Shown here in pieces: positions 1-64,000 of a stretch of DNA of 64,000 nucleotides (position 1 is the stretch's first letter; each line of letters starts with the position of its first letter). Source of the stretch: a virus; IMG/VR virus record IMGVR_UViG_3300042892_003815, positions 126,951-190,950 of that record. One strand, 5' to 3'. A program made the position numbers and the translations under genes. The notes under the pieces were generated by a model, which made no database searches, was not told the DNA's origin, and was given only the letters and a program-made list of their open reading frames with translations.

Positions 1-84
1 GATGTGATGAAACATAGCTCACATTTCTTACCTAATTGGATTCAAGAAGCAATTAAAAGAGTAAATATCAAGGTTACTACATAA
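1..84 (+). CDS. 3' end of a gene entering the window (…DVMKHSSHFLPNWIQEAIKRVNIKVTT*); possibly a helicase C-terminus
   Basis: Frame 1 is open from base 1 to TAA at 82-84 and is followed by a terminator. Product guess is weak. Confidence 0.5.
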   Translation, partial: DVMKHSSHFLPNWIQEAIKRVNIKVTT

Positions 85-85
85 C

Positions 86-114
86 AAAAAAAGACCCAAA
101 TTGGGTCTTTTTTT
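86..114. terminator. Bidirectional intrinsic terminator
   Basis: AAAAAAAGACCCAA-A-TTGGGTCTTTTTTT hairpin between convergent genes. Confidence 0.85.
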
Positions 115-132
115 ATTGTTTATATTTTATTA

Positions 133-708
133 TTATTTACCTTGTTTTTTTAATATAGCTTTTTGCATTGCCTCAGGAAGTTTTTTCTGTCCAGCAGTTA
201 AACCTTTTTTAGGTTCTTCTTTCTTATCATCTTTAGCGTCTTTAGCAGCTTTTTTCATAGTTTCTTTTTTATCACCATCTTTATCTAAATCTAAGAAATC
301 TGGTTTACCTTTTCCACCTTTTTTATCATCTTTTCCACCTTTTTTAGCTTTTTGTTTATCTAAATAAGCTTGGAATCCTGCATTGATTTTTTTCTTTTCA
401 ACGATTTCTTCGTCACCCCATCTTCTGATTCTGTTTTCTTCTTGTGAATCTTCTTCCTCTTCTTCCTCTTCAGAGTGACCGTAGTCATCTTCTTCTTCAC
501 CTAATTCATTAGTTTCCTCATCTGCATCTTCACAGCCACAAGGTGTTCCATTACAAAACTCACAATTTTGATCATCAAAGTCTTCATCGTTGAATTCGTT
601 ACCTTCTTCGCCAAACTTAACCACGTCACTTTCACGTTCTTGTGCGAATCTACCGAACTTATCCTCTTCTTCAAAACTAAAGTTCTCAAATTTTTTAATG
701 TGTTTCAT
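133..708 (-). CDS. Hypothetical protein with acidic N-half and Lys-rich C-half; capsid-targeting-like N-terminus
   Basis: 191 aa ORF starting MKHIKKFENF; TAATATATA upstream on minus strand (732-740). Confidence 0.8.
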   Translation of the reverse strand: MKHIKKFENFSFEEEDKFGRFAQERESDVVKFGEEGNEFNDEDFDDQNCEFCNGTPCGCEDADEETNELGEEEDDYGHSEEEEEEEDSQEENRIRRWGDEEIVEKKKINAGFQAYLDKQKAKKGGKDDKKGGKGKPDFLDLDKDGDKKETMKKAAKDAKDDKKEEPKKGLTAGQKKLPEAMQKAILKKQGK

Positions 709-779
709 ATTATTTTAAATCTATTTTTAATTATATATTAAATATTTATATCACTTTTATCGTTTTTATAATTTTTTTT

Positions 780-788
780 TAATATATA
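780..788 (+). promoter_or_regulatory. Representative phage late-promoter-like element TWATATATA (over 20 copies in window)
   Basis: Also at 6644, 10975, 12181, 20529, 28040, 37793, 43173, 49211, 49684, 52421, 56851, 61489 (+) and 732, 10162, 10943, 19217, 20501, 27972, 31035, 37104, 39572, 40761, 42260 (-). Confidence 0.7.
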
Positions 789-792
789 TGAT

Positions 793-1575
793 ATGAAAAT
801 ACAGAAATTTCAACAATATTCACTTCAAGACTCAATGGCATTAGATTTTATCAATTCATTTGATGGTTTAATCACTGAATCTGATGAAACCGAATATAAA
901 AAAGTACAAAAGCGAGTTATAAGTGATTTGAGATTAAATGGAAATTTATCTTTAACATTTGGTACAGGTATCAAAGCATTTTATCCAGTAGTAGATAAAC
1001 TAATGACTAATATGAAAATTAGCTCTATTGATATTACTGCAGACAAAGTAGTCCTTCTTACAATATGTGCATTTACAATAGTTTATTTAGAAGAGAAAAA
1101 GTTCAAAGATGGTCAAGAAGAGGAAATCTTAACAAAAGATTCTAAGTCTATGTTAGAAGAATTAAAGATGATGGGTATCGGAAATGGAATTGTTAAGAAG
1201 GTAGTTAAACTATTCAAGTCTATTACTAATATTTTCACAATAATTGGTAAACATTTAAACACAGTTACCAAAGGTTTTATTGATATGTTTGCTTATACTG
1301 CAATTCTAATACCTATAATGAATGGAATTCTTTACATAATAGGAAAATATGATCTAAGTGTAGATACTTTCCTACAAAATTTTGCTGCTTTAGGAATCGG
1401 TGTTGGAACTTTAATTGCAAAAAATGGAATAATTTCCATTATTGATAAACTTAAAGATAAAATTAGTACAAAAGATAAAAAAGAAATAGTTGATGAGGTC
1501 GATACCACTGTTATAAAGAAGGTATCAGACTTTATTACGGAACCAACCGATGGTGAAATGATTAATGAACAGTAA
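793..1575 (+). CDS. Hypothetical membrane-associated protein
   Basis: 260 aa ORF with several hydrophobic segments; TAATATATA 4 nt before ATG. Confidence 0.75.
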   Translation: MKIQKFQQYSLQDSMALDFINSFDGLITESDETEYKKVQKRVISDLRLNGNLSLTFGTGIKAFYPVVDKLMTNMKISSIDITADKVVLLTICAFTIVYLEEKKFKDGQEEEILTKDSKSMLEELKMMGIGNGIVKKVVKLFKSITNIFTIIGKHLNTVTKGFIDMFAYTAILIPIMNGILYIIGKYDLSVDTFLQNFAALGIGVGTLIAKNGIISIIDKLKDKISTKDKKEIVDEVDTTVIKKVSDFITEPTDGEMINEQ

Positions 1576-1630
1576 TTTATAGCAAACTTAAACGTAAGAT
1601 TTACTATAATAATAAAATTAATCAAAATTA

Positions 1631-2959
1631 ATGACACCACAATTAGAAAAAGTATTTTTCAATTACATTTTAAGCAATAAGAAGTATTTTGATGTAGTTA
1701 AAACTTTCTTTTTTAGAAATTCTGAAATTCAATTTGTTTACGGAGTTATACGAAGCTATATGTTAACTAATACTGATACTGGGACACCTACTCCAAGACA
1801 GATATTAGATATGGTCTCACTCGAAGACAAAGAAGGTGTTATCACGAAAGAAATTTTAAAATCCATTTTACAAGTAGATCTTAAAGAGTACGATGAAAAA
1901 AACTTCATCGAACCAAAATTTAATGCTTGGATCTTATCCAATCGTTTAAAAACAGGAACCGTTGATATTATCGACGAAACTAGAAATCTTGACTCTATCT
2001 CTGATTTTGAAAAAGCAGTTGAAGCAGCCGCACGTATTAAAGCAATAGTAGATGAAATGTCTTCTACCAATTTTGTTGACGATGATGATATGGGTGTCGA
2101 CTTTGACGATGCCGAAAGTCACGTACAAGATAGTTCTAAGTTTAAAGTTAGTTGTGGTTTCCCAACTATTGACCACATGCTAGGTGGTGGATGGGATATT
2201 GGAACTTTCAATGTAATCATGGCAGAAACCAATAATGGTAAATCATTATGGATGCAAAACTTTGCGGTTAAGTCTGCCGATATGGGACATAATGTACTTT
2301 ACATTACACTTGAAATGAGTGAAAGAAAAGTAATGAAACGTTTAGGAGCAATGCGTTTAAAAATACCCATAAATGATTATGATGTTGTATCAAAGGATAT
2401 TGACTTAATCAAAAAAAGAATCGCTGGTTTAAGTAAAACTGATGGTGGTGATATTTTTGATAAAAAAGTCGGTAAGATATATGCTAAATTCTGGGCAGCC
2501 GGAACTGCAACTGTCGCAGACTTTGATAACTATCTTCAAAAGCTTAAAGAAAAAAAAGGAATTAAAATTGACTTAGTTATAGTTGACTATATTACTCTTG
2601 TCGCTGCACCTAAAGGTTCAGGAACAGATAACTTATACTCTAAAGGTAAAGTTCTATCTGAAGGATTAAGAGCAATAGGAGCCAAATATAAATGTCCTGT
2701 GATAACCGGAGTACAAGTAGCAAAAGATGCTTGGAACTCTGCAGATATTACATTAGAAAGTGTACCCGAATCAAAAGCAATCGCAGAAACTGCTGATACA
2801 TTTTTTGCAATTATTCGTACAGAAGAGATGAAAAGACAGAACTTGTATAGATTCAAGTTACTGAAACAAAGAGATGGAGATTTCTTAAAGTCCCAGATTA
2901 GGTTAAACCTAAACTCAACCTACTTAACTCTAGAGAACGATCAGTTCCTAGATACATAA
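1631..2959 (+). CDS. dnaB: Replicative DNA helicase (DnaB / T4 gp41-like)
   Basis: Walker A MAETNNGKS, YITLEMSE, Walker B LVIVDYITL, ITGVQ, KQRDG arginine-finger region. Confidence 0.9.
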   Translation: MTPQLEKVFFNYILSNKKYFDVVKTFFFRNSEIQFVYGVIRSYMLTNTDTGTPTPRQILDMVSLEDKEGVITKEILKSILQVDLKEYDEKNFIEPKFNAWILSNRLKTGTVDIIDETRNLDSISDFEKAVEAAARIKAIVDEMSSTNFVDDDDMGVDFDDAESHVQDSSKFKVSCGFPTIDHMLGGGWDIGTFNVIMAETNNGKSLWMQNFAVKSADMGHNVLYITLEMSERKVMKRLGAMRLKIPINDYDVVSKDIDLIKKRIAGLSKTDGGDIFDKKVGKIYAKFWAAGTATVADFDNYLQKLKEKKGIKIDLVIVDYITLVAAPKGSGTDNLYSKGKVLSEGLRAIGAKYKCPVITGVQVAKDAWNSADITLESVPESKAIAETADTFFAIIRTEEMKRQNLYRFKLLKQRDGDFLKSQIRLNLNSTYLTLENDQFLDT

Positions 2960-3000
2960 ACAACAAAATTATATTTTGTATATAAAAAAATAAAAATACT

Positions 3001-3963
3001 ATGGCAAACAAAATTGTCGATGAAGATGACGACTTCGAGAATGACTTTGATAATGAAGATGATGATAACTTTGAAGGACCATCTATGGAAGAGTTTGAGG
3101 ATGATTCTGATGATTCAAGTGACTCTGGATTAGACTTTGGTGATGATGAGGATTTAGATATTATCATTGAGATAGATGAAGATGATTTGAATCTTGATAT
3201 AATACCAGAAGTTGAAAAATCCACTGAATCAGAAGAAGACATTGTACTTTCTAAACATAAAATAGAAGGAAAACACTCACTGAAATACGATTCGATCTTT
3301 AAAGGTAAGAAAGAAGAAGCGGTAGATGAAGATGATACATCAGATTTATTTTCCGGTTATTATAGAGAAACTATTGAAGTAGATAAAGGTTCTAATTATC
3401 ATTTTGAATCAATTGATAATGAAATATACATTAGAACAAAATTAGTTAAAGAAAGAGTTTATTTTGTATTAGGAGAATATACTACGATTAGTTTTCTGAA
3501 TAATAGAAGAAAACCATCCAGAGTAGATTTTAATAACTATTACTCTTTATTAAAAATTCATCTAAAAGATGAGAGTTTTACAAATGTTGAACTATTCAAT
3601 GAGTTATCAGTATACTTTTCTGATAATTTATTTAATATGTTTAAACTATTAGATAATAAGTGGCGTAATTTAATTATAAATGAATTACAAGACCATATAG
3701 GTAAAAATATCAATTCAAAAGATATTACAAATAGAAATATTTACGAAGGAACAGAAATTGAATTTATCTGGGATGATCCAATCACAGAAGAAGAGAAAAT
3801 TATAACCGGAGTAGTAATGGAGACGGATTATGAGAATAACACTTTTAAAGTAGATTCTTACGAAAATATTTATCAAGTAAATATTAAACAAATCTCTAAA
3901 ATTTTAAATAATACAAAGTTTAAGTATAATTTAAACAAATTAAATAACATAGATTTTTTATAA
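3001..3963 (+). CDS. Hypothetical protein with very acidic N-terminus
   Basis: 320 aa ORF between helicase and nrdA. Confidence 0.75.
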   Translation: MANKIVDEDDDFENDFDNEDDDNFEGPSMEEFEDDSDDSSDSGLDFGDDEDLDIIIEIDEDDLNLDIIPEVEKSTESEEDIVLSKHKIEGKHSLKYDSIFKGKKEEAVDEDDTSDLFSGYYRETIEVDKGSNYHFESIDNEIYIRTKLVKERVYFVLGEYTTISFLNNRRKPSRVDFNNYYSLLKIHLKDESFTNVELFNELSVYFSDNLFNMFKLLDNKWRNLIINELQDHIGKNINSKDITNRNIYEGTEIEFIWDDPITEEEKIITGVVMETDYENNTFKVDSYENIYQVNIKQISKILNNTKFKYNLNKLNNIDFL

Positions 3964-4062
3964 AAAATATTTTTTATCAATTATAAAAAACCAATAAAAA
4001 AAAGAATATTGATTTTTTTAGATTAAAAAGTATTTCAATATATAAAAAACAAAAAATTAAAA

Positions 4063-6612
4063 ATGAGCATGATAAAAGTAATAAAAAGAAATGGTAAGAA
4101 AGAGCCAGTCATGTTAGACAAAATCTTAGACAGAATCACACAACAAACTTATGGGTTAGATCAAAAATGGATTGTTCCTTTTGAAGTAGCACAAAAAGTA
4201 ATTGAAGGTATTATGCCAGATATTCAAACTTCTGTTTTAGATTCTCTAGCAATGGAGACTGCAGCATCTCTTACAACAAAACACCCTGACTATTCAACAT
4301 TAGCGGCAAGATTAGCAATTACAGCATTACACAAAGAAACTAAAAAAAGCTTTTCAGAAACTGTTTCTGATTTATACAAATACATAGATCCTAAAACTAG
4401 AAAACATTCACCGATTGTTTCTAAAAAATTCCGTGATATTGTAAAAAAACACGCAGATGAATTAGACTCTGCAATTGTACACTCCAGAGATCATAACTTT
4501 GATTACTTTGGATTTAAAACATTAGAAAAGTCATATCTATTGAAACTTGACGGTAAAGTTGCCGAAAGACCTCAATATATGTATATGAGAACTGCACTAC
4601 AAGTTTGTGGTGAAGACATACAGGGTGTTATCGACACTTATAACTTACTTTCAGAAGGTTATTATACACACGCAACACCAACATTATTCAACTCTGGGAC
4701 AACAAGACCTCAATTATCTTCTTGTTTCTTACTTGATACAGAGTCAGATTCTATTGAAGGTATTTTCAATACACTAAAAGAATCCGCACAGATTTCTAAA
4801 AATGCAGGTGGTATTGGTATCTCTTTTACAAAAGTAAGAGCAAAAGGAACTTATATCGCAGGAACTAACGGTACTTCAAATGGTATTATTCCTTTCCTAA
4901 AAATCTTCAATGAAACTGCAAGAGCAGTAGACCAAGGTGGTGGGAAAAGAAAAGGTTCAATTGCAATTTATATGGAACCTTGGCATGCCGATATTATGGA
5001 CTTCTTAGATTTAAGAAAAAACCAAGGTAAAGACGAAATCAGAGCTAGAGATTTATTCCTGGCTATGTGGACCAATGACTTATTTATGGAAAGAGTTGAC
5101 TTAGACGAAGATTGGTCTTTAATGTGTCCTCATGAATGTCCTGGTTTAACTGAGACTTACGGTCAAGAGTTTAGAGATTTATATATTGGATATGAATCAG
5201 AAGGAAGATTTAAGAGAGTAGTTAAAGCTAGAGAAGTATGGAATAAAATCTTAGAATCTCAAATTGAAACTGGAACTCCTTATATCTTATATAAAGATTC
5301 TATCAATGAGAAGTCTAACCAATCAAACATTGGTGTAGTTAGAAGTTCTAATTTATGTGCTGAGATTGTTGAGGCAACAGGAATTACTAAAGTTCAAAAA
5401 GAAATTCTTCAAAATAAAGAATTATTAGAAAGTTTAGGATTAGGCTCATTCTATGGTGAAGAATCAGTAAATGAAACTGCAGTTTGTAATTTAGCTTCTA
5501 TCGCACTTCCTAAGTTTGTAAATAAAAACAAAACCTATAACCATAACAAGTTATTTGATGTTGCTTATCAAGCTACTGTAAACTTGAACAAAGTTATTGA
5601 TGTAAATTATTATCCATCAGAAGCAGCTAGATTCTCAAACTTATTACATAGACCAGTTGGTTTAGGTGTTCAAGGATTAGCAGATGTATTCTTTTTATTG
5701 GGAATTACTTATGACTCTGATGATGCAAAATCATTAAACAAAGAGATTTTTGAAACTATTTACTATGCTTCGATTAAAGCCTCTTGTGATTTAGCTAAAG
5801 TAGAAGGTGCTTATCCAACATTTGCTGGGTCTCCAATTTCAGAAGGTAAATTCCAATTTGACTTATGGGGTACTAAACCAACAAAAAGATGGGATTGGGA
5901 CAAGTTAAGAGAAGACATTAAAAAATATGGAGTTAGAAACTCTTTAACTACTTGTATTATGCCAACAGCATCAACAGCATCTATTCTAGGAAACGAAGCA
6001 AGTTGTGAAGCACAAACTTCAAATATGTACACAAGAGGTGTTTTATCTGGTACTTTTATCATTGTAAACAAATATCTTGTAAAAGAGTTAGTTAAATTAG
6101 GTATCTGGTCTGATAACATTAGAAGAAAGATTATTGCAGAGAATGGTTCAGTTCAAAACATACCTGAAATTCCTACTAATGTAAAAGAAATCTTTAAAAC
6201 CGTTTATGAGATTAAACAAAGAGACGTAATTGATATGGCGGCAGAAAGAGGAGCATTTATTGATCAAACTCAATCTATGAATATCTTTATGGATTCTCCA
6301 AACTTCGCAAAATTGACAGCAATGCACTTTTACGGTTGGGGAAGAAGAGCTCTTATGAAAGATGAAAATGGTGTTGAAATTATCCCACAAGGAGAAAACA
6401 CAGAAGTAATCTATGATAAATCTGGTAAGCCAAGATTTTACAGAGAGAAAAAATCAGCTTTAAAAACTGGTATTTACTATCTAAGAAATAAAGCAGCAGG
6501 TGATGCAGTTAAATTCACAACTCAAGAAGAAGTGAAATCTGTTGAAGACCAAATGGCAGAAATCAGTTGTTCGTTAGACAACCCAGATGATTGTTTAGCT
6601 TGTGGTTCATAA
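4063..6612 (+). CDS. nrdA: Ribonucleoside-diphosphate reductase class Ia large subunit with ATP cone
   Basis: VIKRNG ATP cone, ATPTLFNSG, LSSCFL, SNLCAEI, AVCNLAS, MPTAST, LKTGIYYLR, C-terminal CLACGS. Confidence 0.97.
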   Translation: MSMIKVIKRNGKKEPVMLDKILDRITQQTYGLDQKWIVPFEVAQKVIEGIMPDIQTSVLDSLAMETAASLTTKHPDYSTLAARLAITALHKETKKSFSETVSDLYKYIDPKTRKHSPIVSKKFRDIVKKHADELDSAIVHSRDHNFDYFGFKTLEKSYLLKLDGKVAERPQYMYMRTALQVCGEDIQGVIDTYNLLSEGYYTHATPTLFNSGTTRPQLSSCFLLDTESDSIEGIFNTLKESAQISKNAGGIGISFTKVRAKGTYIAGTNGTSNGIIPFLKIFNETARAVDQGGGKRKGSIAIYMEPWHADIMDFLDLRKNQGKDEIRARDLFLAMWTNDLFMERVDLDEDWSLMCPHECPGLTETYGQEFRDLYIGYESEGRFKRVVKAREVWNKILESQIETGTPYILYKDSINEKSNQSNIGVVRSSNLCAEIVEATGITKVQKEILQNKELLESLGLGSFYGEESVNETAVCNLASIALPKFVNKNKTYNHNKLFDVAYQATVNLNKVIDVNYYPSEAARFSNLLHRPVGLGVQGLADVFFLLGITYDSDDAKSLNKEIFETIYYASIKASCDLAKVEGAYPTFAGSPISEGKFQFDLWGTKPTKRWDWDKLREDIKKYGVRNSLTTCIMPTASTASILGNEASCEAQTSNMYTRGVLSGTFIIVNKYLVKELVKLGIWSDNIRRKIIAENGSVQNIPEIPTNVKEIFKTVYEIKQRDVIDMAAERGAFIDQTQSMNIFMDSPNFAKLTAMHFYGWGRRALMKDENGVEIIPQGENTEVIYDKSGKPRFYREKKSALKTGIYYLRNKAAGDAVKFTTQEEVKSVEDQMAEISCSLDNPDDCLACGS

Positions 6613-6616
6613 TAAT

Positions 6617-6645
6617 AAAATCCTCTTTTTTAAGAGGATTTTTTT
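6617..6645 (+). terminator. Intrinsic terminator after nrdA
   Basis: AAAATCCTCTT…AAGAGGATTTT followed by a T-run. Confidence 0.8.
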
Positions 6646-6657
6646 ATATATAGTATT

Positions 6658-6912
6658 ATGAAAATAAGAAAATTTAATGAGGAAATTGGGAATCCAAGTT
6701 ATCCTAATCCTCACAGACCAATGAAACAATTTGTTTTAACAACAACAAGTGAAAGTTCAGATCACTATATTTATTTTATTGAACATCCAGAAAAACCTAC
6801 ACAAGAAGAGTTAAAAAAGTTCTTAATTGAACAAGGAAATGATGTTGAAGATGGATATTCATATGAAAATGTAGATATGTGTGTTGAAATAAAAGACTTT
6901 AAAAGACTATAA
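6658..6912 (+). CDS. Hypothetical protein, capsid-targeting-like N-terminus
   Basis: 84 aa ORF starting MKIRKFNEE; TTATATATA 5 nt before ATG. Confidence 0.75.
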   Translation: MKIRKFNEEIGNPSYPNPHRPMKQFVLTTTSESSDHYIYFIEHPEKPTQEELKKFLIEQGNDVEDGYSYENVDMCVEIKDFKRL

Positions 6913-7016
6913 AAAATCCACCTTGGAAAAAAGCGAAATTTTCAAGGTTACTATATACATAAAATAAATTAAAAAAAGATTAAACTTTTTCTAATTTAAT
7001 AATACAATAATACAAT

Positions 7017-7082
7017 CAGTAGCAAATCATAGAGATACTTCGAAATGGATTCTAAAAAACTCTCTAAGATAACTTACTCTGG
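7017..7082 (+). ncRNA. Predicted short Y-RNA-like (Yrl-like) RNA 1
   Basis: Non-coding, upstream of Ro60. 5' motif CAGTAGCAAATCATAGAGATACTTCG. Helix 7026-7035 pairs with 7061-7070 (one mismatch); outer AGTAG pairs with TTACT 7074-7078. The motif recurs in RNA 2. Confidence 0.65.
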
Positions 7083-7099
7083 TTTTATTTTAAAAAAAC

Positions 7100-7325
7100 G
7101 CAAACATAGCAAAGTTCTAAGATACTTCGTATATTATACAACTATCAGCAAGAACGTATAAAGAGACTGCTTTATACTACCCACCTAAGAACTCAGCTTC
7201 TTAGTTATGGTTAAACAAGTCAGGAATTCATAAGTTTCCTTAAAAAGTATGAGTGAGATGTTACTTAAAGATCGGCAAAGTTAAGTAGAATTCTTTGTGT
7301 CGCTTAGGCTAATATTCTTGTTTGC
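7100..7325 (+). ncRNA. Predicted long Y-RNA-like RNA 2 with a multi-hairpin internal domain
   Basis: Ends pair (GCAAACA 7100-7106 / TGTTTGC 7319-7325; TAGC/GCTA; CTAAG/CTTAG). Shares the TAGCAAA-N-AGATACTTCG motif with RNA 1. Four internal hairpins. Confidence 0.65.
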
Positions 7326-7336
7326 TAAATTATAAT

Positions 7337-7377
7337 AAGACCAGATTTACAGAAATGTAATTCTGGTCTTTTTTTTT
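7337..7377 (+). terminator. Strong intrinsic terminator between the RNAs and the Ro60 gene
   Basis: AAGACCAGA-T-TTACA-GAAA-TGTAA-T-TCTGGTCTT followed by a T-run. Confidence 0.85.
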
Positions 7378-7408
7378 ACAAAAGATGAAATAAAAATAAA
7401 ATAAAATT

Positions 7409-8857
7409 ATGTCAAAATTTAACACAACCGTAAAAGAACCAAAAACAAAAACAATAAACCTAGCAGGTGGCGAAGCTTATTCTCAAACAAATGAATTAGC
7501 TTTAGTATCTATGTTACTAACTTCATTTGTGAATGATCAATTCTACAAATCTGGTAATGACACATTAAAAGATTTAAGAAGTTTGATTAAGAAAGTAGAT
7601 CCTGAGTTTGCCGCGAAAGCTGCTATTTATGCCCGTGATAAATTTGGTATGAGAAGTATTACTCACGCTTTGGCTGGTGAATTGACATCAGAGTTGAAAG
7701 GTAGTGAACTAGGTAAAAACTTCTATGACAAAGTTGTAGTTCGTGTTGATGATATGACTGAGATTATGTCATACTACTTAATGCACAAAACAAGTAAAGA
7801 CAATCCAAAGTTTCCAAACTCTTTGAAAAAAGGATTTGCAAAAGCTTTCGATAAGTTTGATTCTTACCAATTAGCAAAATACTCTGGTAAAAACAAAGAT
7901 CTTAAATTGGTTGATGTAGTCAACATTGTACACCCTGTTCCAACTGATAGAAACAAAACTGCTTTAGAATTACTTGTTAAAGCAGACTTGAAAGTCACTG
8001 AAACTTGGGAAGCTAAACTTTCTCAAGCAGGTCAAGTGGCCGAAAATGAAGAAGATTTAAGTCAATTAAAAGCGGATGCTTGGACTGATTTAATCACTTC
8101 AAGAAAAATCGGTTATTTTGCACTTCTTAGAAACCTAAGAAACATCTTAAATCAAGCACCTAATGCAGCTACTGCCGCATGTGAGTTGTTAGTAGATGAG
8201 AAAATGATTAGTAAATCAAGAGTTTTACCTTTTAGATTTGCAACTGCATATGAAGAAATTAGTAAAATGGGATCTTCAAAAGGAGTTAGAGAAGTATTGG
8301 TTGCAATAAACCAAGCGTTAGAGGTTTCAATGTGTAATGTTCCTAAGTTTGATGGTGATACATTAGTTGTTATGGACGTTTCTGGATCAATGAGTGGAAG
8401 ACCTTCTGAAATTGCATCATTATTTGGTGCGATTTTGGCAAAAGCTAACAATGCAGATGTTTTAACATTTGCGACTAGATCAGATTATAAGTCATATAAT
8501 CCATTGGATTCTGTTATGACAATTAGAAATAGTTTTAGATACTCTGGAGGTGGAACAAACTTCAAGTCAATCTTTACTACTGCTAATAAAAAATATGATA
8601 GAGTTGTTATTCTTTCAGATATGCAAGGATGGGTTGGTTACACAAGTCCAAGTGCGGAGTTTAAGCAATACAAGAAAACATATGATGCAAATCCTTATGT
8701 TTATTCTTGGGATTTGGCTGGTCTTGGGACAATGCAGTTTCCAGAAAACAATGTATTTGCTTTAGCTGGTTTCTCCGATAAAGTTTTTGATGTTATGAAG
8801 ATGATGGAAATGGATAAGAAAGCTCTTTTCAATGAAATTAAAGCTATTCAACTTTAA
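7409..8857 (+). CDS. rsr: Ro60 / TROVE-domain RNA-binding protein with C-terminal vWA domain
   Basis: TINLAGGEAY, AIYARDKFGMRS, YQLAKY, TWE, YFALLRNLRNI, RVLPFRF, vWA MIDAS DVSGSM, GGGT, ILSDMQ. Confidence 0.93.
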   Translation: MSKFNTTVKEPKTKTINLAGGEAYSQTNELALVSMLLTSFVNDQFYKSGNDTLKDLRSLIKKVDPEFAAKAAIYARDKFGMRSITHALAGELTSELKGSELGKNFYDKVVVRVDDMTEIMSYYLMHKTSKDNPKFPNSLKKGFAKAFDKFDSYQLAKYSGKNKDLKLVDVVNIVHPVPTDRNKTALELLVKADLKVTETWEAKLSQAGQVAENEEDLSQLKADAWTDLITSRKIGYFALLRNLRNILNQAPNAATAACELLVDEKMISKSRVLPFRFATAYEEISKMGSSKGVREVLVAINQALEVSMCNVPKFDGDTLVVMDVSGSMSGRPSEIASLFGAILAKANNADVLTFATRSDYKSYNPLDSVMTIRNSFRYSGGGTNFKSIFTTANKKYDRVVILSDMQGWVGYTSPSAEFKQYKKTYDANPYVYSWDLAGLGTMQFPENNVFALAGFSDKVFDVMKMMEMDKKALFNEIKAIQL

Positions 8858-8859
8858 TT

Positions 8860-8885
8860 AAAAACCCACTATTTTAGTGGGTTTT
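8860..8885. terminator. Bidirectional intrinsic terminator
   Basis: AAAACCCACTA-TTT-TAGTGGGTTTT between convergent genes. Confidence 0.8.
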
Positions 8886-9330
8886 ATTTTTTTATTGATA
8901 TAATGATTGATCTGATAGCAAATTTCACACCATCTTCAATCTCATCTAATTTAACATCTTTGTAAGAAAAAACATGACTTGCAAAAGTAATATTTAAAAT
9001 TTCATAATTCTTGTCTAACATACTTAGAAATGGTATGAATTGATCTTTAATATCATTCCAGTAAAATGTCATCGGTTGATAGGGAGTATCAAAAACTGTT
9101 AAAGGAGTATCTGATCTGTAAGTTTCCCTTTCTCTATAAAGTGAAAGTACATATGAATTAGAACTTTCCGATACTCCACCTCCTCCAAATTGAGTACCTT
9201 GAGAACAATATCTATTATCTAATACTCTAACCTTAAATGTTGTGTCATCTAACAAATAAGCTAGATATGTTTCACAAAAATCTATTATTTCATTTTCATT
9301 GAAACTCTCAAATAATTTTAAATATCTCAT
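8884..9330 (-). CDS. Hypothetical protein, paralogue of 38657..39121; capsid-targeting-like N-terminus
   Basis: MRYLKLFESFNE; shares DFCETxLAYL and WxxIKDxFIPFL motifs. Confidence 0.8.
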   Translation of the reverse strand: MRYLKLFESFNENEIIDFCETYLAYLLDDTTFKVRVLDNRYCSQGTQFGGGGVSESSNSYVLSLYRERETYRSDTPLTVFDTPYQPMTFYWNDIKDQFIPFLSMLDKNYEILNITFASHVFSYKDVKLDEIEDGVKFAIRSIIISIKK

Positions 9331-10157
9331 AAATTATTATTTTTTATTATCATTTTAATGTGAGTTGAATGTGTTATTTTAACTCCAAAGTCTTTACCAA
9401 CCGTATCTTGAATAAATGGAACTATAAAATCCTGTTCATATTGAATATTATAATTTGAGGGAATTTTCTTTTTAACGGTTTCTAATGAAACTGGTAAGTA
9501 ATTCTCATTTACCTCTCTTTCCCAATTATCTAAATATCTATATTTTAATAAGAAATGACAAAATGTTCTATAATTATCATCAATAGTTCCCCATCTTTTC
9601 TCAAATTGGTCTAAGTAAAAATTATCAGCTCTTTTTCTAACCTTTTTCACATCTTGTCTAAAGTTTTCTACTTCATTTTTATGAATTTCACAAGAAGGTA
9701 TCATATCTCTAATAGTAATCCATTTGAAATTACCACCAAATACTTGTTTTTCCCAGAATTTTTTAATAACTGAGGAATGTGAATATGAATAAACTTCGTG
9801 AATAACAGAACTTAGATTAAGTAGAGGTGATTTAAAATCTTGTAGATTTTCAACAACTTGATCCCAATTATCTGTTAGTAAAGCTTCTTCTCCTAATTCA
9901 TATCTAGCTCTCTTTAACATTGTTTCATCTAAATCATATCCAATTATTTTAACATTTGGTTTTAATTGTTTTACTTTAGAAAGAAAAGATCCATTGGCAC
10001 AACCAAAATCTACAATAACATCAAAGTCTAATTGACTAACAAAGAATAACTTATCTTGCATGGACTTTTCCATACCTTCAATATATCTATCTAAGTCAGA
10101 TATTTCAGTTTCACCTACAAGTTCTTCTAAGAATAGTTGCCAATTGAGTATTTTCAT
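9327..10157 (-). CDS. Class I SAM-dependent methyltransferase
   Basis: Motif I VDFGCANG, motif II IIGYDLD, SSVIHEVYSY, ITIRD. Confidence 0.8.
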   Translation of the reverse strand: MKILNWQLFLEELVGETEISDLDRYIEGMEKSMQDKLFFVSQLDFDVIVDFGCANGSFLSKVKQLKPNVKIIGYDLDETMLKRARYELGEEALLTDNWDQVVENLQDFKSPLLNLSSVIHEVYSYSHSSVIKKFWEKQVFGGNFKWITIRDMIPSCEIHKNEVENFRQDVKKVRKRADNFYLDQFEKRWGTIDDNYRTFCHFLLKYRYLDNWEREVNENYLPVSLETVKKKIPSNYNIQYEQDFIVPFIQDTVGKDFGVKITHSTHIKMIIKNNNL

Positions 10158-10173
10158 ATACTATATATTAAAA

Positions 10174-10938
10174 TTATCTCCAGATTTTTTCGAGGTTTAT
10201 CTTAGAAGTCATTTCAACTACTTTACCATCTTTAATAAGTGAGTATCTTTGAATTGGAGCAAATGTATTTATTATTTTTTTAATCTTTATAATTTCATCT
10301 GACTCCATATCAAAATTAAATATTTGTAATAAGTTTTCAATCTCTCTATATTTTAAGTGATTTTTATGACCGACAAAATGTGTAAAGTCATAGAAGTAAG
10401 AATTATAAACGCCAGAATTCTCCTCAGCTGATTTTACAATTAAAAAGTTAGTTAAACAGTTCTCAACACCAATTGAAGGTAAAGTATATTTATAACCATT
10501 GACTACAAAACATCTTTCTTCATAATCATAATACTTTATTAAATCCCCTAATTGAAAGTAGTTAAAGTTTTTAGATCCAAATTCTATTTTTTCTTCTTTA
10601 TCTTTATTCTTATCAAAGTAAATTAAGTTGATTGGTCTTCCTTTTGTTAAACTAACGATTTCTAAAAATATAAATATAACATCAATACTTTTAATATCCT
10701 CATATTTATATCCGTCAGAGACTATAATATTCTTTTGAACTATTTTTTTAATATAATAGATTACGACACCTAAATCATCTCTAACGTAGTTTTTCTCATA
10801 ATCAATAATATCCTTTTTACTTGCTGATGTAACAGTTATTTTAAGGTTATTCTTATAAAATAAACCTTGTGATGGAAGTAGTTTAATATCTATCTTTCTT
10901 TTTCTTATAAATAGTTTTCTAAAGAATTCACTTATCAT
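10174..10938 (-). CDS. Baseplate hub assembly protein (T4 gp26-like)
   Basis: N-terminal LPSQGLFY motif typical of gp26-like hub proteins, recognised from memory. Confidence 0.6.
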   Translation of the reverse strand: MISEFFRKLFIRKRKIDIKLLPSQGLFYKNNLKITVTSASKKDIIDYEKNYVRDDLGVVIYYIKKIVQKNIIVSDGYKYEDIKSIDVIFIFLEIVSLTKGRPINLIYFDKNKDKEEKIEFGSKNFNYFQLGDLIKYYDYEERCFVVNGYKYTLPSIGVENCLTNFLIVKSAEENSGVYNSYFYDFTHFVGHKNHLKYREIENLLQIFNFDMESDEIIKIKKIINTFAPIQRYSLIKDGKVVEMTSKINLEKIWR

Positions 10939-10988
10939 AGTTTATATATTATTTTTCAGGGGCTCATGACAGAGTAATATATACTTTT

Positions 10989-11702
10989 ATGATTATAAAT
11001 GGTGATGGTTATGAAGAATTATTAAAAATAGAAAGTAATTCTATTGATTTGGTTTTAATAGATCCACCTTATATTATTTCCAGAAAATCTGGTTTTAAAG
11101 GTATTACCGAGAATACACCTAAGGAACTAGCTTCAAAGTATAATATTTCAATTGATTTTGGTGATTGGGATAAAAAAGAATTAAATTGGGAAGAACTTTT
11201 TAAACAATACTATCGCATTCTAAAGAAAGGTGGAACTTTAATTATTTTTTATGATATTTGGAAAGCAAATGAATTAAAAGAAAATGCAGAGTTAGTTAAG
11301 TTTAAACAACCAAGAGTAGGTAGTTGGGTTAAAAATAATCCTGTTCCAATCAATTCAAAATTAAACTATCTATCAAATTCAACAGAATATTTCTTTACAT
11401 TTATAAAGGATAAAAAACCAACATTTAATTCAGAGTATGATAATGGTATTTATAAATATCCTATTTGTCATGGAAAAGAAAGATATGAACACCCTACACA
11501 GAAACCACTTGAATTGATGAAGGAGTTGATTAGAAAACATTCTAATCCTGGTGATACTGTTTTAGATTCATTTGCAGGAACTGGTACAACAGGACATGCT
11601 GCATTATTATTGGATAGAAAATATATTCTAATTGAAAAAGAGGAAAAATATTTTGAAATTATTAAAAAACGTTTACAGAAACTAAACAAAAACGATATAT
11701 AG
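10989..11702 (+). CDS. Orphan DNA amino-methyltransferase (N4-C/N6-A, beta class)
   Basis: DPPY catalytic motif precedes HPTQKP and the SAM-binding LDSFAGTGTT. Confidence 0.92.
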   Translation: MIINGDGYEELLKIESNSIDLVLIDPPYIISRKSGFKGITENTPKELASKYNISIDFGDWDKKELNWEELFKQYYRILKKGGTLIIFYDIWKANELKENAELVKFKQPRVGSWVKNNPVPINSKLNYLSNSTEYFFTFIKDKKPTFNSEYDNGIYKYPICHGKERYEHPTQKPLELMKELIRKHSNPGDTVLDSFAGTGTTGHAALLLDRKYILIEKEEKYFEIIKKRLQKLNKNDI

Positions 11703-11727
11703 TTATATAAAAAATAAAAGTTTAAAA

Positions 11728-12129
11728 ATGAGTATGATAATTAAAAATCTACAACTTACTAATGACACAATTGGTGCATTAAATACTTTAATTGAGTTGG
11801 ATATAAATGCTACAGTTGCATTTAGATTGACAAGAATTATTAAAGAATTATCTTCAATTGTTGAAGATAAGTTAAAAATGGAGAAAAAGATCTTAGACAA
11901 GTGGGTTGAAAAAGGAGAAGATGGTAATCCGATAGTTCCGACAGGAGAAGATGGTAATCCAATTGAAGGTACAGTAAATATTACAAATGTTGATGAGTTT
12001 ACAAAAGAAATGAGTCAACTAATGGAAGTTGAAACTGAAATTCCATTTGAAAAAATAGACTTTGAAGATTTAGGTCTAACAACTGCAAAAGTTAAAGATT
12101 TAATCAAATTAGAGTTCTTATTTAATTAA
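11728..12129 (+). CDS. Conserved hypothetical phage protein (DUF1617-like)
   Basis: 133 aa helical, acidic ORF; family resemblance from memory only. Confidence 0.65.
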   Translation: MSMIIKNLQLTNDTIGALNTLIELDINATVAFRLTRIIKELSSIVEDKLKMEKKILDKWVEKGEDGNPIVPTGEDGNPIEGTVNITNVDEFTKEMSQLMEVETEIPFEKIDFEDLGLTTAKVKDLIKLEFLFN

Positions 12130-12132
12130 GAC

Positions 12133-12160
12133 AAAGTCCAACGAAAGTTGGACTTTTTTT
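12133..12160 (+). terminator. Intrinsic terminator
   Basis: AAAGTCCAAC-GAAA-GTTGGACTTT followed by a T-run. Confidence 0.85.
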
Positions 12161-12209
12161 ATAAAGTAGTTCTGATTTTTTTATATATACATAAAAAGAA
12201 TTTAATTAG

Positions 12210-13826
12210 ATGCCAGCTACTTTTAGCATAAACTCCGGACAATTAACTGAATCAACTAGAAAACCTAATATTTTCAGTGTTTTAAATGATATTCAAGATA
12301 ATACACAAAAGTTAATATCTCCAAGAGACGTTAGAGATGCTTTTTTATCCACTTGGGCAAATTCACCATTTAAAATAACAACTCCTAATTCACTAGCAAA
12401 TTTTGAATATATTGGTATTGATTCTAATAATCCTGGTAATAGAGATATTAAAGAAAAAATACTATTAGGGAAAAGAAGTTATGGTAATTTAGATGTGATG
12501 AACACATTTCTATTAGGTAGTGATACTGATATATTCCTATTTAATACAAAACCAGATTCCGTAACACAAAGTTCAACTAAAATAGGAATTTTAGCAGGTA
12601 CTAATTCTAGTTTATATCATTATGCACCTTATATAGAATCTAATGTAAATACTAGCGAGACTGCAATAGATTTAAACATAATAAATCCTGCTCTTTCTGG
12701 TGCAATAAATATACTTTCTACAACAGGTAGGGTTGCTATAAATCAAGTACTTTTCCCAACTGTTGCTGAAACATTTGGATCCGCATCTGATGGTAGAATA
12801 TTAAGATACCGTGGTACTTATCCATCAGGATATCTTAAATGGGAAGATCCAACTATAACTCTTAATACAATTGGTACTCCTGGATATGTAACAAACATAT
12901 ACGGTAGTACAGTGAGTGTAAATGGATATCCAATTGAGTTTATAGATGATGATTATGTGCCAAATACAATTGGTGGTGTAGAAATGGGTTCGTCATTTTC
13001 AGCATCGTCATTTTTTAATGGTACTACTTATCAAAACTGGCCAGTAACTGAAGTTTTAAAAGAACTTTTATATCCTTATGTACCACCTGTTTTAGAGCTT
13101 AGTGTAATAAATACAGTTACAGGTACAACATACGCAGAAGTTGGAACAACTGCATCAGTTATTATAAATAGTAAAATTACAACATATCAAAGAAATACTA
13201 ATGAAAAGATACAAAATTATCAGATTATACCTAATACAAGCTATACTGGTTTATCTTTTTCTGGTACACCAAGTTCATTTGTAGCACATGTAATAAATAC
13301 ATCAACATATAGTACAGTAGTAGATACAAAAACTTGGACTTTGAATGTTTCTGACTCTAGTTTAATTACTTTTTCATATAGTAAAACCGCAACAATACAA
13401 TATGTTTATCCTATTTATTACGGATTTACATCATCAATTATAACTGATATAAACTTCAATAGTATAGTATCAACTTTTAATAAGGTTATTTTACCTTATC
13501 CTGGGTCAGGAGGATCTTTCTCTTTCCCTTATAATGGTTCTGGATATTTATATTTTATTCATGTAAAGGATAGTGTTTGGGAGAATTCAGGTGCACCTGC
13601 ACAATCTGGTCTACAACAAATTAAAGATCCAAATGGATTTATAACACACGAAAGAACTGAGCTTATTTACTCTTCTTTTACTTCATCTCAAGTAACTGCC
13701 GCTATTGATTTAACACATCCTGCAACAGGTTATCCTAAAGATTTTAGAGTTTGGAGAACTAAATGGTTATGTGCTTATCCTGGACCATATTCAACAGTAC
13801 CAGGTAATTTTAAATTTATATTTTAA
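12210..13826 (+). CDS. Putative virion structural protein, paralogue of the next gene
   Basis: 538 aa, S/T/G/N/Y-rich beta-type composition; late-type promoter at 12181-12189. Confidence 0.7.
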   Translation: MPATFSINSGQLTESTRKPNIFSVLNDIQDNTQKLISPRDVRDAFLSTWANSPFKITTPNSLANFEYIGIDSNNPGNRDIKEKILLGKRSYGNLDVMNTFLLGSDTDIFLFNTKPDSVTQSSTKIGILAGTNSSLYHYAPYIESNVNTSETAIDLNIINPALSGAINILSTTGRVAINQVLFPTVAETFGSASDGRILRYRGTYPSGYLKWEDPTITLNTIGTPGYVTNIYGSTVSVNGYPIEFIDDDYVPNTIGGVEMGSSFSASSFFNGTTYQNWPVTEVLKELLYPYVPPVLELSVINTVTGTTYAEVGTTASVIINSKITTYQRNTNEKIQNYQIIPNTSYTGLSFSGTPSSFVAHVINTSTYSTVVDTKTWTLNVSDSSLITFSYSKTATIQYVYPIYYGFTSSIITDINFNSIVSTFNKVILPYPGSGGSFSFPYNGSGYLYFIHVKDSVWENSGAPAQSGLQQIKDPNGFITHERTELIYSSFTSSQVTAAIDLTHPATGYPKDFRVWRTKWLCAYPGPYSTVPGNFKFIF

Positions 13827-13832
13827 TAAGAA

Positions 13833-15353
13833 ATGGGTACATTCAGCTTAAATATAGGACTAATAACTGAAGCTAATAGTAGTCCGCTTCATATTCAAAA
13901 TAATTTTGATGACATATTATTATTGTTAAAAGATAATGATACTAAACTTATTGATCCTAAAGACTTACGTGATGCAATTTTATCAATACATTCAAGTATT
14001 CCATTTAAACAAACATCAACACATTCAATCTATCTATCAAGTAATAGTAACAGTTATATTGGGTTGGATGCATTTGACCCAAGCGATAGAGATATTAAAA
14101 GAAAAATATTTATTGGTAAAAGATCAAATTCTGGTACATTTTCATATAATGGATCTTATGATATTATGAATTCTACCTTATTATCAAATGATATCGATAT
14201 ATTTTTTTATAATACTAAGTTAGATACATTAGACAATACAATAACAAGAATTTCTATATTAGCAGGTAAAAATAATGGTTTATATTCAATTTCACCTTTT
14301 ATACAAAGTGGAATAGTATCCGGTGCTACAGAATCCTTATCATTAGACTTTGTGACAAAAGTAGGTCAAGTAAATATCACAAATGGATATGACTATTCTG
14401 CAGGCACATTTTCAATAAATACACTTACTTGGCCAAGTATTTCATATAGTAGTGCCTCTGCAAGTGATAGCACAACATTATTTTGGAGAGGTTCTACATC
14501 AAGTGGTTATTTAAGTTGGGAACAATTGACACTACCATCGATGAGTACAATAGGAACATCTAGCCAAAGTTTATCAATTTTAGGTACACCGGTAAATGTC
14601 AATGGATATTCACTAGAGTTAGATGATACAAGATATATGCCAATATCATTAGGTGGTATCCCAATGGGAACTACATTTAGTAATGTTCCAATTGTGGATG
14701 TTTTAAGAAGAATTCTTTATCCTTATTTAGGACCATTGTGTTCAATTAGTATTGATTCTAAATATTCAGAGGTTGGATTTCCAGTAACCCCTATTTTAAC
14801 ATACACTATAAACAAAAGAACAAATGTAACACTACCAATTAATCTAATACAGATGAATCCAGGAAGTTTATTACCAATAACTACATCAGAACATAGTACG
14901 GTAACTGGTACGGCAGTAGGTATAATACCAAATAGTTTAACTTCAACGGAAATTGTTTTCTCAGTGGTTGTTAGTGATGGTATTAGAACTGCAACTGCAA
15001 GTACTTTTATTAAAGGAATTTATCCATATTTTTATGGTATAGTATCAAGTACAATAACTCCACAATCTTTATTAAATAACTTAACAAAGAAGATTGAATA
15101 TTTAGGAGAAAAGATAATAAGTGTTAGTGGATCAGGTGATTTTTATTTTATGTATGATAGTGATTACCCAGATTTAGCACAAGTTATAGATGATGTTGGA
15201 AATGATGTTACTATATTCTTTGGTACTCCAACAATACAAACAAGAATGGATCCAAATGGAAATTGGACATCAAAAACTTATAAAGTTTATAAATGGAGTA
15301 TGATAACTCCGATATTAAATCCAGTGAGTTATAAATTTATACATTTACCGTAA
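13833..15353 (+). CDS. Putative virion structural protein, tandem paralogue of 12210..13826
   Basis: Colinear shared motifs: KLIxPxDxRDAxLS, RDIKxKIxxGKRS, GYLxWE, VNGYxxExxD, LYPY, YPxxYG, DPNG. Confidence 0.7.
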   Translation: MGTFSLNIGLITEANSSPLHIQNNFDDILLLLKDNDTKLIDPKDLRDAILSIHSSIPFKQTSTHSIYLSSNSNSYIGLDAFDPSDRDIKRKIFIGKRSNSGTFSYNGSYDIMNSTLLSNDIDIFFYNTKLDTLDNTITRISILAGKNNGLYSISPFIQSGIVSGATESLSLDFVTKVGQVNITNGYDYSAGTFSINTLTWPSISYSSASASDSTTLFWRGSTSSGYLSWEQLTLPSMSTIGTSSQSLSILGTPVNVNGYSLELDDTRYMPISLGGIPMGTTFSNVPIVDVLRRILYPYLGPLCSISIDSKYSEVGFPVTPILTYTINKRTNVTLPINLIQMNPGSLLPITTSEHSTVTGTAVGIIPNSLTSTEIVFSVVVSDGIRTATASTFIKGIYPYFYGIVSSTITPQSLLNNLTKKIEYLGEKIISVSGSGDFYFMYDSDYPDLAQVIDDVGNDVTIFFGTPTIQTRMDPNGNWTSKTYKVYKWSMITPILNPVSYKFIHLP

Positions 15354-15382
15354 ATGAAAATTAAAAAATATATATATAGAGT

Positions 15383-18300
15383 ATGGCAATTAAAATAACC
15401 GATAACTTTCAAGTAAATATTAAAAATCCAATAGACAATAGATTTGTTGTTGGTTCTCAGTCTATACCAGGTGGTACAAGCAGTATATACCCTACTCCTT
15501 TCTATGCATATAGAGATGATATAAGTTCTAATATTGGATTTGTATATCCAGGTCTTAGAATATGGGATTTCAATGATAACTTACCTTATGTTTGGACTGG
15601 AACAACTTGGTCAAATGAAAATATAACAGGTGCATCAGTATTAAGCTCCGGAACTCCAGCATTTAGTGCAGGTGGTGGTTATCAAAACTATATAACAAAG
15701 TTTTATGATACATCAACTGTTCTAACAAAGAGTTTATTTTTTGATAATAATGTTCACGTTTCTTTAGGAAGTATTACTTCAGTAAACCCTAACAATTCTG
15801 GTGGATTAGCTTCACCGTCACTTAATGGAACTCCTAATGGTTTAACACAAGGATTACACATAAATGGTCGTATAAGAACAAATGCTGGATTTGTTGGAGA
15901 TGGTAGTTATATTAGTGGTTTAAATGCTGAAAATATTGGCGGTGGACCATTAGGAACTGGAACATTAAAACTACCATTTATTTCTACCAATGGTGTTATT
16001 CCTGGTGCTACATATGTACTTACTAGTAATACCACAAACAGTCCTATGACACAATGGCAAGATATATTAAATGTTGCACCATTTTGGGAACCTTCAAATT
16101 TACCTATAAATACAACATTACCTAATTATAGTGGAGCCGTTTTATATAGTGGACAGAATACAAGTGCTAACTATTATGAATTCTTTAGTTTAGTATCAAG
16201 TGGTTTACAAATAGATGCTGCAGTAAATGGTAGTGTTAGAATAGAAAGTAAGGCAGGTCAAAATTTAGGCGGAGGTAGTGCATCAGTTTATAAACAATTA
16301 AACCCTACTACTAAAATACATGAGTTTAAAACAATAACTTCAGACTTTATGAATATCACTGAAGTTGGTGATGTTATAAAACTTGATAATAATATAACAT
16401 CTAGTTCTTTGCAAGTAAGTGCAAATGGTCCACACGGTATAACAATTGAGATTCCTGCTTCTTTTGAGGGTACAGACTATTATGTAAATGGATTTTATAA
16501 TCCTAGTCTTACTCAGCTAGGAACTCGTTCTAAACCATTTTCATCACTACAAAACTGTCTTGATAAAATACTAAATAGAGGTGCATTTAATGATCCTAAT
16601 ATAAATAATGGTCTACCATATGAAAAATGGGAAGTAAGAACTGGACCAAACGCGACAAAACCTAGTTACACTAATGGTTATATTAGTAGTCTACCTGGTA
16701 ATGGTGCAGTTAGAGTTATTATACAGTCTTATGTACGAGCATTTGAAAATCTTGCAATACATGGAGTAACATACTTTTTAGAAAAAGGAGGTTATAACTC
16801 ACATATTGTAGTTATTCCATCCGCTATAAATGATACAGCTACTGGTCAACCATTTGAATATCTTTTTGATACTACACCTCTTGTTGATGCAGCACCTAGA
16901 AGTAATCCATATTTTACTACAAATGGTATACCTAATGGCACTCCACTAAATAATAATCCTGGAGAGTTAGACTATGAAATTACTTGTGGTTTAGAAGGAA
17001 GTGGAACACTTACTTTTGAACCTGGACATACTACTAGAAAAGGTTTTATTAAACATAAAGGAACTAATAGTTATGATTGGCTTATTGCAAATCCATCAAG
17101 TCCGTTAAATACTCCAGCAGTCTTTGCTGCGGCAAGTAACTTTCCACCACAACGTGGTTCTTATTTTTCACTAGGTAGTGTAGGTGGATACATAAGTTTT
17201 AATATGTATCCGTTACCAACAGCAGCATCACTTATAACAACTGCACCGCATATATCTGGTACAGTTTCTATGACAATGGAGGATGGTAATCCTTATAATA
17301 GAGAAGGAACTGATATGATTGGATTTTTAACAACTTCAACACCCACTTACGGATTTATACAAGTAGAAGGTAGAAACTCAATGTTTTATCAATCTATGTG
17401 GCTAAATGGTACTATGGTATTGACTCCAATTGAACAACATATGATTTTTTTGAAAGATTATGGAAGTATATATTCTGATAATGGTAGGATTTATATGAGA
17501 AGAAATTATCAGAATGTAGTTTTTAGTAGTGTAGAGTATGTGTCAGACAGACTAAATAGTCAGGCGTTTGGTGCAAATAATCTTAGTGCGGGAAATAATG
17601 GTAATTACTTTAGAGTAATTAGTCTTGGAAATACAAATCCTACTAGTACTGCAGCCGGTTCTTGGAAAGGTATAGCACAACCAACCTCTTGGAGAAAAGC
17701 AATAGGTGGTGCAACCTCACCAACCCCATATCCAACTATTTCAGTAGGAGATGTTTTTAGATCAAATGGTACTCCAGCCACAGGAACTGGTACAATCGCA
17801 TTTTGTGGTAAGAGATATCTTCCATCAACCCATGTACATGATATTTATTTAAAAAATGGTGGTTCGTTACAACATGGTGGAGATTTTTATTCACAACAAA
17901 ACACTGGTATGACCGAAGGAGGAGCAGATTCATTTGTATGTTTGGAAAATAGTATTGTATCTACTGGTGATACTACACATCCTAATCGTTATGGTAGAAG
18001 TAGTACTTTTTGTGAGTTTTCCGCAAATGGTGGTGGATATGTAACTAATCTACACTATAACTACTATATTAAATCGATTTTGCATACATCTTACGGTGAC
18101 TATTCCGATAACTCAGTATCATTTAAAAATCTAAAAATAGACTCTAGTATATTCAAGGGTGTTATTAGAGTAGAAGATAATTTCGGAAATAATTGGAATA
18201 AACTAGCATTTGGAGGAACTTTTAAAAACTGCTATATTGGAAATATTCGATATGGTGGAACTGCAATAATGCCATTTTCAAATATGCCGATCTATATCGG

Positions 18301-18490
18301 TGATGGTAATTATGGTCCAGTAGGGAATCGTAAGATAGTTATTGGTGGAACAACAATAGATTTACCGGGTGGTTTTATAAATACGAGTATACCAATATTT
18401 GGAAGTACGTCATCTGCATTTAGTTCTGGTTTATCAGTTGGTAATATATATAGAGATACTACTGGAAATTTAAAGATGCTTTTACCTTAA
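15383..18490 (+). CDS. Putative tail fibre / receptor-binding protein
   Basis: 1035 aa, G/S/T/N-rich; N-terminus MAIKITDNFQVNIKNPIDNRF typical of phage fibres; located in structural cluster. Confidence 0.65.
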   Translation: MAIKITDNFQVNIKNPIDNRFVVGSQSIPGGTSSIYPTPFYAYRDDISSNIGFVYPGLRIWDFNDNLPYVWTGTTWSNENITGASVLSSGTPAFSAGGGYQNYITKFYDTSTVLTKSLFFDNNVHVSLGSITSVNPNNSGGLASPSLNGTPNGLTQGLHINGRIRTNAGFVGDGSYISGLNAENIGGGPLGTGTLKLPFISTNGVIPGATYVLTSNTTNSPMTQWQDILNVAPFWEPSNLPINTTLPNYSGAVLYSGQNTSANYYEFFSLVSSGLQIDAAVNGSVRIESKAGQNLGGGSASVYKQLNPTTKIHEFKTITSDFMNITEVGDVIKLDNNITSSSLQVSANGPHGITIEIPASFEGTDYYVNGFYNPSLTQLGTRSKPFSSLQNCLDKILNRGAFNDPNINNGLPYEKWEVRTGPNATKPSYTNGYISSLPGNGAVRVIIQSYVRAFENLAIHGVTYFLEKGGYNSHIVVIPSAINDTATGQPFEYLFDTTPLVDAAPRSNPYFTTNGIPNGTPLNNNPGELDYEITCGLEGSGTLTFEPGHTTRKGFIKHKGTNSYDWLIANPSSPLNTPAVFAAASNFPPQRGSYFSLGSVGGYISFNMYPLPTAASLITTAPHISGTVSMTMEDGNPYNREGTDMIGFLTTSTPTYGFIQVEGRNSMFYQSMWLNGTMVLTPIEQHMIFLKDYGSIYSDNGRIYMRRNYQNVVFSSVEYVSDRLNSQAFGANNLSAGNNGNYFRVISLGNTNPTSTAAGSWKGIAQPTSWRKAIGGATSPTPYPTISVGDVFRSNGTPATGTGTIAFCGKRYLPSTHVHDIYLKNGGSLQHGGDFYSQQNTGMTEGGADSFVCLENSIVSTGDTTHPNRYGRSSTFCEFSANGGGYVTNLHYNYYIKSILHTSYGDYSDNSVSFKNLKIDSSIFKGVIRVEDNFGNNWNKLAFGGTFKNCYIGNIRYGGTAIMPFSNMPIYIGDGNYGPVGNRKIVIGGTTIDLPGGFINTSIPIFGSTSSAFSSGLSVGNIYRDTTGNLKMLLP

Positions 18491-18494
18491 TAAT

Positions 18495-18525
18495 AAAAAA
18501 AGAGACTTTTGAAAGTCTCTTTTTT
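18495..18525. terminator. Bidirectional intrinsic terminator
   Basis: AAAAAAAGAGACTTT-TG-AAAGTCTCTTTTTT. Confidence 0.85.
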
Positions 18526-19208
18526 TATTCTTCTAGTTTTTCAAACCACCAATTGAAGTAAATATAATTATCTCCAACTAAGTTATATACATCTGAATTG
18601 TGTTTAATAACTATTTTATCATTATGTGATCTAATCAATTCAACTTCAATTCCTTTTTCCATTCTTAATTGTTTTCCAGTTTCAACTGAATAACAAAGAA
18701 CTTCATCATTTAAAAGTTTATACATACCAGGTTCTGGTTTCAACCAAGTTTTTAATGTTTTGATAATTAAACCTTTGATTTTAATAATCCATTCTTTAGG
18801 TTGATATAAATCCGCATCTTTAAAAACTTCTGATGTAAAGTCAGGTGAGTCCGACATCATATCTTCTATAACTCCCCAGTATTCTTCTTCACCAATAGTA
18901 AATGCTATATAAATATCATATTTTAATGAAGTTGATTTAACTATTCTTAAAACTTTTAATCTTTTAATATCTTGCTCTTCTAATGCTAATTTACTTCTAA
19001 GTGCTTTATAAGCATTAGTTCCTTTTAAATTATACATAATGTCATTGATACGTGACATAGCCTGTCTAATCATATCTTGATTCTTATCAAAAGCATTTAT
19101 AGACAATGATGGATCATCTACGTGTGTCGATGCTTGAACAGAATCAGAATTCATTCTTTGAAGGTTAAATTCTGTAAATTCTAAAATTAGTTTATTTTGT
19201 CTTTTCAT
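18525..19208 (-). CDS. Hypothetical protein
   Basis: 227 aa ORF; LILEFTEF near the N-terminus resembles the capsid-targeting-like motif. Confidence 0.75.
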   Translation of the reverse strand: MKRQNKLILEFTEFNLQRMNSDSVQASTHVDDPSLSINAFDKNQDMIRQAMSRINDIMYNLKGTNAYKALRSKLALEEQDIKRLKVLRIVKSTSLKYDIYIAFTIGEEEYWGVIEDMMSDSPDFTSEVFKDADLYQPKEWIIKIKGLIIKTLKTWLKPEPGMYKLLNDEVLCYSVETGKQLRMEKGIEVELIRSHNDKIVIKHNSDVYNLVGDNYIYFNWWFEKLEE

Positions 19209-19243
19209 ATTAAATATATATATTAAAATTATAATCCGATAAA

Positions 19244-19561
19244 ATGAAAATAAAAAGATTTTTTGAAAGTGATCAAGTAGATATTTCCACAGAAAGAATA
19301 ACAGAAGTTATGGATGAATTAAAAGACTTCATTGCTAATATAGAAGATAGATCCAAAAAGATAGATGCACTAGGTACTGAATTAAGTAACTATAGAAATA
19401 GTTCTACTAAAAGTAATGATCAAATAGATGATTCAATTGCAGCTTTACAGATAATTAAAAAAGATTTAGATGATTGTGTTGATAAATTAGATACGGTCGT
19501 AAATAATTTAGATTCATACAATGTGGACGGGAGAAAGTATCTTTATACTGAAAACAAATAA
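19244..19561 (+). CDS. Hypothetical coiled-coil protein
   Basis: 105 aa heptad-rich ORF starting MKIKRFFES. Confidence 0.75.
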   Translation: MKIKRFFESDQVDISTERITEVMDELKDFIANIEDRSKKIDALGTELSNYRNSSTKSNDQIDDSIAALQIIKKDLDDCVDKLDTVVNNLDSYNVDGRKYLYTENK

Positions 19562-19581
19562 TAATTAAATAGTATAATACT

Positions 19582-19719
19582 ATGTCATTTGCAGCGGGTT
19601 GGCCAGGAACCAATAATAGAGATAATCATCAGTATAATACTGGTTGGATGATGTGGTTAGGTTTAAGACCTTCACGTAGAAAGAATAAAATTAAACGATT
19701 ATTTAATGTTAGTAGGTAG
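19582..19719 (+). CDS. Small hypothetical protein (45 aa), not in the ORF track
   Basis: MSFAAGWPGTNNRDNHQYNTGWMMWLGLRPSRRKNKIKRLFNVSR*; fills the gap between genes and carries the R-x-x-K-I motif. Confidence 0.6.
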   Translation: MSFAAGWPGTNNRDNHQYNTGWMMWLGLRPSRRKNKIKRLFNVSR

Positions 19720-19936
19720 AAAAGGTAAAGAAGTGGAACCAGGTTATATTTATACACCTTATGTAATGGCACAAAGTATAACTACTATCCAGTATAAACA
19801 CTATTTTAGAAAAAGTAAGATTAGAAGATTACTTGGAATACCATCAGTAGATAGTATAATAAAAAGTAGATATGCAACTAAAAAAGTAAATAATAATTTT
19901 TACACAACAATAGATATAAAAAAACCACTCAATTGA
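19706..19936 (+). CDS. Small protein resembling the C-terminal segment of T4-like major capsid protein gp23
   Basis: PGYIYTPYV…SRYATKKVNNNFYTTI resembles the G(Y/L)xYxPYVP…TRYxxxxVxxxFYxxI tail of gp23-family capsids. Confidence 0.55.
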   Translation: MLVGRKGKEVEPGYIYTPYVMAQSITTIQYKHYFRKSKIRRLLGIPSVDSIIKSRYATKKVNNNFYTTIDIKKPLN

Positions 19937-19945
19937 GTGGTTTTT
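19921..19945. terminator. Bidirectional intrinsic terminator
   Basis: AAAACCACTC-AATT-GAGTGGTTTT. Confidence 0.8.
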
Positions 19946-19948
19946 ATT

Positions 19949-20479
19949 TTATTTAGTAAATTTCAATTTGTAAAGAGTTTTATAAATTAAAACAACAATA
20001 TCATCAATTATACTATGTAAGTGTGTATCTTCTGCAGAGATAGCTTTTCTACCATGTTTTACAAATTCCACTAAAGATTCAAAGTATTCTACTTTTTCTT
20101 TAGTTCTTGTAGTATTAGTATCGATTACGTCATATCCATCAACAATACCATATTGTCCTTGATATGTTTCGATTAAATCATCAATAAGTTCTAAAATACC
20201 TTCATAGTACTCATTTAATGCAGTATGTGCAGCGTGAGAACCTTGTTCACCATTTACTTGTAAGTGGTAAATATGAGCCATCTCTCTTGATTCAAATAGT
20301 TTAGAGAAAAGTGAAACTGCACTTCCTGCATTTTCTCCTTCTTGTGGTTGTGGTTCTGGTTGTACAATTTTACCAGTTTGATCAACAACATTTTCTGGTT
20401 GTTGATCTACTTGTGGTAGATTAGCAGGAGCCACTTCTTCTTGTTCGTAGATTTTTCTTATAGTAGAAAACTTTTTCAT
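19949..20479 (-). CDS. Ferritin/Dps-like four-helix protein (DUF5856-like)
   Basis: AHIYHLQV…HAAHTALNEYYE…DDLIETYQGQYG pattern of phage Dps-like proteins. Confidence 0.65.
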   Translation of the reverse strand: MKKFSTIRKIYEQEEVAPANLPQVDQQPENVVDQTGKIVQPEPQPQEGENAGSAVSLFSKLFESREMAHIYHLQVNGEQGSHAAHTALNEYYEGILELIDDLIETYQGQYGIVDGYDVIDTNTTRTKEKVEYFESLVEFVKHGRKAISAEDTHLHSIIDDIVVLIYKTLYKLKFTK

Positions 20480-20560
20480 AATAAATTATTATTTTTTGTT
20501 TATATATTATTTTTCGATATATAACTTTTAATATATATATTAAAATTTAGAACATTAAAT

Positions 20561-20755
20561 ATGAAATTCATTAAAAAATATCAAATGTTTACGGAAGAGG
20601 TTGTAATAGATACACCTACTGCACCAGTAAAACCGATTTCTACAGAAGAAGATATATTGGAAGCATCAGAAGTTGATGTGATTGATAGATTTGCAAGACT
20701 TTATAAAGACTTACCAAAAGAAGAAAAACAACAAATAAATAATTACTTTAAATAA
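20561..20755 (+). CDS. Small hypothetical protein, capsid-targeting-like N-terminus
   Basis: 64 aa ORF starting MKFIKKYQMFTEE. Confidence 0.7.
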   Translation: MKFIKKYQMFTEEVVIDTPTAPVKPISTEEDILEASEVDVIDRFARLYKDLPKEEKQQINNYFK

Positions 20756-20756
20756 T

Positions 20757-22481
20757 ATGAGAAAATTTTCAGATTTTATAAAAGAAGAAATAGATTTAAG
20801 AGGTAATAGAGGTATTCCAGGCGACTTTATGAGAAATTCAGAGGAAGAGGCTGGGAGAAATCTAGGTGTTAGAATTGATGATGAGAGTCAAATGAGAACT
20901 ATTTGGCCACAGTTTCAACAATTGATGAACCAATCTATGCAACTAATGATGCAAGGTCCTGATGGTAGACCATTAGGTAGAGAACAAATGCAAACAAGAC
21001 TTGTGGCACTTCAAAACTTAGCAAAAGATGTTATTATGGATGAGTATGGTGAAATACTTGAATCATCTGCAAAACCAGTAGAACTTGATATAAGATTAGT
21101 AAATCCAAATGAAGTTATAAGACAAATCTCAGATTTAAGAGATGTTCCACAAAATGCTAGAACACCACGTGAAGATGATACACATGAAGAAGATGAAGAA
21201 GACCAAACTGAACAAGATCAACAAGATAGTGATTGTGCAGATGGATCTTGCTCTAGTGTTGAAGGTGTGGATGAACCTACAGAAGAACCAGAAGATATAA
21301 CTGGTAATGTTTTGACTGCATCATTAAAGAAGAAGATTCTTAATATGTTGACTCAAGGTGAAGGTAAAGCAACTAAAGATATTATTAAGTTCTCACCACT
21401 TGTTGAGAATGGTTTACAACAAATATTTGGTGCAAATGGTGCAAGAATTTTAAGAATTTGGTCAGATATGTCTGACACTGCCGATAAAATGGACTGGGTT
21501 ATTCCAATTGCAAATAAAGCATCAATGATGAGTAATAATCCAGGTGGAATGGCTGGAGCAACAGATGTTACATGGGAAAGTTTAAATAACAGTATTTTCT
21601 CAATTGAACTATTGAAAGAAAACCAAAATTTTAATAAAATTACTATTAAAGCAGTCGGTGTTGATTTCCCAATGTTGATTCATGAAACAGTTAAAGGTAT
21701 TTACTTGTTGATTCAATCTGCTGCTATTAAAAAAGATAAAGAGTTTGCTAAAAAAGTAAAAACCGCAACTTCATCATTTATGGATGAGGCACAAGATTTT
21801 AGATATGGTGTAACTGCACAAGCAATGTTTAATGATTTTGTAAATGCTTGTAAAGATTCTCAAAAGTATAAACAAATGAGAACTAGAATATTTAGACTTT
21901 TGGCTAATGATAAAGATAAACTAACTTCAAAAGCAATAGAAATTTCTAAAACTGATAAAGACTTAGGTGCTATTATTAAAAAAGATGCAGATCTTGCCTT
22001 ATCTGATAATAAATTCTTAGAAGTATTTAATAGTTTATTCTCAGTTTTTGATAAAAAGATGGAGGCAGGTAAATTGGTATTCTTTATAAATGCAGAAAGA
22101 TTTAATCAATCAGAAGCGAAATTAGTAATTGAAAAACTAATTACACATGTTGTTGAGACAGAAGAAGATTACGAACGTTCTCTAAGAGAATGGGAGATGG
22201 AACAACAATTTGGACCTAAAACTAATTATGATGAACCAGAAGTTCCCGAAATGGCAGGAGAAGAGAATAGTACTCCAACTGAAACAGAAGATGATGGTGT
22301 TTATTCTGATGAAGACTTATCAAAAATGAGACAGAAAGATATACAAGAACTTGTAGATGACGCCTTAGATAAAGGAGATTATACAGAGGTTCAAAGACTT
22401 ACTAAGTTTCTTAAAGAAGGAGCTGAAATCTATTTAAAAGAAATAGAAAGAATAAACGAAAACCAACACACAAGAAGATAA
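20757..22481 (+). CDS. Hypothetical protein, capsid-targeting-like N-terminus
   Basis: 574 aa ORF starting MRKFSDFIKEE, with acidic linkers. Confidence 0.8.
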   Translation: MRKFSDFIKEEIDLRGNRGIPGDFMRNSEEEAGRNLGVRIDDESQMRTIWPQFQQLMNQSMQLMMQGPDGRPLGREQMQTRLVALQNLAKDVIMDEYGEILESSAKPVELDIRLVNPNEVIRQISDLRDVPQNARTPREDDTHEEDEEDQTEQDQQDSDCADGSCSSVEGVDEPTEEPEDITGNVLTASLKKKILNMLTQGEGKATKDIIKFSPLVENGLQQIFGANGARILRIWSDMSDTADKMDWVIPIANKASMMSNNPGGMAGATDVTWESLNNSIFSIELLKENQNFNKITIKAVGVDFPMLIHETVKGIYLLIQSAAIKKDKEFAKKVKTATSSFMDEAQDFRYGVTAQAMFNDFVNACKDSQKYKQMRTRIFRLLANDKDKLTSKAIEISKTDKDLGAIIKKDADLALSDNKFLEVFNSLFSVFDKKMEAGKLVFFINAERFNQSEAKLVIEKLITHVVETEEDYERSLREWEMEQQFGPKTNYDEPEVPEMAGEENSTPTETEDDGVYSDEDLSKMRQKDIQELVDDALDKGDYTEVQRLTKFLKEGAEIYLKEIERINENQHTRR

Positions 22482-22496
22482 AAATAAATTAAATTG

Positions 22497-24572
22497 ATGA
22501 AACTTTTTAAATACAACCAATTTCTAAATACCGATGTTTTAAATGAAAACTTGGATAAAGCTAAGAAATTTCTAAAGGAAAGATATACTTTACTAACTGC
22601 CGCTAAAGAACTTGATTTACTTCAAGGTGAATTGGCTGCACAGATTGAACATAAAGAAATTAGATCTGTTAGATTGATTGATTTTCAACCAGAAGCAAGA
22701 GAACAAATTAAAATGAAATTGAGAGACATTTCAGTTACTCCTGAACTTCTTAAAACATTTGATAAAACACCTGAGTTTACTGCAGTAAGAACATTAAAAA
22801 CAAAAGTTAAAGGTTCAAAAGGTGAGAAAGAATTTCAATTAGATAGAGACAATATTGGTTGGCTATCTAACTTTACTTACTTCTATTATTTTGAGAATGT
22901 TCCATTAGAAGATTTATCAGTAGTTTATAGAAGATTATTACAAAACAAAGACATTTTACAAAATCTTACAATCGAAAAGGATAAAGGTGTATTTACAAAA
23001 ATACAATTTGATGCTAATTTTATAAATGAGAATGTATTTAATAACATTGAGTTACTAACTGACGGATTAGATAGATTAGAAAGTTCAAGAAAGATTAAAA
23101 AAATGTATGATACGTTAACTCCTGAGTTAAAAAAATCATATGACGATGCATCTGACTTAAATAAGAATAGATTCTTATCGGTTGCGGTTGGTTTCGAACA
23201 ATTAGGATTGAGAAATGATGGTACTGTTGATGAGGCAAAGAAAAAAGAAGTATGGGATAGTTTCTTTGGTAGAATGTCACCAGACACAAGACCATTAAAA
23301 CCAGATGGTAGTCCAAATCCAACTTTTGGTAAAATAGTTTATCAATCAACATTAAAAAGATACGAGAATATACACGCATTCATTATTGCAGCAAATGGTC
23401 ACTTAGCATCTTATGAGATGGATGGATTCACTAAATTCAATGAATTGATTACTACTTGTAACTCAAGACTAGGTGCTGCAGGTGTTGAGAAAGTTTTCAA
23501 TGAAAATGGTATTCTTATTTTAGAGGTAAACTCATTTGCAGCCAATCAAATTGTAAATGGACACACCTCTCACTGTATTAAGGATAGTAAATATCAATGG
23601 GATAGTTATGTAGAAAATCATGATAATAAACAATACTATATTTATAACTTCCACGTACCATTGAGAGATGATTTCTCTACAATTGGTATTACAATTGAAC
23701 CAGGAAAAAGAGTTAGAGCGTGTCATAATAGACCGGATCACTCTGTTGGTACAGAACAATTTAAAAACATATTAAAAAAATGGGAGAATGAATATAACAT
23801 TGATAAAGATTTATGGTCATTCTTCTTACCAATGGATGGTGAAGAAATTAGAAAAAGACAAAAAGCCAAAGAAGCTAATAGGGAAATTGTTAAACCTGGA
23901 TTAAGTATGGCTAAAATTATTGAATATGTTACTGAATATGGTGCAGACATCAATAAAGATAACGCAAAATGTTTATTTAATGCTGTATCGGAAGATAACT
24001 ATGAAAAAGTAGAATTGATCTTAAAATTAGGTGGATTACCTAACTTAGCAAAAGGGAAAGATGCTCCTATTTCAAAGGCAACAAATCTTAATATGATTAA
24101 ACTTTTAGTTGATTACGGTTCAGAGATGACAAGTGATGTATTTAAAAGTGTTGTTCCTGATACAGAAGCATTAGATTATTGTTTAAAAGCAGGTTTAGAT
24201 CCATTATTTAGTCATAATATGCCACTTAGAAAATGTTTCCAAGGTAACTATGAACAAATGCCTGGTTATCCAACTGCTAAACAAAAAGGAGAACCTTACT
24301 GGGAATCATTCTTAATGATGATGAAATATCTTGAAAGAAAAGATGTTGTTCAAACACTTTTAAATAAAGGTGGTATGATCACTAAATGGGCAACTGACTA
24401 TGGTAGAACAGAATGTTTAGAATATTTTGAAAAAACAGGAGTTTATAAAAAATACAATGATAAAGAATGGAAAGATTTATTTGAATGGGTAGAAATTGCT
24501 AGAATGAGTAGTGATAAAACTAAAGAAGAAACTTTAAAATTTATCAAAGAATTAAAAGAAAGAAATTCATAA
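22497..24572 (+). CDS. Protein with C-terminal ankyrin-like repeats
   Basis: EYGADINKD…LFNAVSEDNYEKVELILKLGG and WATDYGRTECLEYF; ATG at 22497 follows the TTG used by the track. Confidence 0.7.
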   Translation: MKLFKYNQFLNTDVLNENLDKAKKFLKERYTLLTAAKELDLLQGELAAQIEHKEIRSVRLIDFQPEAREQIKMKLRDISVTPELLKTFDKTPEFTAVRTLKTKVKGSKGEKEFQLDRDNIGWLSNFTYFYYFENVPLEDLSVVYRRLLQNKDILQNLTIEKDKGVFTKIQFDANFINENVFNNIELLTDGLDRLESSRKIKKMYDTLTPELKKSYDDASDLNKNRFLSVAVGFEQLGLRNDGTVDEAKKKEVWDSFFGRMSPDTRPLKPDGSPNPTFGKIVYQSTLKRYENIHAFIIAANGHLASYEMDGFTKFNELITTCNSRLGAAGVEKVFNENGILILEVNSFAANQIVNGHTSHCIKDSKYQWDSYVENHDNKQYYIYNFHVPLRDDFSTIGITIEPGKRVRACHNRPDHSVGTEQFKNILKKWENEYNIDKDLWSFFLPMDGEEIRKRQKAKEANREIVKPGLSMAKIIEYVTEYGADINKDNAKCLFNAVSEDNYEKVELILKLGGLPNLAKGKDAPISKATNLNMIKLLVDYGSEMTSDVFKSVVPDTEALDYCLKAGLDPLFSHNMPLRKCFQGNYEQMPGYPTAKQKGEPYWESFLMMMKYLERKDVVQTLLNKGGMITKWATDYGRTECLEYFEKTGVYKKYNDKEWKDLFEWVEIARMSSDKTKEETLKFIKELKERNS

Positions 24573-24578
24573 AAAGTA

Positions 24579-24603
24579 AAAACCAATCATTAAGATTGGT
24601 TTT
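24579..24603. terminator. Bidirectional intrinsic terminator
   Basis: AAAACCAATC-ATTAA-GATTGGTTTT. Confidence 0.8.
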
Positions 24604-25315
24604 CTTTTTTTATTACCATATAGATTAGATACGCATCATTTACATCTTCATAAGGCTTCTGTATCTGTTTAGGTTCTAATATGTCTGTTTTAATAAACTT
24701 ACAATGTTTAGCCCAATAATCATCTAAACAATCATTATCAACAATTGCTAAGAACATATCTGTCTTAGTGAATTTTCCACCAGGTATTCCAAGTGGGTTT
24801 CTCCATTCTTCTTTAATAGTGATTTTCTTTTTACCTATCTCTTTAATAATCGGTGCATAAGTCAATTTACAAGATTCTAACTTTAATGTAGAAGGAGAAA
24901 GTACAAAAATATCTTCTGATATTTTATCAAATAGTTTCTTTCTTAAAATAGTAGAAAAAGTAACTAAATCAATAATATCTCCAGCAGCAGATGAAAATGA
25001 ATAACCTTCAATTCCAATTTTAGTAGGTTTATTAGTGTCAATATTTTCTAATATGTCACTAATAATGGTATCACTAATTTTATCATAATCTTTTAGTTTT
25101 ACTAATTCACCTTCTGAATAATCTTTATATTCACGATACTCAATAAATTTATAAGTAATAAATTCTTCTGCTAAGCCAAACCACTTTGTGATTCCTTTTT
25201 TACCAAATACTTTAGACTCTCTACAATAGTTGTAAATTTTAAATGTATCTCCTGATGAAACAACCAATGCGGTTGAAATAAGAGATGGGTCAATTGCTAT
25301 AATGTTATATTCCAT
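24590..25315 (-). CDS. RuvC-like (RNase H fold) nuclease / Holliday junction resolvase
   Basis: IIAIDPSLISTA, IGIEGYSF and DVNDAYLI acidic catalytic pattern. Confidence 0.7.
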   Translation of the reverse strand: MEYNIIAIDPSLISTALVVSSGDTFKIYNYCRESKVFGKKGITKWFGLAEEFITYKFIEYREYKDYSEGELVKLKDYDKISDTIISDILENIDTNKPTKIGIEGYSFSSAAGDIIDLVTFSTILRKKLFDKISEDIFVLSPSTLKLESCKLTYAPIIKEIGKKKITIKEEWRNPLGIPGGKFTKTDMFLAIVDNDCLDDYWAKHCKFIKTDILEPKQIQKPYEDVNDAYLIYMVIKKENQS

Positions 25316-25352
25316 AAACTATATAGTAATGCTACATGTTTTCCTTTTTTAT

Positions 25353-25383
25353 TTTGTTTATTAAAATAATTATTGTATATTTG
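25353..25383 (+). promoter_or_regulatory. Bacteroidota-type sigma promoter (-33 TTTG / -7 TAnnTTTG)
   Basis: TTTG 25353-25356, 19 nt spacer, TATATTTG 25376-25383. Confidence 0.75.
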
Positions 25384-25399
25384 TAGAAATAATAAAAAT

Positions 25400-25852
25400 A
25401 TGACGGGTAAGAAATTAAATCATTCTGATGCACTTAAATTTATTTTCGCAGGTAAATCAACATTTACCGTTATCAATACTCAAACTGATAACAGATTTAC
25501 ATTCTCTTTAAAACTATCAAAAACTAGTAATCTATTTTTTGTTAAAGTTTTATCTGGACCTGATACCTATACTTACATTGGAACTTGTGCAAATGGATAC
25601 TTTAAACATTCAAAAAAATCTGTTATTTCTGTAGATGCACAATCTGTAAAAGCTTTTAATTACATTCTTAATAGACTAAGAATGAATACTCTTCAAGATT
25701 TTGTTGAGATATGGCACGAGGGTAAATGTGGGAAGTGTGGTAAAGCTTTAACAGTACCATCTAGTATAGAGAACGGATTAGGACCAAGTTGTCTTAAAAA
25801 GCTCTCTAAACAAGAAAAACGAGATAAGTTTTTAGAACTAATTTTAGCATAA
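25400..25852 (+). CDS. DUF6011-like zinc-finger protein
   Basis: AGKSTFTV…WHEGKCGKCGKALTVPSSIENGLGPSC. Start moved to ATG 25400 because the track's TTG lies in the promoter. Confidence 0.75.
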   Translation: MTGKKLNHSDALKFIFAGKSTFTVINTQTDNRFTFSLKLSKTSNLFFVKVLSGPDTYTYIGTCANGYFKHSKKSVISVDAQSVKAFNYILNRLRMNTLQDFVEIWHEGKCGKCGKALTVPSSIENGLGPSCLKKLSKQEKRDKFLELILA

Positions 25853-26385
25853 TGACAGTATCATTCTTTTTTACCATACTATCATTTTTAGTAATGATTA
25901 TTGTATCAGTTCTAACATATAGATTACATAGGAAAAAAAAACTAATAACATTTGATGTACAACAAGGTATCAAATGTTATTCGTGTAAACAGGATATTGT
26001 ACCAGATATAGAACAAAATCAACTAGATAAATTTAATCAACTTAGTAACATATATACAAGAATTTCACAAGATGAAAAGTCACAAGATTTTAAAATGTGT
26101 ATGTCTTGTAGTAGAGACGAAAAGTTACAAGATCTGACTAGTAAATTTTTTATAAAAAAACAGAATATCAACAATATTAAAAGATCACTTTACTCTAAAA
26201 AACTTGATAAGATGTTTATCTTATTTCTTTTTATAATGATTTTTGGGCATGTTATTGATTTTACTATCAGATATTACTCTGATTTAAAAACACCATTTGG
26301 ATCTTTATTTACAATACTTTATTGGCTTCTTTGGTATAAGAAAAGTACTTTAAGTTATGGAGAAAACAAAAAACCCTCAAATTAG
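25852..26385 (+). CDS. Hypothetical membrane protein with CxxC pair
   Basis: Three hydrophobic segments; CYSC and CMSC motifs. Confidence 0.7.
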   Translation: MTVSFFFTILSFLVMIIVSVLTYRLHRKKKLITFDVQQGIKCYSCKQDIVPDIEQNQLDKFNQLSNIYTRISQDEKSQDFKMCMSCSRDEKLQDLTSKFFIKKQNINNIKRSLYSKKLDKMFILFLFIMIFGHVIDFTIRYYSDLKTPFGSLFTILYWLLWYKKSTLSYGENKKPSN

Positions 26386-26399
26386 ATTTGAGGGTTTTT
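26368..26399. terminator. Bidirectional intrinsic terminator
   Basis: AAAAACCCTCAAA-TTAGA-TTTGAGGGTTTTT. Confidence 0.85.
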
Positions 26400-26479
26400 C
26401 AGGGTCAACCGGTTAGTTGAACTTCCACCACCTTATTTTGAGAAATAAGGAAAAATAAACTATAAACTACTACTACTTA

Positions 26480-26653
26480 TTACTGAGCTTTAGCTTCATT
26501 AACCGATTCCGTTCTGTAAGGAGTTACTAATTTTTTAATTTCTCCTAATGCTTTACGAGCATCTGCATCAGATTTTTTAGTTGTTTTGTTGTGGTTTGTA
26601 TCAAATTGTTCCCACAAAGTTTTTAACTGTTCGTAAATTTCTTGTTTTGTCAT
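26480..26653 (-). CDS. Histone H1-like (Hc1-type) small nucleoid protein
   Basis: MTKQEIYEQLKTLWEQF…KKSDADARKALGEIKKLVTPYRTESV resembles the Bacteroidota Hc1-like family; start moved to the ATG at 26653. Confidence 0.65.
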   Translation of the reverse strand: MTKQEIYEQLKTLWEQFDTNHNKTTKKSDADARKALGEIKKLVTPYRTESVNEAKAQ

Positions 26654-26707
26654 AATAATTTTATTTTTTTTTGTTTTTAAACCCACTTATTTAAGGGGTT
26701 TTAATTT

Positions 26708-27940
26708 TTATCCGAAAATATCATCAGCATCTGCAGAATCTGTAAATCCGTTATCATCTGTTGTATCATCTTCATCACCGATAATACCGTTAAATTGTTT
26801 TTCTACTTCTTCTATTTCATCTAAAGACTTAAATCTAAAGTAATCATTTACAATTGGTGCCATTTTTTCTAATATCTCTTGAGTAAATATCTCTTGAGTA
26901 AATAGATTTTTTGTTGCAACTTTTTTATTTAAGTGACTTACATACCAAAAGTTTCCTCCAGGTATAAAAGTAAGTTCTCCAGTTGTTTTATCAACTTCTT
27001 CTTTACCTTTTGCAATACCAATTTTATCAAAATACTCTGGTCTACAGAAAGCATCTAATCCTGTGTAAGGATTCATACCGTGTGCAAATGAAATATCAAA
27101 TCTAATTTTCTTAGGTTTTGCCATACGGTTTTTCATAGTTTTAAATAAAACCGAAATACCACTTGAACCTAAATCCATATCATCTTCTTCACCAGTTTTT
27201 AGTTTTGATTTTGACATCATACCAATAACTGAAGCAGAATATAAAAGTCCATTACCACCTTTTAATTTTTCCTGACTAAACATATCTAAAGTCATATAAG
27301 TGTGGTTACATACAATCATAGGTATATCTAAGAAACCTAAATCTGTATTGATACTTCTAAACATAGAGCCAAGTGCTTTAGCTTTAGTCATATCCTGTTT
27401 AATGTTACCTGCTAATAAATCTTCTTTTTCTTTGTTAGATGCCATTTGACCCAATGAGTCTAATACAATCATTAGTTTAGGCAATTCAAACCCGGCCATT
27501 TTTTGTTCTTTCAAATCATCTAACAGTTGAGTCAATAACATATTTACATCTTCAACTTTATTAGATCTAATCAATCTGAATTTTTCTAATGAGTTATCAA
27601 TTCCAAATTTTGGAATATCTTCTAAGTCAATTGCTTGTTCTGTATCAATGTAAATAACAGAGTATCCTGCTTTTTGTGCATGTTTAGCACAAGAGTAAGC
27701 TACAAATGATTTACCTGCACCAGATTCACCCGCAAATGCAGTGATTCTATTATTAGCAACTCCACCACCAAGTAATTTTCCTGATAATGCAGCATCTAAT
27801 AAATAAACACCAGTTGTAATAAATTGTTTTTCTTTAATTTCTTTCTCAATTTGAATTGGCACTGACTTTGCAATATTATCTAATATCGAACCAATCTTAC
27901 TAAACTCAAACTTCTTTCCTTCTTTAACTTGTTTCGCCAT
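26708..27940 (-). CDS. uvsX: RecA/UvsX-like recombinase
   Basis: TTGVYLLDAALSG, Walker A GESGAGKS, YIDTE, VLDSLG, NHTY, GGNGLLYSAS. Confidence 0.92.
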   Translation of the reverse strand: MAKQVKEGKKFEFSKIGSILDNIAKSVPIQIEKEIKEKQFITTGVYLLDAALSGKLLGGGVANNRITAFAGESGAGKSFVAYSCAKHAQKAGYSVIYIDTEQAIDLEDIPKFGIDNSLEKFRLIRSNKVEDVNMLLTQLLDDLKEQKMAGFELPKLMIVLDSLGQMASNKEKEDLLAGNIKQDMTKAKALGSMFRSINTDLGFLDIPMIVCNHTYMTLDMFSQEKLKGGNGLLYSASVIGMMSKSKLKTGEEDDMDLGSSGISVLFKTMKNRMAKPKKIRFDISFAHGMNPYTGLDAFCRPEYFDKIGIAKGKEEVDKTTGELTFIPGGNFWYVSHLNKKVATKNLFTQEIFTQEILEKMAPIVNDYFRFKSLDEIEEVEKQFNGIIGDEDDTTDDNGFTDSADADDIFG

Positions 27941-28052
27941 AATTTTTGATTATTTAATTTTTCTTATAATGTATATATAAACTTATTCTACTCCCCTTTC
28001 AACATTTTTTAAAAAAGTTTTGAAAGAGGGTACAATTTTTTATATATAAGTT

Positions 28053-28778
28053 ATGGATAGATTAAAATTTTTAGAAAAGGCACATAATATACACGGATAT
28101 AAGTATGAATATATAGATTTATCTGATAAAGTAAAGGTATCAGATACTATAAAAGTTAAATTTGACGATATTGTTTATTATCAAAAAGTAATAAAACATT
28201 TAACTGGTAGATGTCCAGAGAAAATAATGTATAAAAAAACAACAGAAGAATTTATATTAGAAGCAAAAAAAGTATGGGAAGATAAATATGATTATTCTTT
28301 AACTAAATATGAAGGTGCTTTAAATAATATTAAAGTCATTTATAATGGTATTGTTTATGAACAAAGAGCTAAATCTCATTTAGAAGGATTAGCACCAGAG
28401 TTTAGAAAGAATGAAGAGTCTATATTAAATGATACTTTAAATAAATATGATTTAGAAGGAGAAAAAGAAATTATGGATTTTCTTAAAAAATTTAATATAG
28501 ATTATAAACATAAACTATTTATTGATAATATGTCATTTGACTTTTATATTGAGTCTATTAGAACATGTATTGAGTTTGATGGATTATATCACTTTGAACC
28601 TGTTGATACATTAGGTGGCTCTAAAACCTATCAAAGAATGAAGTTAAATGATAAAATTAAGAATGATTATTGTGAAGAGAATTATATAAATCTTATTAGA
28701 ATTAAATATGACCAAATTGATAATATCTTTCAGTTTTTATGGGAGAATTTAAGAATGTATATAAAAAAACCCAACTAA
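28053..28778 (+). mobile_element. Free-standing putative homing endonuclease (DUF723-like repeats plus PD-(D/E)xK/Vsr-like nuclease)
   Basis: KAHNIHGYKYEY and FILEAKKVWEDKYDYS repeats; FDFYI…CIEFDGLYH…KNDYC…LIRI nuclease domain. Confidence 0.75.
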
Positions 28779-28790
28779 TTGTTGGGTTTT
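28766..28790. terminator. Bidirectional intrinsic terminator
   Basis: AAAACCCAAC-TAATT-GTTGGGTTTT. Confidence 0.8.
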
Positions 28791-28794
28791 TACT

Positions 28795-30522
28795 TTATCT
28801 AAGGTATTTTTTAGTTATTATATTATCGTTTTGATATATTTTAAGTATTAAGATTTGTCCGGAAGGCAAATCCTCTAAATTATTACCTTCTATTGTTTTT
28901 ATATGTCTATTAAATAAATCATAAACTTCTATCCTCTTAACTATATTTATTTTATCCTCGTCATCCTCGTCATCATCCTCGTCATCATCCTCGTCATCCG
29001 GTGACTTATATTTTATGAAGAAACGTTTATTAAATTCTCCAGTAGTAGTACTAAATGTATAAGGTTCTGAAAGATCATGCCATATATCAAAAGATTTATC
29101 AAATAAATAGACATCTTTTATCTTCCCTTCTTTCTCAATATTAATTGTAAATTGACCATTTACTGCACTAAAATAACCTAATTTAACTACATCGTCTTCA
29201 TCAAATTCCCCTCTTGCTTGTATATCATATTTAGTATCCCCCTCAATAGAATAGAATTTAAGAGGTAATCTCACATTGACTATTTTACTATCCCATCCTT
29301 TATTATAATCTAAGTCAGAACTTGAGTTATAACCAATCAATTGTTGAGAAAATAATACACCATCGGTCATATTCAACCAAAGACTTCTTTTATTATTATT
29401 ACTATTATTACTACCTCTAAAAAAAGAAACTGCCGTTGTATTGACATAAGCCTTTGACATTAAATTAGGAGTGAAAACTAAGTTATTTGTACTTTCTGCT
29501 TCTACCAAAAACCCTTGACAACTACCAATAACATTAGATGGTCTTTTACCACCAAATACTGCATTTATTCCACCTAACTTAGTATATTTTGCATAGTCAC
29601 TTGCAGAAAAATTAAATTGTGCTAAACCAGAATATGATGCACTCAATGTGTTTGTATGTGTCCAAAAATATAAAGTTCCTGATATATTTGAAATATTTGC
29701 ATCAATAAAGTCATTTGAGTTTATACTTGCCGAGTAAGGATTTCCTACTAAATTGAAATCATCAATATCACTTGTAGTATTTTGACTTAATTCTAATGGT
29801 ATACTAATTATTCCAGTATTTAAAGGTCCGATAAATGTAACTGTTTCGGTTCTAGGATAGACTCCAGTTGCAACTATTGACTTAATCATTGATGCATATC
29901 CTTTACCCGGAATCATATTATCATTTATAGTAGTTCTTGTCCAAGTATCTTGATTATCATCCTGTCCATCTGGAACATTTGATATAAATGTACCCCAATA
30001 TGATGTCTCAACATCATAAAAATTAGATGTATTAAATCTAAATGTATAATTAGGTTCCCATTTAGTTGGAAGTAAAGCCGTACCTATTGTTGTAGAAACC
30101 GGACTACTCCAATAAGTATAGTCATATCTTTTTGTAGATGGTGTTCTTCTTTCTATCTTAATAATTCCAGTAGAAATTGCACTGTTATTATTAGGAATCA
30201 GAGAACCACCAGACTTTACTAATAATGTACCTGTAGGATCAACTGTAATATTTGAATAAATATTACAGTAATCACCAACATCTATAGTTAAATATCCTTG
30301 ATTAGTAACATAAAGAGAACAACAATCTATTGAACCATCATTACCAGTATCATAAACCCCATCTATAACTGCCGTTTTTACAGAATCTGGGTTTCCATTA
30401 GACCAACTAGTTCCATCCCAAGTAGTACTATTCGTACATTGAGAATATCCATTATACACGAACAGCATCAATAAAATTGATGCTGTTCTTAATAATAGAA
30501 AATTTGTTTTTTTAATTTTCAT
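28795..30522 (-). CDS. Secreted Flavobacterium-like T9SS cargo protein (type A sorting-domain-like C-terminus)
   Basis: Signal peptide ending GYS-Q; YTYWSSPV, PGKGY, FNLVGNPY, LYFWTH, QGFLV, LWLN, IQARG, RFFIKY blocks; C-terminal VYDLFNR…LPSG…ILKI…TKK. Confidence 0.75.
   Translation of the reverse strand: MKIKKTNFLLLRTASILLMLFVYNGYSQCTNSTTWDGTSWSNGNPDSVKTAVIDGVYDTGNDGSIDCCSLYVTNQGYLTIDVGDYCNIYSNITVDPTGTLLVKSGGSLIPNNNSAISTGIIKIERRTPSTKRYDYTYWSSPVSTTIGTALLPTKWEPNYTFRFNTSNFYDVETSYWGTFISNVPDGQDDNQDTWTRTTINDNMIPGKGYASMIKSIVATGVYPRTETVTFIGPLNTGIISIPLELSQNTTSDIDDFNLVGNPYSASINSNDFIDANISNISGTLYFWTHTNTLSASYSGLAQFNFSASDYAKYTKLGGINAVFGGKRPSNVIGSCQGFLVEAESTNNLVFTPNLMSKAYVNTTAVSFFRGSNNSNNNKRSLWLNMTDGVLFSQQLIGYNSSSDLDYNKGWDSKIVNVRLPLKFYSIEGDTKYDIQARGEFDEDDVVKLGYFSAVNGQFTINIEKEGKIKDVYLFDKSFDIWHDLSEPYTFSTTTGEFNKRFFIKYKSPDDEDDDEDDDEDDEDKINIVKRIEVYDLFNRHIKTIEGNNLEDLPSGQILILKIYQNDNIITKKYLR
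28955..28998. repeat. Short tandem repeat (TCATCCTCGTCA-type) encoding a DDED tract
   Basis: Direct repeats visible in the sequence; encodes DDEDDDEDDDEDDED. Confidence 0.85.
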
Positions 30523-30538
30523 ATTTTTTTGTTTTTTT

Positions 30539-30769
30539 TTATAAACTAAAGTAATTACTTAGTATATCGATAGTTTGTTTATCATCTTCATGATACCAAA
30601 GTTCTTTACCAACTAAAGAGATTTTCTCATCAGTAATTAAAGTTCTTAATGAACCTTCTGTTTGAAACAACTCTAATTCTTCATCTTTTAAATGAATACT
30701 AGTTGAACCATCTTGTCCTTCGTTAGGTCTATAAGACTCTTTTAGAAATTCGTTAAATTTTTTTATCAT
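30539..30769 (-). CDS. Small hypothetical protein, capsid-targeting-like N-terminus
   Basis: 76 aa ORF starting MIKKFNEFLKES. Confidence 0.75.
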   Translation of the reverse strand: MIKKFNEFLKESYRPNEGQDGSTSIHLKDEELELFQTEGSLRTLITDEKISLVGKELWYHEDDKQTIDILSNYFSL

Positions 30770-30784
30770 AATATTTATATTTTT

Positions 30785-31030
30785 TTATTTATTAAACCAA
30801 ATTACATATCTTGTACCATCTGGTTGTTCTGCACTAAATACTGGATTCTTTCTACTCATATGTAATCCATCCGAATAATAACCAGTCCCATCATCTTTTG
30901 TTATATCACCATCTTCGATAGCTTCTTTAAACTCTTGTACAGTAAAGACTTCACCATAATGAGGAATTTCATCTGTGAAAATTGGATCATTTAAACCCTC
31001 GTTGAACTTCTCAAAACTTTTTATAATCAT
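30785..31030 (-). CDS. Small hypothetical protein, capsid-targeting-like N-terminus
   Basis: 81 aa ORF starting MIIKSFEKFNEG; TTATATATA 4 nt before ATG. Confidence 0.75.
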   Translation of the reverse strand: MIIKSFEKFNEGLNDPIFTDEIPHYGEVFTVQEFKEAIEDGDITKDDGTGYYSDGLHMSRKNPVFSAEQPDGTRYVIWFNK

Positions 31031-31056
31031 AATGTATATATAAAACTTTTTTTTCG

Positions 31057-31064
31057 TATATTTG
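31057..31064 (+). promoter_or_regulatory. Bacteroidota-type -7 element driving the early accessory operon
   Basis: TATATTTG 6 nt upstream of ATG 31071. Confidence 0.65.
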
Positions 31065-31070
31065 CTTTAA

Positions 31071-31646
31071 ATGAAAAAAGAAATGAATATATGGTTCACA
31101 AGTGATACACATTACGGTCACAAGAACATCGCGGGAAAAGAGGTTTCTCGTTGGACATCAGGGTTTAGAAAATTTGCATCGGTTCAACAAATGAACGAAG
31201 CACTTATTGCTAACATCAACAAATATGTAAAAGAGGACGATATTTTATATCACCTTGGAGACTTTGCGTTTGGTGATGCTAATGTAATAAGAGAATTTAG
31301 AAACTCTTTGGTTTGTAAAAACATTCACTTAATTTTAGGAAACCACGATCAAGAAATCGAGGACTCCTTAGAATTACAAGAAATTTTTACAAGTGTTGGG
31401 TATGTTTACACAGGATATGTTGGAAAACAACAATTCCACTTATCACACTACTCACACAGAATATGGCCAAAATCTCACAGAGGTACAATACACCTTTACG
31501 GACATTCACACGGAAGTATTCCTGATTACGGAAGATCTATGGATGTTGGTGTAGATACTCACAAAGATTTTAGACCATATCACATCAACGAAATTTACTC
31601 TATAATGAGTAAAAGAGAGGTTCATAAAATTGATCATCATGGATAA
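31071..31646 (+). CDS. Calcineurin-like metallophosphoesterase
   Basis: FTSDTHYGH, LGDFA, LGNHD, SHY, LYGHSHG, DVGVD. Confidence 0.9.
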   Translation: MKKEMNIWFTSDTHYGHKNIAGKEVSRWTSGFRKFASVQQMNEALIANINKYVKEDDILYHLGDFAFGDANVIREFRNSLVCKNIHLILGNHDQEIEDSLELQEIFTSVGYVYTGYVGKQQFHLSHYSHRIWPKSHRGTIHLYGHSHGSIPDYGRSMDVGVDTHKDFRPYHINEIYSIMSKREVHKIDHHG

Positions 31647-31812
31647 TAAGTTGAAATCTGAGTTAGCTTGGTTAAAATTACAGTTAAACTCACATTATGG
31701 AACTGAAAGGATTTCTACCTCTGGAACAATTAAACGTGTATCCGAGATTAAGAAAATACTTAAAAGAGTAGAGAAAAGAAAAAATAAAATACTTCATTTA
31801 ACAAATGGATGA
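31639..31812 (+). CDS. Small hypothetical protein
   Basis: ATG at 31639 overlaps the upstream stop region; ends RKNKILHLTNG. Confidence 0.65.
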   Translation: MDNKLKSELAWLKLQLNSHYGTERISTSGTIKRVSEIKKILKRVEKRKNKILHLTNG

Positions 31813-32122
31813 TAGATTTGAAATGGGAGACCAAGTTGTTTGTATAAAACAATTTGATACATTAAAACCAGGTAGTCACTACGCCATAAAAGGTTGTGGT
31901 GACTTATATTGGAATATGGCCACTGATAAAAAGGGGTATGGTTTCTGTATTGAAGATGATAGTTTTGCTTATGATATACCAAATTGGTGGAACTTACCAT
32001 ATGATCAAAGAATAAAGTTTCATTACTTTACTTTAGAAGAAATGGACGAGTACTTTATAACACAGACAGAAGATTATAAATCTTATGTAAGAGATAATAA
32101 ATTAAAAGAATTGGGAATATGA
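31805..32122 (+). CDS. Hypothetical protein
   Basis: 105 aa; ends RDNKLKELGI. Confidence 0.75.
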   Translation: MDDRFEMGDQVVCIKQFDTLKPGSHYAIKGCGDLYWNMATDKKGYGFCIEDDSFAYDIPNWWNLPYDQRIKFHYFTLEEMDEYFITQTEDYKSYVRDNKLKELGI

Positions 32123-32541
32123 AAGATAATAATTATAATTTTAAACCTGCATTATATTTTGATTGTACTTATGGAACTAATATACATACTTATTATAAGT
32201 TTCCATTTGGATTAAACGCAGATGAAACTTTTAATATCCTAACACCATATTGGAAAGAAAGTTTAGAAAAAATAAATCTAATTGAATCCTTAAATGATAG
32301 TCATTTTCCATTTGATATTAAAAATCTTACATTTGAACAAAAGTATCATATATTACAAGGAATGGCAGCAGGACTTCCAATTGATGATATTATTTATTTT
32401 TCCATTGATGATATTAAAGATTATATGAACAATGATATAAAATCTGAAATGAAATACTTCTCATTAAAGACACAATGGGTAGTATCTCCAAAAACTTGGA
32501 ATAGAATAAAAGAACAATTAAAAATTGAAGAATTAGTATGA
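32119..32541 (+). CDS. Hypothetical protein
   Basis: 140 aa; ATGA overlaps at both ends. Confidence 0.75.
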   Translation: MKDNNYNFKPALYFDCTYGTNIHTYYKFPFGLNADETFNILTPYWKESLEKINLIESLNDSHFPFDIKNLTFEQKYHILQGMAAGLPIDDIIYFSIDDIKDYMNNDIKSEMKYFSLKTQWVVSPKTWNRIKEQLKIEELV

Positions 32542-33158
32542 TAGATATATTTGGTAATGTACCAATTGACTTAACGAAAATTGTTTGTCACTCTGGCGGT
32601 GCTGAGGGTGCAGATACCGTTTGGGAGAATAAAGGTACTATCTATGGTGTGAAAACTAAAGCTTATTCTTATAAGACAAAGTATCATACTACCGATAATA
32701 AAGTTGAGATTAGTGATTCTGACTATGAAGAAGGTGTAAAAGCAATTCAGATTGCTAATAAAACTTTAGGTAGATTTGGTATTCATCGATTTATGAACTT
32801 ACTAGCAAGAAATTGGGCACAAGTAAAGTATTCTGATGAAGTATTTGCCATTGGAACTATTGTCGCTGCTGGTAAAAAAGGTTCAAAAGGATTTTATAAT
32901 AAGTCACAATTTGAAGTTGTTGATGGTGGTACTGGTTATGCTGTTCAAATGGCAGTTGATAATCAAAAAACAGTTTATGTTTTTGATCAGGAAAAAGATA
33001 AATGGTTTAGATGGTCTTATACGTCATTATCGTTTAGAGAATTGAAAGGTACTCCGGTTATTACAAGTGAAAATTTTGCAGGAATTGGAACAAGAGAAAT
33101 TAAACCAAATGGTATTTTAGCAATACAAGAGGTCTATAATTTAACATTTAGTAAATAA
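32538..33158 (+). CDS. SLOG-superfamily (YspA/DprA-like) nucleotide-binding protein
   Basis: CHSGGAEGAD, ARNWAQV, GGTGYAV, VYVFDQ, FAGIGTRE. Confidence 0.7.
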   Translation: MIDIFGNVPIDLTKIVCHSGGAEGADTVWENKGTIYGVKTKAYSYKTKYHTTDNKVEISDSDYEEGVKAIQIANKTLGRFGIHRFMNLLARNWAQVKYSDEVFAIGTIVAAGKKGSKGFYNKSQFEVVDGGTGYAVQMAVDNQKTVYVFDQEKDKWFRWSYTSLSFRELKGTPVITSENFAGIGTREIKPNGILAIQEVYNLTFSK

Positions 33159-33517
33159 TGGAGAGAGTAATAGTTGAAATGACACCCTTTATATTTGAAG
33201 ATGGTAATACCTACTATTTTCAAATCTTTAATAGACCGAGCACTAATGATTATCAAGATTTATATGTTTATGAAAAATCATCATATAAAACCTGGTATGG
33301 TGTCACAAAATATAAGTTTATTCAATTAAATGAACGTCCAGAATTGGTAGATTATAGACTAAGTACAAGTGAGATAAAACAAAGTATTAAAAAGATACTA
33401 ACTTGTACAAAAGCTTCATATCTAATAAAAGATTGGGATGGATTTGTCGGTGATATACCAGACCATGTAAAAAAATCATTAAGTAGAGACAATAAATTAA
33501 AAGATTTAGGAATATAA
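33158..33517 (+). CDS. Hypothetical protein
   Basis: 119 aa; TAATG coupling; ends RDNKLKDLGI. Confidence 0.75.
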   Translation: MERVIVEMTPFIFEDGNTYYFQIFNRPSTNDYQDLYVYEKSSYKTWYGVTKYKFIQLNERPELVDYRLSTSEIKQSIKKILTCTKASYLIKDWDGFVGDIPDHVKKSLSRDNKLKDLGI

Positions 33518-33948
33518 TGAAAAAATCAGCAGGGGTAATAATAATTTTAAATAATACTAAAATACTTCTTTCACACGCAACTAATGCAAGATGGGAGAAA
33601 ACCTTCTCATTTCCTAAAGGTGGAATTGAAAAAGATGAAAAACGAATAGTCGCTGCAATTAGAGAATTGGCAGAAGAGACTTCTATTGTAATTACTAGAG
33701 AACAGATTTCTAATAAAGAAGAACCCATTGTAGTAAATTATGTTGATAAATATGGTGAAAACTATAAGAGATTATACTTATATACTGTTTATATTGAAGA
33801 CATTTCCGAGATCGGGTTAGAATCTGAAATAGTACCGATTGAAAATCTTCAAGCAGATGAATTAGATTGGTGTGGTTTTCTAACAAAAGAAGAAGCAAGA
33901 GATAAAATCTTTAGTAGAGTAGAACATCTATTAGATTTAATCATATAA
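33517..33948 (+). CDS. Nudix hydrolase
   Basis: Nudix box FPKGGIEKDEKRIVAAIRELAEET. Confidence 0.9.
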   Translation: MKKSAGVIIILNNTKILLSHATNARWEKTFSFPKGGIEKDEKRIVAAIRELAEETSIVITREQISNKEEPIVVNYVDKYGENYKRLYLYTVYIEDISEIGLESEIVPIENLQADELDWCGFLTKEEARDKIFSRVEHLLDLII

Positions 33949-33962
33949 CAAATAAAATTGTT

Positions 33963-34295
33963 ATGGGAGAAATAAATTTAGATAATCCAATTTTTGCTTT
34001 TTATGTAAGTGTTGCCGGGATGTCACGTCAAACTGCTGCTCACCACTTAGCAGAATTTAAAAATCAACTTAGTTATGATAATATAACTACGTGGGTACTA
34101 CCAGTTCAAGGTGAAAGTAAAGTAGAGTGTGTTTATCCAGGTAAAAGTATGTATAACACACCAGAATTGGAAAATCTGATAAAAGAAATAAATGAGAGAA
34201 TTGAGTTATTTGCTGATTCAGATTCATTTGAAGATTTTAAGATAAATATAAGAGATTGGCGAATAGGAAAAATTTTCAATGAGAGCAATAAATAA
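33963..34295 (+). CDS. Hypothetical protein
   Basis: 110 aa; ends IRDWRIGKIFNESNK. Confidence 0.75.
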   Translation: MGEINLDNPIFAFYVSVAGMSRQTAAHHLAEFKNQLSYDNITTWVLPVQGESKVECVYPGKSMYNTPELENLIKEINERIELFADSDSFEDFKINIRDWRIGKIFNESNK

Positions 34296-34635
34296 AACAT
34301 ATGAGGATAAACTCTTTAGGAAAGAAATAAACATGGAATCTACCATGTGGTGGGATTACTATGACTATTCTCCTGGATGGGAAGACTATGATAATTATTT
34401 TGATTATGGATATAATAAAAGTGCTGATGGAAATTTACATCTTTTACCTAACTTAGATTATATTCATAGCAAAGGAAGAAAAATGTATCATGCAGTTGAT
34501 ATGGAATCTTTCTACTCAAAAGAAGTTATGAGAGAAAAACGAATAAATGATTTACTAGGATTACCTGGTGGGACAATAAGAACTGAAAGACCAACACTTG
34601 GTGATTTAATTAGAAAAGATGTACGTAACTCCTAA
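34279..34635 (+). CDS. Hypothetical Tyr/Asp-rich protein
   Basis: 118 aa; contains REKRINDLLG. Confidence 0.7.
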   Translation: MRAINKTYEDKLFRKEINMESTMWWDYYDYSPGWEDYDNYFDYGYNKSADGNLHLLPNLDYIHSKGRKMYHAVDMESFYSKEVMREKRINDLLGLPGGTIRTERPTLGDLIRKDVRNS

Positions 34636-35035
34636 TCATATAAAAGAATTAAAAGAAAATGAGATATTCGTTTTCGGTAGTAATAGACAAGGTCGTCACG
34701 GAAAAGGTGCGGCTTTAACTGCAAGAATCAAGTTTGGTGCGATATACGGACAATCTGAAGGTCTTCAAGGTCAATCATATGCTATAATAACAAAGGAACT
34801 ACGAAAAGAGTATCAACCAGTAAGTTTAGGTGAGATTAAACTGGGTGTTGATACTTTTATTCAATTTGCTAAAGACAATAAGCATCTAACTTTTTATGTA
34901 GTTGAGTTAGGTTGTAACTTAGCTTATTTTACAGTAGAGGAAATTGCACCTCTTTTTAAATCAGCAATGAAATTAAAAAACATTTATTTGCCACAAAGGT
35001 TTATTGATAATTTACAAACCGGATTTACAATATGA
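34619..35035 (+). CDS. Macro-domain-like phage protein (A1S_2505-like family)
   Basis: IFVFGSNRQGRHGKGAA…FGAIYGQSEGLQGQSYAIIT…LGCNLA signature. Confidence 0.7.
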   Translation: MYVTPNHIKELKENEIFVFGSNRQGRHGKGAALTARIKFGAIYGQSEGLQGQSYAIITKELRKEYQPVSLGEIKLGVDTFIQFAKDNKHLTFYVVELGCNLAYFTVEEIAPLFKSAMKLKNIYLPQRFIDNLQTGFTI

Positions 35036-35466
35036 ATAAAGAACAATTAAAGGAACTGATTGAAAAAGAAGGTGACTCATTACTATGGAATCATACTTGT
35101 AGTAATAATGTTACTATTGAGTGTTCTATACATAGAAATGGAGTAAAAGCTTTATGTGGATATATCACTTTAACACCTGATAACTCATTATATGGTGTTG
35201 GTTATGATGATTTAGATTTACAAGCACACGGTGGTTTAACATATAATTCATATGATGATAATAATAACTGGGTCATTGGATTTGATTGTGCACATCATGG
35301 AGATTTAACACCTTATTTTTTATTAGATGAAGATAGTGTCTTTGGATTAAGAGGCACTTATAGAGATATGCAATATGTAAAATCAGAGTGTGAAAACTTA
35401 GCAGAACAAGCTTCAAAATTTAGTAAATCAATAGTAAGATATAATAAAATTAGTCAAATTATTTAA
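35032..35466 (+). CDS. Conserved hypothetical phage protein
   Basis: LCGYI…AHGGLTY…WVIGFDCAHHGD, a common phage family of unknown function. Confidence 0.75.
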   Translation: MNKEQLKELIEKEGDSLLWNHTCSNNVTIECSIHRNGVKALCGYITLTPDNSLYGVGYDDLDLQAHGGLTYNSYDDNNNWVIGFDCAHHGDLTPYFLLDEDSVFGLRGTYRDMQYVKSECENLAEQASKFSKSIVRYNKISQII

Positions 35467-35476
35467 AATATTTTTG

Positions 35477-35484
35477 TATATTTG
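35477..35484 (+). promoter_or_regulatory. Bacteroidota-type -7 element
   Basis: TATATTTG upstream of ATG 35501. Confidence 0.6.
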
Positions 35485-35500
35485 TAGAAATATAAACACT

Positions 35501-35605
35501 ATGGACTACGATTTAGAAAATTATTCTGCTGAACAAGCATACTATTTATCACAAATGTATAATGACTTTATTGAGTCAGAATTACTACAGGAACTTAACA
35601 ATTAA
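35501..35605 (+). CDS. Small acidic protein (34 aa), not in the ORF track
   Basis: MDYDLENYSAEQAYYLSQMYNDFIESELLQELNN*; sits between the promoter and the next ATG, 1 nt after its stop. Confidence 0.55.
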   Translation: MDYDLENYSAEQAYYLSQMYNDFIESELLQELNN

Positions 35606-35606
35606 A

Positions 35607-36215
35607 ATGGAAGACGGAGATATGGTCGCATACACTTATACTGAGATACCCTCAGATTTTTCACCTTTGAGTGAAATCAGAAACTTAAAAATTAGATTGA
35701 TTACCGAAGACGTAAAGTTTAAGGTTTTTGAAAATACCCTTGATAGATATGAAAGTTATCTAAGATTTATAGGTAATCAATATCCAAATTCTATCATTAC
35801 TGGTTCACTCGCTTTAAATTTATATTCTCTAATAAATAGACCAATTAAAGACATTGATTTAATTGTAGATCAAAGGCCTACCGGAGGATTTCACAGAGAT
35901 AGATATGGTGATGAAAATATTGAATTAAATTCTGAAAGACTTGGTTATCAATATATCACAGAAGAATTCAGTTGGAAACGTATCTTTAATAAAAGAAAAA
36001 CTTTTAATGTAGATTTCTTCTTAGATAAGAATGATAAAGTAAAGTATAATACATTTATTTTTAATAAGAAAACTTACAAAATACAAGATCCTGTTCAAAT
36101 TATAGAACAAAAACTAGAAATGGTAAATAATGCTGAGAATCATATGTATGAAAGTAAAAGAAAACACAATAAAGACTTGTTTGTGTTCTTTAAAAATTTC
36201 AACTGGAAAGATTAG
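35607..36215 (+). CDS. Pol-beta-superfamily nucleotidyltransferase
   Basis: IITGSLAL…IKDIDLIV (GS…DxD) plus a distal VDFF; start moved to ATG 35607. Confidence 0.75.
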   Translation: MEDGDMVAYTYTEIPSDFSPLSEIRNLKIRLITEDVKFKVFENTLDRYESYLRFIGNQYPNSIITGSLALNLYSLINRPIKDIDLIVDQRPTGGFHRDRYGDENIELNSERLGYQYITEEFSWKRIFNKRKTFNVDFFLDKNDKVKYNTFIFNKKTYKIQDPVQIIEQKLEMVNNAENHMYESKRKHNKDLFVFFKNFNWKD

Positions 36216-36259
36216 GCGATTATATTATATAGTATATCATGATGTTGCATAAAATAATA

Positions 36260-37099
36260 CTAGAAGTTCTTTTTCACTTCTGATGAAACCTCATCAATAG
36301 ACATTTGCTCACCAGATGAATTTCTAGTATTTACAACAATATCATATTTTCCCTCTGGTTGATTTTTAGTATACATCCAATATTCCTTATTATCTTCTTT
36401 GATACCTAACTTAGTTAAGAATTCATCTACCCAGTCACCTTTAAGAACTTCTTTGACAGAAGACTTCGTCCAATATTTGTCTGGATCAACTCCACCTTTT
36501 TCAGACTTAGCTTCGTACTTAAAACAATAAGCACCGACAAAAACTCCTTTAGGATCTCTACCATCAGTTCCTTTTCTTCTTTCTATATTCAAAATCAAAT
36601 GATCAATAGGAGCATGAACTAGAATCCATTTAGGTTTAGATAAACCAGACTTAGTAGTCATTTCCAATATAGTTCCTTGAACATCATCATATATAACACT
36701 TTTACATTGTTCAGATCTTCCAAACGTTCCATTATTATCTTTTAAACCTAATTTACTTATCTTACCAGACTTAGCTTCTTGAGCCATAAACCATCTAGCA
36801 GCCAATTCAAAATCATCAGTTCCTGGAGTAATTTTATAAGGACATCCTGGATAAACTTCAGATAGTTTTGATTTATCTTTATTACCGAAGTCTGCATTAC
36901 CAGCTTCTTCATTTAATAGATTATAAAATGAATCTACTGCTAAAACACACCAGTCATTTGATAAACCTTTAAGTGCAGCACTTTTACCAGAACTTGAAGT
37001 TCCATCTAATAGTATTTGTTTTGATGGTTTTACAAGTTCTTCATCATCTAACTCTTCTAAGATGATTCTAAATTGTTCGTATAATTTTAAATATTTCAT
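36260..37099 (-). CDS. P-loop kinase (AAA_33/phosphotransferase-like) with capsid-targeting-like N-terminus
   Basis: ILLDGTSSSGKS Walker A, LAVDSF, IYDD, RNxERR-like lid (LNIERR). Confidence 0.75.
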   Translation of the reverse strand: MKYLKLYEQFRIILEELDDEELVKPSKQILLDGTSSSGKSAALKGLSNDWCVLAVDSFYNLLNEEAGNADFGNKDKSKLSEVYPGCPYKITPGTDDFELAARWFMAQEAKSGKISKLGLKDNNGTFGRSEQCKSVIYDDVQGTILEMTTKSGLSKPKWILVHAPIDHLILNIERRKGTDGRDPKGVFVGAYCFKYEAKSEKGGVDPDKYWTKSSVKEVLKGDWVDEFLTKLGIKEDNKEYWMYTKNQPEGKYDIVVNTRNSSGEQMSIDEVSSEVKKNF

Positions 37100-37113
37100 A
37101 ATCTATATATTAT

Positions 37114-37145
37114 TTTGTGTATTTATTTTTTTTTTCGTATCTTTG
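37114..37145 (+). promoter_or_regulatory. Bacteroidota-type sigma promoter
   Basis: TTTG 37114-37117, 20 nt spacer, TATCTTTG 37138-37145. Confidence 0.75.
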
Positions 37146-37149
37146 AGCT

Positions 37150-37788
37150 ATGGCAAAATACTCAAACTATAGATACATCTACCCACCTCGCCCTAAAAAT
37201 GCGATAATGTCTAGTGATTTAGACTTCTGGGATAATAACACACTTTTAGCACAACCAAAACTTAATGGTTCCAATACTACTATTTATACAAATGGTGAAA
37301 AACACATTGTAATGAATAGACACAATGGTAGACTTACTAACTTTAGACTTACTGATGAAGAGATAAAATCTATGTACCGTGGAAATGGTGAGTGGATGGT
37401 AATCAATGGCGAATATATGAACAAATCAAAAAGTGATGAAAACCGTAAAGTTTTCAATCACAAGTTTGTTATATTCGATATTCTTGTTTTAGATGGTGAT
37501 TCTTTAGTAGGAAAAACTTTTGAAGAAAGAGTTATCTTACTTGACCAATTGTATGGTATAAAAGCTTGTGAGAAACCTTACTTATATGGTATTTCAGAAA
37601 ACATTTATAGAGTGAAATCTTATACATCAAACTTCTTAGATTTGTATAATGATTTAGTAGAGATTGATATGATCGAAGGTTTAGTTATGAAACGCAGATC
37701 CGGTCGTTTAGAAGCTGGAACTTCTGAGTTGAATAATGTTAAATCTCAAATTAAATGCCGTAAGCCTACCAAAAATTATAGATACTAA
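37150..37788 (+). CDS. Minimal ATP-dependent ligase adenylation domain (RNA or DNA ligase)
   Basis: Motif I QPKLNGS, III INGE, IIIa VIFDIL, IV EGLVMK, V QIKCRK; no OB domain. Confidence 0.8.
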   Translation: MAKYSNYRYIYPPRPKNAIMSSDLDFWDNNTLLAQPKLNGSNTTIYTNGEKHIVMNRHNGRLTNFRLTDEEIKSMYRGNGEWMVINGEYMNKSKSDENRKVFNHKFVIFDILVLDGDSLVGKTFEERVILLDQLYGIKACEKPYLYGISENIYRVKSYTSNFLDLYNDLVEIDMIEGLVMKRRSGRLEAGTSELNNVKSQIKCRKPTKNYRY

Positions 37789-37821
37789 AATTTAATATAT
37801 AAGAAAAACTAATATAATAAA

Positions 37822-38394
37822 GTGGATAAATTTAGTAGCCTTAAACCAAAAGAAGAATTTAAAAAAGATAAAGAAGAACCAGTTTATCAAGATAAACATA
37901 TGTCAGTCATTAAATTTGAAGACTGGTCAGTGGTAAAACATAAAGATTATGTTGTTTGTATTCCATACTTAATAGAGTCAAATCAAGTCATTTTAAGATA
38001 CGAATATATTCCAACATTCAAATATACAGATGGTACAGAATATCACCTTACATTAGTCGGTGGTGGCGTTGAAGAAGGTGAGGCACACGACTTAGCAATT
38101 ACTAGAGAACTTGAAGAAGAAGCTGGAATTGTTTTAAGAGAAGACTATGAACTAGAACCGTTGAGACCTTTATTCTTAACAAAGATGAATGCCAATAAGG
38201 TTTATCCTTATATCATTGCTTTACATGAAAAAGATTATCACGAGATTGTTCCAAAAGGCGATGGTACAAAACACGAAGCAATGTCTAAATCAGTAAAAGT
38301 AGATATTAAACAATTGAAAAATATTCAAGCATCAGATTTAATTACTGATTATATCTTACTAAAACTAAAAGAATATATGAACCTACAGAAATAA
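37822..38394 (+). CDS. Nudix hydrolase (ADP-ribose pyrophosphatase-like)
   Basis: GGGVEEGEAHDLAITRELEEEAG; GTG start. Confidence 0.85.
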   Translation: MDKFSSLKPKEEFKKDKEEPVYQDKHMSVIKFEDWSVVKHKDYVVCIPYLIESNQVILRYEYIPTFKYTDGTEYHLTLVGGGVEEGEAHDLAITRELEEEAGIVLREDYELEPLRPLFLTKMNANKVYPYIIALHEKDYHEIVPKGDGTKHEAMSKSVKVDIKQLKNIQASDLITDYILLKLKEYMNLQK

Positions 38395-38642
38395 TGAAAA
38401 AATTTAGTGAAAGTACAGGTCATAGAGAAAATGGTGAATGGGTAAATGAAACACCACAAGCTAAATTGAGAAATCAGTTAGGTCCGTTTTGGACTTTAGT
38501 GAGTATATTATCAGAAGAAAGATTAGATAAGATTTTAAATCATCCTGACGGTTTAGAAATGATACAAAAATGTTTAGAACAATGTAAAGATAGTCAACAA
38601 AGAATACTCGACTTAATAAAAGAAACAGAAAAACCATCTTAA
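38394..38642 (+). CDS. Small hypothetical protein
   Basis: 82 aa ORF starting MKKFSES. Confidence 0.7.
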   Translation: MKKFSESTGHRENGEWVNETPQAKLRNQLGPFWTLVSILSEERLDKILNHPDGLEMIQKCLEQCKDSQQRILDLIKETEKPS

Positions 38643-38654
38643 TTGATGGTTTTT
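38629..38654. terminator. Bidirectional intrinsic terminator
   Basis: AAAAACCATC-TTAATT-GATGGTTTTT. Confidence 0.8.
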
Positions 38655-38656
38655 TG

Positions 38657-39121
38657 TTAGTCTTCTAAATTCATTTTATATTCAATGTCAATTGAAATTT
38701 CTGAAATAGTTTCTAGCTCACGAAAGTAAATAAACAAACTAAGATCATCTTCCGATATGATTTTATCAACATCATATGATGCATATGTTTTAGGAAGTCC
38801 ATTTACTAATGGATTAAATTTTACACTTTCATAACATATCACATATTTTCTTGATAAGTGTGTTAAAAAAGGAATAAAATAATCTTTAATTTCTTCCCAA
38901 GTAAATCCTTTATATTTACTTCCTTCTTTAAGAATAGAAATATGAAAGTTTTTATGTGTATAATCATTTGAAACCTCAACTAAAAAGTCTTTATCTATAA
39001 GATAAGCTAAATGTGTTTCACAGAAATCTCTAAGTTCATCTAATTCACCTTCTTCGGGTTTAGAACTAAAATAAAAACTTCTAGTATCTTTATCCTCATT
39101 ATATCTTTTTAAGTATTTCAT
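38657..39121 (-). CDS. Hypothetical protein, paralogue of 8884..9330
   Basis: MKYLKRYNED; DFCETHLAYL and FTWEEIKDYFIPFL. Confidence 0.8.
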   Translation of the reverse strand: MKYLKRYNEDKDTRSFYFSSKPEEGELDELRDFCETHLAYLIDKDFLVEVSNDYTHKNFHISILKEGSKYKGFTWEEIKDYFIPFLTHLSRKYVICYESVKFNPLVNGLPKTYASYDVDKIISEDDLSLFIYFRELETISEISIDIEYKMNLED

Positions 39122-39122
39122 A

Positions 39123-39566
39123 TTAGTAATATCTTTCTAATCCTTCTTTAATTATATCCCCGTGGTCAAATGCCAATTGAGGCAGTTCAGAAATAGCGAA
39201 CCATTTCACTTCCTTAGCGTCATCCGAAGCAATAGGGTTGGCTTCTTCTCCAACCGTAGCAAAGTAAGCCACAGAAATATTATGACTTCTAGGGTCTCTA
39301 TTTGGCTTTCCAAAAGCACCAATTTGTTTCATTGAAATAACTTCAACTTGAGTTTCCTCCATTAGTTCTCTTCTAGCAGCGACTTCTAAATCTTCATTTT
39401 CATCAAGAAATCCACCTGGTAAAGCCCAATGATCTTTAAACGGTTCATTTTTTCTTTTGATTAAAAGAATTTCATCAGTTGATTCTTTGATTACAACTGC
39501 ATCAACGGTTACAAATGTTTTTGAAACGTAAACCTTTGTCTCATTAAATTTATCTAAGTATCTCAT
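39123..39566 (-). CDS. Nudix hydrolase (ADP-ribose pyrophosphatase / NadM-Nudix-like) with capsid-targeting-like N-terminus
   Basis: TVDAVV, LLIKRKNEPFKDHWALPGGFLDENEDLEVAARRELMEET, RDPR, LAFDH. Confidence 0.92.
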   Translation of the reverse strand: MRYLDKFNETKVYVSKTFVTVDAVVIKESTDEILLIKRKNEPFKDHWALPGGFLDENEDLEVAARRELMEETQVEVISMKQIGAFGKPNRDPRSHNISVAYFATVGEEANPIASDDAKEVKWFAISELPQLAFDHGDIIKEGLERYY

Positions 39567-39631
39567 ATAGGTATATATAAAAAAAAGAGAGTTAAAAACC
39601 CTCTTTTCTTCTATAGCTGTTATTAGTTTAA

Positions 39632-40687
39632 TTATATTTTAGAAAGTAATTCTGCTTTCTTTGTAGTGAATTCTTCATCAGTTAAAATTCCTGTTTTATG
39701 TAATTCACCAAGTTTTTGTAATAGTTCAACTGATTTTATTTTGTCATCAATCTTCTCTCTATTTTCTTTTGTATCTTTTTCCCATACGAAATCAGATACA
39801 ACTTCATTTATTTTAGAAATCATTTCCTCACTAAGTCCTTTAGGTACTTTTACTTCAACTAAATTCTTATGAATTTTAATTTCCTTAGTTTCAATAGGTC
39901 TTCTACTTTCAGGTAAGATTTGCAAAATTGTTGAAGCAATATAATACTTATCGAAATCCATATCTACTGATTCAAATTTTTGTTGAGACTTATCTCCTTT
40001 ACCAATTCTACCAGTTTCAATACTTGATGTGTTTGTAACAGACCCTATATTACTAGTATAAGAAGAATTGATTGCCATTGTATTTGAATAGTATGCATTT
40101 CCGGTTGTTGTATTAAGATTAGTTAAATCAATACTACCACCAGTAAGATTAGTAGTAGTAAACGTATTTGTCGTTCCTGTACCACAATAAGGAGCACCGA
40201 TTGTAACATGACTACCCCAGTAAGGATAAGTTGGATAAACCCAGTAAGGATAAGTTCGACCAATTAAAATTTGATTGAATCGACTACTCCAATTTTCTAA
40301 TGTAACAACAGATTCTTTATAAAAGAAAACTTCTAATAATCCATTTTTAGCAATTGCTTGTTGGCTTTCATCGGTATCATCAACTTCATAAGTATCAAAA
40401 ATAAATTTTTTCTTATCGTCAATAAAACAATCTAAATAAAATCTTTGTCCTGGATTTAAAACTAATCCTGATTTTGAAATTGAGTTGCCGTTTAATTTAA
40501 TATCTGCTAGAACGCAGTCTTGAAGTGGGTTAAATAATTCTATCTGAAATTCTTCTTTATCTGATAGATAAACTTTACCTTTTTTGATAGACTTTCTTCC
40601 TCTATCATTGGAATTTACTATCCACGCACTTGGGACAGTAGTTTTGACTTGTTTTGCCATTTTTTGTTTTTTAATTTTTTTATCCAT
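39632..40687 (-). CDS. Hypothetical protein with C-terminal SHOCT-like motif
   Basis: LQKLGELHKTGILTDEEFTTKKAELL; start uncertain (ATG 40687 or 40660; track uses TTG 40702). Confidence 0.75.
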   Translation of the reverse strand: MDKKIKKQKMAKQVKTTVPSAWIVNSNDRGRKSIKKGKVYLSDKEEFQIELFNPLQDCVLADIKLNGNSISKSGLVLNPGQRFYLDCFIDDKKKFIFDTYEVDDTDESQQAIAKNGLLEVFFYKESVVTLENWSSRFNQILIGRTYPYWVYPTYPYWGSHVTIGAPYCGTGTTNTFTTTNLTGGSIDLTNLNTTTGNAYYSNTMAINSSYTSNIGSVTNTSSIETGRIGKGDKSQQKFESVDMDFDKYYIASTILQILPESRRPIETKEIKIHKNLVEVKVPKGLSEEMISKINEVVSDFVWEKDTKENREKIDDKIKSVELLQKLGELHKTGILTDEEFTTKKAELLSKI

Positions 40688-40800
40688 ATCTTTGATTCTC
40701 AATTAAATCTCAAAGGCACCCTATTGATACCCGACATGAATTATATAACAGCTATAACGATATATATTATATTTTTCTTGTTTGTTTATAACTTTTTTTG

Positions 40801-40808
40801 TATCTTTG
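40801..40808 (+). promoter_or_regulatory. Bacteroidota-type -7 element
   Basis: TATCTTTG upstream of ATG 40827. Confidence 0.65.
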
Positions 40809-40826
40809 TATAAATAAATAAAATAG

Positions 40827-42011
40827 ATGATAAACGTAAACAAATTTATACCTGAACTATTCTTAAAACTAACTTCAAAGACTTACCCTCACGGATATGA
40901 GGATATTTGTTTAGAAGAAATGGTAAGTCTTGGTTATTTACCAAAAGACATCAGTAAAGACACTCACGGTAACTACTTCTACAAAATTGGAGAGTCAAGA
41001 ACAATCTTTGCTTCTCACTTAGATACGGTCTCTAGTAAACACGAACCAGTAAAACACGTACTTGATGGTGAAACTATTAGAACTGATGGTACAACTACAC
41101 TTGGTGCAGATGATAAAGCAGGTGTATCTATTATGATTTGGATGATGAAACATAAAATTCCAGGAACATATTACTTTTTCATTGGTGAAGAAGTAGGTTG
41201 TATTGGTTCTGGTCTAGCTGCAAAATATGGTGAATTTAAAGGTATATATGATAGAATTATTTCTTTTGATAGAAGAGGTACTACATCAATTATTACTCAC
41301 CAATCTTGGGCAAGATGTTGTTCAGATGCTTTTGCAGATGCGTTTTGTGCAGAATTAAACAAATCAGATTATAAGTTAAATTATGTCAAAGATGATGGCG
41401 GTGTTTATACTGACTCTGCTGAGTTCGTTGATCTTATTCCAGAATGCACCAACGTTTCTGTTGGATATTATTCAGAACACACTAAAAATGAAAATCAAGA
41501 TATTAGACACTTAGTAAACTTAGCGAGTGCTTGTTTATTAGTTGATTGGGAAAACTTACCAACTAAAAGAGATACATCGGTTTATGAAGGTAAATCTTTT
41601 AAAACTTACAGTACTGCTTCTTATCCAGCAGACTGGGATAACTACGCTACTAAAACTAAAAGAGCAGATACTGGAAGTTCTTGGAGTAGAAGTGGTACTA
41701 AGAGTAGAGACGTTACTTACTACCAAGATTGGTATGATAATTCTGATGATATTATGATGCGAAATGGTGGTAAGAAAACAACTAGAAGAGGAAATAAGAA
41801 AAAAGGTAAAACTTATTTCGATAATGGTGGGAACTTAGTAGAAATTTCTACACCAAACGATAAACAATACGATTGGCTTTTAACAAAATACAATGGTATT
41901 AAACTAAAAGAAAGAGAATTAGAAGTAATTAGAGAACAATATCTAGATATTGAGAACAATGATTATGATAAATTTTTCTACGAATGTTTAGTAGAACAAA
42001 TGTTAGACTAA
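40827..42011 (+). CDS. M28/M20-clan zinc peptidase
   Basis: ASHLDTV, LGADDKAG, GEEVGCIG, SFDRRG, YTDSA, SVGYYSEHT. Confidence 0.85.
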   Translation: MINVNKFIPELFLKLTSKTYPHGYEDICLEEMVSLGYLPKDISKDTHGNYFYKIGESRTIFASHLDTVSSKHEPVKHVLDGETIRTDGTTTLGADDKAGVSIMIWMMKHKIPGTYYFFIGEEVGCIGSGLAAKYGEFKGIYDRIISFDRRGTTSIITHQSWARCCSDAFADAFCAELNKSDYKLNYVKDDGGVYTDSAEFVDLIPECTNVSVGYYSEHTKNENQDIRHLVNLASACLLVDWENLPTKRDTSVYEGKSFKTYSTASYPADWDNYATKTKRADTGSSWSRSGTKSRDVTYYQDWYDNSDDIMMRNGGKKTTRRGNKKKGKTYFDNGGNLVEISTPNDKQYDWLLTKYNGIKLKERELEVIREQYLDIENNDYDKFFYECLVEQMLD

Positions 42012-42015
42012 TAAT

Positions 42016-42043
42016 AAAAAACCCATCTTATGATGGGTTTTTT
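42016..42043. terminator. Bidirectional intrinsic terminator
   Basis: AAAAAACCCATC-TTAT-GATGGGTTTTTT. Confidence 0.85.
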
Positions 42044-42255
42044 ATTTTATGTTTATCTAATATTTCAGATGTCTTTATTACTTCATCTGGTGCATTTCTT
42101 ATGACAGAACCTTCTACATCATGACTTATCTTAAACCTAGATTTTGAGACCTTTTCAATTATCTTCACTGGTGTTATCATATCGTTATACCAGTATTCAG
42201 TAAGAACAATATCACCTTCTTTATAAAATGCTTTGTATTCAAGTATAAATTTCAT
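42028..42255 (-). CDS. Small hypothetical protein (possible SH3/KOW-like fold)
   Basis: 75 aa ORF starting MKFILEYKAF; TAATATATA 4 nt before ATG. Confidence 0.7.
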   Translation of the reverse strand: MKFILEYKAFYKEGDIVLTEYWYNDMITPVKIIEKVSKSRFKISHDVEGSVIRNAPDEVIKTSEILDKHKIKNPS

Positions 42256-42345
42256 ACTGTATATATTAAATTGTTTAATTCTTTTTTCTATTCTTTATAG
42301 AGAAGATGTTATATAATATATATTAAAAAATAAGACTTTAAATTT

Positions 42346-43137
42346 ATGAGTGTACGCAGAAGAACCACAAAGAAACCAATTGCAGACGAAACAAAAGAAA
42401 GGGTAGAACCAGTAAAAAGAACACCAAAAGAAAAAGTAATACCACAAGGTACTCCACAATTTAGAGTGAATTGTAAATTCAAAAACAAAAAACAAAAAGA
42501 AATGCACGATACTATTCTAGAAAATAGAATAACATTTGTAAGAGGTGCCGCAGGAACAGGGAAAACTTTAATATCTTTACTAACAGCATTAGAATGTATT
42601 AAAGATCCAACAGTAAACATAGATCAAATTGTTTTAACGAAACCTATCGTTGAAATTACATCCAGTAGAGGACTAGGTGCTTTACCCGGAGATATAAATG
42701 AAAAAACTTTAAGTTATTATACACACTTTTATGATAGCTTAACAAAACTAATCGGAACGGAGCCAACAAAATTACTAAAAGAAAGAGGTGTTATAAAAGA
42801 CACGGTATTAAACTTTTTAAGAGGATCAACATTTGGAAAATGGGATGCTCAAGGTAATCCAGTTGGTTCTTTTTGTATTTTTGATGAATCACAAAACTGT
42901 TCTCCAGTAGAAATGAAAACTTTTATTTCCAGAATGGGTGAAGAATCTAAATTAGTAATAATGGGAGATTCGGACCAAATTGACTTAAAATTGAATAAAG
43001 GAGAGAAATGTGGTTTAGATGATGCTTGGGATAGACTTCAAGGAGTTCCAGGAATTGGATTTATTGAATTTACAGAAGATGATATTGTAAGAGATCCATT
43101 CCTAATTGAAATCATGAAACGTTATAAACAACAATAA
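42346..43137 (+). CDS. phoH: PhoH-like ATPase
   Basis: GAAGTGKT, LTKP, LGALPG, FLRGSTF, DESQN, SRMG, MGDSDQID, DIVR. Confidence 0.93.
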   Translation: MSVRRRTTKKPIADETKERVEPVKRTPKEKVIPQGTPQFRVNCKFKNKKQKEMHDTILENRITFVRGAAGTGKTLISLLTALECIKDPTVNIDQIVLTKPIVEITSSRGLGALPGDINEKTLSYYTHFYDSLTKLIGTEPTKLLKERGVIKDTVLNFLRGSTFGKWDAQGNPVGSFCIFDESQNCSPVEMKTFISRMGEESKLVIMGDSDQIDLKLNKGEKCGLDDAWDRLQGVPGIGFIEFTEDDIVRDPFLIEIMKRYKQQ

Positions 43138-43203
43138 TATAACAATTATTCTCTTTATAGGTACTCAATTTTTAATATATACAATGAAAAAAATTTTTTT
43201 GTT

Positions 43204-43419
43204 GTGAAAAAAACTGATGATTTAATTTATGATTTAATATTCTCAGATGAAACTTACTACTTAATTGACATTTCAAACTATATAAAAGATATTTATCAAT
43301 ATGATACATTCATATCTTCTATAAGAGAAGTGTTAAAAAAGTCAAAGGTTAGGATTGTCAAAAGTGATGTTAAACTAGACAGCAAGACAGTTATTTGGGA
43401 ATTAAAAGTAAAAAAATAA
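43204..43419 (+). CDS. Small hypothetical protein
   Basis: 71 aa, GTG start, late-type promoter at 43173-43181. Confidence 0.65.
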   Translation: MKKTDDLIYDLIFSDETYYLIDISNYIKDIYQYDTFISSIREVLKKSKVRIVKSDVKLDSKTVIWELKVKK

Positions 43420-43422
43420 TTT

Positions 43423-46400
43423 ATGTGGACATTTAATACTGATTATAACAAATGGGTAACCGTTAAAGATAAAATATCAAAAAATAATTTTGATTATTTA
43501 AAACAAGAGCTGGCTTCTACAAGATTCTATTCTAAGTGTCTTAGTGGTGCAACTTACTTACCTATAAATAATTTAGATAATATTTATGATATTTTAGGTG
43601 AATATGAACCAAGAAATTGGTATGTGAGTAACGTTGGATCTGTATATACTTCAGGTGTAATTCCTACTAATTTTAAATCTCCAATAACTAATCTTACATC
43701 TTATGATTTTTATGAGAAGTATGTATCTGAATATGGCTTAACTTTAAAAAATCTATTTACACCAGATAGACTTATAAAAGATTCAGTTAAAAACTTTATA
43801 TATGTTGATTTAGCGACAACAACTAATTTTTTAGATTTAGGTGCAACTTTTAATGAGTTATATATTGACGGTATTAGAGTTTTAAATGATCATAGAATCT
43901 TAGTAAAAGATCAAATATCAACAACTGTTCTACCATTTGATAGAGATCCAAATACATATTTCAAAGGTAATTATACATTAGTTCAAGACTATGGTGCAAC
44001 CATAGAATATAACTTCTATAACTCTGATAATGGTATTTACACATTCAATAAAGGTAAATTATATAAAACTACTGAATTGAGTGACTATGCGGACTGTATT
44101 AGATATAGTGTTTCTGTTAAACTAGGAAATATCAATACACAGAAACAATTCCATTTAAGTAGATTACTAAATGGTTATTATCCAACTACATCTTTAAATG
44201 AACCTATAGAGTTTAGAGAAAAACAAAATTGGTTATTGAGAAATAGAGTTGACTATAATAATCTATTTGAAATAAACTATTATGATGTAGTAAAATATAC
44301 AACACAATCTTATTATTTAGATGGTGTTACATATAGTATTCCGGAAAGAAGTATTGCAATTGGTGAATTTGGTGTTATTTTAAATACGCAAGGGGGATTA
44401 TCTAATATCATTCCAAATAAATATAAAGTAAATCTTAGAAGTATTTCTCAGACAGAAAAATACTATTGGATCTGTGGTGATGATGGAATACTTTTAAAGG
44501 TAAGAAAACATGATTTTACTATTGAGAAAATAGAGACAAATGTTACAACTAATTTAAAGTCTGTCTCATTTTATAATGACCTTAAAGGTGTAATTGTTGG
44601 AGATTTAAACACAATATTGATAATCAATGATGGTTTAACTTGTAATAAAATAATAGTTGACGACTTTGATTCATATTATTACAATAAGGCAATATTTTAT
44701 TCATCTAGTAATATTTATATTGTAGGTAATTCAGGAGTATTTCTTGAACTTAAAGAAGATATACAAGGTTGGGATGTTTATAAAAGAAGAGTTTCTAGAT
44801 TTATAGATGATTTTGAAGAATATTTACTTGTTGATAATATAAATGATATTTATATAACAAAAGATTTGAATTGGGGATTAAGTTTTTCTTATTCAACACA
44901 AAGTTGTTTACCTGATAAAGAAATATTACTACTAACAACTGCAGAAAATAAAATAATTGTTTATGATATAAACAGTTCAATACCTAATTTTGATTTTATA
45001 TATCTTAGTTTTAAAGAAGACTATGGTGATATTAAGTCAATTACAAGATTTGAAGGTACTGGTACATCATCAAATATATTTTACTTTAATTGGCTAAAAA
45101 ATAATGGACAGGGTGGTATATCATCATTTAATTTAAACACATTTGATTATGTTGGAGTTGATAACATATACTCTAATACCACTACTAATTCACAGACTGC
45201 TCAACCAGAAAGTAACTTATATGTAAATAAGATATTTAACTATAATGCAACTGAATTACTAGTTTGTGGTAATAGTTCTTTATTATTGTCATCGAACTAT
45301 AATAACACACTTGTATTTAATACACCTGATCCGACTTTGGATTCTAGATTGAAATCAAAAATGTTATTTTTGGATTATGATATTGCAAGCAAATTAAACT
45401 TTTTTACAGATCTTGGTGATTATAGACTACCAAATGAGGCTAAGTTCTATCTATCAAGTACTGCTAGTAACTTTTTAATATCATCAACCAGTTCAGCTTT
45501 ACCACTTTTTACTAATACTGTTACTACTGATACTATAACAATTAGTAATGATAGACCAATACCTCTTAATATTGAAGTAAATTTAAACTTAAATACAACA
45601 TCAATAAATAGATTATTAGTAAACTTAAAAACACCGAGTGGTAGAATAATAAATCTTAAAAGGAATAATAGTGGTACTGGTCTAACATTCTCAAATACTA
45701 AATTTTGTACTAATACTGGTTATACTTATTTTAGTAATACACCTGATATTATTTATAATAATATGAAATATCAAATGGATAAAGTATTGGGAGTTGGTAG
45801 TCCAGGTTGGATATCAAATACTAACCTACTTAGTGAATTATTTTCAGGATCTTCTATAAATGGAAATTGGACATTATATGTTGATGTAATAGAACCATTC
45901 TCAATATCACCAATTAGTATTTTTGAAAGACGAAGACCACTAAATGTTCCTGCAGGTACATTTAGTAATTGGAATATAAATTTCATCTATCAAGACTCAA
46001 ACATAGTTTCACTGACCGCCAGTGGATCTAATCTATGGTTTGATCCATTAGTATATGGTGCAACGGCTCCAAGTTTTATGACTCAATCAGAAACAAATTG
46101 GTTAACATATTGGAAAGATACGGAAAAAACATTTAGATACTATGCAAATGGTACTGCCTCACCACTTGATGAATCGACAAAAGTTTTAATATCAACAACT
46201 TTTTCATATTTTACGAATAGTGGATCATTTTCAGTTGTTTCAAGTGGTGTAACAAATTCAATAACACAGTTAGAAAGATTGGCACCTTATTCAATTGATT
46301 TTGAAAAAAGTAAATTTAATGGTTTAACTGGTCCTTCTATTATATATCCTACCGTATTGTATAATATTTATTTAAAAGATTCAATAATGATTATTAGGGT

Positions 46401-49194
46401 ACCCACGACATATCCTGTTAGAGTTGGTGATGTAATCAGACTAGAAAGTGATGTAGTTGATGGTAATTTTGTTGTTAATAGAATTTCACGACTATCTATT
46501 CCTTTGAGCACACCACCAAATGAAACATTTAGAGCATCAAATCCAACATTTAATTATCTTTATATGTTTACTAACTTTAATGAAAACATCATTACAAATT
46601 TAAGTAAAACAAGTAATCCTATAAATATAATAAATCTAAATAAATATAAAACAGTTGGTGAATTAAAAAATAATTTTAATGTACACCCAATTTCTAATGG
46701 TTATGATTTAACTTATATACCATCTGGATCAAGTGTCACATCAAATATTACAATAAATGCCAAGTTTAATAATTTAACATCTTATTATAATTTAGCAACT
46801 AATGTATTTGTCAATGACAATTCGCAAACTGTTACAGGTACAATGTCATATACTGGTGGATTTCTGAAATTTGGATATACCCCTACATATAATCTATTGG
46901 ATTATTTAGAACAATTAAATGATATTACAAATCCTAAATTTTATGCAAATAAAGAATACTTAGCAATGCCTGATTATAGATCGATTCCTATGCCAAATGC
47001 AGGTAGTCTACAAACATCTGAAGTCTATATTGATTATAATTACGCAAAAAATAAAATTATTTTTGGAACAGACTTAGAATTAGAATGGGAAAGTATATTT
47101 ATAAATACCTTTATTGATCTTGTTATATATGATTCAACCACTTCTTATACTACAGAAAGACTGCTAGTTATGAAGAAGTATTTACTTTCAGATCCAAATA
47201 TCGCACCATTTGATGTTTATATTATAGAGTTCCATAAAGAAATAAACTATCCAGCCAACGTTTTAATAAATGGTTTACCTACTTTAATGGATATTAAATC
47301 AAGACGTACTTTATTACAAATAAGTTATGACTTACAAGAGTTAAATAATATACAAAGAGGTTTATTAAAGAAAAAGAATTTAGTACTTGGTTCAGAGTTT
47401 TATAACTACGAACGAGACTTAAACTTTAAGATACCAACTGATTCATATGCAAAGATATTACTATCTGATGTAGATACTATTAGAGAATTATCAGCTTTAA
47501 TTTATATTGATTATAAAAATGAACTAGCAATGAATATTACAAGACTTGATAAAGAATATAATATTCCTATTATTGGTACTACTAATTATAACTCAAAAGT
47601 TTTAATAATATGTAAAGATAATCATGATTTAAAAACCGGTGACAGTGTTACACTAGAGTTTAATGGTGGTACTTTCTCATCTCAGTTTTTAAATCAACAA
47701 TACTTTGGTTATCAAAATGTAACAGTAGTAAATTCATTAAATTTCTATGTTGACTTACCTTTTGGTGCGAATACGGTTGGTGATACTGGATTTGTTAAAT
47801 ACATTAAAAGAGATCCATTTTTAAATTATCAACCAGTTGATATTGTTGATATTGGTGTTGATAAAAGAGGTAAAAATGCAATAGAATTAGGTATTGATAA
47901 TTTAAAGTTATCAGGTGATATTTATAGTTTAGTAAATGTTGATTTTAATAAATTTAGATTTAGATTAGTTGATGGCTTAACAATTGAGACACTATCATTA
48001 AATTATCCTTGGATATTAGAAGCAGAGATTACTGATGCTATAATTGGTACTGATGCGAATAATATTATCTGGTATAAAGGTAATTGGGAATGTGGTAGGT
48101 GGTTTGGTGGTACTTGGATATCAGGTATTTGGAAATCAGGAGACTGGTATGGCGGTACTTGGAATGCCAAAAAAATCAAAGATAATTTAATATCGGTTGA
48201 AGTTGCTAATAATACATCAGATAAGTCATTATCTACTTGGTTTACCGGAAGATGGTACGACGGTACTTGGAATGATGGTGTTTGGGTTGATGGTAGATGG
48301 TACGGTGGTACTTGGAATACAGGAGATTGGTATAAAGGTACTTGGAATGATGGTACTTGGAATGATGGTGAATTTTCTGGTGGAGTTTGGATAAATGGAA
48401 CCTGGAACAAAGGTATTCTTAACTGTAACAATGATCCTACATTTTGGATTGATGGTAAATGGAATGGTGGTGATTTTGAGAATGGTATATGGTATAAAGG
48501 TATTTTTGAAGAGATAAATGGTTTATCTAGATTTGGAACAAAGGCATTTAATAGTAGAACCGCAACTTGGCATGGTGGCCAATGGTTAAGTGGAAGTTTT
48601 TACTCAAAAATGATCTTAGACAATAATGATAACCCTGAGGTTTCCTTATCACATAAATATTCAATATGGCATACTGGTTCCTGGTACTCTGGGGATGTAT
48701 ATGGTGGTATTTTTTATGATATAGATTTTAAATCAGGTGTTTGGTATGGTGGTATATCAGAGGAAATACAAATAATACAAGTTAAAATTGATTCTACAAC
48801 AAGTAACTCTTATTTAAAATTAAATGGTGTATTTAGATTTAATATAGGAGATGAAATTACTATTGTATCTAAGGGATTACAACTTTCATCCAATGGTATT
48901 TTATATAGTGAATATTTTAATAGAGAAAGATATAAGGTACTTTATGCAGAAGCACCAGATTTAGATAATAAAACAACTAAAATTTATTTTGATTCAGATA
49001 GTTTATATTATTATGATGATGATGCCTATGTAAATAACAGAGGTGGTGTTGAAACAAAGATGAGAATTGTAAGTAGATTTAGGAATGCTGATTGGAGATC
49101 AGGTATTTGGACAAATGGTATTTTTGAAACTGGATACTGGCAAGGTGGTATTTGGTATGATGGTACTTTCGGTGAAAAAGCGAAATGGAGTTAA
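43423..49194 (+). CDS. Very large putative virion/baseplate protein (beta-propeller-like region, P-domain-like insert, WxxG repeats)
   Basis: 1923 aa; YCF48/BNR-like stretch (WICGDDGILLK, VIVGDLNTI, YIVGNSGVFL), LKTPSG…SINGNWTLYV, C-terminal GxWxxGxW repeats. Confidence 0.7.
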   Translation: MWTFNTDYNKWVTVKDKISKNNFDYLKQELASTRFYSKCLSGATYLPINNLDNIYDILGEYEPRNWYVSNVGSVYTSGVIPTNFKSPITNLTSYDFYEKYVSEYGLTLKNLFTPDRLIKDSVKNFIYVDLATTTNFLDLGATFNELYIDGIRVLNDHRILVKDQISTTVLPFDRDPNTYFKGNYTLVQDYGATIEYNFYNSDNGIYTFNKGKLYKTTELSDYADCIRYSVSVKLGNINTQKQFHLSRLLNGYYPTTSLNEPIEFREKQNWLLRNRVDYNNLFEINYYDVVKYTTQSYYLDGVTYSIPERSIAIGEFGVILNTQGGLSNIIPNKYKVNLRSISQTEKYYWICGDDGILLKVRKHDFTIEKIETNVTTNLKSVSFYNDLKGVIVGDLNTILIINDGLTCNKIIVDDFDSYYYNKAIFYSSSNIYIVGNSGVFLELKEDIQGWDVYKRRVSRFIDDFEEYLLVDNINDIYITKDLNWGLSFSYSTQSCLPDKEILLLTTAENKIIVYDINSSIPNFDFIYLSFKEDYGDIKSITRFEGTGTSSNIFYFNWLKNNGQGGISSFNLNTFDYVGVDNIYSNTTTNSQTAQPESNLYVNKIFNYNATELLVCGNSSLLLSSNYNNTLVFNTPDPTLDSRLKSKMLFLDYDIASKLNFFTDLGDYRLPNEAKFYLSSTASNFLISSTSSALPLFTNTVTTDTITISNDRPIPLNIEVNLNLNTTSINRLLVNLKTPSGRIINLKRNNSGTGLTFSNTKFCTNTGYTYFSNTPDIIYNNMKYQMDKVLGVGSPGWISNTNLLSELFSGSSINGNWTLYVDVIEPFSISPISIFERRRPLNVPAGTFSNWNINFIYQDSNIVSLTASGSNLWFDPLVYGATAPSFMTQSETNWLTYWKDTEKTFRYYANGTASPLDESTKVLISTTFSYFTNSGSFSVVSSGVTNSITQLERLAPYSIDFEKSKFNGLTGPSIIYPTVLYNIYLKDSIMIIRVPTTYPVRVGDVIRLESDVVDGNFVVNRISRLSIPLSTPPNETFRASNPTFNYLYMFTNFNENIITNLSKTSNPINIINLNKYKTVGELKNNFNVHPISNGYDLTYIPSGSSVTSNITINAKFNNLTSYYNLATNVFVNDNSQTVTGTMSYTGGFLKFGYTPTYNLLDYLEQLNDITNPKFYANKEYLAMPDYRSIPMPNAGSLQTSEVYIDYNYAKNKIIFGTDLELEWESIFINTFIDLVIYDSTTSYTTERLLVMKKYLLSDPNIAPFDVYIIEFHKEINYPANVLINGLPTLMDIKSRRTLLQISYDLQELNNIQRGLLKKKNLVLGSEFYNYERDLNFKIPTDSYAKILLSDVDTIRELSALIYIDYKNELAMNITRLDKEYNIPIIGTTNYNSKVLIICKDNHDLKTGDSVTLEFNGGTFSSQFLNQQYFGYQNVTVVNSLNFYVDLPFGANTVGDTGFVKYIKRDPFLNYQPVDIVDIGVDKRGKNAIELGIDNLKLSGDIYSLVNVDFNKFRFRLVDGLTIETLSLNYPWILEAEITDAIIGTDANNIIWYKGNWECGRWFGGTWISGIWKSGDWYGGTWNAKKIKDNLISVEVANNTSDKSLSTWFTGRWYDGTWNDGVWVDGRWYGGTWNTGDWYKGTWNDGTWNDGEFSGGVWINGTWNKGILNCNNDPTFWIDGKWNGGDFENGIWYKGIFEEINGLSRFGTKAFNSRTATWHGGQWLSGSFYSKMILDNNDNPEVSLSHKYSIWHTGSWYSGDVYGGIFYDIDFKSGVWYGGISEEIQIIQVKIDSTTSNSYLKLNGVFRFNIGDEITIVSKGLQLSSNGILYSEYFNRERYKVLYAEAPDLDNKTTKIYFDSDSLYYYDDDAYVNNRGGVETKMRIVSRFRNADWRSGIWTNGIFETGYWQGGIWYDGTFGEKAKWS

Positions 49195-49223
49195 AATTAC
49201 ATTTTAAATTTAATATATAGTAT

Positions 49224-49649
49224 ATGATAAAGAAATATTCACAATTTATAAACGAAGCTGATCAAACTCAAGTTGAACCACAAGCTCAACTAGAGAAACC
49301 AGAAGGCATTAAATCTTTAGATGACTCTAAATATACTGAAGTTAAAGAGGAAATAAATAAAATGATTGAAAATACCATTCAAAAAAGTGGTGGAGAGTTA
49401 AAATCATTTATTGAATCATTTGAAAAGAATCCAGAAGATGTTAAAGTTGAAGGGTTTATAAATGACTCTGATATATATGACTTTTATTTAAAATTCAGAA
49501 ATGATGTTGATGAGATTCTAAATAACATAAAGTTCTATGATGAATCGCCTACTGAAGTAAATGCGTTTGGGTTATATGAATATGTAATAAAAGGAACAGA
49601 ACGAGCTTTTATGGAAGTCGTTAAAATGATAAACAAAAATCCTCAGTAA
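49224..49649 (+). CDS. Hypothetical protein, capsid-targeting-like N-terminus
   Basis: 141 aa ORF starting MIKKYSQFINEA. Confidence 0.8.
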   Translation: MIKKYSQFINEADQTQVEPQAQLEKPEGIKSLDDSKYTEVKEEINKMIENTIQKSGGELKSFIESFEKNPEDVKVEGFINDSDIYDFYLKFRNDVDEILNNIKFYDESPTEVNAFGLYEYVIKGTERAFMEVVKMINKNPQ

Positions 49650-49660
49650 TGAGGATTTTT
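49635..49660 (+). terminator. Intrinsic terminator overlapping the stop codon
   Basis: AAAAATCCTCA-GTAA-TGAGGATTTTT. Confidence 0.8.
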
Positions 49661-49716
49661 CATTTAATAGAGGTTTGATTTTTTTATATATATGAAAAAC
49701 TATATATTGACTTTTT

Positions 49717-52404
49717 ATGGCTACACCATTGTATAAATCACTAAAAACTAACGGTACTACGTTTTATGCTTTCCCTAGTGCCGCAGAAGATATTTCAGCA
49801 GCATATCAGAACTCAAACTATAAAATGTATTTTTCTAAATATGCTTTATTAAATCTACCAAAGCAAGTAACTACAGATAGTCTTACTGGTGTCTCACCAA
49901 CTGCATCACAACCAATTTATTTTGATTTTGATGCTACATTTAAAAAGTCAATTGCCGCAACACCTGCTGCTTCTTTTAGTGAACAAATAATTGAATCATT
50001 AAGAAACTATGTTGCTAATCAAGAAGTTACTATAAAAGAGTCAAAACTGAATAATACTGAGTATTACTATGATAATAATGCACTTGAAACTACAACTGAG
50101 AAAATCTTCTTCAAGTGGGCTAAGAAATTAAATATAATTGATTTTGAACCTGCTATTCCAGATGATGAATACTTTAGTAATTTAGCAGAGTTTCAATCCG
50201 GTAATGTAAATGATGACCAATACTTTCCAGAGTACTTATGGAAAGAAAGAGAAATTGTTGCTTGGAGTGTTAGACAATCTTTTCAATCAACTGTCAATGG
50301 TTGGTTGGCAATGGAGTTTAGTAGTGTTACTAACTTTAGAGTTGGAGATATTGTTAGAATTTACGGTAGTGTTATAACAGATGTAAGTCTTTCAGGTATT
50401 GAAACTACAACTGGTATTCAAGTTCCTATTCACTCTATAATACCACCTACTGGTAATAGTGGACAGGTAGTTATATTTAAAGATCTTGATGCTACAAATT
50501 TGGATAGTAATCCTATACAAGAAACTGCAAAGGTAGAATTAGTTTATAATAAGTTAGTTAGATATATTGGTGAAGTACAAGGTGTTAGTAATGTTCAACA
50601 AGCAAATCGTTCTTATACAGAAGTTCACGCTCACATTCCAGATCATACTGGACAAACTCCAGATATTCTTTTTAGAACAATGACGGATGTGAATTATATG
50701 CCCAATAAAACATTTCCTATTATTCCTAGTCAATATCAACCAGAGATAATCGGTGCAGAGTCATTTAACTCTCCGATTGTAAATACTCCACAAAATTACC
50801 CAGGTTCTTACTTTGGACAATTTGATACTGTTGACTTTACATATGAAACAGCACCTGGTGATTCAATCAGAAGAAGTGGCTCATATTACGGTATAAATGG
50901 TAATATAAACTCACCAATTGTAAATGGTAAAACGATTGATGGTATAACAATGGACTTTAATACAAGTCACTATGTTAAAATGAATATTCTAGGTAGAAAC
51001 TTAACTAACTTTGATCAATTTAATGCGTTAGAGATAAATAATTTACCACCAGTTGCATTTGAATTTAATGCTATTTTATGGTATTATACTGTTGAAGACA
51101 ATACTGGTAAATCTACAACCAATCTATATGGTGTTTCATTTTTAGATAATCCAGATAATAATGTAATTCCAGAAGAAACTAGTCTGAGATTCCCAACTTA
51201 TAAAAAATTTGTGACTAATGGAATACAAGATGGTACTTCATTTGCATTTAGTTTAAATCTTAACTTTAATATAATAAATGAAAACCCACAAGATTCATAT
51301 AATCCAGATGCAATAAACTCTATGTTTAGTATGAACTTGTTTAATAGTTCGATGTCTAAACTTGCTGCGACGAATGATAGTTTTATAAATTTACTTGCCG
51401 AGCAAGGTAATGTTAGAGATGAAGTAACTTTCTTAAAGAGTTTAATTTATACACAAACAGATTTAGCGACATTAAATACCAAGATTCAAAATCTTGAAAG
51501 TCTATTAAGATTATATTCAACTAATCAAATTGTATCATCAGATACTATAAATGTAACTACGATACCAGGTACACCACCTTATATACAATTAGATGCAACA
51601 AATACTTCATATGAAAGAGTTTATGTTTATAATGCAACTGATATGTATAGTTCACAAGGTATTATACCTGCAACCTTAGCGGTTCCTAATAATAGAGACT
51701 TTTTAGTACATTTTACTAATAATGATGAGGTTGAGTTGGATTTACCTAATAATGATAAACTAACTTTCATTTTTGACAGAGATTTATATTATAGACAATC
51801 TGTTGATATTAATATTGTTGGTGGTGATTATTCTACTCAAAACAAAATGTTAGATATTTATATGAATACTGATATTGTAAATACTACTCAAACAACAACA
51901 CAAGTTTTACTAGCAGGTAGTATAAACTTACCAGTTTATTATAATTCATTTAATCAACAACCGAACTCATCATACTTATGGAATGAGTTTAAATTTGAAA
52001 TAGATTTATTAGATATAAATAAACCAATACTTTTGGATGTTGGTTCTATATTGAGAGTACCACTAAAGGCTCCTCAATATTTAGTAACAAATTCAATTAA
52101 AACAGGTGATGTTATTCACTTAAATAACTTATTTGTTGGAACTTCTTCTATTTATGATTTCTCTGGTCAATATACTGTTCAATCAGTTCCTTCAGTAGAT
52201 TCATACATAATATTGGATATTAGTTCAAATGCGAGTTTAGTTAATTATGGATCAACTGCTTCATTACCATTGACTTTAAATTCAACACTTTCTAATTTTC
52301 CGTATTTTAGTTTTAATAAAGGTAAAAAAATTAGAATAACTAGAATATCAAATTCTACTGTGTTAAAGGAAAGATATACAATAAATATTGAAGATATTAA
52401 GTAA
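49717..52404 (+). CDS. Putative virion structural protein
   Basis: 895 aa; late-type promoter; central coiled-coil; located in structural cluster. Confidence 0.7.
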   Translation: MATPLYKSLKTNGTTFYAFPSAAEDISAAYQNSNYKMYFSKYALLNLPKQVTTDSLTGVSPTASQPIYFDFDATFKKSIAATPAASFSEQIIESLRNYVANQEVTIKESKLNNTEYYYDNNALETTTEKIFFKWAKKLNIIDFEPAIPDDEYFSNLAEFQSGNVNDDQYFPEYLWKEREIVAWSVRQSFQSTVNGWLAMEFSSVTNFRVGDIVRIYGSVITDVSLSGIETTTGIQVPIHSIIPPTGNSGQVVIFKDLDATNLDSNPIQETAKVELVYNKLVRYIGEVQGVSNVQQANRSYTEVHAHIPDHTGQTPDILFRTMTDVNYMPNKTFPIIPSQYQPEIIGAESFNSPIVNTPQNYPGSYFGQFDTVDFTYETAPGDSIRRSGSYYGINGNINSPIVNGKTIDGITMDFNTSHYVKMNILGRNLTNFDQFNALEINNLPPVAFEFNAILWYYTVEDNTGKSTTNLYGVSFLDNPDNNVIPEETSLRFPTYKKFVTNGIQDGTSFAFSLNLNFNIINENPQDSYNPDAINSMFSMNLFNSSMSKLAATNDSFINLLAEQGNVRDEVTFLKSLIYTQTDLATLNTKIQNLESLLRLYSTNQIVSSDTINVTTIPGTPPYIQLDATNTSYERVYVYNATDMYSSQGIIPATLAVPNNRDFLVHFTNNDEVELDLPNNDKLTFIFDRDLYYRQSVDINIVGGDYSTQNKMLDIYMNTDIVNTTQTTTQVLLAGSINLPVYYNSFNQQPNSSYLWNEFKFEIDLLDINKPILLDVGSILRVPLKAPQYLVTNSIKTGDVIHLNNLFVGTSSIYDFSGQYTVQSVPSVDSYIILDISSNASLVNYGSTASLPLTLNSTLSNFPYFSFNKGKKIRITRISNSTVLKERYTINIEDIK

Positions 52405-52450
52405 ATAGATTTTTAATTTTTAATATATACATTAAAATTAATAATTTATT

Positions 52451-53605
52451 ATGGGATGTCAATCATCATTATTTGGGACTAGTGCTCAATATATCAAAGT
52501 AAGTGGAGGAGATTTTATTGCAATAGAAGGTGCCAATACAGTGGATAGACTTACTGTTTCTGATTTAAGAATGCCTTACAAGCAATTACTTAGAAGTAGA
52601 GTAATACTTAAAACTGGACAAACCAATTACTTATTAAATCACTTAGGACTAGGTGACAATGCAACTTTTCTTTGTATAAAAGCTATTTATGATCAAAAAT
52701 CCGTTATCGAAGAAGATAACTATGTAAAGTGGAGTTTTTATGATGATATGGCCAAAGTTCATACAATGGCACAAATGATGGTTTTAACTGGTAACTCAAC
52801 TAATAGAATCAAGCAACTTTATCTATCAAATCCAAGTGAAAAATATCCAGTATCATTAGATGTTATGGTTGGTGTTATTGATGATACATACACATTCTTT
52901 AATGACTCTGTAAATCAGTCAAGTACTTCATTTGTTGGATTAAATTGGACAGATATACAAACACATATTGTTGGAGAATCATTTAAAATAAATGATAAAG
53001 GAACTCCGGTAAGACCTTTAATTTATATAGAGATAGTAAATATTGAAACAATTGAGAAAACTGGTTCAATTTTAATTATAGATGATGCTAGTTATGGAAC
53101 TATTTTCTTACAGTTTTTAACTGAATATGATGCTTATCAAGCACACTCTTTATTAAACTTTATTATTGAAAATCCTAATATAGATATTTCTGAATACCAA
53201 TCAGGTGATAACGAAGACCCTATAATCTACTTCTATAGCTCAGTTGGTGACTTAGACAATGATTTTATTGCTTTAGATGGTGATTTAATCAATGGTCCTT
53301 ATAATACATCAATGGGTCTAACTTTCTCTACTGAGTTCTCTTTATTGACTTATGGAACTACTGCAAGTGGTGGTACTTCAAGCATAATAGATAAGTCACA
53401 ATTGATCTATTTACTAGTTGACAAAATAACTGATAATAGAGAAGGAACTATGTCAATGCAACCATCCAATATAGTTATAAGTAACGCAACTGCAAGTATT
53501 TCAACAATACTTATACCAGGTACTTATTCACTAACATTTAATTTCTCTGACATAGCACATAATACATTAGAAGGTATTCACATGGACCTTACAATAACAG
53601 CATAA
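52451..53605 (+). CDS. Putative virion structural protein
   Basis: 384 aa; late-type promoter at 52421-52429. Confidence 0.65.
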   Translation: MGCQSSLFGTSAQYIKVSGGDFIAIEGANTVDRLTVSDLRMPYKQLLRSRVILKTGQTNYLLNHLGLGDNATFLCIKAIYDQKSVIEEDNYVKWSFYDDMAKVHTMAQMMVLTGNSTNRIKQLYLSNPSEKYPVSLDVMVGVIDDTYTFFNDSVNQSSTSFVGLNWTDIQTHIVGESFKINDKGTPVRPLIYIEIVNIETIEKTGSILIIDDASYGTIFLQFLTEYDAYQAHSLLNFIIENPNIDISEYQSGDNEDPIIYFYSSVGDLDNDFIALDGDLINGPYNTSMGLTFSTEFSLLTYGTTASGGTSSIIDKSQLIYLLVDKITDNREGTMSMQPSNIVISNATASISTILIPGTYSLTFNFSDIAHNTLEGIHMDLTITA

Positions 53606-53619
53606 AAATAAATTAAATA

Positions 53620-56600
53620 ATGAGTTATAGTTACGATAAGTTTTTAAGACCAATCACTTCTTCTGATAAAAGTATTAAAATTTTAGATAATACTAATGAT
53701 ATTAAATATACAATAGATCCGTTTGTTATTATAAATGTTGCGGTTACTAATAATATATTAAGAATAAGTTTAAAGTCATTAAAAGTCATTTTATTAGATT
53801 TTTCTACTTCTAATGAAGCAAAAATTTCTTTAATTAGAATACAAGAACAGATTGATATTTTAACTAATAAAGTTCCAATTCTAATAGATAAAGATATCCA
53901 AAACTATATTCAAAGTCAAATTGAACAAGTTGGTATTATTATTGGACCTACCGGACCAACTGGGTCTACTGGACCACAAGGTTTAACTGGATCTACAGGT
54001 TCTGCAGATAGATACTTTGCAACTTCAAGTACAACTTTTCAAGTTCCTGTTGTTGGTGAGTATGTTGAGTTATCAACACAAGAAGATTTAGCATATAGTT
54101 CCGCACAAAGTATTGTTATCTATAGTGATTTACCAAATTTATATAATTCTGATTATGAAATTGACGGTACTTATTTTGTAGGTCAGATTGACTATTATGA
54201 TTCAGAAACTGGTGATATGTCATTAGTAACTACTTTCTCATCTGGTTCAGGAACTTACAGTTTTTGGTATCTTAATTTAAGTGGTATGGTTCCAGATACA
54301 GTAACAAGCTCTGTGCCGTTAGATTTAACAAATCTAACAACTGATATTATACCAGCAGTAGATAGTTTATATAGTTTAGGAACAAGTGCATCACAATGGA
54401 AAAGTTTACACGTTTCAGGACAAACAATTTATATAGGTGGTGTTCCTTTATCAACTGATGGAGAATCATTAGTTGTAAATAGTATAAATTTGGGTACAAC
54501 AGTATCTCCTTTAATTTTATCAGCCAATAATGATACTTTGTTATTAAATGGTACAGGTTCTATAGGTGCAACCGGTGCAGATGGTTTACAAGGTCCAATC
54601 GGTCCGATAGGTGCAACTGGTTTACAAGGTCCAATCGGTCCGATAGGTGCAACTGGTTTACAAGGTCCAATCGGTCCTACTGGTGCAGATGGAACCTCTA
54701 TAAATTTATTAGGTTCACTTACCGATTATAACGAATTTATAATAGGTCCTGGTGCTAGTAATGGAGATAATGTCGGAGATTCTTGGATATTATTAAGTGA
54801 TGGTAGTTTATATACTTGGAATGGAACAAACTGGTTTGATGCAGGTGATTTAAAAGGTCCTAAAGGAGACCAAGGTGAAATGGGTAATCAGGGTCCGATA
54901 GGTCCTACTGGTTCTCAAGGAATTCAAGGTTCAACTGGTCCAGCAGGTCCACAAGGATCGGCCGGTGCATCTGTTACGTTATTAGGTTCATATACAGATT
55001 TAAGTTCATTTAATTTAGGTGCAGGTTCTGCATCAGGTACAAATCAAGGAGATTCATATATTCTTTTAGACACTGGTAGTTTATATACTTGGAGTGCTTC
55101 TGCATCAATTTGGTTTAATGCAGGTGATATTAAAGGTCCCGCAGGTCCTCAAGGTCCTGTTGGTCCACAAGGTGTTGCAGGTGTCGCTGGTGTTGCAGGT
55201 GCACAGGGTTTAAAAGGTGTTACAGGTTCTCAAGGAATTCAGGGTGCACAAGGAATTCAAGGTGCAACCGGTCCTCAAGGAATTCAAGGAGTTACTGGTT
55301 CTCAAGGAATTCAAGGGGTTACTGGTTCTCAAGGAATTCAAGGAGTTACTGGTTCATCTGGTGGTTATCTTAAAATAACACAATTACTAAACAATGTAGT
55401 ATCTGGTTCAGGTACAACAAATGGTCAGGCAATTGTAACTGCTTGGACCACATCATATACATCACAAGCAGGTAGTACATTATTATTTAATTTAAGTTTT
55501 ACGGCTTGGATATTAAATTTAATAGGAACAAGACAATTTGATATACTTGTAGATAGTTCAGTTGTTTCATCAACAACATTTTTCTTTAATCAATTAAGTA
55601 CACATACAACAATACCCTGTTCATTTAACGTTGAGAATTTATCTGCAGGATCTCATACAATAGAAATACGTATACCTGCAAATACAATAGTTGATACTCA
55701 AGATTATGCAAACTTTTCAATTATTGAAACAATGAGTAATGGAGTAACAGGTGCTCAAGGTGCAACGGGTCCAACAGGTCCTCAGGGGGCAACAGGTTCA
55801 ACGATTATCACAACTCTTAACTTTACACAATCTAATGCCAATTCAATATCAGGAGTTACTACCACTGGTACTACTATTGTAAGTACTACAATAACATCCA
55901 CTGGTTTACCAATACAACTTATTGCAACAGGAGATGCCAATCCAACATCTGGTGCTGGACAATGGTGTCAATTACAACTTTATAGAAACTCAACTGCAAT
56001 AGGAAAAATAGTTCAAGCAGAGTCATCTGCACAAAATGAGAATATACCTTATACACTAAATTTTATTGATACACCTGGAGTAGGTACATTTATTTATTCT
56101 GTTAGACCAGTTACTATAAATGGTACATGGCAATTTGGTGAAGCAAGTGGTAATCACATTACTGCAGTAGAATTAGGTGGTGTTCAAGGACCTACTGGAC
56201 CTCAAGGATCTACAGGTTCTCAAGGTATTCAAGGAGTCACAGGACCAACAGGTTTTGGATTACCCACCGGAGGTACTATTGGTCAAATACTAACAAAAGT
56301 AGATAGCACTAATTATAATACACAATGGATAGATAATGGAGTACAAGCAACATATATTATGGCAAATAATGGATCTGCTCAAGTTATTCCTACTGCCACA
56401 CAGGTTACAATAACTAACTGGTCTAATCAAACAACAATAAATGCATCAGAATGGAATTCAACTACCGGAGTATTCACAGCAACAAAATCAGGAATCTATT
56501 TAGTAACAGGTAATTTGACATATGCAAGTGTTACAGATACCATAAATGCAGAGTATTCAATGAACATCACTAAGAATGGTATAGTTTTAACACAAGCAAG

Positions 56601-56790
56601 ATTTTTTGTTCCGTTAAATCAAACAAGTTCATCTTTCAAACAAACTAATGTTGCAACCGCAATTATTAGTGTTACTATAGGTGATACAATTGCTGTAGCT
56701 GCAGGACAATTTACTGGTTCAAATAGAGCATTACATACCAATGGTAATACAATCACAATACAAGAACTACCTAGTAGAATCATTAGATAA
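53620..56790 (+). CDS. Collagen-like tail fibre with C1q-like C-terminal domain
   Basis: Several (Gly-X-Y)n tracts; C-terminal [18 protein letters not shown] typical of C1q/TNF-like heads. Confidence 0.8.
54568..54690 (+). repeat. 36-bp tandem repeat encoding [12 protein letters not shown]
   Basis: GGTGCAACTGGTTTACAAGGTCCAATCGGTCCGATA repeated about 3 times. Confidence 0.85.
55220..55355 (+). repeat. 27-bp tandem repeat encoding GSQGIQGVT
   Basis: GGTTCTCAAGGAATTCAAGGAGTTACT-type units. Confidence 0.8.
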
Positions 56791-56883
56791 ATTTTAAACA
56801 CATAATTTTTATAATCATAGAAAAGATTTGACAGATTGGTTTATAATTTTTTATATATACTTTAATAAAAATATTTTAATAAA

Positions 56884-58722
56884 ATGAGTTATAGTAGTGA
56901 TAGTTTTTTAAAACCAATTGGTTCTGATAAAAGTATAAGATTTTTTGATAATGATGGAAATTTAACATTTACTTTAAAACCAACATTTATAACTGATGTC
57001 ACTCCAGATGCAAATCTTTTAAAAGTCACACTAAAAAGTGGTAAAATAATTACATTAGATTTTATCAATTTTGATGATACAATAATAGCACAAACTAAAT
57101 TAAATCAACAAATTTCAACATTATTACAAACTAATGAGTACACTGATAATAGTACTCAAGGAGTTGTTGGTTATGTTACTGCACCATTTAGTTACAATAC
57201 ATTTTTAAGACCTATAACAGAGTCTGATAGAAATATTAAGATTATGGGTGTTGATTTAATAGTAAAATATACTGTTGATCCATTTTACATTATAAATACA
57301 AATGTATCCAATAATCTTTTAAAAATAAGTTTAAAAAGTAATAAAGGTATTACTTTAGAATTCTCAACTTTTAATGAATCCAAATTAGCTCTTATTAGAT
57401 TAAGAGAACAAATTGATATTTTAACTACTAAATCTCCAATTTTAATAGATAAGAATATTCAGAACTATATTCAAAGCCAAATCGAACAAGTTGAAACTAT
57501 AGTTGGACCTACTGGACCACAAGGTTTAACCGGTTCTACAGGTTCAGCAGATAGATACTTTGCAACTTCAAGTACAACTTTTGAAGTTCCTATTATTGGG
57601 GAGTATGTTGAATTATCAACACAACCATATTTGGCTTATACATCAGTACAGAATGTTGTTATTTATAGTGACTTACCTAACTTATATAATTCTGACTATG
57701 AAGTAGATGGTGCTTATCTTATAGGACAAATAGATAGTTATGATTCAGAAACTGGTGATATGTCACTAGTAACCACCTTTTCATATGGTAGTGGAACTTA
57801 TAGCTTTTGGTATCTTAATTTAAGTGGTATGCTTGCTGATACTGCGACAGGAGCAACAGGTTCTAATGGTACATCAGGTACATCAGGTACAAGTGGTTCT
57901 GAAGGTATTCAAGGTTTACAAGGTATTCAAGGTCCGATTGGTCCAACTGGTGCAGCTGGTTTACAAGGTCCGATTGGTCCTACAGGTTCTGATGGTATAA
58001 TTGGTGTTGATGGAACTTCTGGGACCAGTGGTATTGATGGAACTTCCGGAACCAGTGGTATTGATGGAACTTCTGGAACCAGTGGTATTGATGGAACTTC
58101 CGGAACCAGTGGTATTGATGGAACTTCTGGCTCTTCTGGTACATCCGGTATTTCTGGATCTAGTGGTTCATCAGGAACATCTGGCTCTTCTGGTACATCC
58201 GGTATTTCTGGATCTAGTGGTTCATCAGGAACATCTGGCTCTTCTGGTACATCCGGTAGTTCTGGTACATCCGGTACATCTGGTCAAACACCATCCGGAA
58301 ACTGGTCTTTAACGGGTCTTACTGTTTCTGGTACATCTTCTTTTGAAGGATTGACGGTTTTACAAGAGGTAACTGAGGTTATAAACTCAACACCAGCAGC
58401 TACAGCATCTACTGTGGTTTACGATTTTACTACAGGATCAAACTGGTATCACTCTTCAGCAACTACTAATTATATAGCTAACTTCATTAATGTTCCTATA
58501 ACAAATAATAGAGCTATTACTACAAGTATAGTCATTAATCAGGGAGCAACTCCATACATACCAACTGTTCTACAGATAAATAGTGTTTCTCAAACTATAA
58601 AATGGGCCGGTGGAACTGCCAGTGGAACGGCTAACCAAGTGGATATAGTTGGCTTTACATTTATAAGAGATGGTGCTGGTAACTGGGCACAAGTTTTAGG
58701 ACAGATAAATACATTTGACTAA
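56884..58722 (+). CDS. Collagen-like / Gly-Thr-Ser repeat fibre protein, paralogue of 53620..56790
   Basis: Duplicated N-terminal domain (FLxPI…xDxxI), shared [14 protein letters not shown] block, GxY and GTS/GSS tracts. Confidence 0.8.
   Translation: MSYSSDSFLKPIGSDKSIRFFDNDGNLTFTLKPTFITDVTPDANLLKVTLKSGKIITLDFINFDDTIIAQTKLNQQISTLLQTNEYTDNSTQGVVGYVTAPFSYNTFLRPITESDRNIKIMGVDLIVKYTVDPFYIINTNVSNNLLKISLKSNKGITLEFSTFNESKLALIRLREQIDILTTKSPILIDKNIQNYIQSQIEQVETIVGPTGPQGLTGSTGSADRYFATSSTTFEVPIIGEYVELSTQPYLAYTSVQNVVIYSDLPNLYNSDYEVDGAYLIGQIDSYDSETGDMSLVTTFSYGSGTYSFWYLNLSGMLADTATGATGSNGTSGTSGTSGSEGIQGLQGIQGPIGPTGAAGLQGPIGPTGSDGIIGVDGTSGTSGIDGTSGTSGIDGTSGTSGIDGTSGTSGIDGTSGSSGTSGISGSSGSSGTSGSSGTSGISGSSGSSGTSGSSGTSGSSGTSGTSGQTPSGNWSLTGLTVSGTSSFEGLTVLQEVTEVINSTPAATASTVVYDFTTGSNWYHSSATTNYIANFINVPITNNRAITTSIVINQGATPYIPTVLQINSVSQTIKWAGGTASGTANQVDIVGFTFIRDGAGNWAQVLGQINTFD
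58006..58290 (+). repeat. 27-bp GIDGTSGTS repeats followed by GSS/GTS repeats
   Basis: GATGGAACTTCYGGRACCAGTGGTATT about 4 times, then TCTGGT-based units. Confidence 0.85.
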
Positions 58723-58724
58723 TT

Positions 58725-61412
58725 ATGCTAAGTAGACTTTCAAGTTTCTCAGGACCATTATCAAACCTATTCAGTGCAATAAAAGGATTTACATTACAAG
58801 GTCTAATATTAAGATATGAGTTAAAAGATACCAACTCATATTCATTATCATCAACCGTTACGGATTTAGTTGGAAGTAGTAATGCTACACTTTTAAACGG
58901 ACCGACCTATTCGGTAAATGGATATTTAAACTTTGACGGAGCAAATGACTATTTAATGACAAATACTTCATTAAATTCCAAACTATCACCACCAAATACA
59001 TCAAACGTCATATCAGTATTTCTTTGGGTCTATCCACAAGATAATGGAATTTTTGTTACTGAACAAGGCAGTTCAACTTTGAATAGCGCTTGGCACACTT
59101 CAATAATTGAAATGGTTTCTGGTCAGCTGAAATTTTCAGTTTGGCCACTAACATTTATCATAACATCATCAGTTACCGTCTCTCTTTTCGAATGGTATTA
59201 TGTTGGGTTAACATACGATGGTTCTACACTAAGAGCATATGTAAATGGTCAACAAGTGGGGAGTGCTGTTTTCACAAGGCAAACACCAAATAGTGTAGGT
59301 CAAGAATTACACTATGCAGTGGCTGCTTATGACTTTACAGACTTAGGTGATGAAACATATGCTAAAATGAAATTAGGTGCTTTCCATGTATACAACGCAG
59401 CATTGAGTAATCAACAAGTTTTAAATAATTATAATTATCAGAAATCAAATTATATTTATACAGAAGATATGTTAATTTGGATTGACGCAAATGATCCACA
59501 AAGTTTTAGTGGAGGAACTATTTTTGATATAAGTGGTAATAACTATCATCACTCTTTAACATCAGGCGCTACCTTATCTAACATTGATGGAATAAGGTGT
59601 TTTGATTGTACCAATGGAGATAAAAGAATTGTAGTGAACGGCACAGGTCCGACATTATCAACATCTGGATACACATATGTTGTCTGGGCAAGACTTAATA
59701 GTGATAACTCATTATTTAGAACACTAATTTATACAAAATCACCTCGTTATACTCCAATAACAATTCCTGATTCTACACATCCTGATGCAAACAAATTAGG
59801 ATATTGGGACACTAATTTCAGAAGTTCAGGATATGATATCTCGTCTTTAGTTGGTGTTTGGGTGCAATATTCTGTTGTTGGTGATAATTCATCCCAAACA
59901 TTTTATATAAACGATTATCAAGTTGGAAGTTCAATTTCTTATGGATCTGGCGGAACTTTACATGATGGTTTAGGTAACAATCTTGGATCTTCTCAAGCTT
60001 TTGGTCATGTTGGAAACATGATGCTATATAATAAAAAATTAACACAAGAACAAATTAAACAAAATTATAATGCCTTAAAGCATGTTTACACACCTGGCTT
60101 CGTAACTAATGATTTATTACTAATGTTAGATGCTAATGAAACATCTTCTTATCCTGGCTCTGGAACGACCTGGTATGATATAGCAGGAAGTAGTCAAAAT
60201 ATGACACTTGTTAATTCACCTACCTTTGTATCAGGAACTGTTTCATATTTTGACTTTAATGGAACAACTCAATTTGCTACAGGAACTGGAGTAACGGTTC
60301 CAACAACTGCTTACACAAAATCAGTTTGGTTCTGGGTAGATGCTTATGTTGCTAATAATATAGTCAGTGGTTTTAATAGTGTTGGTGGTCACTTCTTGTA
60401 TATGGGTAATTCCACAAAAATACTTGTCGGTCATCATAATCAGGGTGTTGCTTTTGACACTTATCAGTCTATTAGTTCGATAAGTCTTAATACTTGGTAT
60501 AATGTTACTGTAACATTCAACACTACAAGTGGATTTAAAATATACATAAATGGTCAATTAGATAGTTCGCATAATATGATACTCGCACATTTAGGTAGCG
60601 GCACCACAAACTTAGGAGCTTACTCAAATTCTGGTGATAATTTTATGAATGGTAGAATATCTAAGGTTTATACATATGGTAGGGCTTTAACCGAATCTGA
60701 GGTAGAACAGAACTTCTTTTATGATAGAGAAAAATTTGGAATTGAAATAACCGAGACATTTACAACAGTTGGTTCTACAACTTGGACAACTCCTATTGGT
60801 GTAACATCAGTTGAATATCTTGTTGTAGCCGGAGGTGGTGGTGGTGGAAATGGATATGACAACGCTGGTGGAGGTGGTGGAGCCGGTGGTATGTTACTTA
60901 CTGGTACAATAAATGTTACTCCTGGTCAATCATACACTATAACTGTAGGAGATGGGGGGATAGGTGGAGCTAACGCCAGAGCCAATAATGCTGGAACTGA
61001 CGGTGAAAATAGTGTCTTTGGTAGTATAACTGCGTTAGGTGGTGGAAAAGGTCAGGGTTCAAGAACTGGAGGTGTCGCTGGATCGGCTCAAGTTTCAAAC
61101 ACAACTGCTCCTACTGGTGGAGCTGGTAGTGGTGGTGGAAACGGTGGTAAAGGTGGTGGAGGTGCTGGAGGATCTGGTAGTTCTAATTCAGGTACAACTG
61201 GAGGTGCTGGTGGTTCCGGTGTCTCATCTTCAATTTCAGGAACATCAGTAACTTATGGTGCGGGTGGTGCCGGTGCGAATGCAGGAACACAGAATTCTGG
61301 TGTTAATGGAACATCAAATAGAGGTAATGGTGGTAGAGCTGGTGGTGCGGCAGCTTCAAATTCTACTGTTGGAGGAAATGGTGGTTCTGGTATTGTGATT
61401 ATTAAATATTAA
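58725..61412 (+). CDS. Multi-LamG (concanavalin A-like) lectin protein with C-terminal glycine-rich domain
   Basis: Three repeats of LDA…SYxG…FDGxND…WYxVxxTxxGxxxxxYxNG…YNxALS; terminal EYLVVAGGGGGG…GGSGIVIIKY. Confidence 0.8.
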   Translation: MLSRLSSFSGPLSNLFSAIKGFTLQGLILRYELKDTNSYSLSSTVTDLVGSSNATLLNGPTYSVNGYLNFDGANDYLMTNTSLNSKLSPPNTSNVISVFLWVYPQDNGIFVTEQGSSTLNSAWHTSIIEMVSGQLKFSVWPLTFIITSSVTVSLFEWYYVGLTYDGSTLRAYVNGQQVGSAVFTRQTPNSVGQELHYAVAAYDFTDLGDETYAKMKLGAFHVYNAALSNQQVLNNYNYQKSNYIYTEDMLIWIDANDPQSFSGGTIFDISGNNYHHSLTSGATLSNIDGIRCFDCTNGDKRIVVNGTGPTLSTSGYTYVVWARLNSDNSLFRTLIYTKSPRYTPITIPDSTHPDANKLGYWDTNFRSSGYDISSLVGVWVQYSVVGDNSSQTFYINDYQVGSSISYGSGGTLHDGLGNNLGSSQAFGHVGNMMLYNKKLTQEQIKQNYNALKHVYTPGFVTNDLLLMLDANETSSYPGSGTTWYDIAGSSQNMTLVNSPTFVSGTVSYFDFNGTTQFATGTGVTVPTTAYTKSVWFWVDAYVANNIVSGFNSVGGHFLYMGNSTKILVGHHNQGVAFDTYQSISSISLNTWYNVTVTFNTTSGFKIYINGQLDSSHNMILAHLGSGTTNLGAYSNSGDNFMNGRISKVYTYGRALTESEVEQNFFYDREKFGIEITETFTTVGSTTWTTPIGVTSVEYLVVAGGGGGGNGYDNAGGGGGAGGMLLTGTINVTPGQSYTITVGDGGIGGANARANNAGTDGENSVFGSITALGGGKGQGSRTGGVAGSAQVSNTTAPTGGAGSGGGNGGKGGGGAGGSGSSNSGTTGGAGGSGVSSSISGTSVTYGAGGAGANAGTQNSGVNGTSNRGNGGRAGGAAASNSTVGGNGGSGIVIIKY

Positions 61413-61502
61413 TTTACAGTATTGGTAATTTATTTGTATAGTAGTTTAATATATGTTAAAGATTTAGGATAGTTTGACTTATAACTTTTTATATATAGTA
61501 AT

Positions 61503-64000
61503 ATGAATAACTATGAGATGAATAATATACCGTTTGGTCGTTTAGTACAAGTAGTAGATGGATACTATTATGATGGATATGGTAATCCACTAAATATAGG
61601 AACAGGTACAACATATTCATATCCTAGTGGTGGTACTGGCTCTTCTGGCTCTAGTGGTTCTTCTGGTAGTTCAGGTACAAGTGGAATAGGAATTGATGGT
61701 TCTTCTGGTACATCTGGTACTTCTGGTATTGGCATAAGTGGTTCTTCTGGTACATCTGGTACAAGTGGTTCTTCTGGTACATCTGGTACAAGTGGAATAG
61801 GAATTGATGGTTCTTCTGGTACATCCGGTTCATCCGGTTCATCTGGTAGCTCTGGTACTTCTGGTTCTAGTGGAACTGATGGAACTTCAGGAACCGATGG
61901 AACTAGTGGAACTTCAGGTACTGATGGAACAAGTGGTACTGACGGAACTAGTGGAACTTCTGGTACTGATGGAACAAGTGGTACTGACGGAACTAGTGGA
62001 ACTTCTGGTACATCCGGTTCATCTGGTAGCTCTGGTACTTCTGGCTCTAGTGGAACTTCTGGTTCTAGTGGCTCATCTGGTACATCCGGTTCTTCTGGTA
62101 CATCTGGTAGCTCTGGTACATCTGGTAGCTCCGGTTCTTCTGGTACATCTGGTAGCTCCGGTTCTTCTGGTACATCTGGTAGCTCCGGTTCTTCTGGTAC
62201 ATCCGGTTCTTCTGGTACATCCGGTTCTTCTGGTACATCCGGTTCTTCTGGTTCTTCTGGTTCATCTGGTAGCTCCGGTTCTTCTGGTAGCTCTGGTACA
62301 TCTGGCTCGTCTGGTTCATCTGGTTCATCTGGTACATCTGGTAGCTCTGGTACATCCGGTTCTTCTGGTTCTTCTGGTTCATCTGGTACATCTGGCTCGT
62401 CTGGTTCTTCTGGAAGTTCTGGTACATCTGGCTCGTCTGGTTCTTCTGGTACATCTGGTAGCTCTGGTTCATCTGGAAGTTCTGGTTCATCTGGAAGTTC
62501 TGGTACATCTGGTTCTTCTGGTAGCTCTGGTTCATCTGGAAGCTCTGGTTCATCCGGTTCTTCTGGTAGCTCTGGTACATCTGGTAGCTCTGGTTCATCC
62601 GGTTCTTCTGGTACATCAGGTTTATCTGGGGTAAATGGTGTTGATGGTACATCTGGTTCTTCAGGTACATCTGGAAGTTCCGGCTCAAGTGGTTCATCCG
62701 GTTCATCTGGAAGTTCTGGTACATCTGGTTCTTCTGGAAGTTCTGGTACATCTGGTACTTCTGGTGAAAATGGTATATCGGCAGGTCAGACATACTACTT
62801 TAATGAAAGTCAAAATTCTGATATTTCTGGTTATAAAGTATTATCTACAGATCCAAGCAGTACAACAACTCAGACAATTACAAGAAATCTAACAGGATCA
62901 CAGCAGAATGTTTTAGTTTCCGACTATGTAACACCTCAATTAGGTTTTTCTGTAATCCCCGGAGGAACACAAAGATTTCATTTACATTATTTAAAACAAG
63001 CAAGTAATGATGATATTGATGCTTATGTTGAAATACAATTAGCTGATTCGACAGGAAATCCAATAGGCCCAACAATAAGTACAAATATCGCCTTAATTGG
63101 TTGGGTTAGTTCAGTAATACCGGTTGAAGTTAATGTCGATATAGTATTACCAACAACAACAATCGATCCAACAAACAGGATGATTGTTAGGTTATATCTT
63201 AGTAATAATGATTCAACTGCTCATTCAGTTATTTATTACACGGAAGGAAACTCATATTACTCTTTTGTAATAACATCAGTTGGTGCAATTGCAGGAACTT
63301 CTGGTACAAGTGGTTCTTCTGGAAGTTCAGGTACATCTGGTAGTTCTGGTACATCTGGTTCATCTGGTACATCTGGTTCATCTGGTAGTTCAGGTTCTAG
63401 TGGCTCATCTGGTTCGTCTGGTACATCTGGTAGTTCTGGTTCGTCTGGTACATCTGGTAGTTCTGGTTCATCTGGTTCAAGCGGTTCATCTGGTAGTTCT
63501 GGTACATCTGGTAGTTCTGGTACATCTGGTAGTTCTGGTACATCTGGTTCATCTGGTACATCTGGTTCATCTGGTAGTTCAGGTTCTAGTGGCTCATCTG
63601 GTTCGTCTGGTACATCTGGTAGTTCTGGTACATCTGGTTCTTCAGGTACATCTGGTTCGTCTGGTACAAGTGGTGTAAGTGGGATTGATGGTGCTTCTGG
63701 TACAAGTGGGTCATCTGGAAGTTCAGGTACATCTGGTAGTTCTGGTACATCTGGTAGTTCAGGTACTTCTGGTTCGTCTGGTTCGTCTGGTACATCTGGT
63801 TCTTCTGGAAGTTCAGGTTCTAGTGGTTCATCTGGTACATCTGGAAGTTCAGGTTCATCTGGTTCTAGTGGTTCATCTGGTAGTTCAGGTACTTCTGGTT
63901 CGTCTGGTTCGTCTGGTACATCTGGTTCTTCTGGAAGTTCAGGTTCTAGTGGTTCATCTGGTACATCTGGAAGTTCAGGTTCATCTGGTTCTAGTGGTTC
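61503..64000 (+). CDS. Gly-Ser/Thr tripeptide-repeat fibre protein, running off the window end; not in the ORF track
   Basis: ATG at 61503, 5 nt after TTATATATA. MNNYEMNNIPFGRLVQVVDG… then (GSS/GTS)n, a globular insert (~62760-63295: AGQTYYFNESQ…YSFVITSVG), then more repeats. No in-frame stop seen. Confidence 0.85.
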   Translation, partial: MNNYEMNNIPFGRLVQVVDGYYYDGYGNPLNIGTGTTYSYPSGGTGSSGSSGSSGSSGTSGIGIDGSSGTSGTSGIGISGSSGTSGTSGSSGTSGTSGIGIDGSSGTSGSSGSSGSSGTSGSSGTDGTSGTDGTSGTSGTDGTSGTDGTSGTSGTDGTSGTDGTSGTSGTSGSSGSSGTSGSSGTSGSSGSSGTSGSSGTSGSSGTSGSSGSSGTSGSSGSSGTSGSSGSSGTSGSSGTSGSSGTSGSSGSSGSSGSSGSSGSSGTSGSSGSSGSSGTSGSSGTSGSSGSSGSSGTSGSSGSSGSSGTSGSSGSSGTSGSSGSSGSSGSSGSSGTSGSSGSSGSSGSSGSSGSSGSSGTSGSSGSSGSSGTSGLSGVNGVDGTSGSSGTSGSSGSSGSSGSSGSSGTSGSSGSSGTSGTSGENGISAGQTYYFNESQNSDISGYKVLSTDPSSTTTQTITRNLTGSQQNVLVSDYVTPQLGFSVIPGGTQRFHLHYLKQASNDDIDAYVEIQLADSTGNPIGPTISTNIALIGWVSSVIPVEVNVDIVLPTTTIDPTNRMIVRLYLSNNDSTAHSVIYYTEGNSYYSFVITSVGAIAGTSGTSGSSGSSGTSGSSGTSGSSGTSGSSGSSGSSGSSGSSGTSGSSGSSGTSGSSGSSGSSGSSGSSGTSGSSGTSGSSGTSGSSGTSGSSGSSGSSGSSGSSGTSGSSGTSGSSGTSGSSGTSGVSGIDGASGTSGSSGSSGTSGSSGTSGSSGTSGSSGSSGTSGSSGSSGSSGSSGTSGSSGSSGSSGSSGSSGTSGSSGSSGTSGSSGSSGSSGSSGTSGSSGSSGSSG
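61630..62760 (+). repeat. Low-complexity coding repeat (TCTGGTACA/TCTGGTTCA/TCTGGTAGT 9-mers)
   Basis: Near-continuous 9-bp periodicity. Confidence 0.9.
63295..64000 (+). repeat. Low-complexity coding repeat, second GSS/GTS block
   Basis: 9-bp periodicity with higher-order duplicated blocks. Confidence 0.9.

Follow-up and report, generated by a model that had tools for sequence, protein, structure and literature searches.

The internal proteins of bacteriophage T4 have only a leader in common, which directs packaging, and T-even phages have at least 10 kinds of internal protein; Ip1-3 block GmrSD enzymes (PMC12373910, PMC3012670). This leader, the capsid-targeting sequence (CTS) of IPI-III (MKTYQEFIAE / MKTFKEF..., cut by gp21), is an N-terminal tag of ~10 residues and the sole shared part of otherwise unrelated proteins. 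Short terminal sequences with a flexible linker also bring unrelated enzymes into protein shells in bacterial microcompartments (encapsulation peptides) and encapsulins (cargo-loading peptides); the encapsulin shell shares the HK97 fold with phage capsids. These systems differ from the one described below in being cellular and in having other sequences; encapsulin tags, usually C-terminal, stay on the cargo without proteolytic removal, and there is no delivery of cargo to a second cell. To our knowledge, no single short N-terminal address tag has been described for giant phages of the phiKZ/SPN3US type, in which propeptides are long and varied. Phages of this type are reported to be likewise large, with many non-structural proteins among ~50 head proteins, several of which are cut after Glu by a T4-related prohead protease (PMC5694885, PMC7411985, PMC10052503). 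Other huge phages have shared N-terminal tags (MNWYK..., MNRYDIALGKKP...), each on many unrelated proteins, with sequences that differ from the tag reported here; only the latter matches the T4 CTS.

The tag in question occurs in an uncultured huge phage of Flavobacterium type, represented by a 191-kb contig (29.5 % GC), the tail-gene region of which gave no megablast match to cultured phages. The window, the whole stretch of DNA to which the initial annotation refers, comprises 64 kb of this contig; the leader is spread over the whole contig and its relatives. It occupies ~10 residues at the N-terminus, with the consensus [HYM][LI]K[KLT][FY][EN][QEN]F, and occurs in two registers, MKYLKxFExF and MIKKFxxF. 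A search of the literature for the leader strings and for packaged proteins of huge phages returned nothing on the present tag, nor was a virion proteome for leader-bearing phages found in the literature searched.

An eight-column weight matrix was trained on the contig's own gene starts, and a score >10 was regarded as strong; columns 2-7 (K[KLT][FY][ENDQ][QEN]F) are referred to as the core. Scores >10 were obtained at 41 of the 201 called gene starts of the contig (~1 gene in 5) and at 8 of 57,288 internal protein positions, from which 0.11 would be expected at N-termini. Decoys, that is, non-gene ATGs with open frames, exceeded 10 in 6 of 3,047 cases (~0.2 %) in one count and in 0.18 % in another, equivalent to ~0.4 expected false matches. 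In a 97 %-complete relative of 476 kb, the leader is present at 66 of 638 gene starts compared with 20 of 138,433 internal protein positions. In IMG/VR, 95 stretches contain the exact DNA for MKYLKLFE, and a scan of 596 Gb of prokaryote genomes gave two matches, a virus-like contig and an out-of-frame chance match; the leader is virus-specific. In pT24, a complete T4-type phage of a Flavobacteriaceae host (28.7 % GC) that served as negative control, 0-1 of 297 genes score. The decoy ATGs, pT24 and the prokaryote scan rule out an effect of host or composition.

These counts bear on whether the leader could be a side effect of AT-rich codon usage at the starts of genes, or of common ancestry of the proteins. 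The contig is AT-rich, with Lys, Ile, Phe, Tyr and Asn among the common residues; the decoy frequency, set against 20 % of real gene starts, and the near-absence of the motif from pT24 show that it exceeds such bias. With regard to ancestry, the bodies are unrelated, as the initial annotation had stated: with the first 16 residues trimmed, the 41 strong proteins form 39 BLAST groups, which rules out paralogy as the source of the shared N-termini. The sole paralogue family has three members (window 8884-9330, window 38657-39121 and contig 87918-89015). We regard the probability of a by-product of either kind as practically negligible.

In the window, all 19 N-termini that had been proposed to share the leader were found at the positions given for them. 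Ten are strong (>10), four are intermediate (4.8-5.4) and five are weak. The genes are listed here with matrix scores, together with a leader-less Nudix gene; "box" denotes the TTT[AT]ATATATA element, and G004 and LR756502 are other genomes with homologues.

133..708, minus strand: strong leader gene, 191 aa, MKHIKKFENFSFEEE; score 22.2, core 16.3; no Pfam family; own TTTAATATATA box; the G004 homologue (65 % identical) retains the leader as MKYLKKFENF
793..1575, plus strand: weak leader candidate, 260 aa, MKIQKFQQY; score 1.2, a doubtful member; the LR756502 counterpart begins MKIQRYNEH
6658..6912, plus strand: strong leader gene, 84 aa, MKIRKFNEE; score 10.9; box 4-5 nt upstream of the ATG
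8884..9330, minus strand: strong leader gene, 148 aa, MRYLKLFESFNENE; score 20.9; member of the paralogue trio, related to the other two past the leader
9327..10157, minus strand: SAM methyltransferase with intermediate leader MKILNWQLFLEE; score 4.8; Pfam Methyltransf_12/25 from residue ~47; the LR756502 counterpart begins MKIFNWQLFLEE
18525..19208, minus strand: weak candidate, 227 aa, MKRQNKLILEFTEF; score -7.7, a doubtful member
19244..19561, plus strand: intermediate leader gene, 105 aa, MKIKRFFES; score 5.4; the LR756502 homologue (51 % identical) begins MKKIRKFNES and scores 10.6
19949..20479, minus strand: DUF5856 protein, 176 aa, with weak leader MKKFSTIRKIYEQ; score -11.4; Pfam DUF5856 at residues 81-172 (E 3.6e-17)
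20561..20755, plus strand: strong leader gene, 64 aa, MKFIKKYQMFTEE, then a Pro/Thr-rich linker; score 14.1, core 12.7; the LR756502 counterpart begins MKFIKKFEKFLES
20757..22481, plus strand: 574-aa protein, MRKFSDFIKEE, with an IKE site; weak on the eight-column matrix, core 7.7; exact T4 register
22497..24572, plus strand: strong leader gene, 691 aa, MKLFKYNQFL; score 14.4; weak Ank_2 match; homologues in G004 and LR756502 (35-44 % identical) retain M(K/G)(L/I)FKYNQF
30539..30769, minus strand: strong leader gene, 76 aa, MIKKFNEFLKE/S; score 21.0; LKE site in the T4 register; the G004 homologue begins MIKKYADFIKES
30785..31030, minus strand: strong leader gene, 81 aa, MIIKSFEKFNEG; score 11.8; box 4-5 nt upstream of the ATG
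33517..33948, plus strand: second Nudix gene, leader-less, for contrast; NUDIX domain from residue 4; 26 % identical to the leader-bearing Nudix; lies in a 12-gene run of small leader-less genes that starts at 31071 behind a TAnnTTTG-type element
36260..37099, minus strand: strong leader gene, 279 aa, MKYLKLYEQFRIILEE; score 22.4, the contig maximum; weak P-loop kinase match (CPT) from residue 28
38394..38642, plus strand: weak candidate, 82 aa, MKKFSES; score -8.2, core 7.4; unit headed by a host-type TAnnTTTG promoter; probably not a member of the leader set
38657..39121, minus strand: strong leader gene, 154 aa, MKYLKRYNED; score 14.5; paralogue of 8884-9330
39123..39566, minus strand: Nudix hydrolase with grafted intermediate leader MRYLDKFNETKVYV; NUDIX domain at residues 19-139
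42028..42255, minus strand: intermediate leader gene, 75 aa, MKFILEYKAF; score 5.0; own box
49224..49649, plus strand: strong leader gene, 141 aa, MIKKYSQFINE/A followed by an acidic Gln/Pro-rich linker; score 18.1; the G004 homologue begins MIKKYLQFIKEA

The protein encoded at 20757..22481 fails the eight-column matrix because only Met precedes its core, as in T4 (cf. MKTYQEFIAE). Three of the intermediate genes (9327-10157, 19244-19561 and 39123-39566) have homologues elsewhere with the same or a clearer leader, whereas 42028-42255 is without such support.

The leader is selected as a peptide, and is modular and heritable. Synonymous codons in the motif columns follow genome-wide usage (TTT/TTC 24/7, GAA/GAG 15/5), and codons ending in C are not avoided, TAC accounting for 41 % in the first motif column compared with 19 % genome-wide. 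This free variation at synonymous sites rules out a nucleotide cassette. The G004 homologues of leader genes are 30-71 % identical, and 12 of 17 score >10, the remainder having weaker forms; among G004 homologues of non-leader genes, only 1 of 85 scores >10. Leader variants interchange between homologues, in which the DNA differs and the residue pattern is kept.

The Nudix hydrolase at 39123..39566 illustrates this modularity. Chromosomal Flavobacterium Nudix proteins, which are 65-67 % identical to it, have no leader and begin at the residue aligned with its position 13-14; the leader is an add-on of 8-12 unstructured residues ahead of the enzyme. AlphaFold2 gave pLDDT <50 for residues 1-12 and modelled the remainder with confidence, the fold starting at ~residue 17. 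Metagenome versions of the leader-bearing Nudix carry MKYLKTYES.... By the alignment and the model, the leader is a detachable add-on that lies outside the fold of the cargo.

The initial annotation placed most leader genes behind a late-type promoter. The TTT[AT]ATATATA box indeed heads the units of 37 of the 41 leader genes, and also the portal, protease, sheath and fibre genes, so it is common to leader and virion genes. It is not late-gene-specific, since it also heads 109 non-leader genes, including that for ribonucleotide reductase. Units headed by the host-type TAnnTTTG promoter contain none of the 41 leader genes, compared with 20 non-leader genes (p 0.008).

The promoter context also admits an expression-based reading, in which the nascent peptide or the first ~10 codons would secure efficient initiation on transcripts that are leaderless or lack a Shine-Dalgarno sequence, the promoter and start having spread as a gene-capturing cassette. 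Of the 24 leader genes with their own box, 13 have it only 4-5 nt upstream of the ATG, which suggests leaderless mRNAs; this spacing is as common in non-leader genes (26 of 64 with a box), which rules out leaderless mRNA as an explanation of the leader. Most of the allowed substitutions (F/Y, L/I, K/R, H/Y) are single-base neighbours, and the host-derived Nudix gained both leader and phage promoter context. However, variation at synonymous positions matches that elsewhere in the genome, homologues exchange leader variants of different DNA, the same box heads the 109 genes without a leader, and pT24, equally AT-rich and from a Bacteroidota host, is without the motif. An explanation of this kind appears improbable.

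Resemblance to the T4 CTS, also part of the original proposal, was borne out statistically when the core columns were scored over 279 T4 ORFs. The four highest scores were those of IPIII (13.6), IPII (13.6), IPI (12.8) and gp61.1 (12.8), with the next ORF at 10.8, although the match covers six residues and IPI, IPII and IPIII are not mutually independent. One of 49,076 internal T4 positions reached a core score of 12. The link is not circular; the matrix learned from the present phage was applied to T4. The gene at 49224..49649 is the closest to the T4 tag, its K.Y..FI.E/A being the same as in MKTYQEFIAE/A of T4 IPII/III. The leader is possibly homologous to the T4 CTS, and convergence also fits.

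Both tags have K-x-[FY]-x-x-F as their core, in many cases with [LI]-x-E after it, and both phages have a portal, protease, scaffold and capsid protein of T4 type as well as fast-evolving accessory cargo genes. The present leader differs in having 1-3 extra residues between Met and the core, and position 5 is often Asn. Tagged genes number 41 in 191 kb, and at least 66 per genome, compared with three in T4 and at least 10 kinds in T-even phages (PMC12373910). In the present phage, enzymes are among the putative cargo, which is acidic, and the protease forms a fusion with a tandem-repeat scaffold. BLAST of the T4 proteome against the contig revealed no similarity to the bodies of the T4 internal proteins, and none of 14 homologues of T4 replication and structural core genes on the contig carries the leader.

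The contig encodes a T4-type head module (Portal_T4 204 bits, Gp23 102 bits). Its prohead protease is S77-like (Peptidase_S77 match weak at 17.8 bits, below the cut-off) and is fused to a scaffold with ~12 repeats of YSEY[LI]AENLDKNI, so that the fusion is full of [LI]xE sites (repeated [LI]AE). The same fusion is present in G004, G005 and G006, with a nearly identical N-terminal domain. The protease-scaffold ORF of pT24 scores 33 bits on S77. Two leader-bearing sequences without T4 capsid or portal genes, G001 (CheckV 84 %) and G007 (94 %), were rejected as counter-examples, being fragments collinear with head-less parts of the contig and of G004.

Among leader proteins, 24-26 % have an [LI]xE site no more than six residues from the last Phe of the leader, compared with 5-7 % of controls, a 4-5-fold enrichment (p 0.003 for the contig, 2e-7 for G004). 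With the pattern relaxed to [LIVFM]xE, 54 % have a site within 10 residues past the leader, compared with 23 % of controls; within 30 residues the figure is 70-76 %, and a quarter to a third are without any.

With an even chance, in our judgement, the leader is a T4-like capsid-targeting sequence, carried by 10-20 % of the proteome, through which dozens of unrelated proteins would be loaded into the capsid. We infer docking, packaging, cleavage and injection along the following lines. Leader proteins would be expressed from the TTT[AT]ATATATA-type promoters that also serve the virion genes, and the aromatic-faced leader (K-x-[FY]-x-x-F-[LI]) would dock on the scaffolding core of a T4-type prohead, in this case the protease-scaffold fusion with its ~12 tandem Tyr-rich repeats. 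The cargo would thereby be enclosed as the gp23-type shell forms. In a subset only, the S77-type prohead protease would cut off the leader at the following [LI]xE site; the cargo would remain alongside the DNA in the head and accompany it into the next host cell. Within this group of phages, 10-20 % of all genes have been given the tag.

Several observations weigh against capsid loading. The T4-register [LI]xE follows the leader in only about a quarter of leader proteins, pT24 has the same kind of head genes and no leader, so this type of head does not require one, and a cargo of at least 66 different proteins per genome is far beyond any documented case. Leader proteins have a median length of 192 aa (range 57-895) and are acidic (median pI ~5.0, compared with 5.5-5.8 for the rest), whereas T4 IPII and IPIII are basic. 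The putative cargo does not consist of IPI-III-type anti-restriction proteins proper, which are small, occur at hundreds of copies per head and bind DNA or inhibit GmrSD, since size, pI and body sequence differ.

Pfam searches with 38 leader or candidate proteins mostly gave no match, and the leader proteins are mostly fast-evolving, acidic, soluble and without an assigned function, together with some enzymes, one of them captured from the host. The initial annotation envisaged an injected payload that includes a Nudix hydrolase, a SAM methyltransferase, a P-loop kinase, a Dps-like protein and an ankyrin protein. Solid Pfam matches were obtained for the first two, the leaders of which are only intermediate. 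The kinase (E 0.0023) and ankyrin (E 0.0024) matches fall below Pfam cut-offs, and the Dps-like assignment rests on DUF5856 and a top PDB match to Dps that is non-significant (E 0.12), in a protein with a weak leader.

The leader may instead be a real sorting, docking or recognition tag with a destination other than the capsid, such as a compartment or hub built by the phage, or a mark for a modifying enzyme or for a maturing or timing protease. The modular, heritable, peptide-level character of the leader fits such a tag equally well, as do the acidity of the cargo, the very large number of tagged proteins and the scarcity of T4-register cleavage sites. A tag of this kind leaves unexplained the specific match to the T4 CTS and the enrichment of [LI]xE directly behind the leader, and the analysis yielded no constant candidate for a partner: leader-bearing G005 (98 %-complete, 676 kb) lacks phage ClpP, which rules ClpP out in this role, and it was not found on the leader-bearing fragment G007. 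We consider a destination other than the capsid possible, if somewhat unlikely.

A further alternative is an N-terminal degradation signal conferring a short, timed protein life via ClpP or another protease. Among the genes of the contig are those for a ClpP (contig 89076-89735; 63 % identity to a G001 protein) and for a ribosome-rescue protein, NFACT-R, and the leader is predicted from the structural model to be exposed and unstructured. The absence of phage ClpP from G005, a test that covers ClpP alone, counts against such a signal, which would leave both the match to the T4 CTS and the enrichment of [LI]xE unexplained; it seems very improbable.

As a tentative extension of capsid loading, it may be that in Bacteroidota phages of 0.4-0.7 Mb (Mahaphage type) one T4-derived tag loads ~70-150 proteins, 10-20 % of the proteome, including enzymes freshly captured from the host, which would be injected as a "starter proteome"; the Tyr-rich scaffold repeats would then represent an expanded docking array. 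Should the tag function as it does in T4, what is a three-protein curiosity there would become a major organising principle of the largest known phages: a tenth to a fifth of their genes would specify cargo active in the host ahead of all phage gene expression, and new cargo would be recruited by placing ~10 codons before a host gene that the phage had captured. Sequence alone would then suffice to list the proteins injected by uncultured phages, so that the complete arsenal would be readable from the genome, and these proteins would be prime candidates for counter-defence and host takeover. For engineering, the leader would add a second, divergent tag with which T4-like capsids could be loaded with foreign proteins. 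Even with a destination other than the capsid, its presence on 10-20 % of the proteome would indicate a sorting system not yet described.

A shared N-terminal leader of about 10 residues, pointed out in the window by the initial annotation, is confirmed and extends well beyond it, along the contig (virus record IMGVR_UViG_3300042892_003815) and into its relatives. The 201 contig genes were called by a simple longest-ORF rule, and an eight-column weight matrix refined on their first residues, [HYMW][LI]K[KLT][FY][EN][QEN]F, scores above 10 (a strong leader) at 41 of these starts, although training on these very N-termini flatters the absolute counts. Gene starts and background differ more than 100-fold: 8 of 57,288 internal positions on the contig score above 10 (0.11 expected at N-termini), as do ~0.2% of the ATGs in this DNA that open a reading frame but start no called gene (~0.4 false matches expected). 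In sequences unseen by the matrix, the leader is present at 66 of 638 genes of a 97%-complete, 476-kb relative (G004), and at 43/398 and 38/258 genes of the related records G007 and G001. Ten of the 19 window genes whose starts had been likened to the capsid-targeting sequence (CTS) of T4 internal proteins are strong by the matrix, four are intermediate and five weak. Leaders come in two registers, the longer being MKYLKxFExF and the shorter one MIKK[FY]xxF. In a third form Met alone precedes the core (MRKFSDFIKEE, window 20757); this is the T4 register and escapes the eight-column matrix. Literature searches found no published description of the leader.

That the leader is an artefact is unlikely in view of the decoy ATGs, the internal positions and the control phage pT24 (Tenacibaculum, complete, 28.7% GC), which lacks it: the full matrix picks out one of its 297 ORFs, marginally, and the core picks out none. 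The decoys and pT24 also rule out AT-rich codon bias as the source of the motif. Since pT24 is without the leader, neither base composition nor Bacteroidota translation produces the motif, and a role at the level of expression is likewise unlikely.

DNA encoding exactly MKYLKLFE occurs in 95 stretches of ~60 IMG/VR contigs, all of 20–36% GC; in these stretches, picked for holding one exact copy, 238 of 1,130 genes carry the leader. Among prokaryotes (one genome for each of 185,579 species) there are only two matches. One is a chance match, out of frame. The other lies on a contig of 24% GC that was assigned to an archaeal bin and has three or four adjacent leader genes; it probably comes from a wrongly binned virus of the leader-bearing kind:

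L142, a stretch of JAFGOA010000025.1 ('Promethearchaeota' MAG), 5251–6840: small, adjacent genes starting MKHIKTYEN, MKYLKLFED and MKYLKKYED

The leader is conserved as a peptide, and a DNA element is excluded. Synonymous codons in its conserved columns are used as they are genome-wide, for example at the last Phe (TTT 24, TTC 7, versus 78/22%) and at Glu (GAA 15, GAG 5, versus 77/23%); the C-ending Tyr codon is even above its usual frequency. The proteins were said to be unrelated, and the 41 strong ones indeed fall into 39 BLAST groups once the first 16 residues are removed. Most belong to no Pfam family, the exceptions among leader and candidate proteins being Nudix, SAM methyltransferase, GH108 muramidase, NFACT-R domain and DUF5856. 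They are acidic and hydrophilic (median pI ~5.0 versus 5.5–5.8), in contrast to T4 IPII and IPIII, which are basic, and no membrane segments were found in them.

The leader is very probably a functional, portable tag. The best single case of grafting is a Nudix protein (window 39123–39566). It is closest, at 65–67% identity, to NUDIX hydrolases encoded on the chromosomes of Flavobacterium psychrophilum and further Flavobacterium species, a sign of recent gene capture from the host that makes Flavobacterium a likely host genus. The chromosomal proteins start at the residue aligned with position 13–14 of the phage protein; the latter and three metagenome versions have an additional MRYLDKFNETKVYV, MKHLKTYESKVYV or MKYLKTYESETTEKKVYV ahead of the domain. 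AlphaFold2 predicts a confident Nudix fold from the alignment (mean pLDDT 88), with residues 1–12 below 50 and without secondary structure. A second Nudix gene (window 33517–33948), in a run of 12 small leader-less genes, has no leader and its domain begins at residue 4. Judged by sequence comparison, leader status is a property of gene families across genomes. When G004 was searched with the leader excluded (bodies 30–71% identical), 12 of 17 homologues of leader genes scored above 10, the remaining five having weaker forms or a mis-called start, and only one of 85 homologues of non-leader genes had a leader. Homologues often differ in leader variant, for example MIKNWNQFIRE versus MKHLKPFNIFEA. 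Leader genes diverge faster from G004 than the rest (median identity 47.8% versus 58.7%, p 0.006); their presence there is lower but not significantly so (19/41 versus 99/160, p 0.08).

The likeness to the T4 CTS holds up. When all 279 T4 ORFs were scored with matrix columns 2–7, learned on the contig's phage only, the top four were IPIII and IPII (13.6) and IPI and gp61.1 (12.8); the next ORF reached 10.8, and one of 49,076 internal T4 positions reached 12. T4 IPII and IPIII start MKTYQEFIAE|A, comparable with MIKKYSQFINE|A at window 49224 and MIKKFNEFLKE|S at window 30539–30769. The chance probability of the match can only be bracketed, because the three T4 leaders are mutually related, between ~1e-6, with the three top-four hits counted as independent, and 1e-2, with them counted as one. 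As the match comprises six residues, convergence is possible. T4 gp61.1 (54 aa, MKTFKEFIKED...; NC_000866 18966–19130, stretch L140) starts with a leader of IPI type that includes an IKE site and scores alongside IPI–III; we know of no report of its packaging. In T4 internal proteins, of which T-even phages have at least 10 kinds, the leader is the sole shared part and directs packaging via the scaffolding core; it also loads foreign proteins, and Ip1–3 block GmrSD restriction enzymes (PMC3012670, PMC12373910).

Two promoter-like elements lie upstream of genes, one of them of Bacteroidetes type (TAnnTTTG):

TTT[AT]ATATATA box: for example upstream of window 133–708 (−), 6658, 12210, 30785–31030 (−), 49224, 52451, 56884 and 61503
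TAnnTTTG element: for example before window 25400, 37150 and 40827

The box precedes ~88 of the 201 contig genes, at a bimodal distance from the ATG of 4–5 or 20–24 nt, the shorter of which suggests leaderless or nearly leaderless mRNAs. It is nearly palindromic, so that assignment is blurred at divergent gene pairs. Grouped by transcription unit, 37 of the 41 leader genes follow the box; TAnnTTTG units of host type contain none of the 41 but 20 non-leader genes (p 0.008). With the same T-run, the box also stands before the genes for portal, protease-scaffold, sheath, baseplate and fibre. The initial annotation held that most leader genes follow a late-type promoter; the common box stands, but the label 'late' is unjustified because 109 non-leader genes, ribonucleotide reductase among them, are headed by it too.

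The contig (190,950 bp, 29.5% GC) is a single piece with the window as its final 64 kb, and is ~33% complete (CheckV). The ribonucleotide reductase shares 84% identity with the enzyme of the uncultured phage LR756502.1 (642 kb); Tenacibaculum and Cellulophaga phages are the next relatives (~50% identity). Bacteroidetes are the predicted hosts of the 'Mahaphage' clade (PMC7162821). T4 core-gene homologues on the contig include gp41, UvsX, gp43, gp44, gp47, gp4, gp18, gp20, gp23, UvsW and NrdA, and none of 14 carries the leader. In the last ORF (window 61503–64000, running off the end) GC climbs to 41%, and Gly/Ser-rich tandem repeats (...SGSSGSSGTSG...) at the contig end may explain why assembly stopped there. 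The CheckV values of G001 (182,728 bp, 84%) and G007 (281,114 bp, 94%) are misleading; these were rejected as leader-bearing genomes without head genes, being fragments collinear with head-less parts of the contig or G004. Phage ClpP was rejected as a constant partner of the leader, being absent from the near-complete, leader-bearing G005.

The contig encodes T4-type head machinery.

Head genes and adjacent leader-like genes (contig coordinates)
49264–51033: portal (Portal_T4, 204 bits)
53963–56182 (stretch L168, 4963–7182; outside the window): protease-scaffold protein, 739 aa, N-terminus a weak Peptidase_S77 match
56271–57992: capsid protein (Gp23, 102 bits)
58066–58458 and 59874–60455, a pair just after the capsid gene and inside the head module: stand-alone NFACT-R domain protein with leader-like start MRLKKYKQFNES; very acidic 193-aa protein with leader-like start MIQKYKRFIER

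The remainder of the protease-scaffold protein is scaffold-like, with ~12 tandem 14-residue repeats (YSEY[LI]AENLDKNI), each with an [LI]-A-E site, and then a very acidic His/Glu-rich stretch. The capsid protein has KW.P.LE in common with the N-terminus of T4 gp23 and a conserved SINE|N at residues 40–44. The [LI]AE|N and SINE|N sites are compatible with a putative T4-like specificity of this phage's protease. Near-complete leader-bearing relatives (G004, G005 and G006; 436–676 kb) have a gp23-type capsid protein and the same fusion, including the repeats, and a T4-type portal was also found in G005. In contrast, pT24 has T4-type portal, protease-scaffold and capsid proteins but neither scaffold repeats nor leader genes; a phage can thus have a T4-type head without using the leader, and the repeats may serve the leader as a docking array. 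In G004 the NFACT-R homologue is extended N-terminally by 100 residues, so that the leader-like sequence stands at a Met within the protein. A ~69-aa ORF (contig 29699–29905) matches the middle of the Gp23 family (56 bits), a mini capsid-fragment gene. Three M28-type-peptidase-like paralogues (window 40827–42011, contig 58496–59872 and 60486–61763) are 45–52% identical to one G001 protein, with a marginal Pfam match in one (21.3 bits); two directly follow the capsid gene, and it is conceivable that they trim head proteins.

Sixteen of 41 proteins have Leu or Ile directly behind the last leader Phe (position +1), and Glu makes up 17–27% of residues at +2 to +5 versus 6.5% in the background.

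Potential cleavage sites, by distance from the last leader Phe (leader proteins; controls)
[LI]xE, up to 6 residues, contig: 24%; 7%; p 0.003
[LI]xE, up to 6 residues, G004: 26%; 5%; p 2e-7
[LIVFM]xE, up to 10 residues, contig: 54%; 23%; p 0.00035
[LIVFM]xE, up to 30 residues, contig: 76%; 49%; p 0.004
[LIVFM]xE, up to 30 residues, G004: 70%; 48%; p 0.001

A protease site is thus favoured there, though far from universal.

A degradation signal is an unlikely role for the leader. Against a capsid destination stand the acidic cargo, a number of tagged proteins that is without precedent, and T4-register cut sites in only a minority of them. The main rival, that the tag serves a different destination or partner, is considered rather doubtful. 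Given the specific T4 match, the T4-type head machinery, the cut-site enrichment and the promoter class, the best single reading, with about an even chance of being right, is that the leader would direct its proteins to the prohead, as the CTS does in T4.

What the first reader, a model, noticed from the sequence alone, without database searches (positions are those of the whole stretch)
7100..7325. Long Y-like RNA carries a four-hairpin effector domain instead of a tRNA mimic
Seen: inside the terminal stem are four clean hairpins: GTATAAAG/CTTTATAC (7156-7177), CTAAGAA/TTCTTAG (7185-7204), AGGAA/TTCCT (7222-7240) and TACTTAA/TTAAGTA (7262-7287). No canonical GTTCGA T-loop or D-loop pair was found. 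Established: YrlA carries a tRNA-like domain in this position. Inference: a new multi-branched effector domain grafted on a Ro-binding stem, possibly a scaffold or decoy for a host ribonuclease or anti-phage sensor.
Basis: partly seen in the sequence, partly recalled or inferred. Interest (0 to 1): 0.7.

Follow-up and report, generated by a model that had tools for sequence, protein, structure and literature searches.

The report
Large phage Y RNA, non-tRNA cargo
A 226-base structured RNA just upstream of a giant phage's Ro60 gene uses the same end-paired "handle" as the tRNA-mimicking Y RNAs that sit beside Ro60 in bacteria and phages, but carries a conserved six-hairpin domain where they carry a tRNA look-alike.

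Summary
The RNA at 7100-7325 is real. It lies directly upstream of a phage Ro60/Rsr gene (7409-8857), on the same strand, in 32 distinct related phage sequences (214-320 nt). A curated structure holds in 96% of cells against 34-46% for slid controls, with 10 pairs changed on both sides.

No tRNA-like element is present by ARAGORN, the Rfam tRNA and YrlA models, or motif scans.

The terminal stem (7 bp, bulged U, AG/CU, internal loop, second helix, then AUACUUCG) matches the handle of a very widespread RNA, GAGUUACUUCG followed by a T arm. I found at least 119 phage and at least 120 cellular stretches of it. They lie beside or in the same genome as Ro60 genes and give weak full-length matches to Rfam YrlA.

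So this is a Y RNA of YrlA ancestry whose tRNA-like cargo is replaced by another domain. Ro60 binding and the cargo's partner are inferred, not shown.

First readers of this scan noted the same RNA pair in two other genomes. Follow-ups on other phages described handle RNAs with hairpin inserts.

Verdict: new variant of a known kind.

The parts
6920..6948 (+). Conserved hairpin at the start of the intergenic region. Function unknown.
   Evidence: Arms change in step among relatives (CCTTGG/TCAAGG, CCCTTG/TAAGGG, CCCTCG/TGAGGG), seen by eye in the alignment.
6950..6959 (+). Conserved ACTATATACA (relatives GATATATAC). Possibly the phage late promoter for the RNA operon.
   Evidence: Near-invariant ATATATA in 21 of 23 aligned loci. 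The promoter role is inference; no transcript data.
7016..7082 (+). Unit 1, a small Y-like RNA. Closing helix 7016-19/7079-82, bulged U7020, AG/CU 7021-22/7077-78, inner 10-bp helix 7026-35/7061-70, and a loop that starts with UACUUCG (7036-42).
   Evidence: RNAalifold on 24 sequences: 16 pairs, 10 of them with changes on both sides.
7100..7106 (+). Unit 2 handle, closing helix P1, 5' strand. It pairs with 7319-7325.
   Evidence: Across 30 sequences the arms read GCAAACA/TGTTTGC, GCAAGCA/TGCTTGC, GAGGACA/TGTCCTC, GAAGGCA/TGCCTTC and ACAAATA/TATTTGT.
7107..7129 (+). Unit 2 handle, 5' side. Bulged U7107; AG 7108-09 pairs with CU 7317-18; internal loop; P2 7113-16 pairs with 7307-10 (C7117 bulged); P3 7118-21 pairs with 7303-06; then the motif AUACUUCG at 7122-29.
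   Evidence: UAG..CU in 27 sequences and UGG..CC in 5. The second P3 pair is GU 10, GC 5, AU 3. The motif is invariant.
7129..7155 (+). Region B, a variable hairpin region. In six relatives UUCGA pairs with UCGAA just before AAGUG. AACUAU at 7140-45 is a possible alternative partner of the 5' AUAGUU.
   Evidence: Read by eye, plus the script. Unresolved.
7156..7177 (+).
   Evidence: Base pairs covary. L003 has GTATAGAG/CTCTATGC where the window has GTATAAAG/CTTTATAC.
7178..7212 (+).
   Evidence: helix 5 is 97% paired, with CG 13 and UA 5 at one pair. The upper stem differs in sequence and length in every lineage.
7222..7240 (+). An optional module.
   Evidence: Present in 13 of 18 close relatives and invariant there. 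Covaries against the second subfamily.
7252..7265 (+). Hairpin G, with the conserved loop GAUG(G). The loop GAU 7257-59 may pair with AUC 7271-73.
   Evidence: Helix 7 is 96.5% paired, with 2 pairs changed on both sides. Loop to AUC is GC 13, UA 3.
7275..7298 (+). Hairpin H.
   Evidence: Helix 9 is 97.5% paired, with 3 pairs changed on both sides. It is longer in the other subfamilies.
7303..7325 (+). Unit 2 handle, 3' side: CUUA, GGCU, internal loop AAUAUU, CU, UGUUUGC.
7338..7378 (+). Intrinsic terminator: a 14-position stem with one U-U mismatch, a GAAA loop and a T run.
   Evidence: Sequence. The core GACCAGA/TCTGGTC is invariant across the family. An Rfam terminator-type alignment covers it.
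7409..8857 (+). rsr, the Ro60 homologue (TROVE plus vWA domains).
   Evidence: Pfam TROVE 5.3e-20 with vWA. The closest solved relative is Thermus phage phiLo Ro60, 9KOP/9L5Y, E 2.7e-25.

Best explanation
Unit 2 (7100-7325) is a phage-encoded Y RNA.

Its 5' and 3' ends form a handle: a 7-bp helix, a bulged U, AG/CU, an internal loop, a second helix, then AUACUUCG. This handle is homologous to the handle of YrlA-type Y RNAs and is the likely docking site for the Ro60/Rsr ring encoded 84 nt downstream.

Where YrlA has a tRNA-shaped module, unit 2 has a different conserved domain: hairpins B, C, D, F, G and H in the window, about 170 nt, and up to about 270 nt in relatives.

Unit 2 is probably transcribed together with the smaller unit 1 (7016-7082) from a promoter near 6950, and the transcript ends at the terminator at 7338-7378.

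By analogy with Rsr-Y RNA-PNPase particles, the cargo domain most likely tethers the Ro60 ring to another macromolecule (a host or phage RNA-processing protein), or gates the ring.

Shown here: conserved structure, strict linkage to rsr, handle homology, absence of tRNA features.
Inferred: Ro60 binding, co-transcription, and the tethering role.
For: Linkage to rsr:
- 32 distinct unit-2 sequences, all directly upstream of rsr on the same strand, whatever the upstream gene is.

Structure:
- 49 curated pairs are 96.2% paired against 34-46% when slid. Ten pairs change on both sides. 0 of 500 shuffles reach this.
- P1 covaries across three subfamilies.
- G-U pairs fit only the + strand.

Handle homology:
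- The 5' layout ([stem]-U-AG ... GAG(A/U)UACUUCG) and the 3' layout (ACUC/CUYA ... U-rich loop-CU-[stem]) are shared with tRNA-bearing RNAs in L043, L065 and L102. L043's core scores 32.1 bits on Rfam tRNA positions 9-63.
- The exact [6 bp]-U-AG...CU-[6 bp] layout occurs in 38 of 113 such RNAs against 7 in a control.

Those tRNA-bearing RNAs are Ro60 partners by linkage:
- At least 119 phage stretches.
- TROVE is present in 42 of 50 of their records, and in 17 of 18 records that are at least 90% complete.
- At least 120 cellular stretches, 89 with an Rsr-like gene on the same strand, at a median 392 nt.
- Full-length weak matches to Rfam YrlA fall exactly on them.
- UUAC in the motif fits the YUAY motif that PMC4201824 reports as conserved in YrlA.

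Precedent:
- phiLo Ro60, the closest solved relative of the window's protein, binds two upstream Y-like RNAs and host PNPase in vitro (PMC12135203).
Against: - No RNA or binding data.
- The published bacterial Ro60-binding motif GNCGAAN0-1G is not present as such. CGAA follows UACUU only in unit 1 and is not conserved in relatives.
- At 226 nt (214-320 in the family) it is far above the 80-130 nt given for characterised Y RNAs (PMC4201824).
- The fold of the window sequence alone is not better than shuffles.
- A strong terminator between the RNA and rsr would also fit a cis-regulatory leader.
Confidence: 0.7

Rival explanations
1. It is a cis-acting leader or attenuator of rsr. The structured RNA senses Ro60 or another ligand and decides whether the terminator at 7338-7378 forms, setting Ro60 expression. 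It is not a free-standing RNA.
For: - It sits immediately 5' of rsr, with an intrinsic terminator in between and only 30 nt of A/T-rich spacer before the ATG.
- The terminator stem sequence is invariant and resembles the closing strand of unit 1. In L020 both read CTCTGATT.
- The 5' AUAGUU has two mutually exclusive partners.
Against: - RNAs with the same handle lie about 11 kb from rsr inside tRNA arrays in L065 and L102, so the handle works in trans there.
- Unit 2 is closed by its own end-to-end helix, separate from the terminator.
- A promoter-like site (10 of 12 matches) lies between the terminator and the ATG.
- The two roles do not exclude each other.
Confidence: 0.15
2. It is a degenerate or disguised tRNA mimic: the interior still folds into a tRNA-like L shape, or is a decayed YrlA tRNA module.
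For: - The handle and the motif GAG(A/U)UACUUCG are those of YrlA-type RNAs.
- In six relatives UUCGA pairs with UCGAA, like the first hairpin after the motif in the tRNA-bearing forms.
Against: - ARAGORN finds nothing in the window or in 32 related intergenic fragments.
- Rfam tRNA and YrlA give no match up to E = 10.
- There is no UUCRA, GGUUC or D-arm pattern in 7100-7325.
- The conserved loops (GACAGC, GUGAAAAAGUCC, GAGAUGG) are unlike T or D loops.
- The interior is conserved under selection, not decaying.
Confidence: 0.07
3. The hairpins are chance inverted repeats in A/T-rich non-coding DNA and there is no functional RNA.
For: The single-sequence fold has z = -1.04. One of the four listed hairpins is indeed not conserved.
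Against: Covariation, and conservation across loci whose rsr proteins are only 62-81% identical.
Confidence: 0.02

Closest known systems
YrlA (Y RNA-like A; Rfam RF02553; Chen et al. 2014, PMC4201824; Wang et al. 2018, 10.1101/312249)
   Same: - Encoded beside rsr on the same strand.
- The ends pair into a long interrupted stem.
- It carries the motif GAG(A/U)UACUUCG, which I found in at least 119 phage and at least 120 cellular tRNA-bearing RNAs linked to Ro60. Three of these that I checked coincide with weak full-length RF02553 matches.
   Different: - There is no T arm, D arm or acceptor-like hairpin. The interior is six other hairpins.
- It is 226 nt against a 114-position RF02553 model.
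- RF02553 gives no match, even at E = 10.
Yrl1 and Yrl2 of Thermus phage phiLo (PMC12135203)
   Same: - Two Y-like RNAs sit upstream of a phage Ro60 gene.
- phiLo Ro60 is the closest solved relative of the window's protein.
- Neither phiLo RNA is described as tRNA-like.
   Different: - The phiLo RNAs were defined by CGAA motifs and are small; the modelled Yrl2 stem-bulge region runs only to G59.
- Their binding to Ro60 and PNPase was measured. Nothing is measured here.
- I found no clear sequence relation.
YrlB and Yrn2, and metazoan Y RNAs (Y RNAs without a tRNA module)
   Same: A terminal bulged helix with an effector loop. Unit 1 of this locus fits this type well.
   Different: Those RNAs are 80-130 nt with a simple internal loop (PMC4201824). 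Unit 2 carries a large, conserved, multi-branched domain.

Membership tests
YrlA (RF02553) | tRNA-like module: T arm, D arm and a closed acceptor-like hairpin | tested here: not met
   ARAGORN finds 0 genes. No tRNA or YrlA match at E up to 10. No T-loop or D-arm patterns.
YrlA (RF02553) | Encoded within about 4 kb of rsr on the same strand | tested here: met
   Unit 2 ends 84 nt before the rsr ATG on the + strand, and the same holds in all 32 distinct relatives.
YrlA (RF02553) | Conserved YUAY at the top of the stem, and a 5' motif GNCGAAN0-1G | tested here: inconclusive
   The window has AUAC and relatives have UUAC or AUAC within GAG(A/U)UACUUCG. GNCGAA is absent as such; the 5' strand has a bulged U then AG(C/U)(A/G)A instead.
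Y RNA (general) | 5' and 3' ends pair into a long stem containing a bulged helix | tested here: met
   P1 of 7 bp, bulged U7107, then AG/CU, with compensatory UGG/CC in 5 sequences. P2 and P3 are supported.
Y RNA (general) | Bound by Ro60 | not testable with these tools
Y RNA (general) | Size of about 80-130 nt | tested here: not met
   226 nt here and 214-320 nt in the family. The size range is from PMC4201824.
tRNA | Cloverleaf recognised by ARAGORN or Rfam RF00005 | tested here: not met
Bacterial RNase P RNA | A P4 helix between a GAAAGUCC-like and an ACAGAA..GGCUUA-like strand, and a match to the Rfam models | tested here: not met
   No Rfam match. In five sequences the candidate partner AUCGG changes C to A with no compensating change in GUCCG. 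In three of them the change is instead matched in the loop of hairpin G (pair 273/292).

The most novel reading that the evidence does not exclude
The Ro60 handle is a portable mount, and this giant-phage lineage has loaded it with a new, independently folding RNA domain of 170-270 nt. The domain has pseudoknot-type contacts and recruits a specific partner other than the tRNA-recognising factors addressed by YrlA. Phage Ro60 particles would then be programmable by swapping the cargo. A second layer is possible: the invariant terminator and the two alternative partners of AUAGUU could form a Ro60-sensing switch for rsr expression.
Probability: 0.3. Interest if true: 0.7.

Novelty: new variant of a known kind. 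Interest (0 to 1): 0.5.

Why it matters
Y RNAs are thought to aim the Ro60 ring at other machines through their second module. In bacteria that module is nearly always a tRNA look-alike whose partner is still unknown.

A natural case where the same handle carries a different, well-conserved domain gives a direct comparison. Pulling down what binds this cargo, against a tRNA-type cargo from the same phage lineage, could show what Ro60 particles do during infection.

The sequence signature (handle plus GAGUUACUUCG) also finds Ro60-linked RNAs that the Rfam model scores only below its threshold or not at all.

Tried and rejected
- Rfam at gathering thresholds on the whole window gave nothing. Permissive scans of 6800-7500 and of loci L001 and L032 gave only terminator-like and chance matches.
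- RNase P resemblance. GGUGAAAAAGUCCG, GAGAUGG and GAGAAUUC..GCUUAGG recall conserved regions I, IV and V of RNase P RNA. I rejected this: no Rfam match, and the P4-like pairing is not kept when AUCGG changes.
- T-loop reading of ACUUCGA. Rejected because the fifth base varies freely.
- UAC/GUG pairing between AUACUUCG and AAAGUG. Rejected because it clashes with the covarying base of hairpin C and is broken in the window, L003 and L031.
- Cargo elsewhere. The pattern for hairpin G plus AUCGGC gave 13 stretches in IMG/VR: 10 in this family and 3 chance hits in G+C-rich coding DNA. The cargo was not found outside the family at this sensitivity.
- The first pattern scan (ATAGNNTGAGWTACTTCG) mostly hit coding DNA by chance, but it led to the three tRNA-bearing relatives.
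- Thermus phage phiLo upstream region. UUACUUCG occurs once, but inside what looks like a small reading frame, so I drew no conclusion.
- MAFFT Q-INS-i was not installed. A full-length covariance model was not attempted because of the size limit for calibration.
- The window's own record is only 33% complete and holds no tRNA-bearing handle RNA. Two relatives' contigs do (L191 with L047, L196 with L028/L058).

Full report
**Setting**

The window is A/T-rich phage DNA. It encodes a class I ribonucleotide reductase (4063-6612), a DnaB-type helicase and DNA methylases. Its nearest GenBank relative is a 635-kb uncultured phage. It is part of a 190,950-base virus record judged 33% complete.

The gene at 7409-8857 encodes a TROVE plus vWA protein, that is a Ro60/Rsr homologue. 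Its closest solved relative is the Ro60 of Thermus phage phiLo (E 2.7e-25 over nearly the full length).

The 496 bases between the previous stop codon (6912) and this gene hold no reading frame of 50 codons on the + strand.

**The observation**

The window sequence alone does not fold better than shuffles (z = -1.04 for 7100-7325), so everything rests on relatives.

A protein-guided scan found 31 viral loci with this rsr, 47-98% identical. A DNA pattern scan added more.

In 32 distinct sequences a 214-320 nt element with the same ends lies directly upstream of rsr on the same strand, although the upstream neighbour differs.

**Structure of unit 2**

The closing helix covaries plainly: GCAAACA/TGTTTGC, GCAAGCA/TGCTTGC, GAGGACA/TGTCCTC, GAAGGCA/TGCCTTC, ACAAATA/TATTTGT.

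After it comes a bulged U and two pairs. These read AG/CU in 27 sequences and GG/CC in 5. Then come an internal loop, a second helix (P2 and P3; the second P3 pair is GU 10, GC 5, AU 3) and the invariant AUACUUCG.

Inside, RNAalifold and my reading of 18 close relatives give:

Its upper stem has a different sequence and length in each lineage.
It is missing in 5 of 18 relatives.
- Hairpin G, with the loop GAGAUGG.
- Hairpin H.

Counted together, 49 pairs are 96.2% paired against 34-46% when partners are slid. Ten pairs change on both sides, and no shuffle of 500 reaches the observed values.

G-U pairs fit only the + strand.

Two points stay open:
- A three-pair contact between the loop of G and AUC at 7271-73 (GC 13, UA 3).
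- Two mutually exclusive partners for the 5' AUAGUU.

**No tRNA mimic**

- ARAGORN finds nothing in the window or in 32 related intergenic fragments.
- Rfam tRNA and YrlA give no match up to E = 10.
- No T-loop or D-arm pattern occurs in 7100-7325.

**What the handle is**

The pattern scan happened to hit three phage tRNA arrays (L043, L065, L102). RNAs there have the same 5' and 3' ends as unit 2 but carry tRNA arms inside. One of them scores above the Rfam tRNA threshold for positions 9-63 only.

Searching for GAGTTACTTCG followed within 5-35 bases by a T arm returned at least 119 phage stretches and at least 120 bacterial and archaeal stretches.

These RNAs are Ro60 partners by linkage:
- TROVE is encoded in 42 of 50 of the phage records, and in 17 of 18 records that are at least 90% complete.
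- 89 of 120 cellular loci have an Rsr-like gene on the same strand, at a median 392 bases.

Rfam's YrlA model gives full-length matches of 34-44 bits, below its threshold of 69, exactly on three of these elements that I checked. The UUAC in the motif fits the conserved YUAY of YrlA (PMC4201824).

The exact layout of six pairs, U, AG ... CU, six pairs is found in 38 of 113 of them, against 7 in a control.

So unit 2 and unit 1 carry the YrlA-type handle.

Unit 1 (7016-7082) is a minimal form: handle, a 10-pair helix and a loop that begins UACUUCG. Ten of its 16 pairs change on both sides.

**Mechanism**

The best reading is a Ro60 particle with two RNAs, as shown biochemically for phage phiLo. 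There, two upstream Y-like RNAs bind the phage Ro60 and host PNPase (PMC12135203).

The handle would dock on the ring. The cargo would contact something else.

What differs here is the cargo: a large conserved domain that I found only in this family. A pattern for hairpin G plus AUCGGC hit 10 family loci and 3 chance sites.

Binding, processing and the partner are all inferred.

The main rival is a leader or attenuator role, suggested by the terminator between the RNA and rsr, the invariant terminator stem, and the alternative pairing.

**Comparison and novelty**

This is not a YrlA member by its defining tRNA module. It is a Y RNA by architecture and linkage, but about twice the usual size.

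Two relatives' genomes also carry a tRNA-bearing handle RNA elsewhere (L191 with L047, L196 with L028/L058). The published rule that each Ro60 genome has at least one tRNA-like Y RNA may therefore still hold. The window's own record is too incomplete to tell.

Within this scan, first readers noted the same RNA pair in two other genomes. Follow-ups on other phages described handle RNAs with tRNA-like or hairpin inserts.

I rate this a new variant of a known kind, of moderate interest.

Noticed in passing
L196:125-265 (also L191, L118, L176): These look like tRNA genes: acceptor 5' strand and D arm, then anticodon arm, T arm and acceptor 3' strand. A roughly 57-nt handle hairpin ending in GAGUUACUUCG is inserted between the D arm and the anticodon stem. 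This is the circular permutation of the YrlA layout. ARAGORN does not call them. L196 and L191 lie on the same contigs as rsr loci of this family.
   Followed up: partly
window 6920-6959 and 6973-6990: A conserved, covarying hairpin (6920-6948) directly after the upstream stop codon, then the conserved ACTATATACA (possibly a late promoter), then a small leader hairpin AAAAAG/CTTTTT with a conserved loop, all before unit 1.
   Followed up: no
window 7338-7378: The terminator stem core GACCAGA/TCTGGTC is invariant in about 30 diverged loci while its loop varies. Its 3' arm resembles the closing strand of unit 1 (CTCTGGTC). In L020 both read CTCTGATT.
   Followed up: no
window 7112-7117 with 7140-7145 or 7307-7311: The 5' AUAGUU of the handle can pair either with GGCUA on the 3' strand or with AACUAU inside the cargo. 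In some lineages each partner changes in step with it (L100 ATAGAA/TTCTAT; L019 TAAAT/GTTTA). This could be a switch or a pseudoknot.
   Followed up: partly
L263, L298 (genome contigs): The motif GAGTTACTTCG plus a T arm also occurs on contigs labelled as archaeal (a DHVE2 group MAG and a Halosimplex MAG).
   Followed up: no
L116:6830-6889: In Gordonia phage Rabbitrun, a partial Rfam tRNA match (positions 5-66, 31.7 bits) lies unannotated just before the tRNA array downstream of its Ro-like gene. It is probably that phage's YrlA-type RNA.
   Followed up: no
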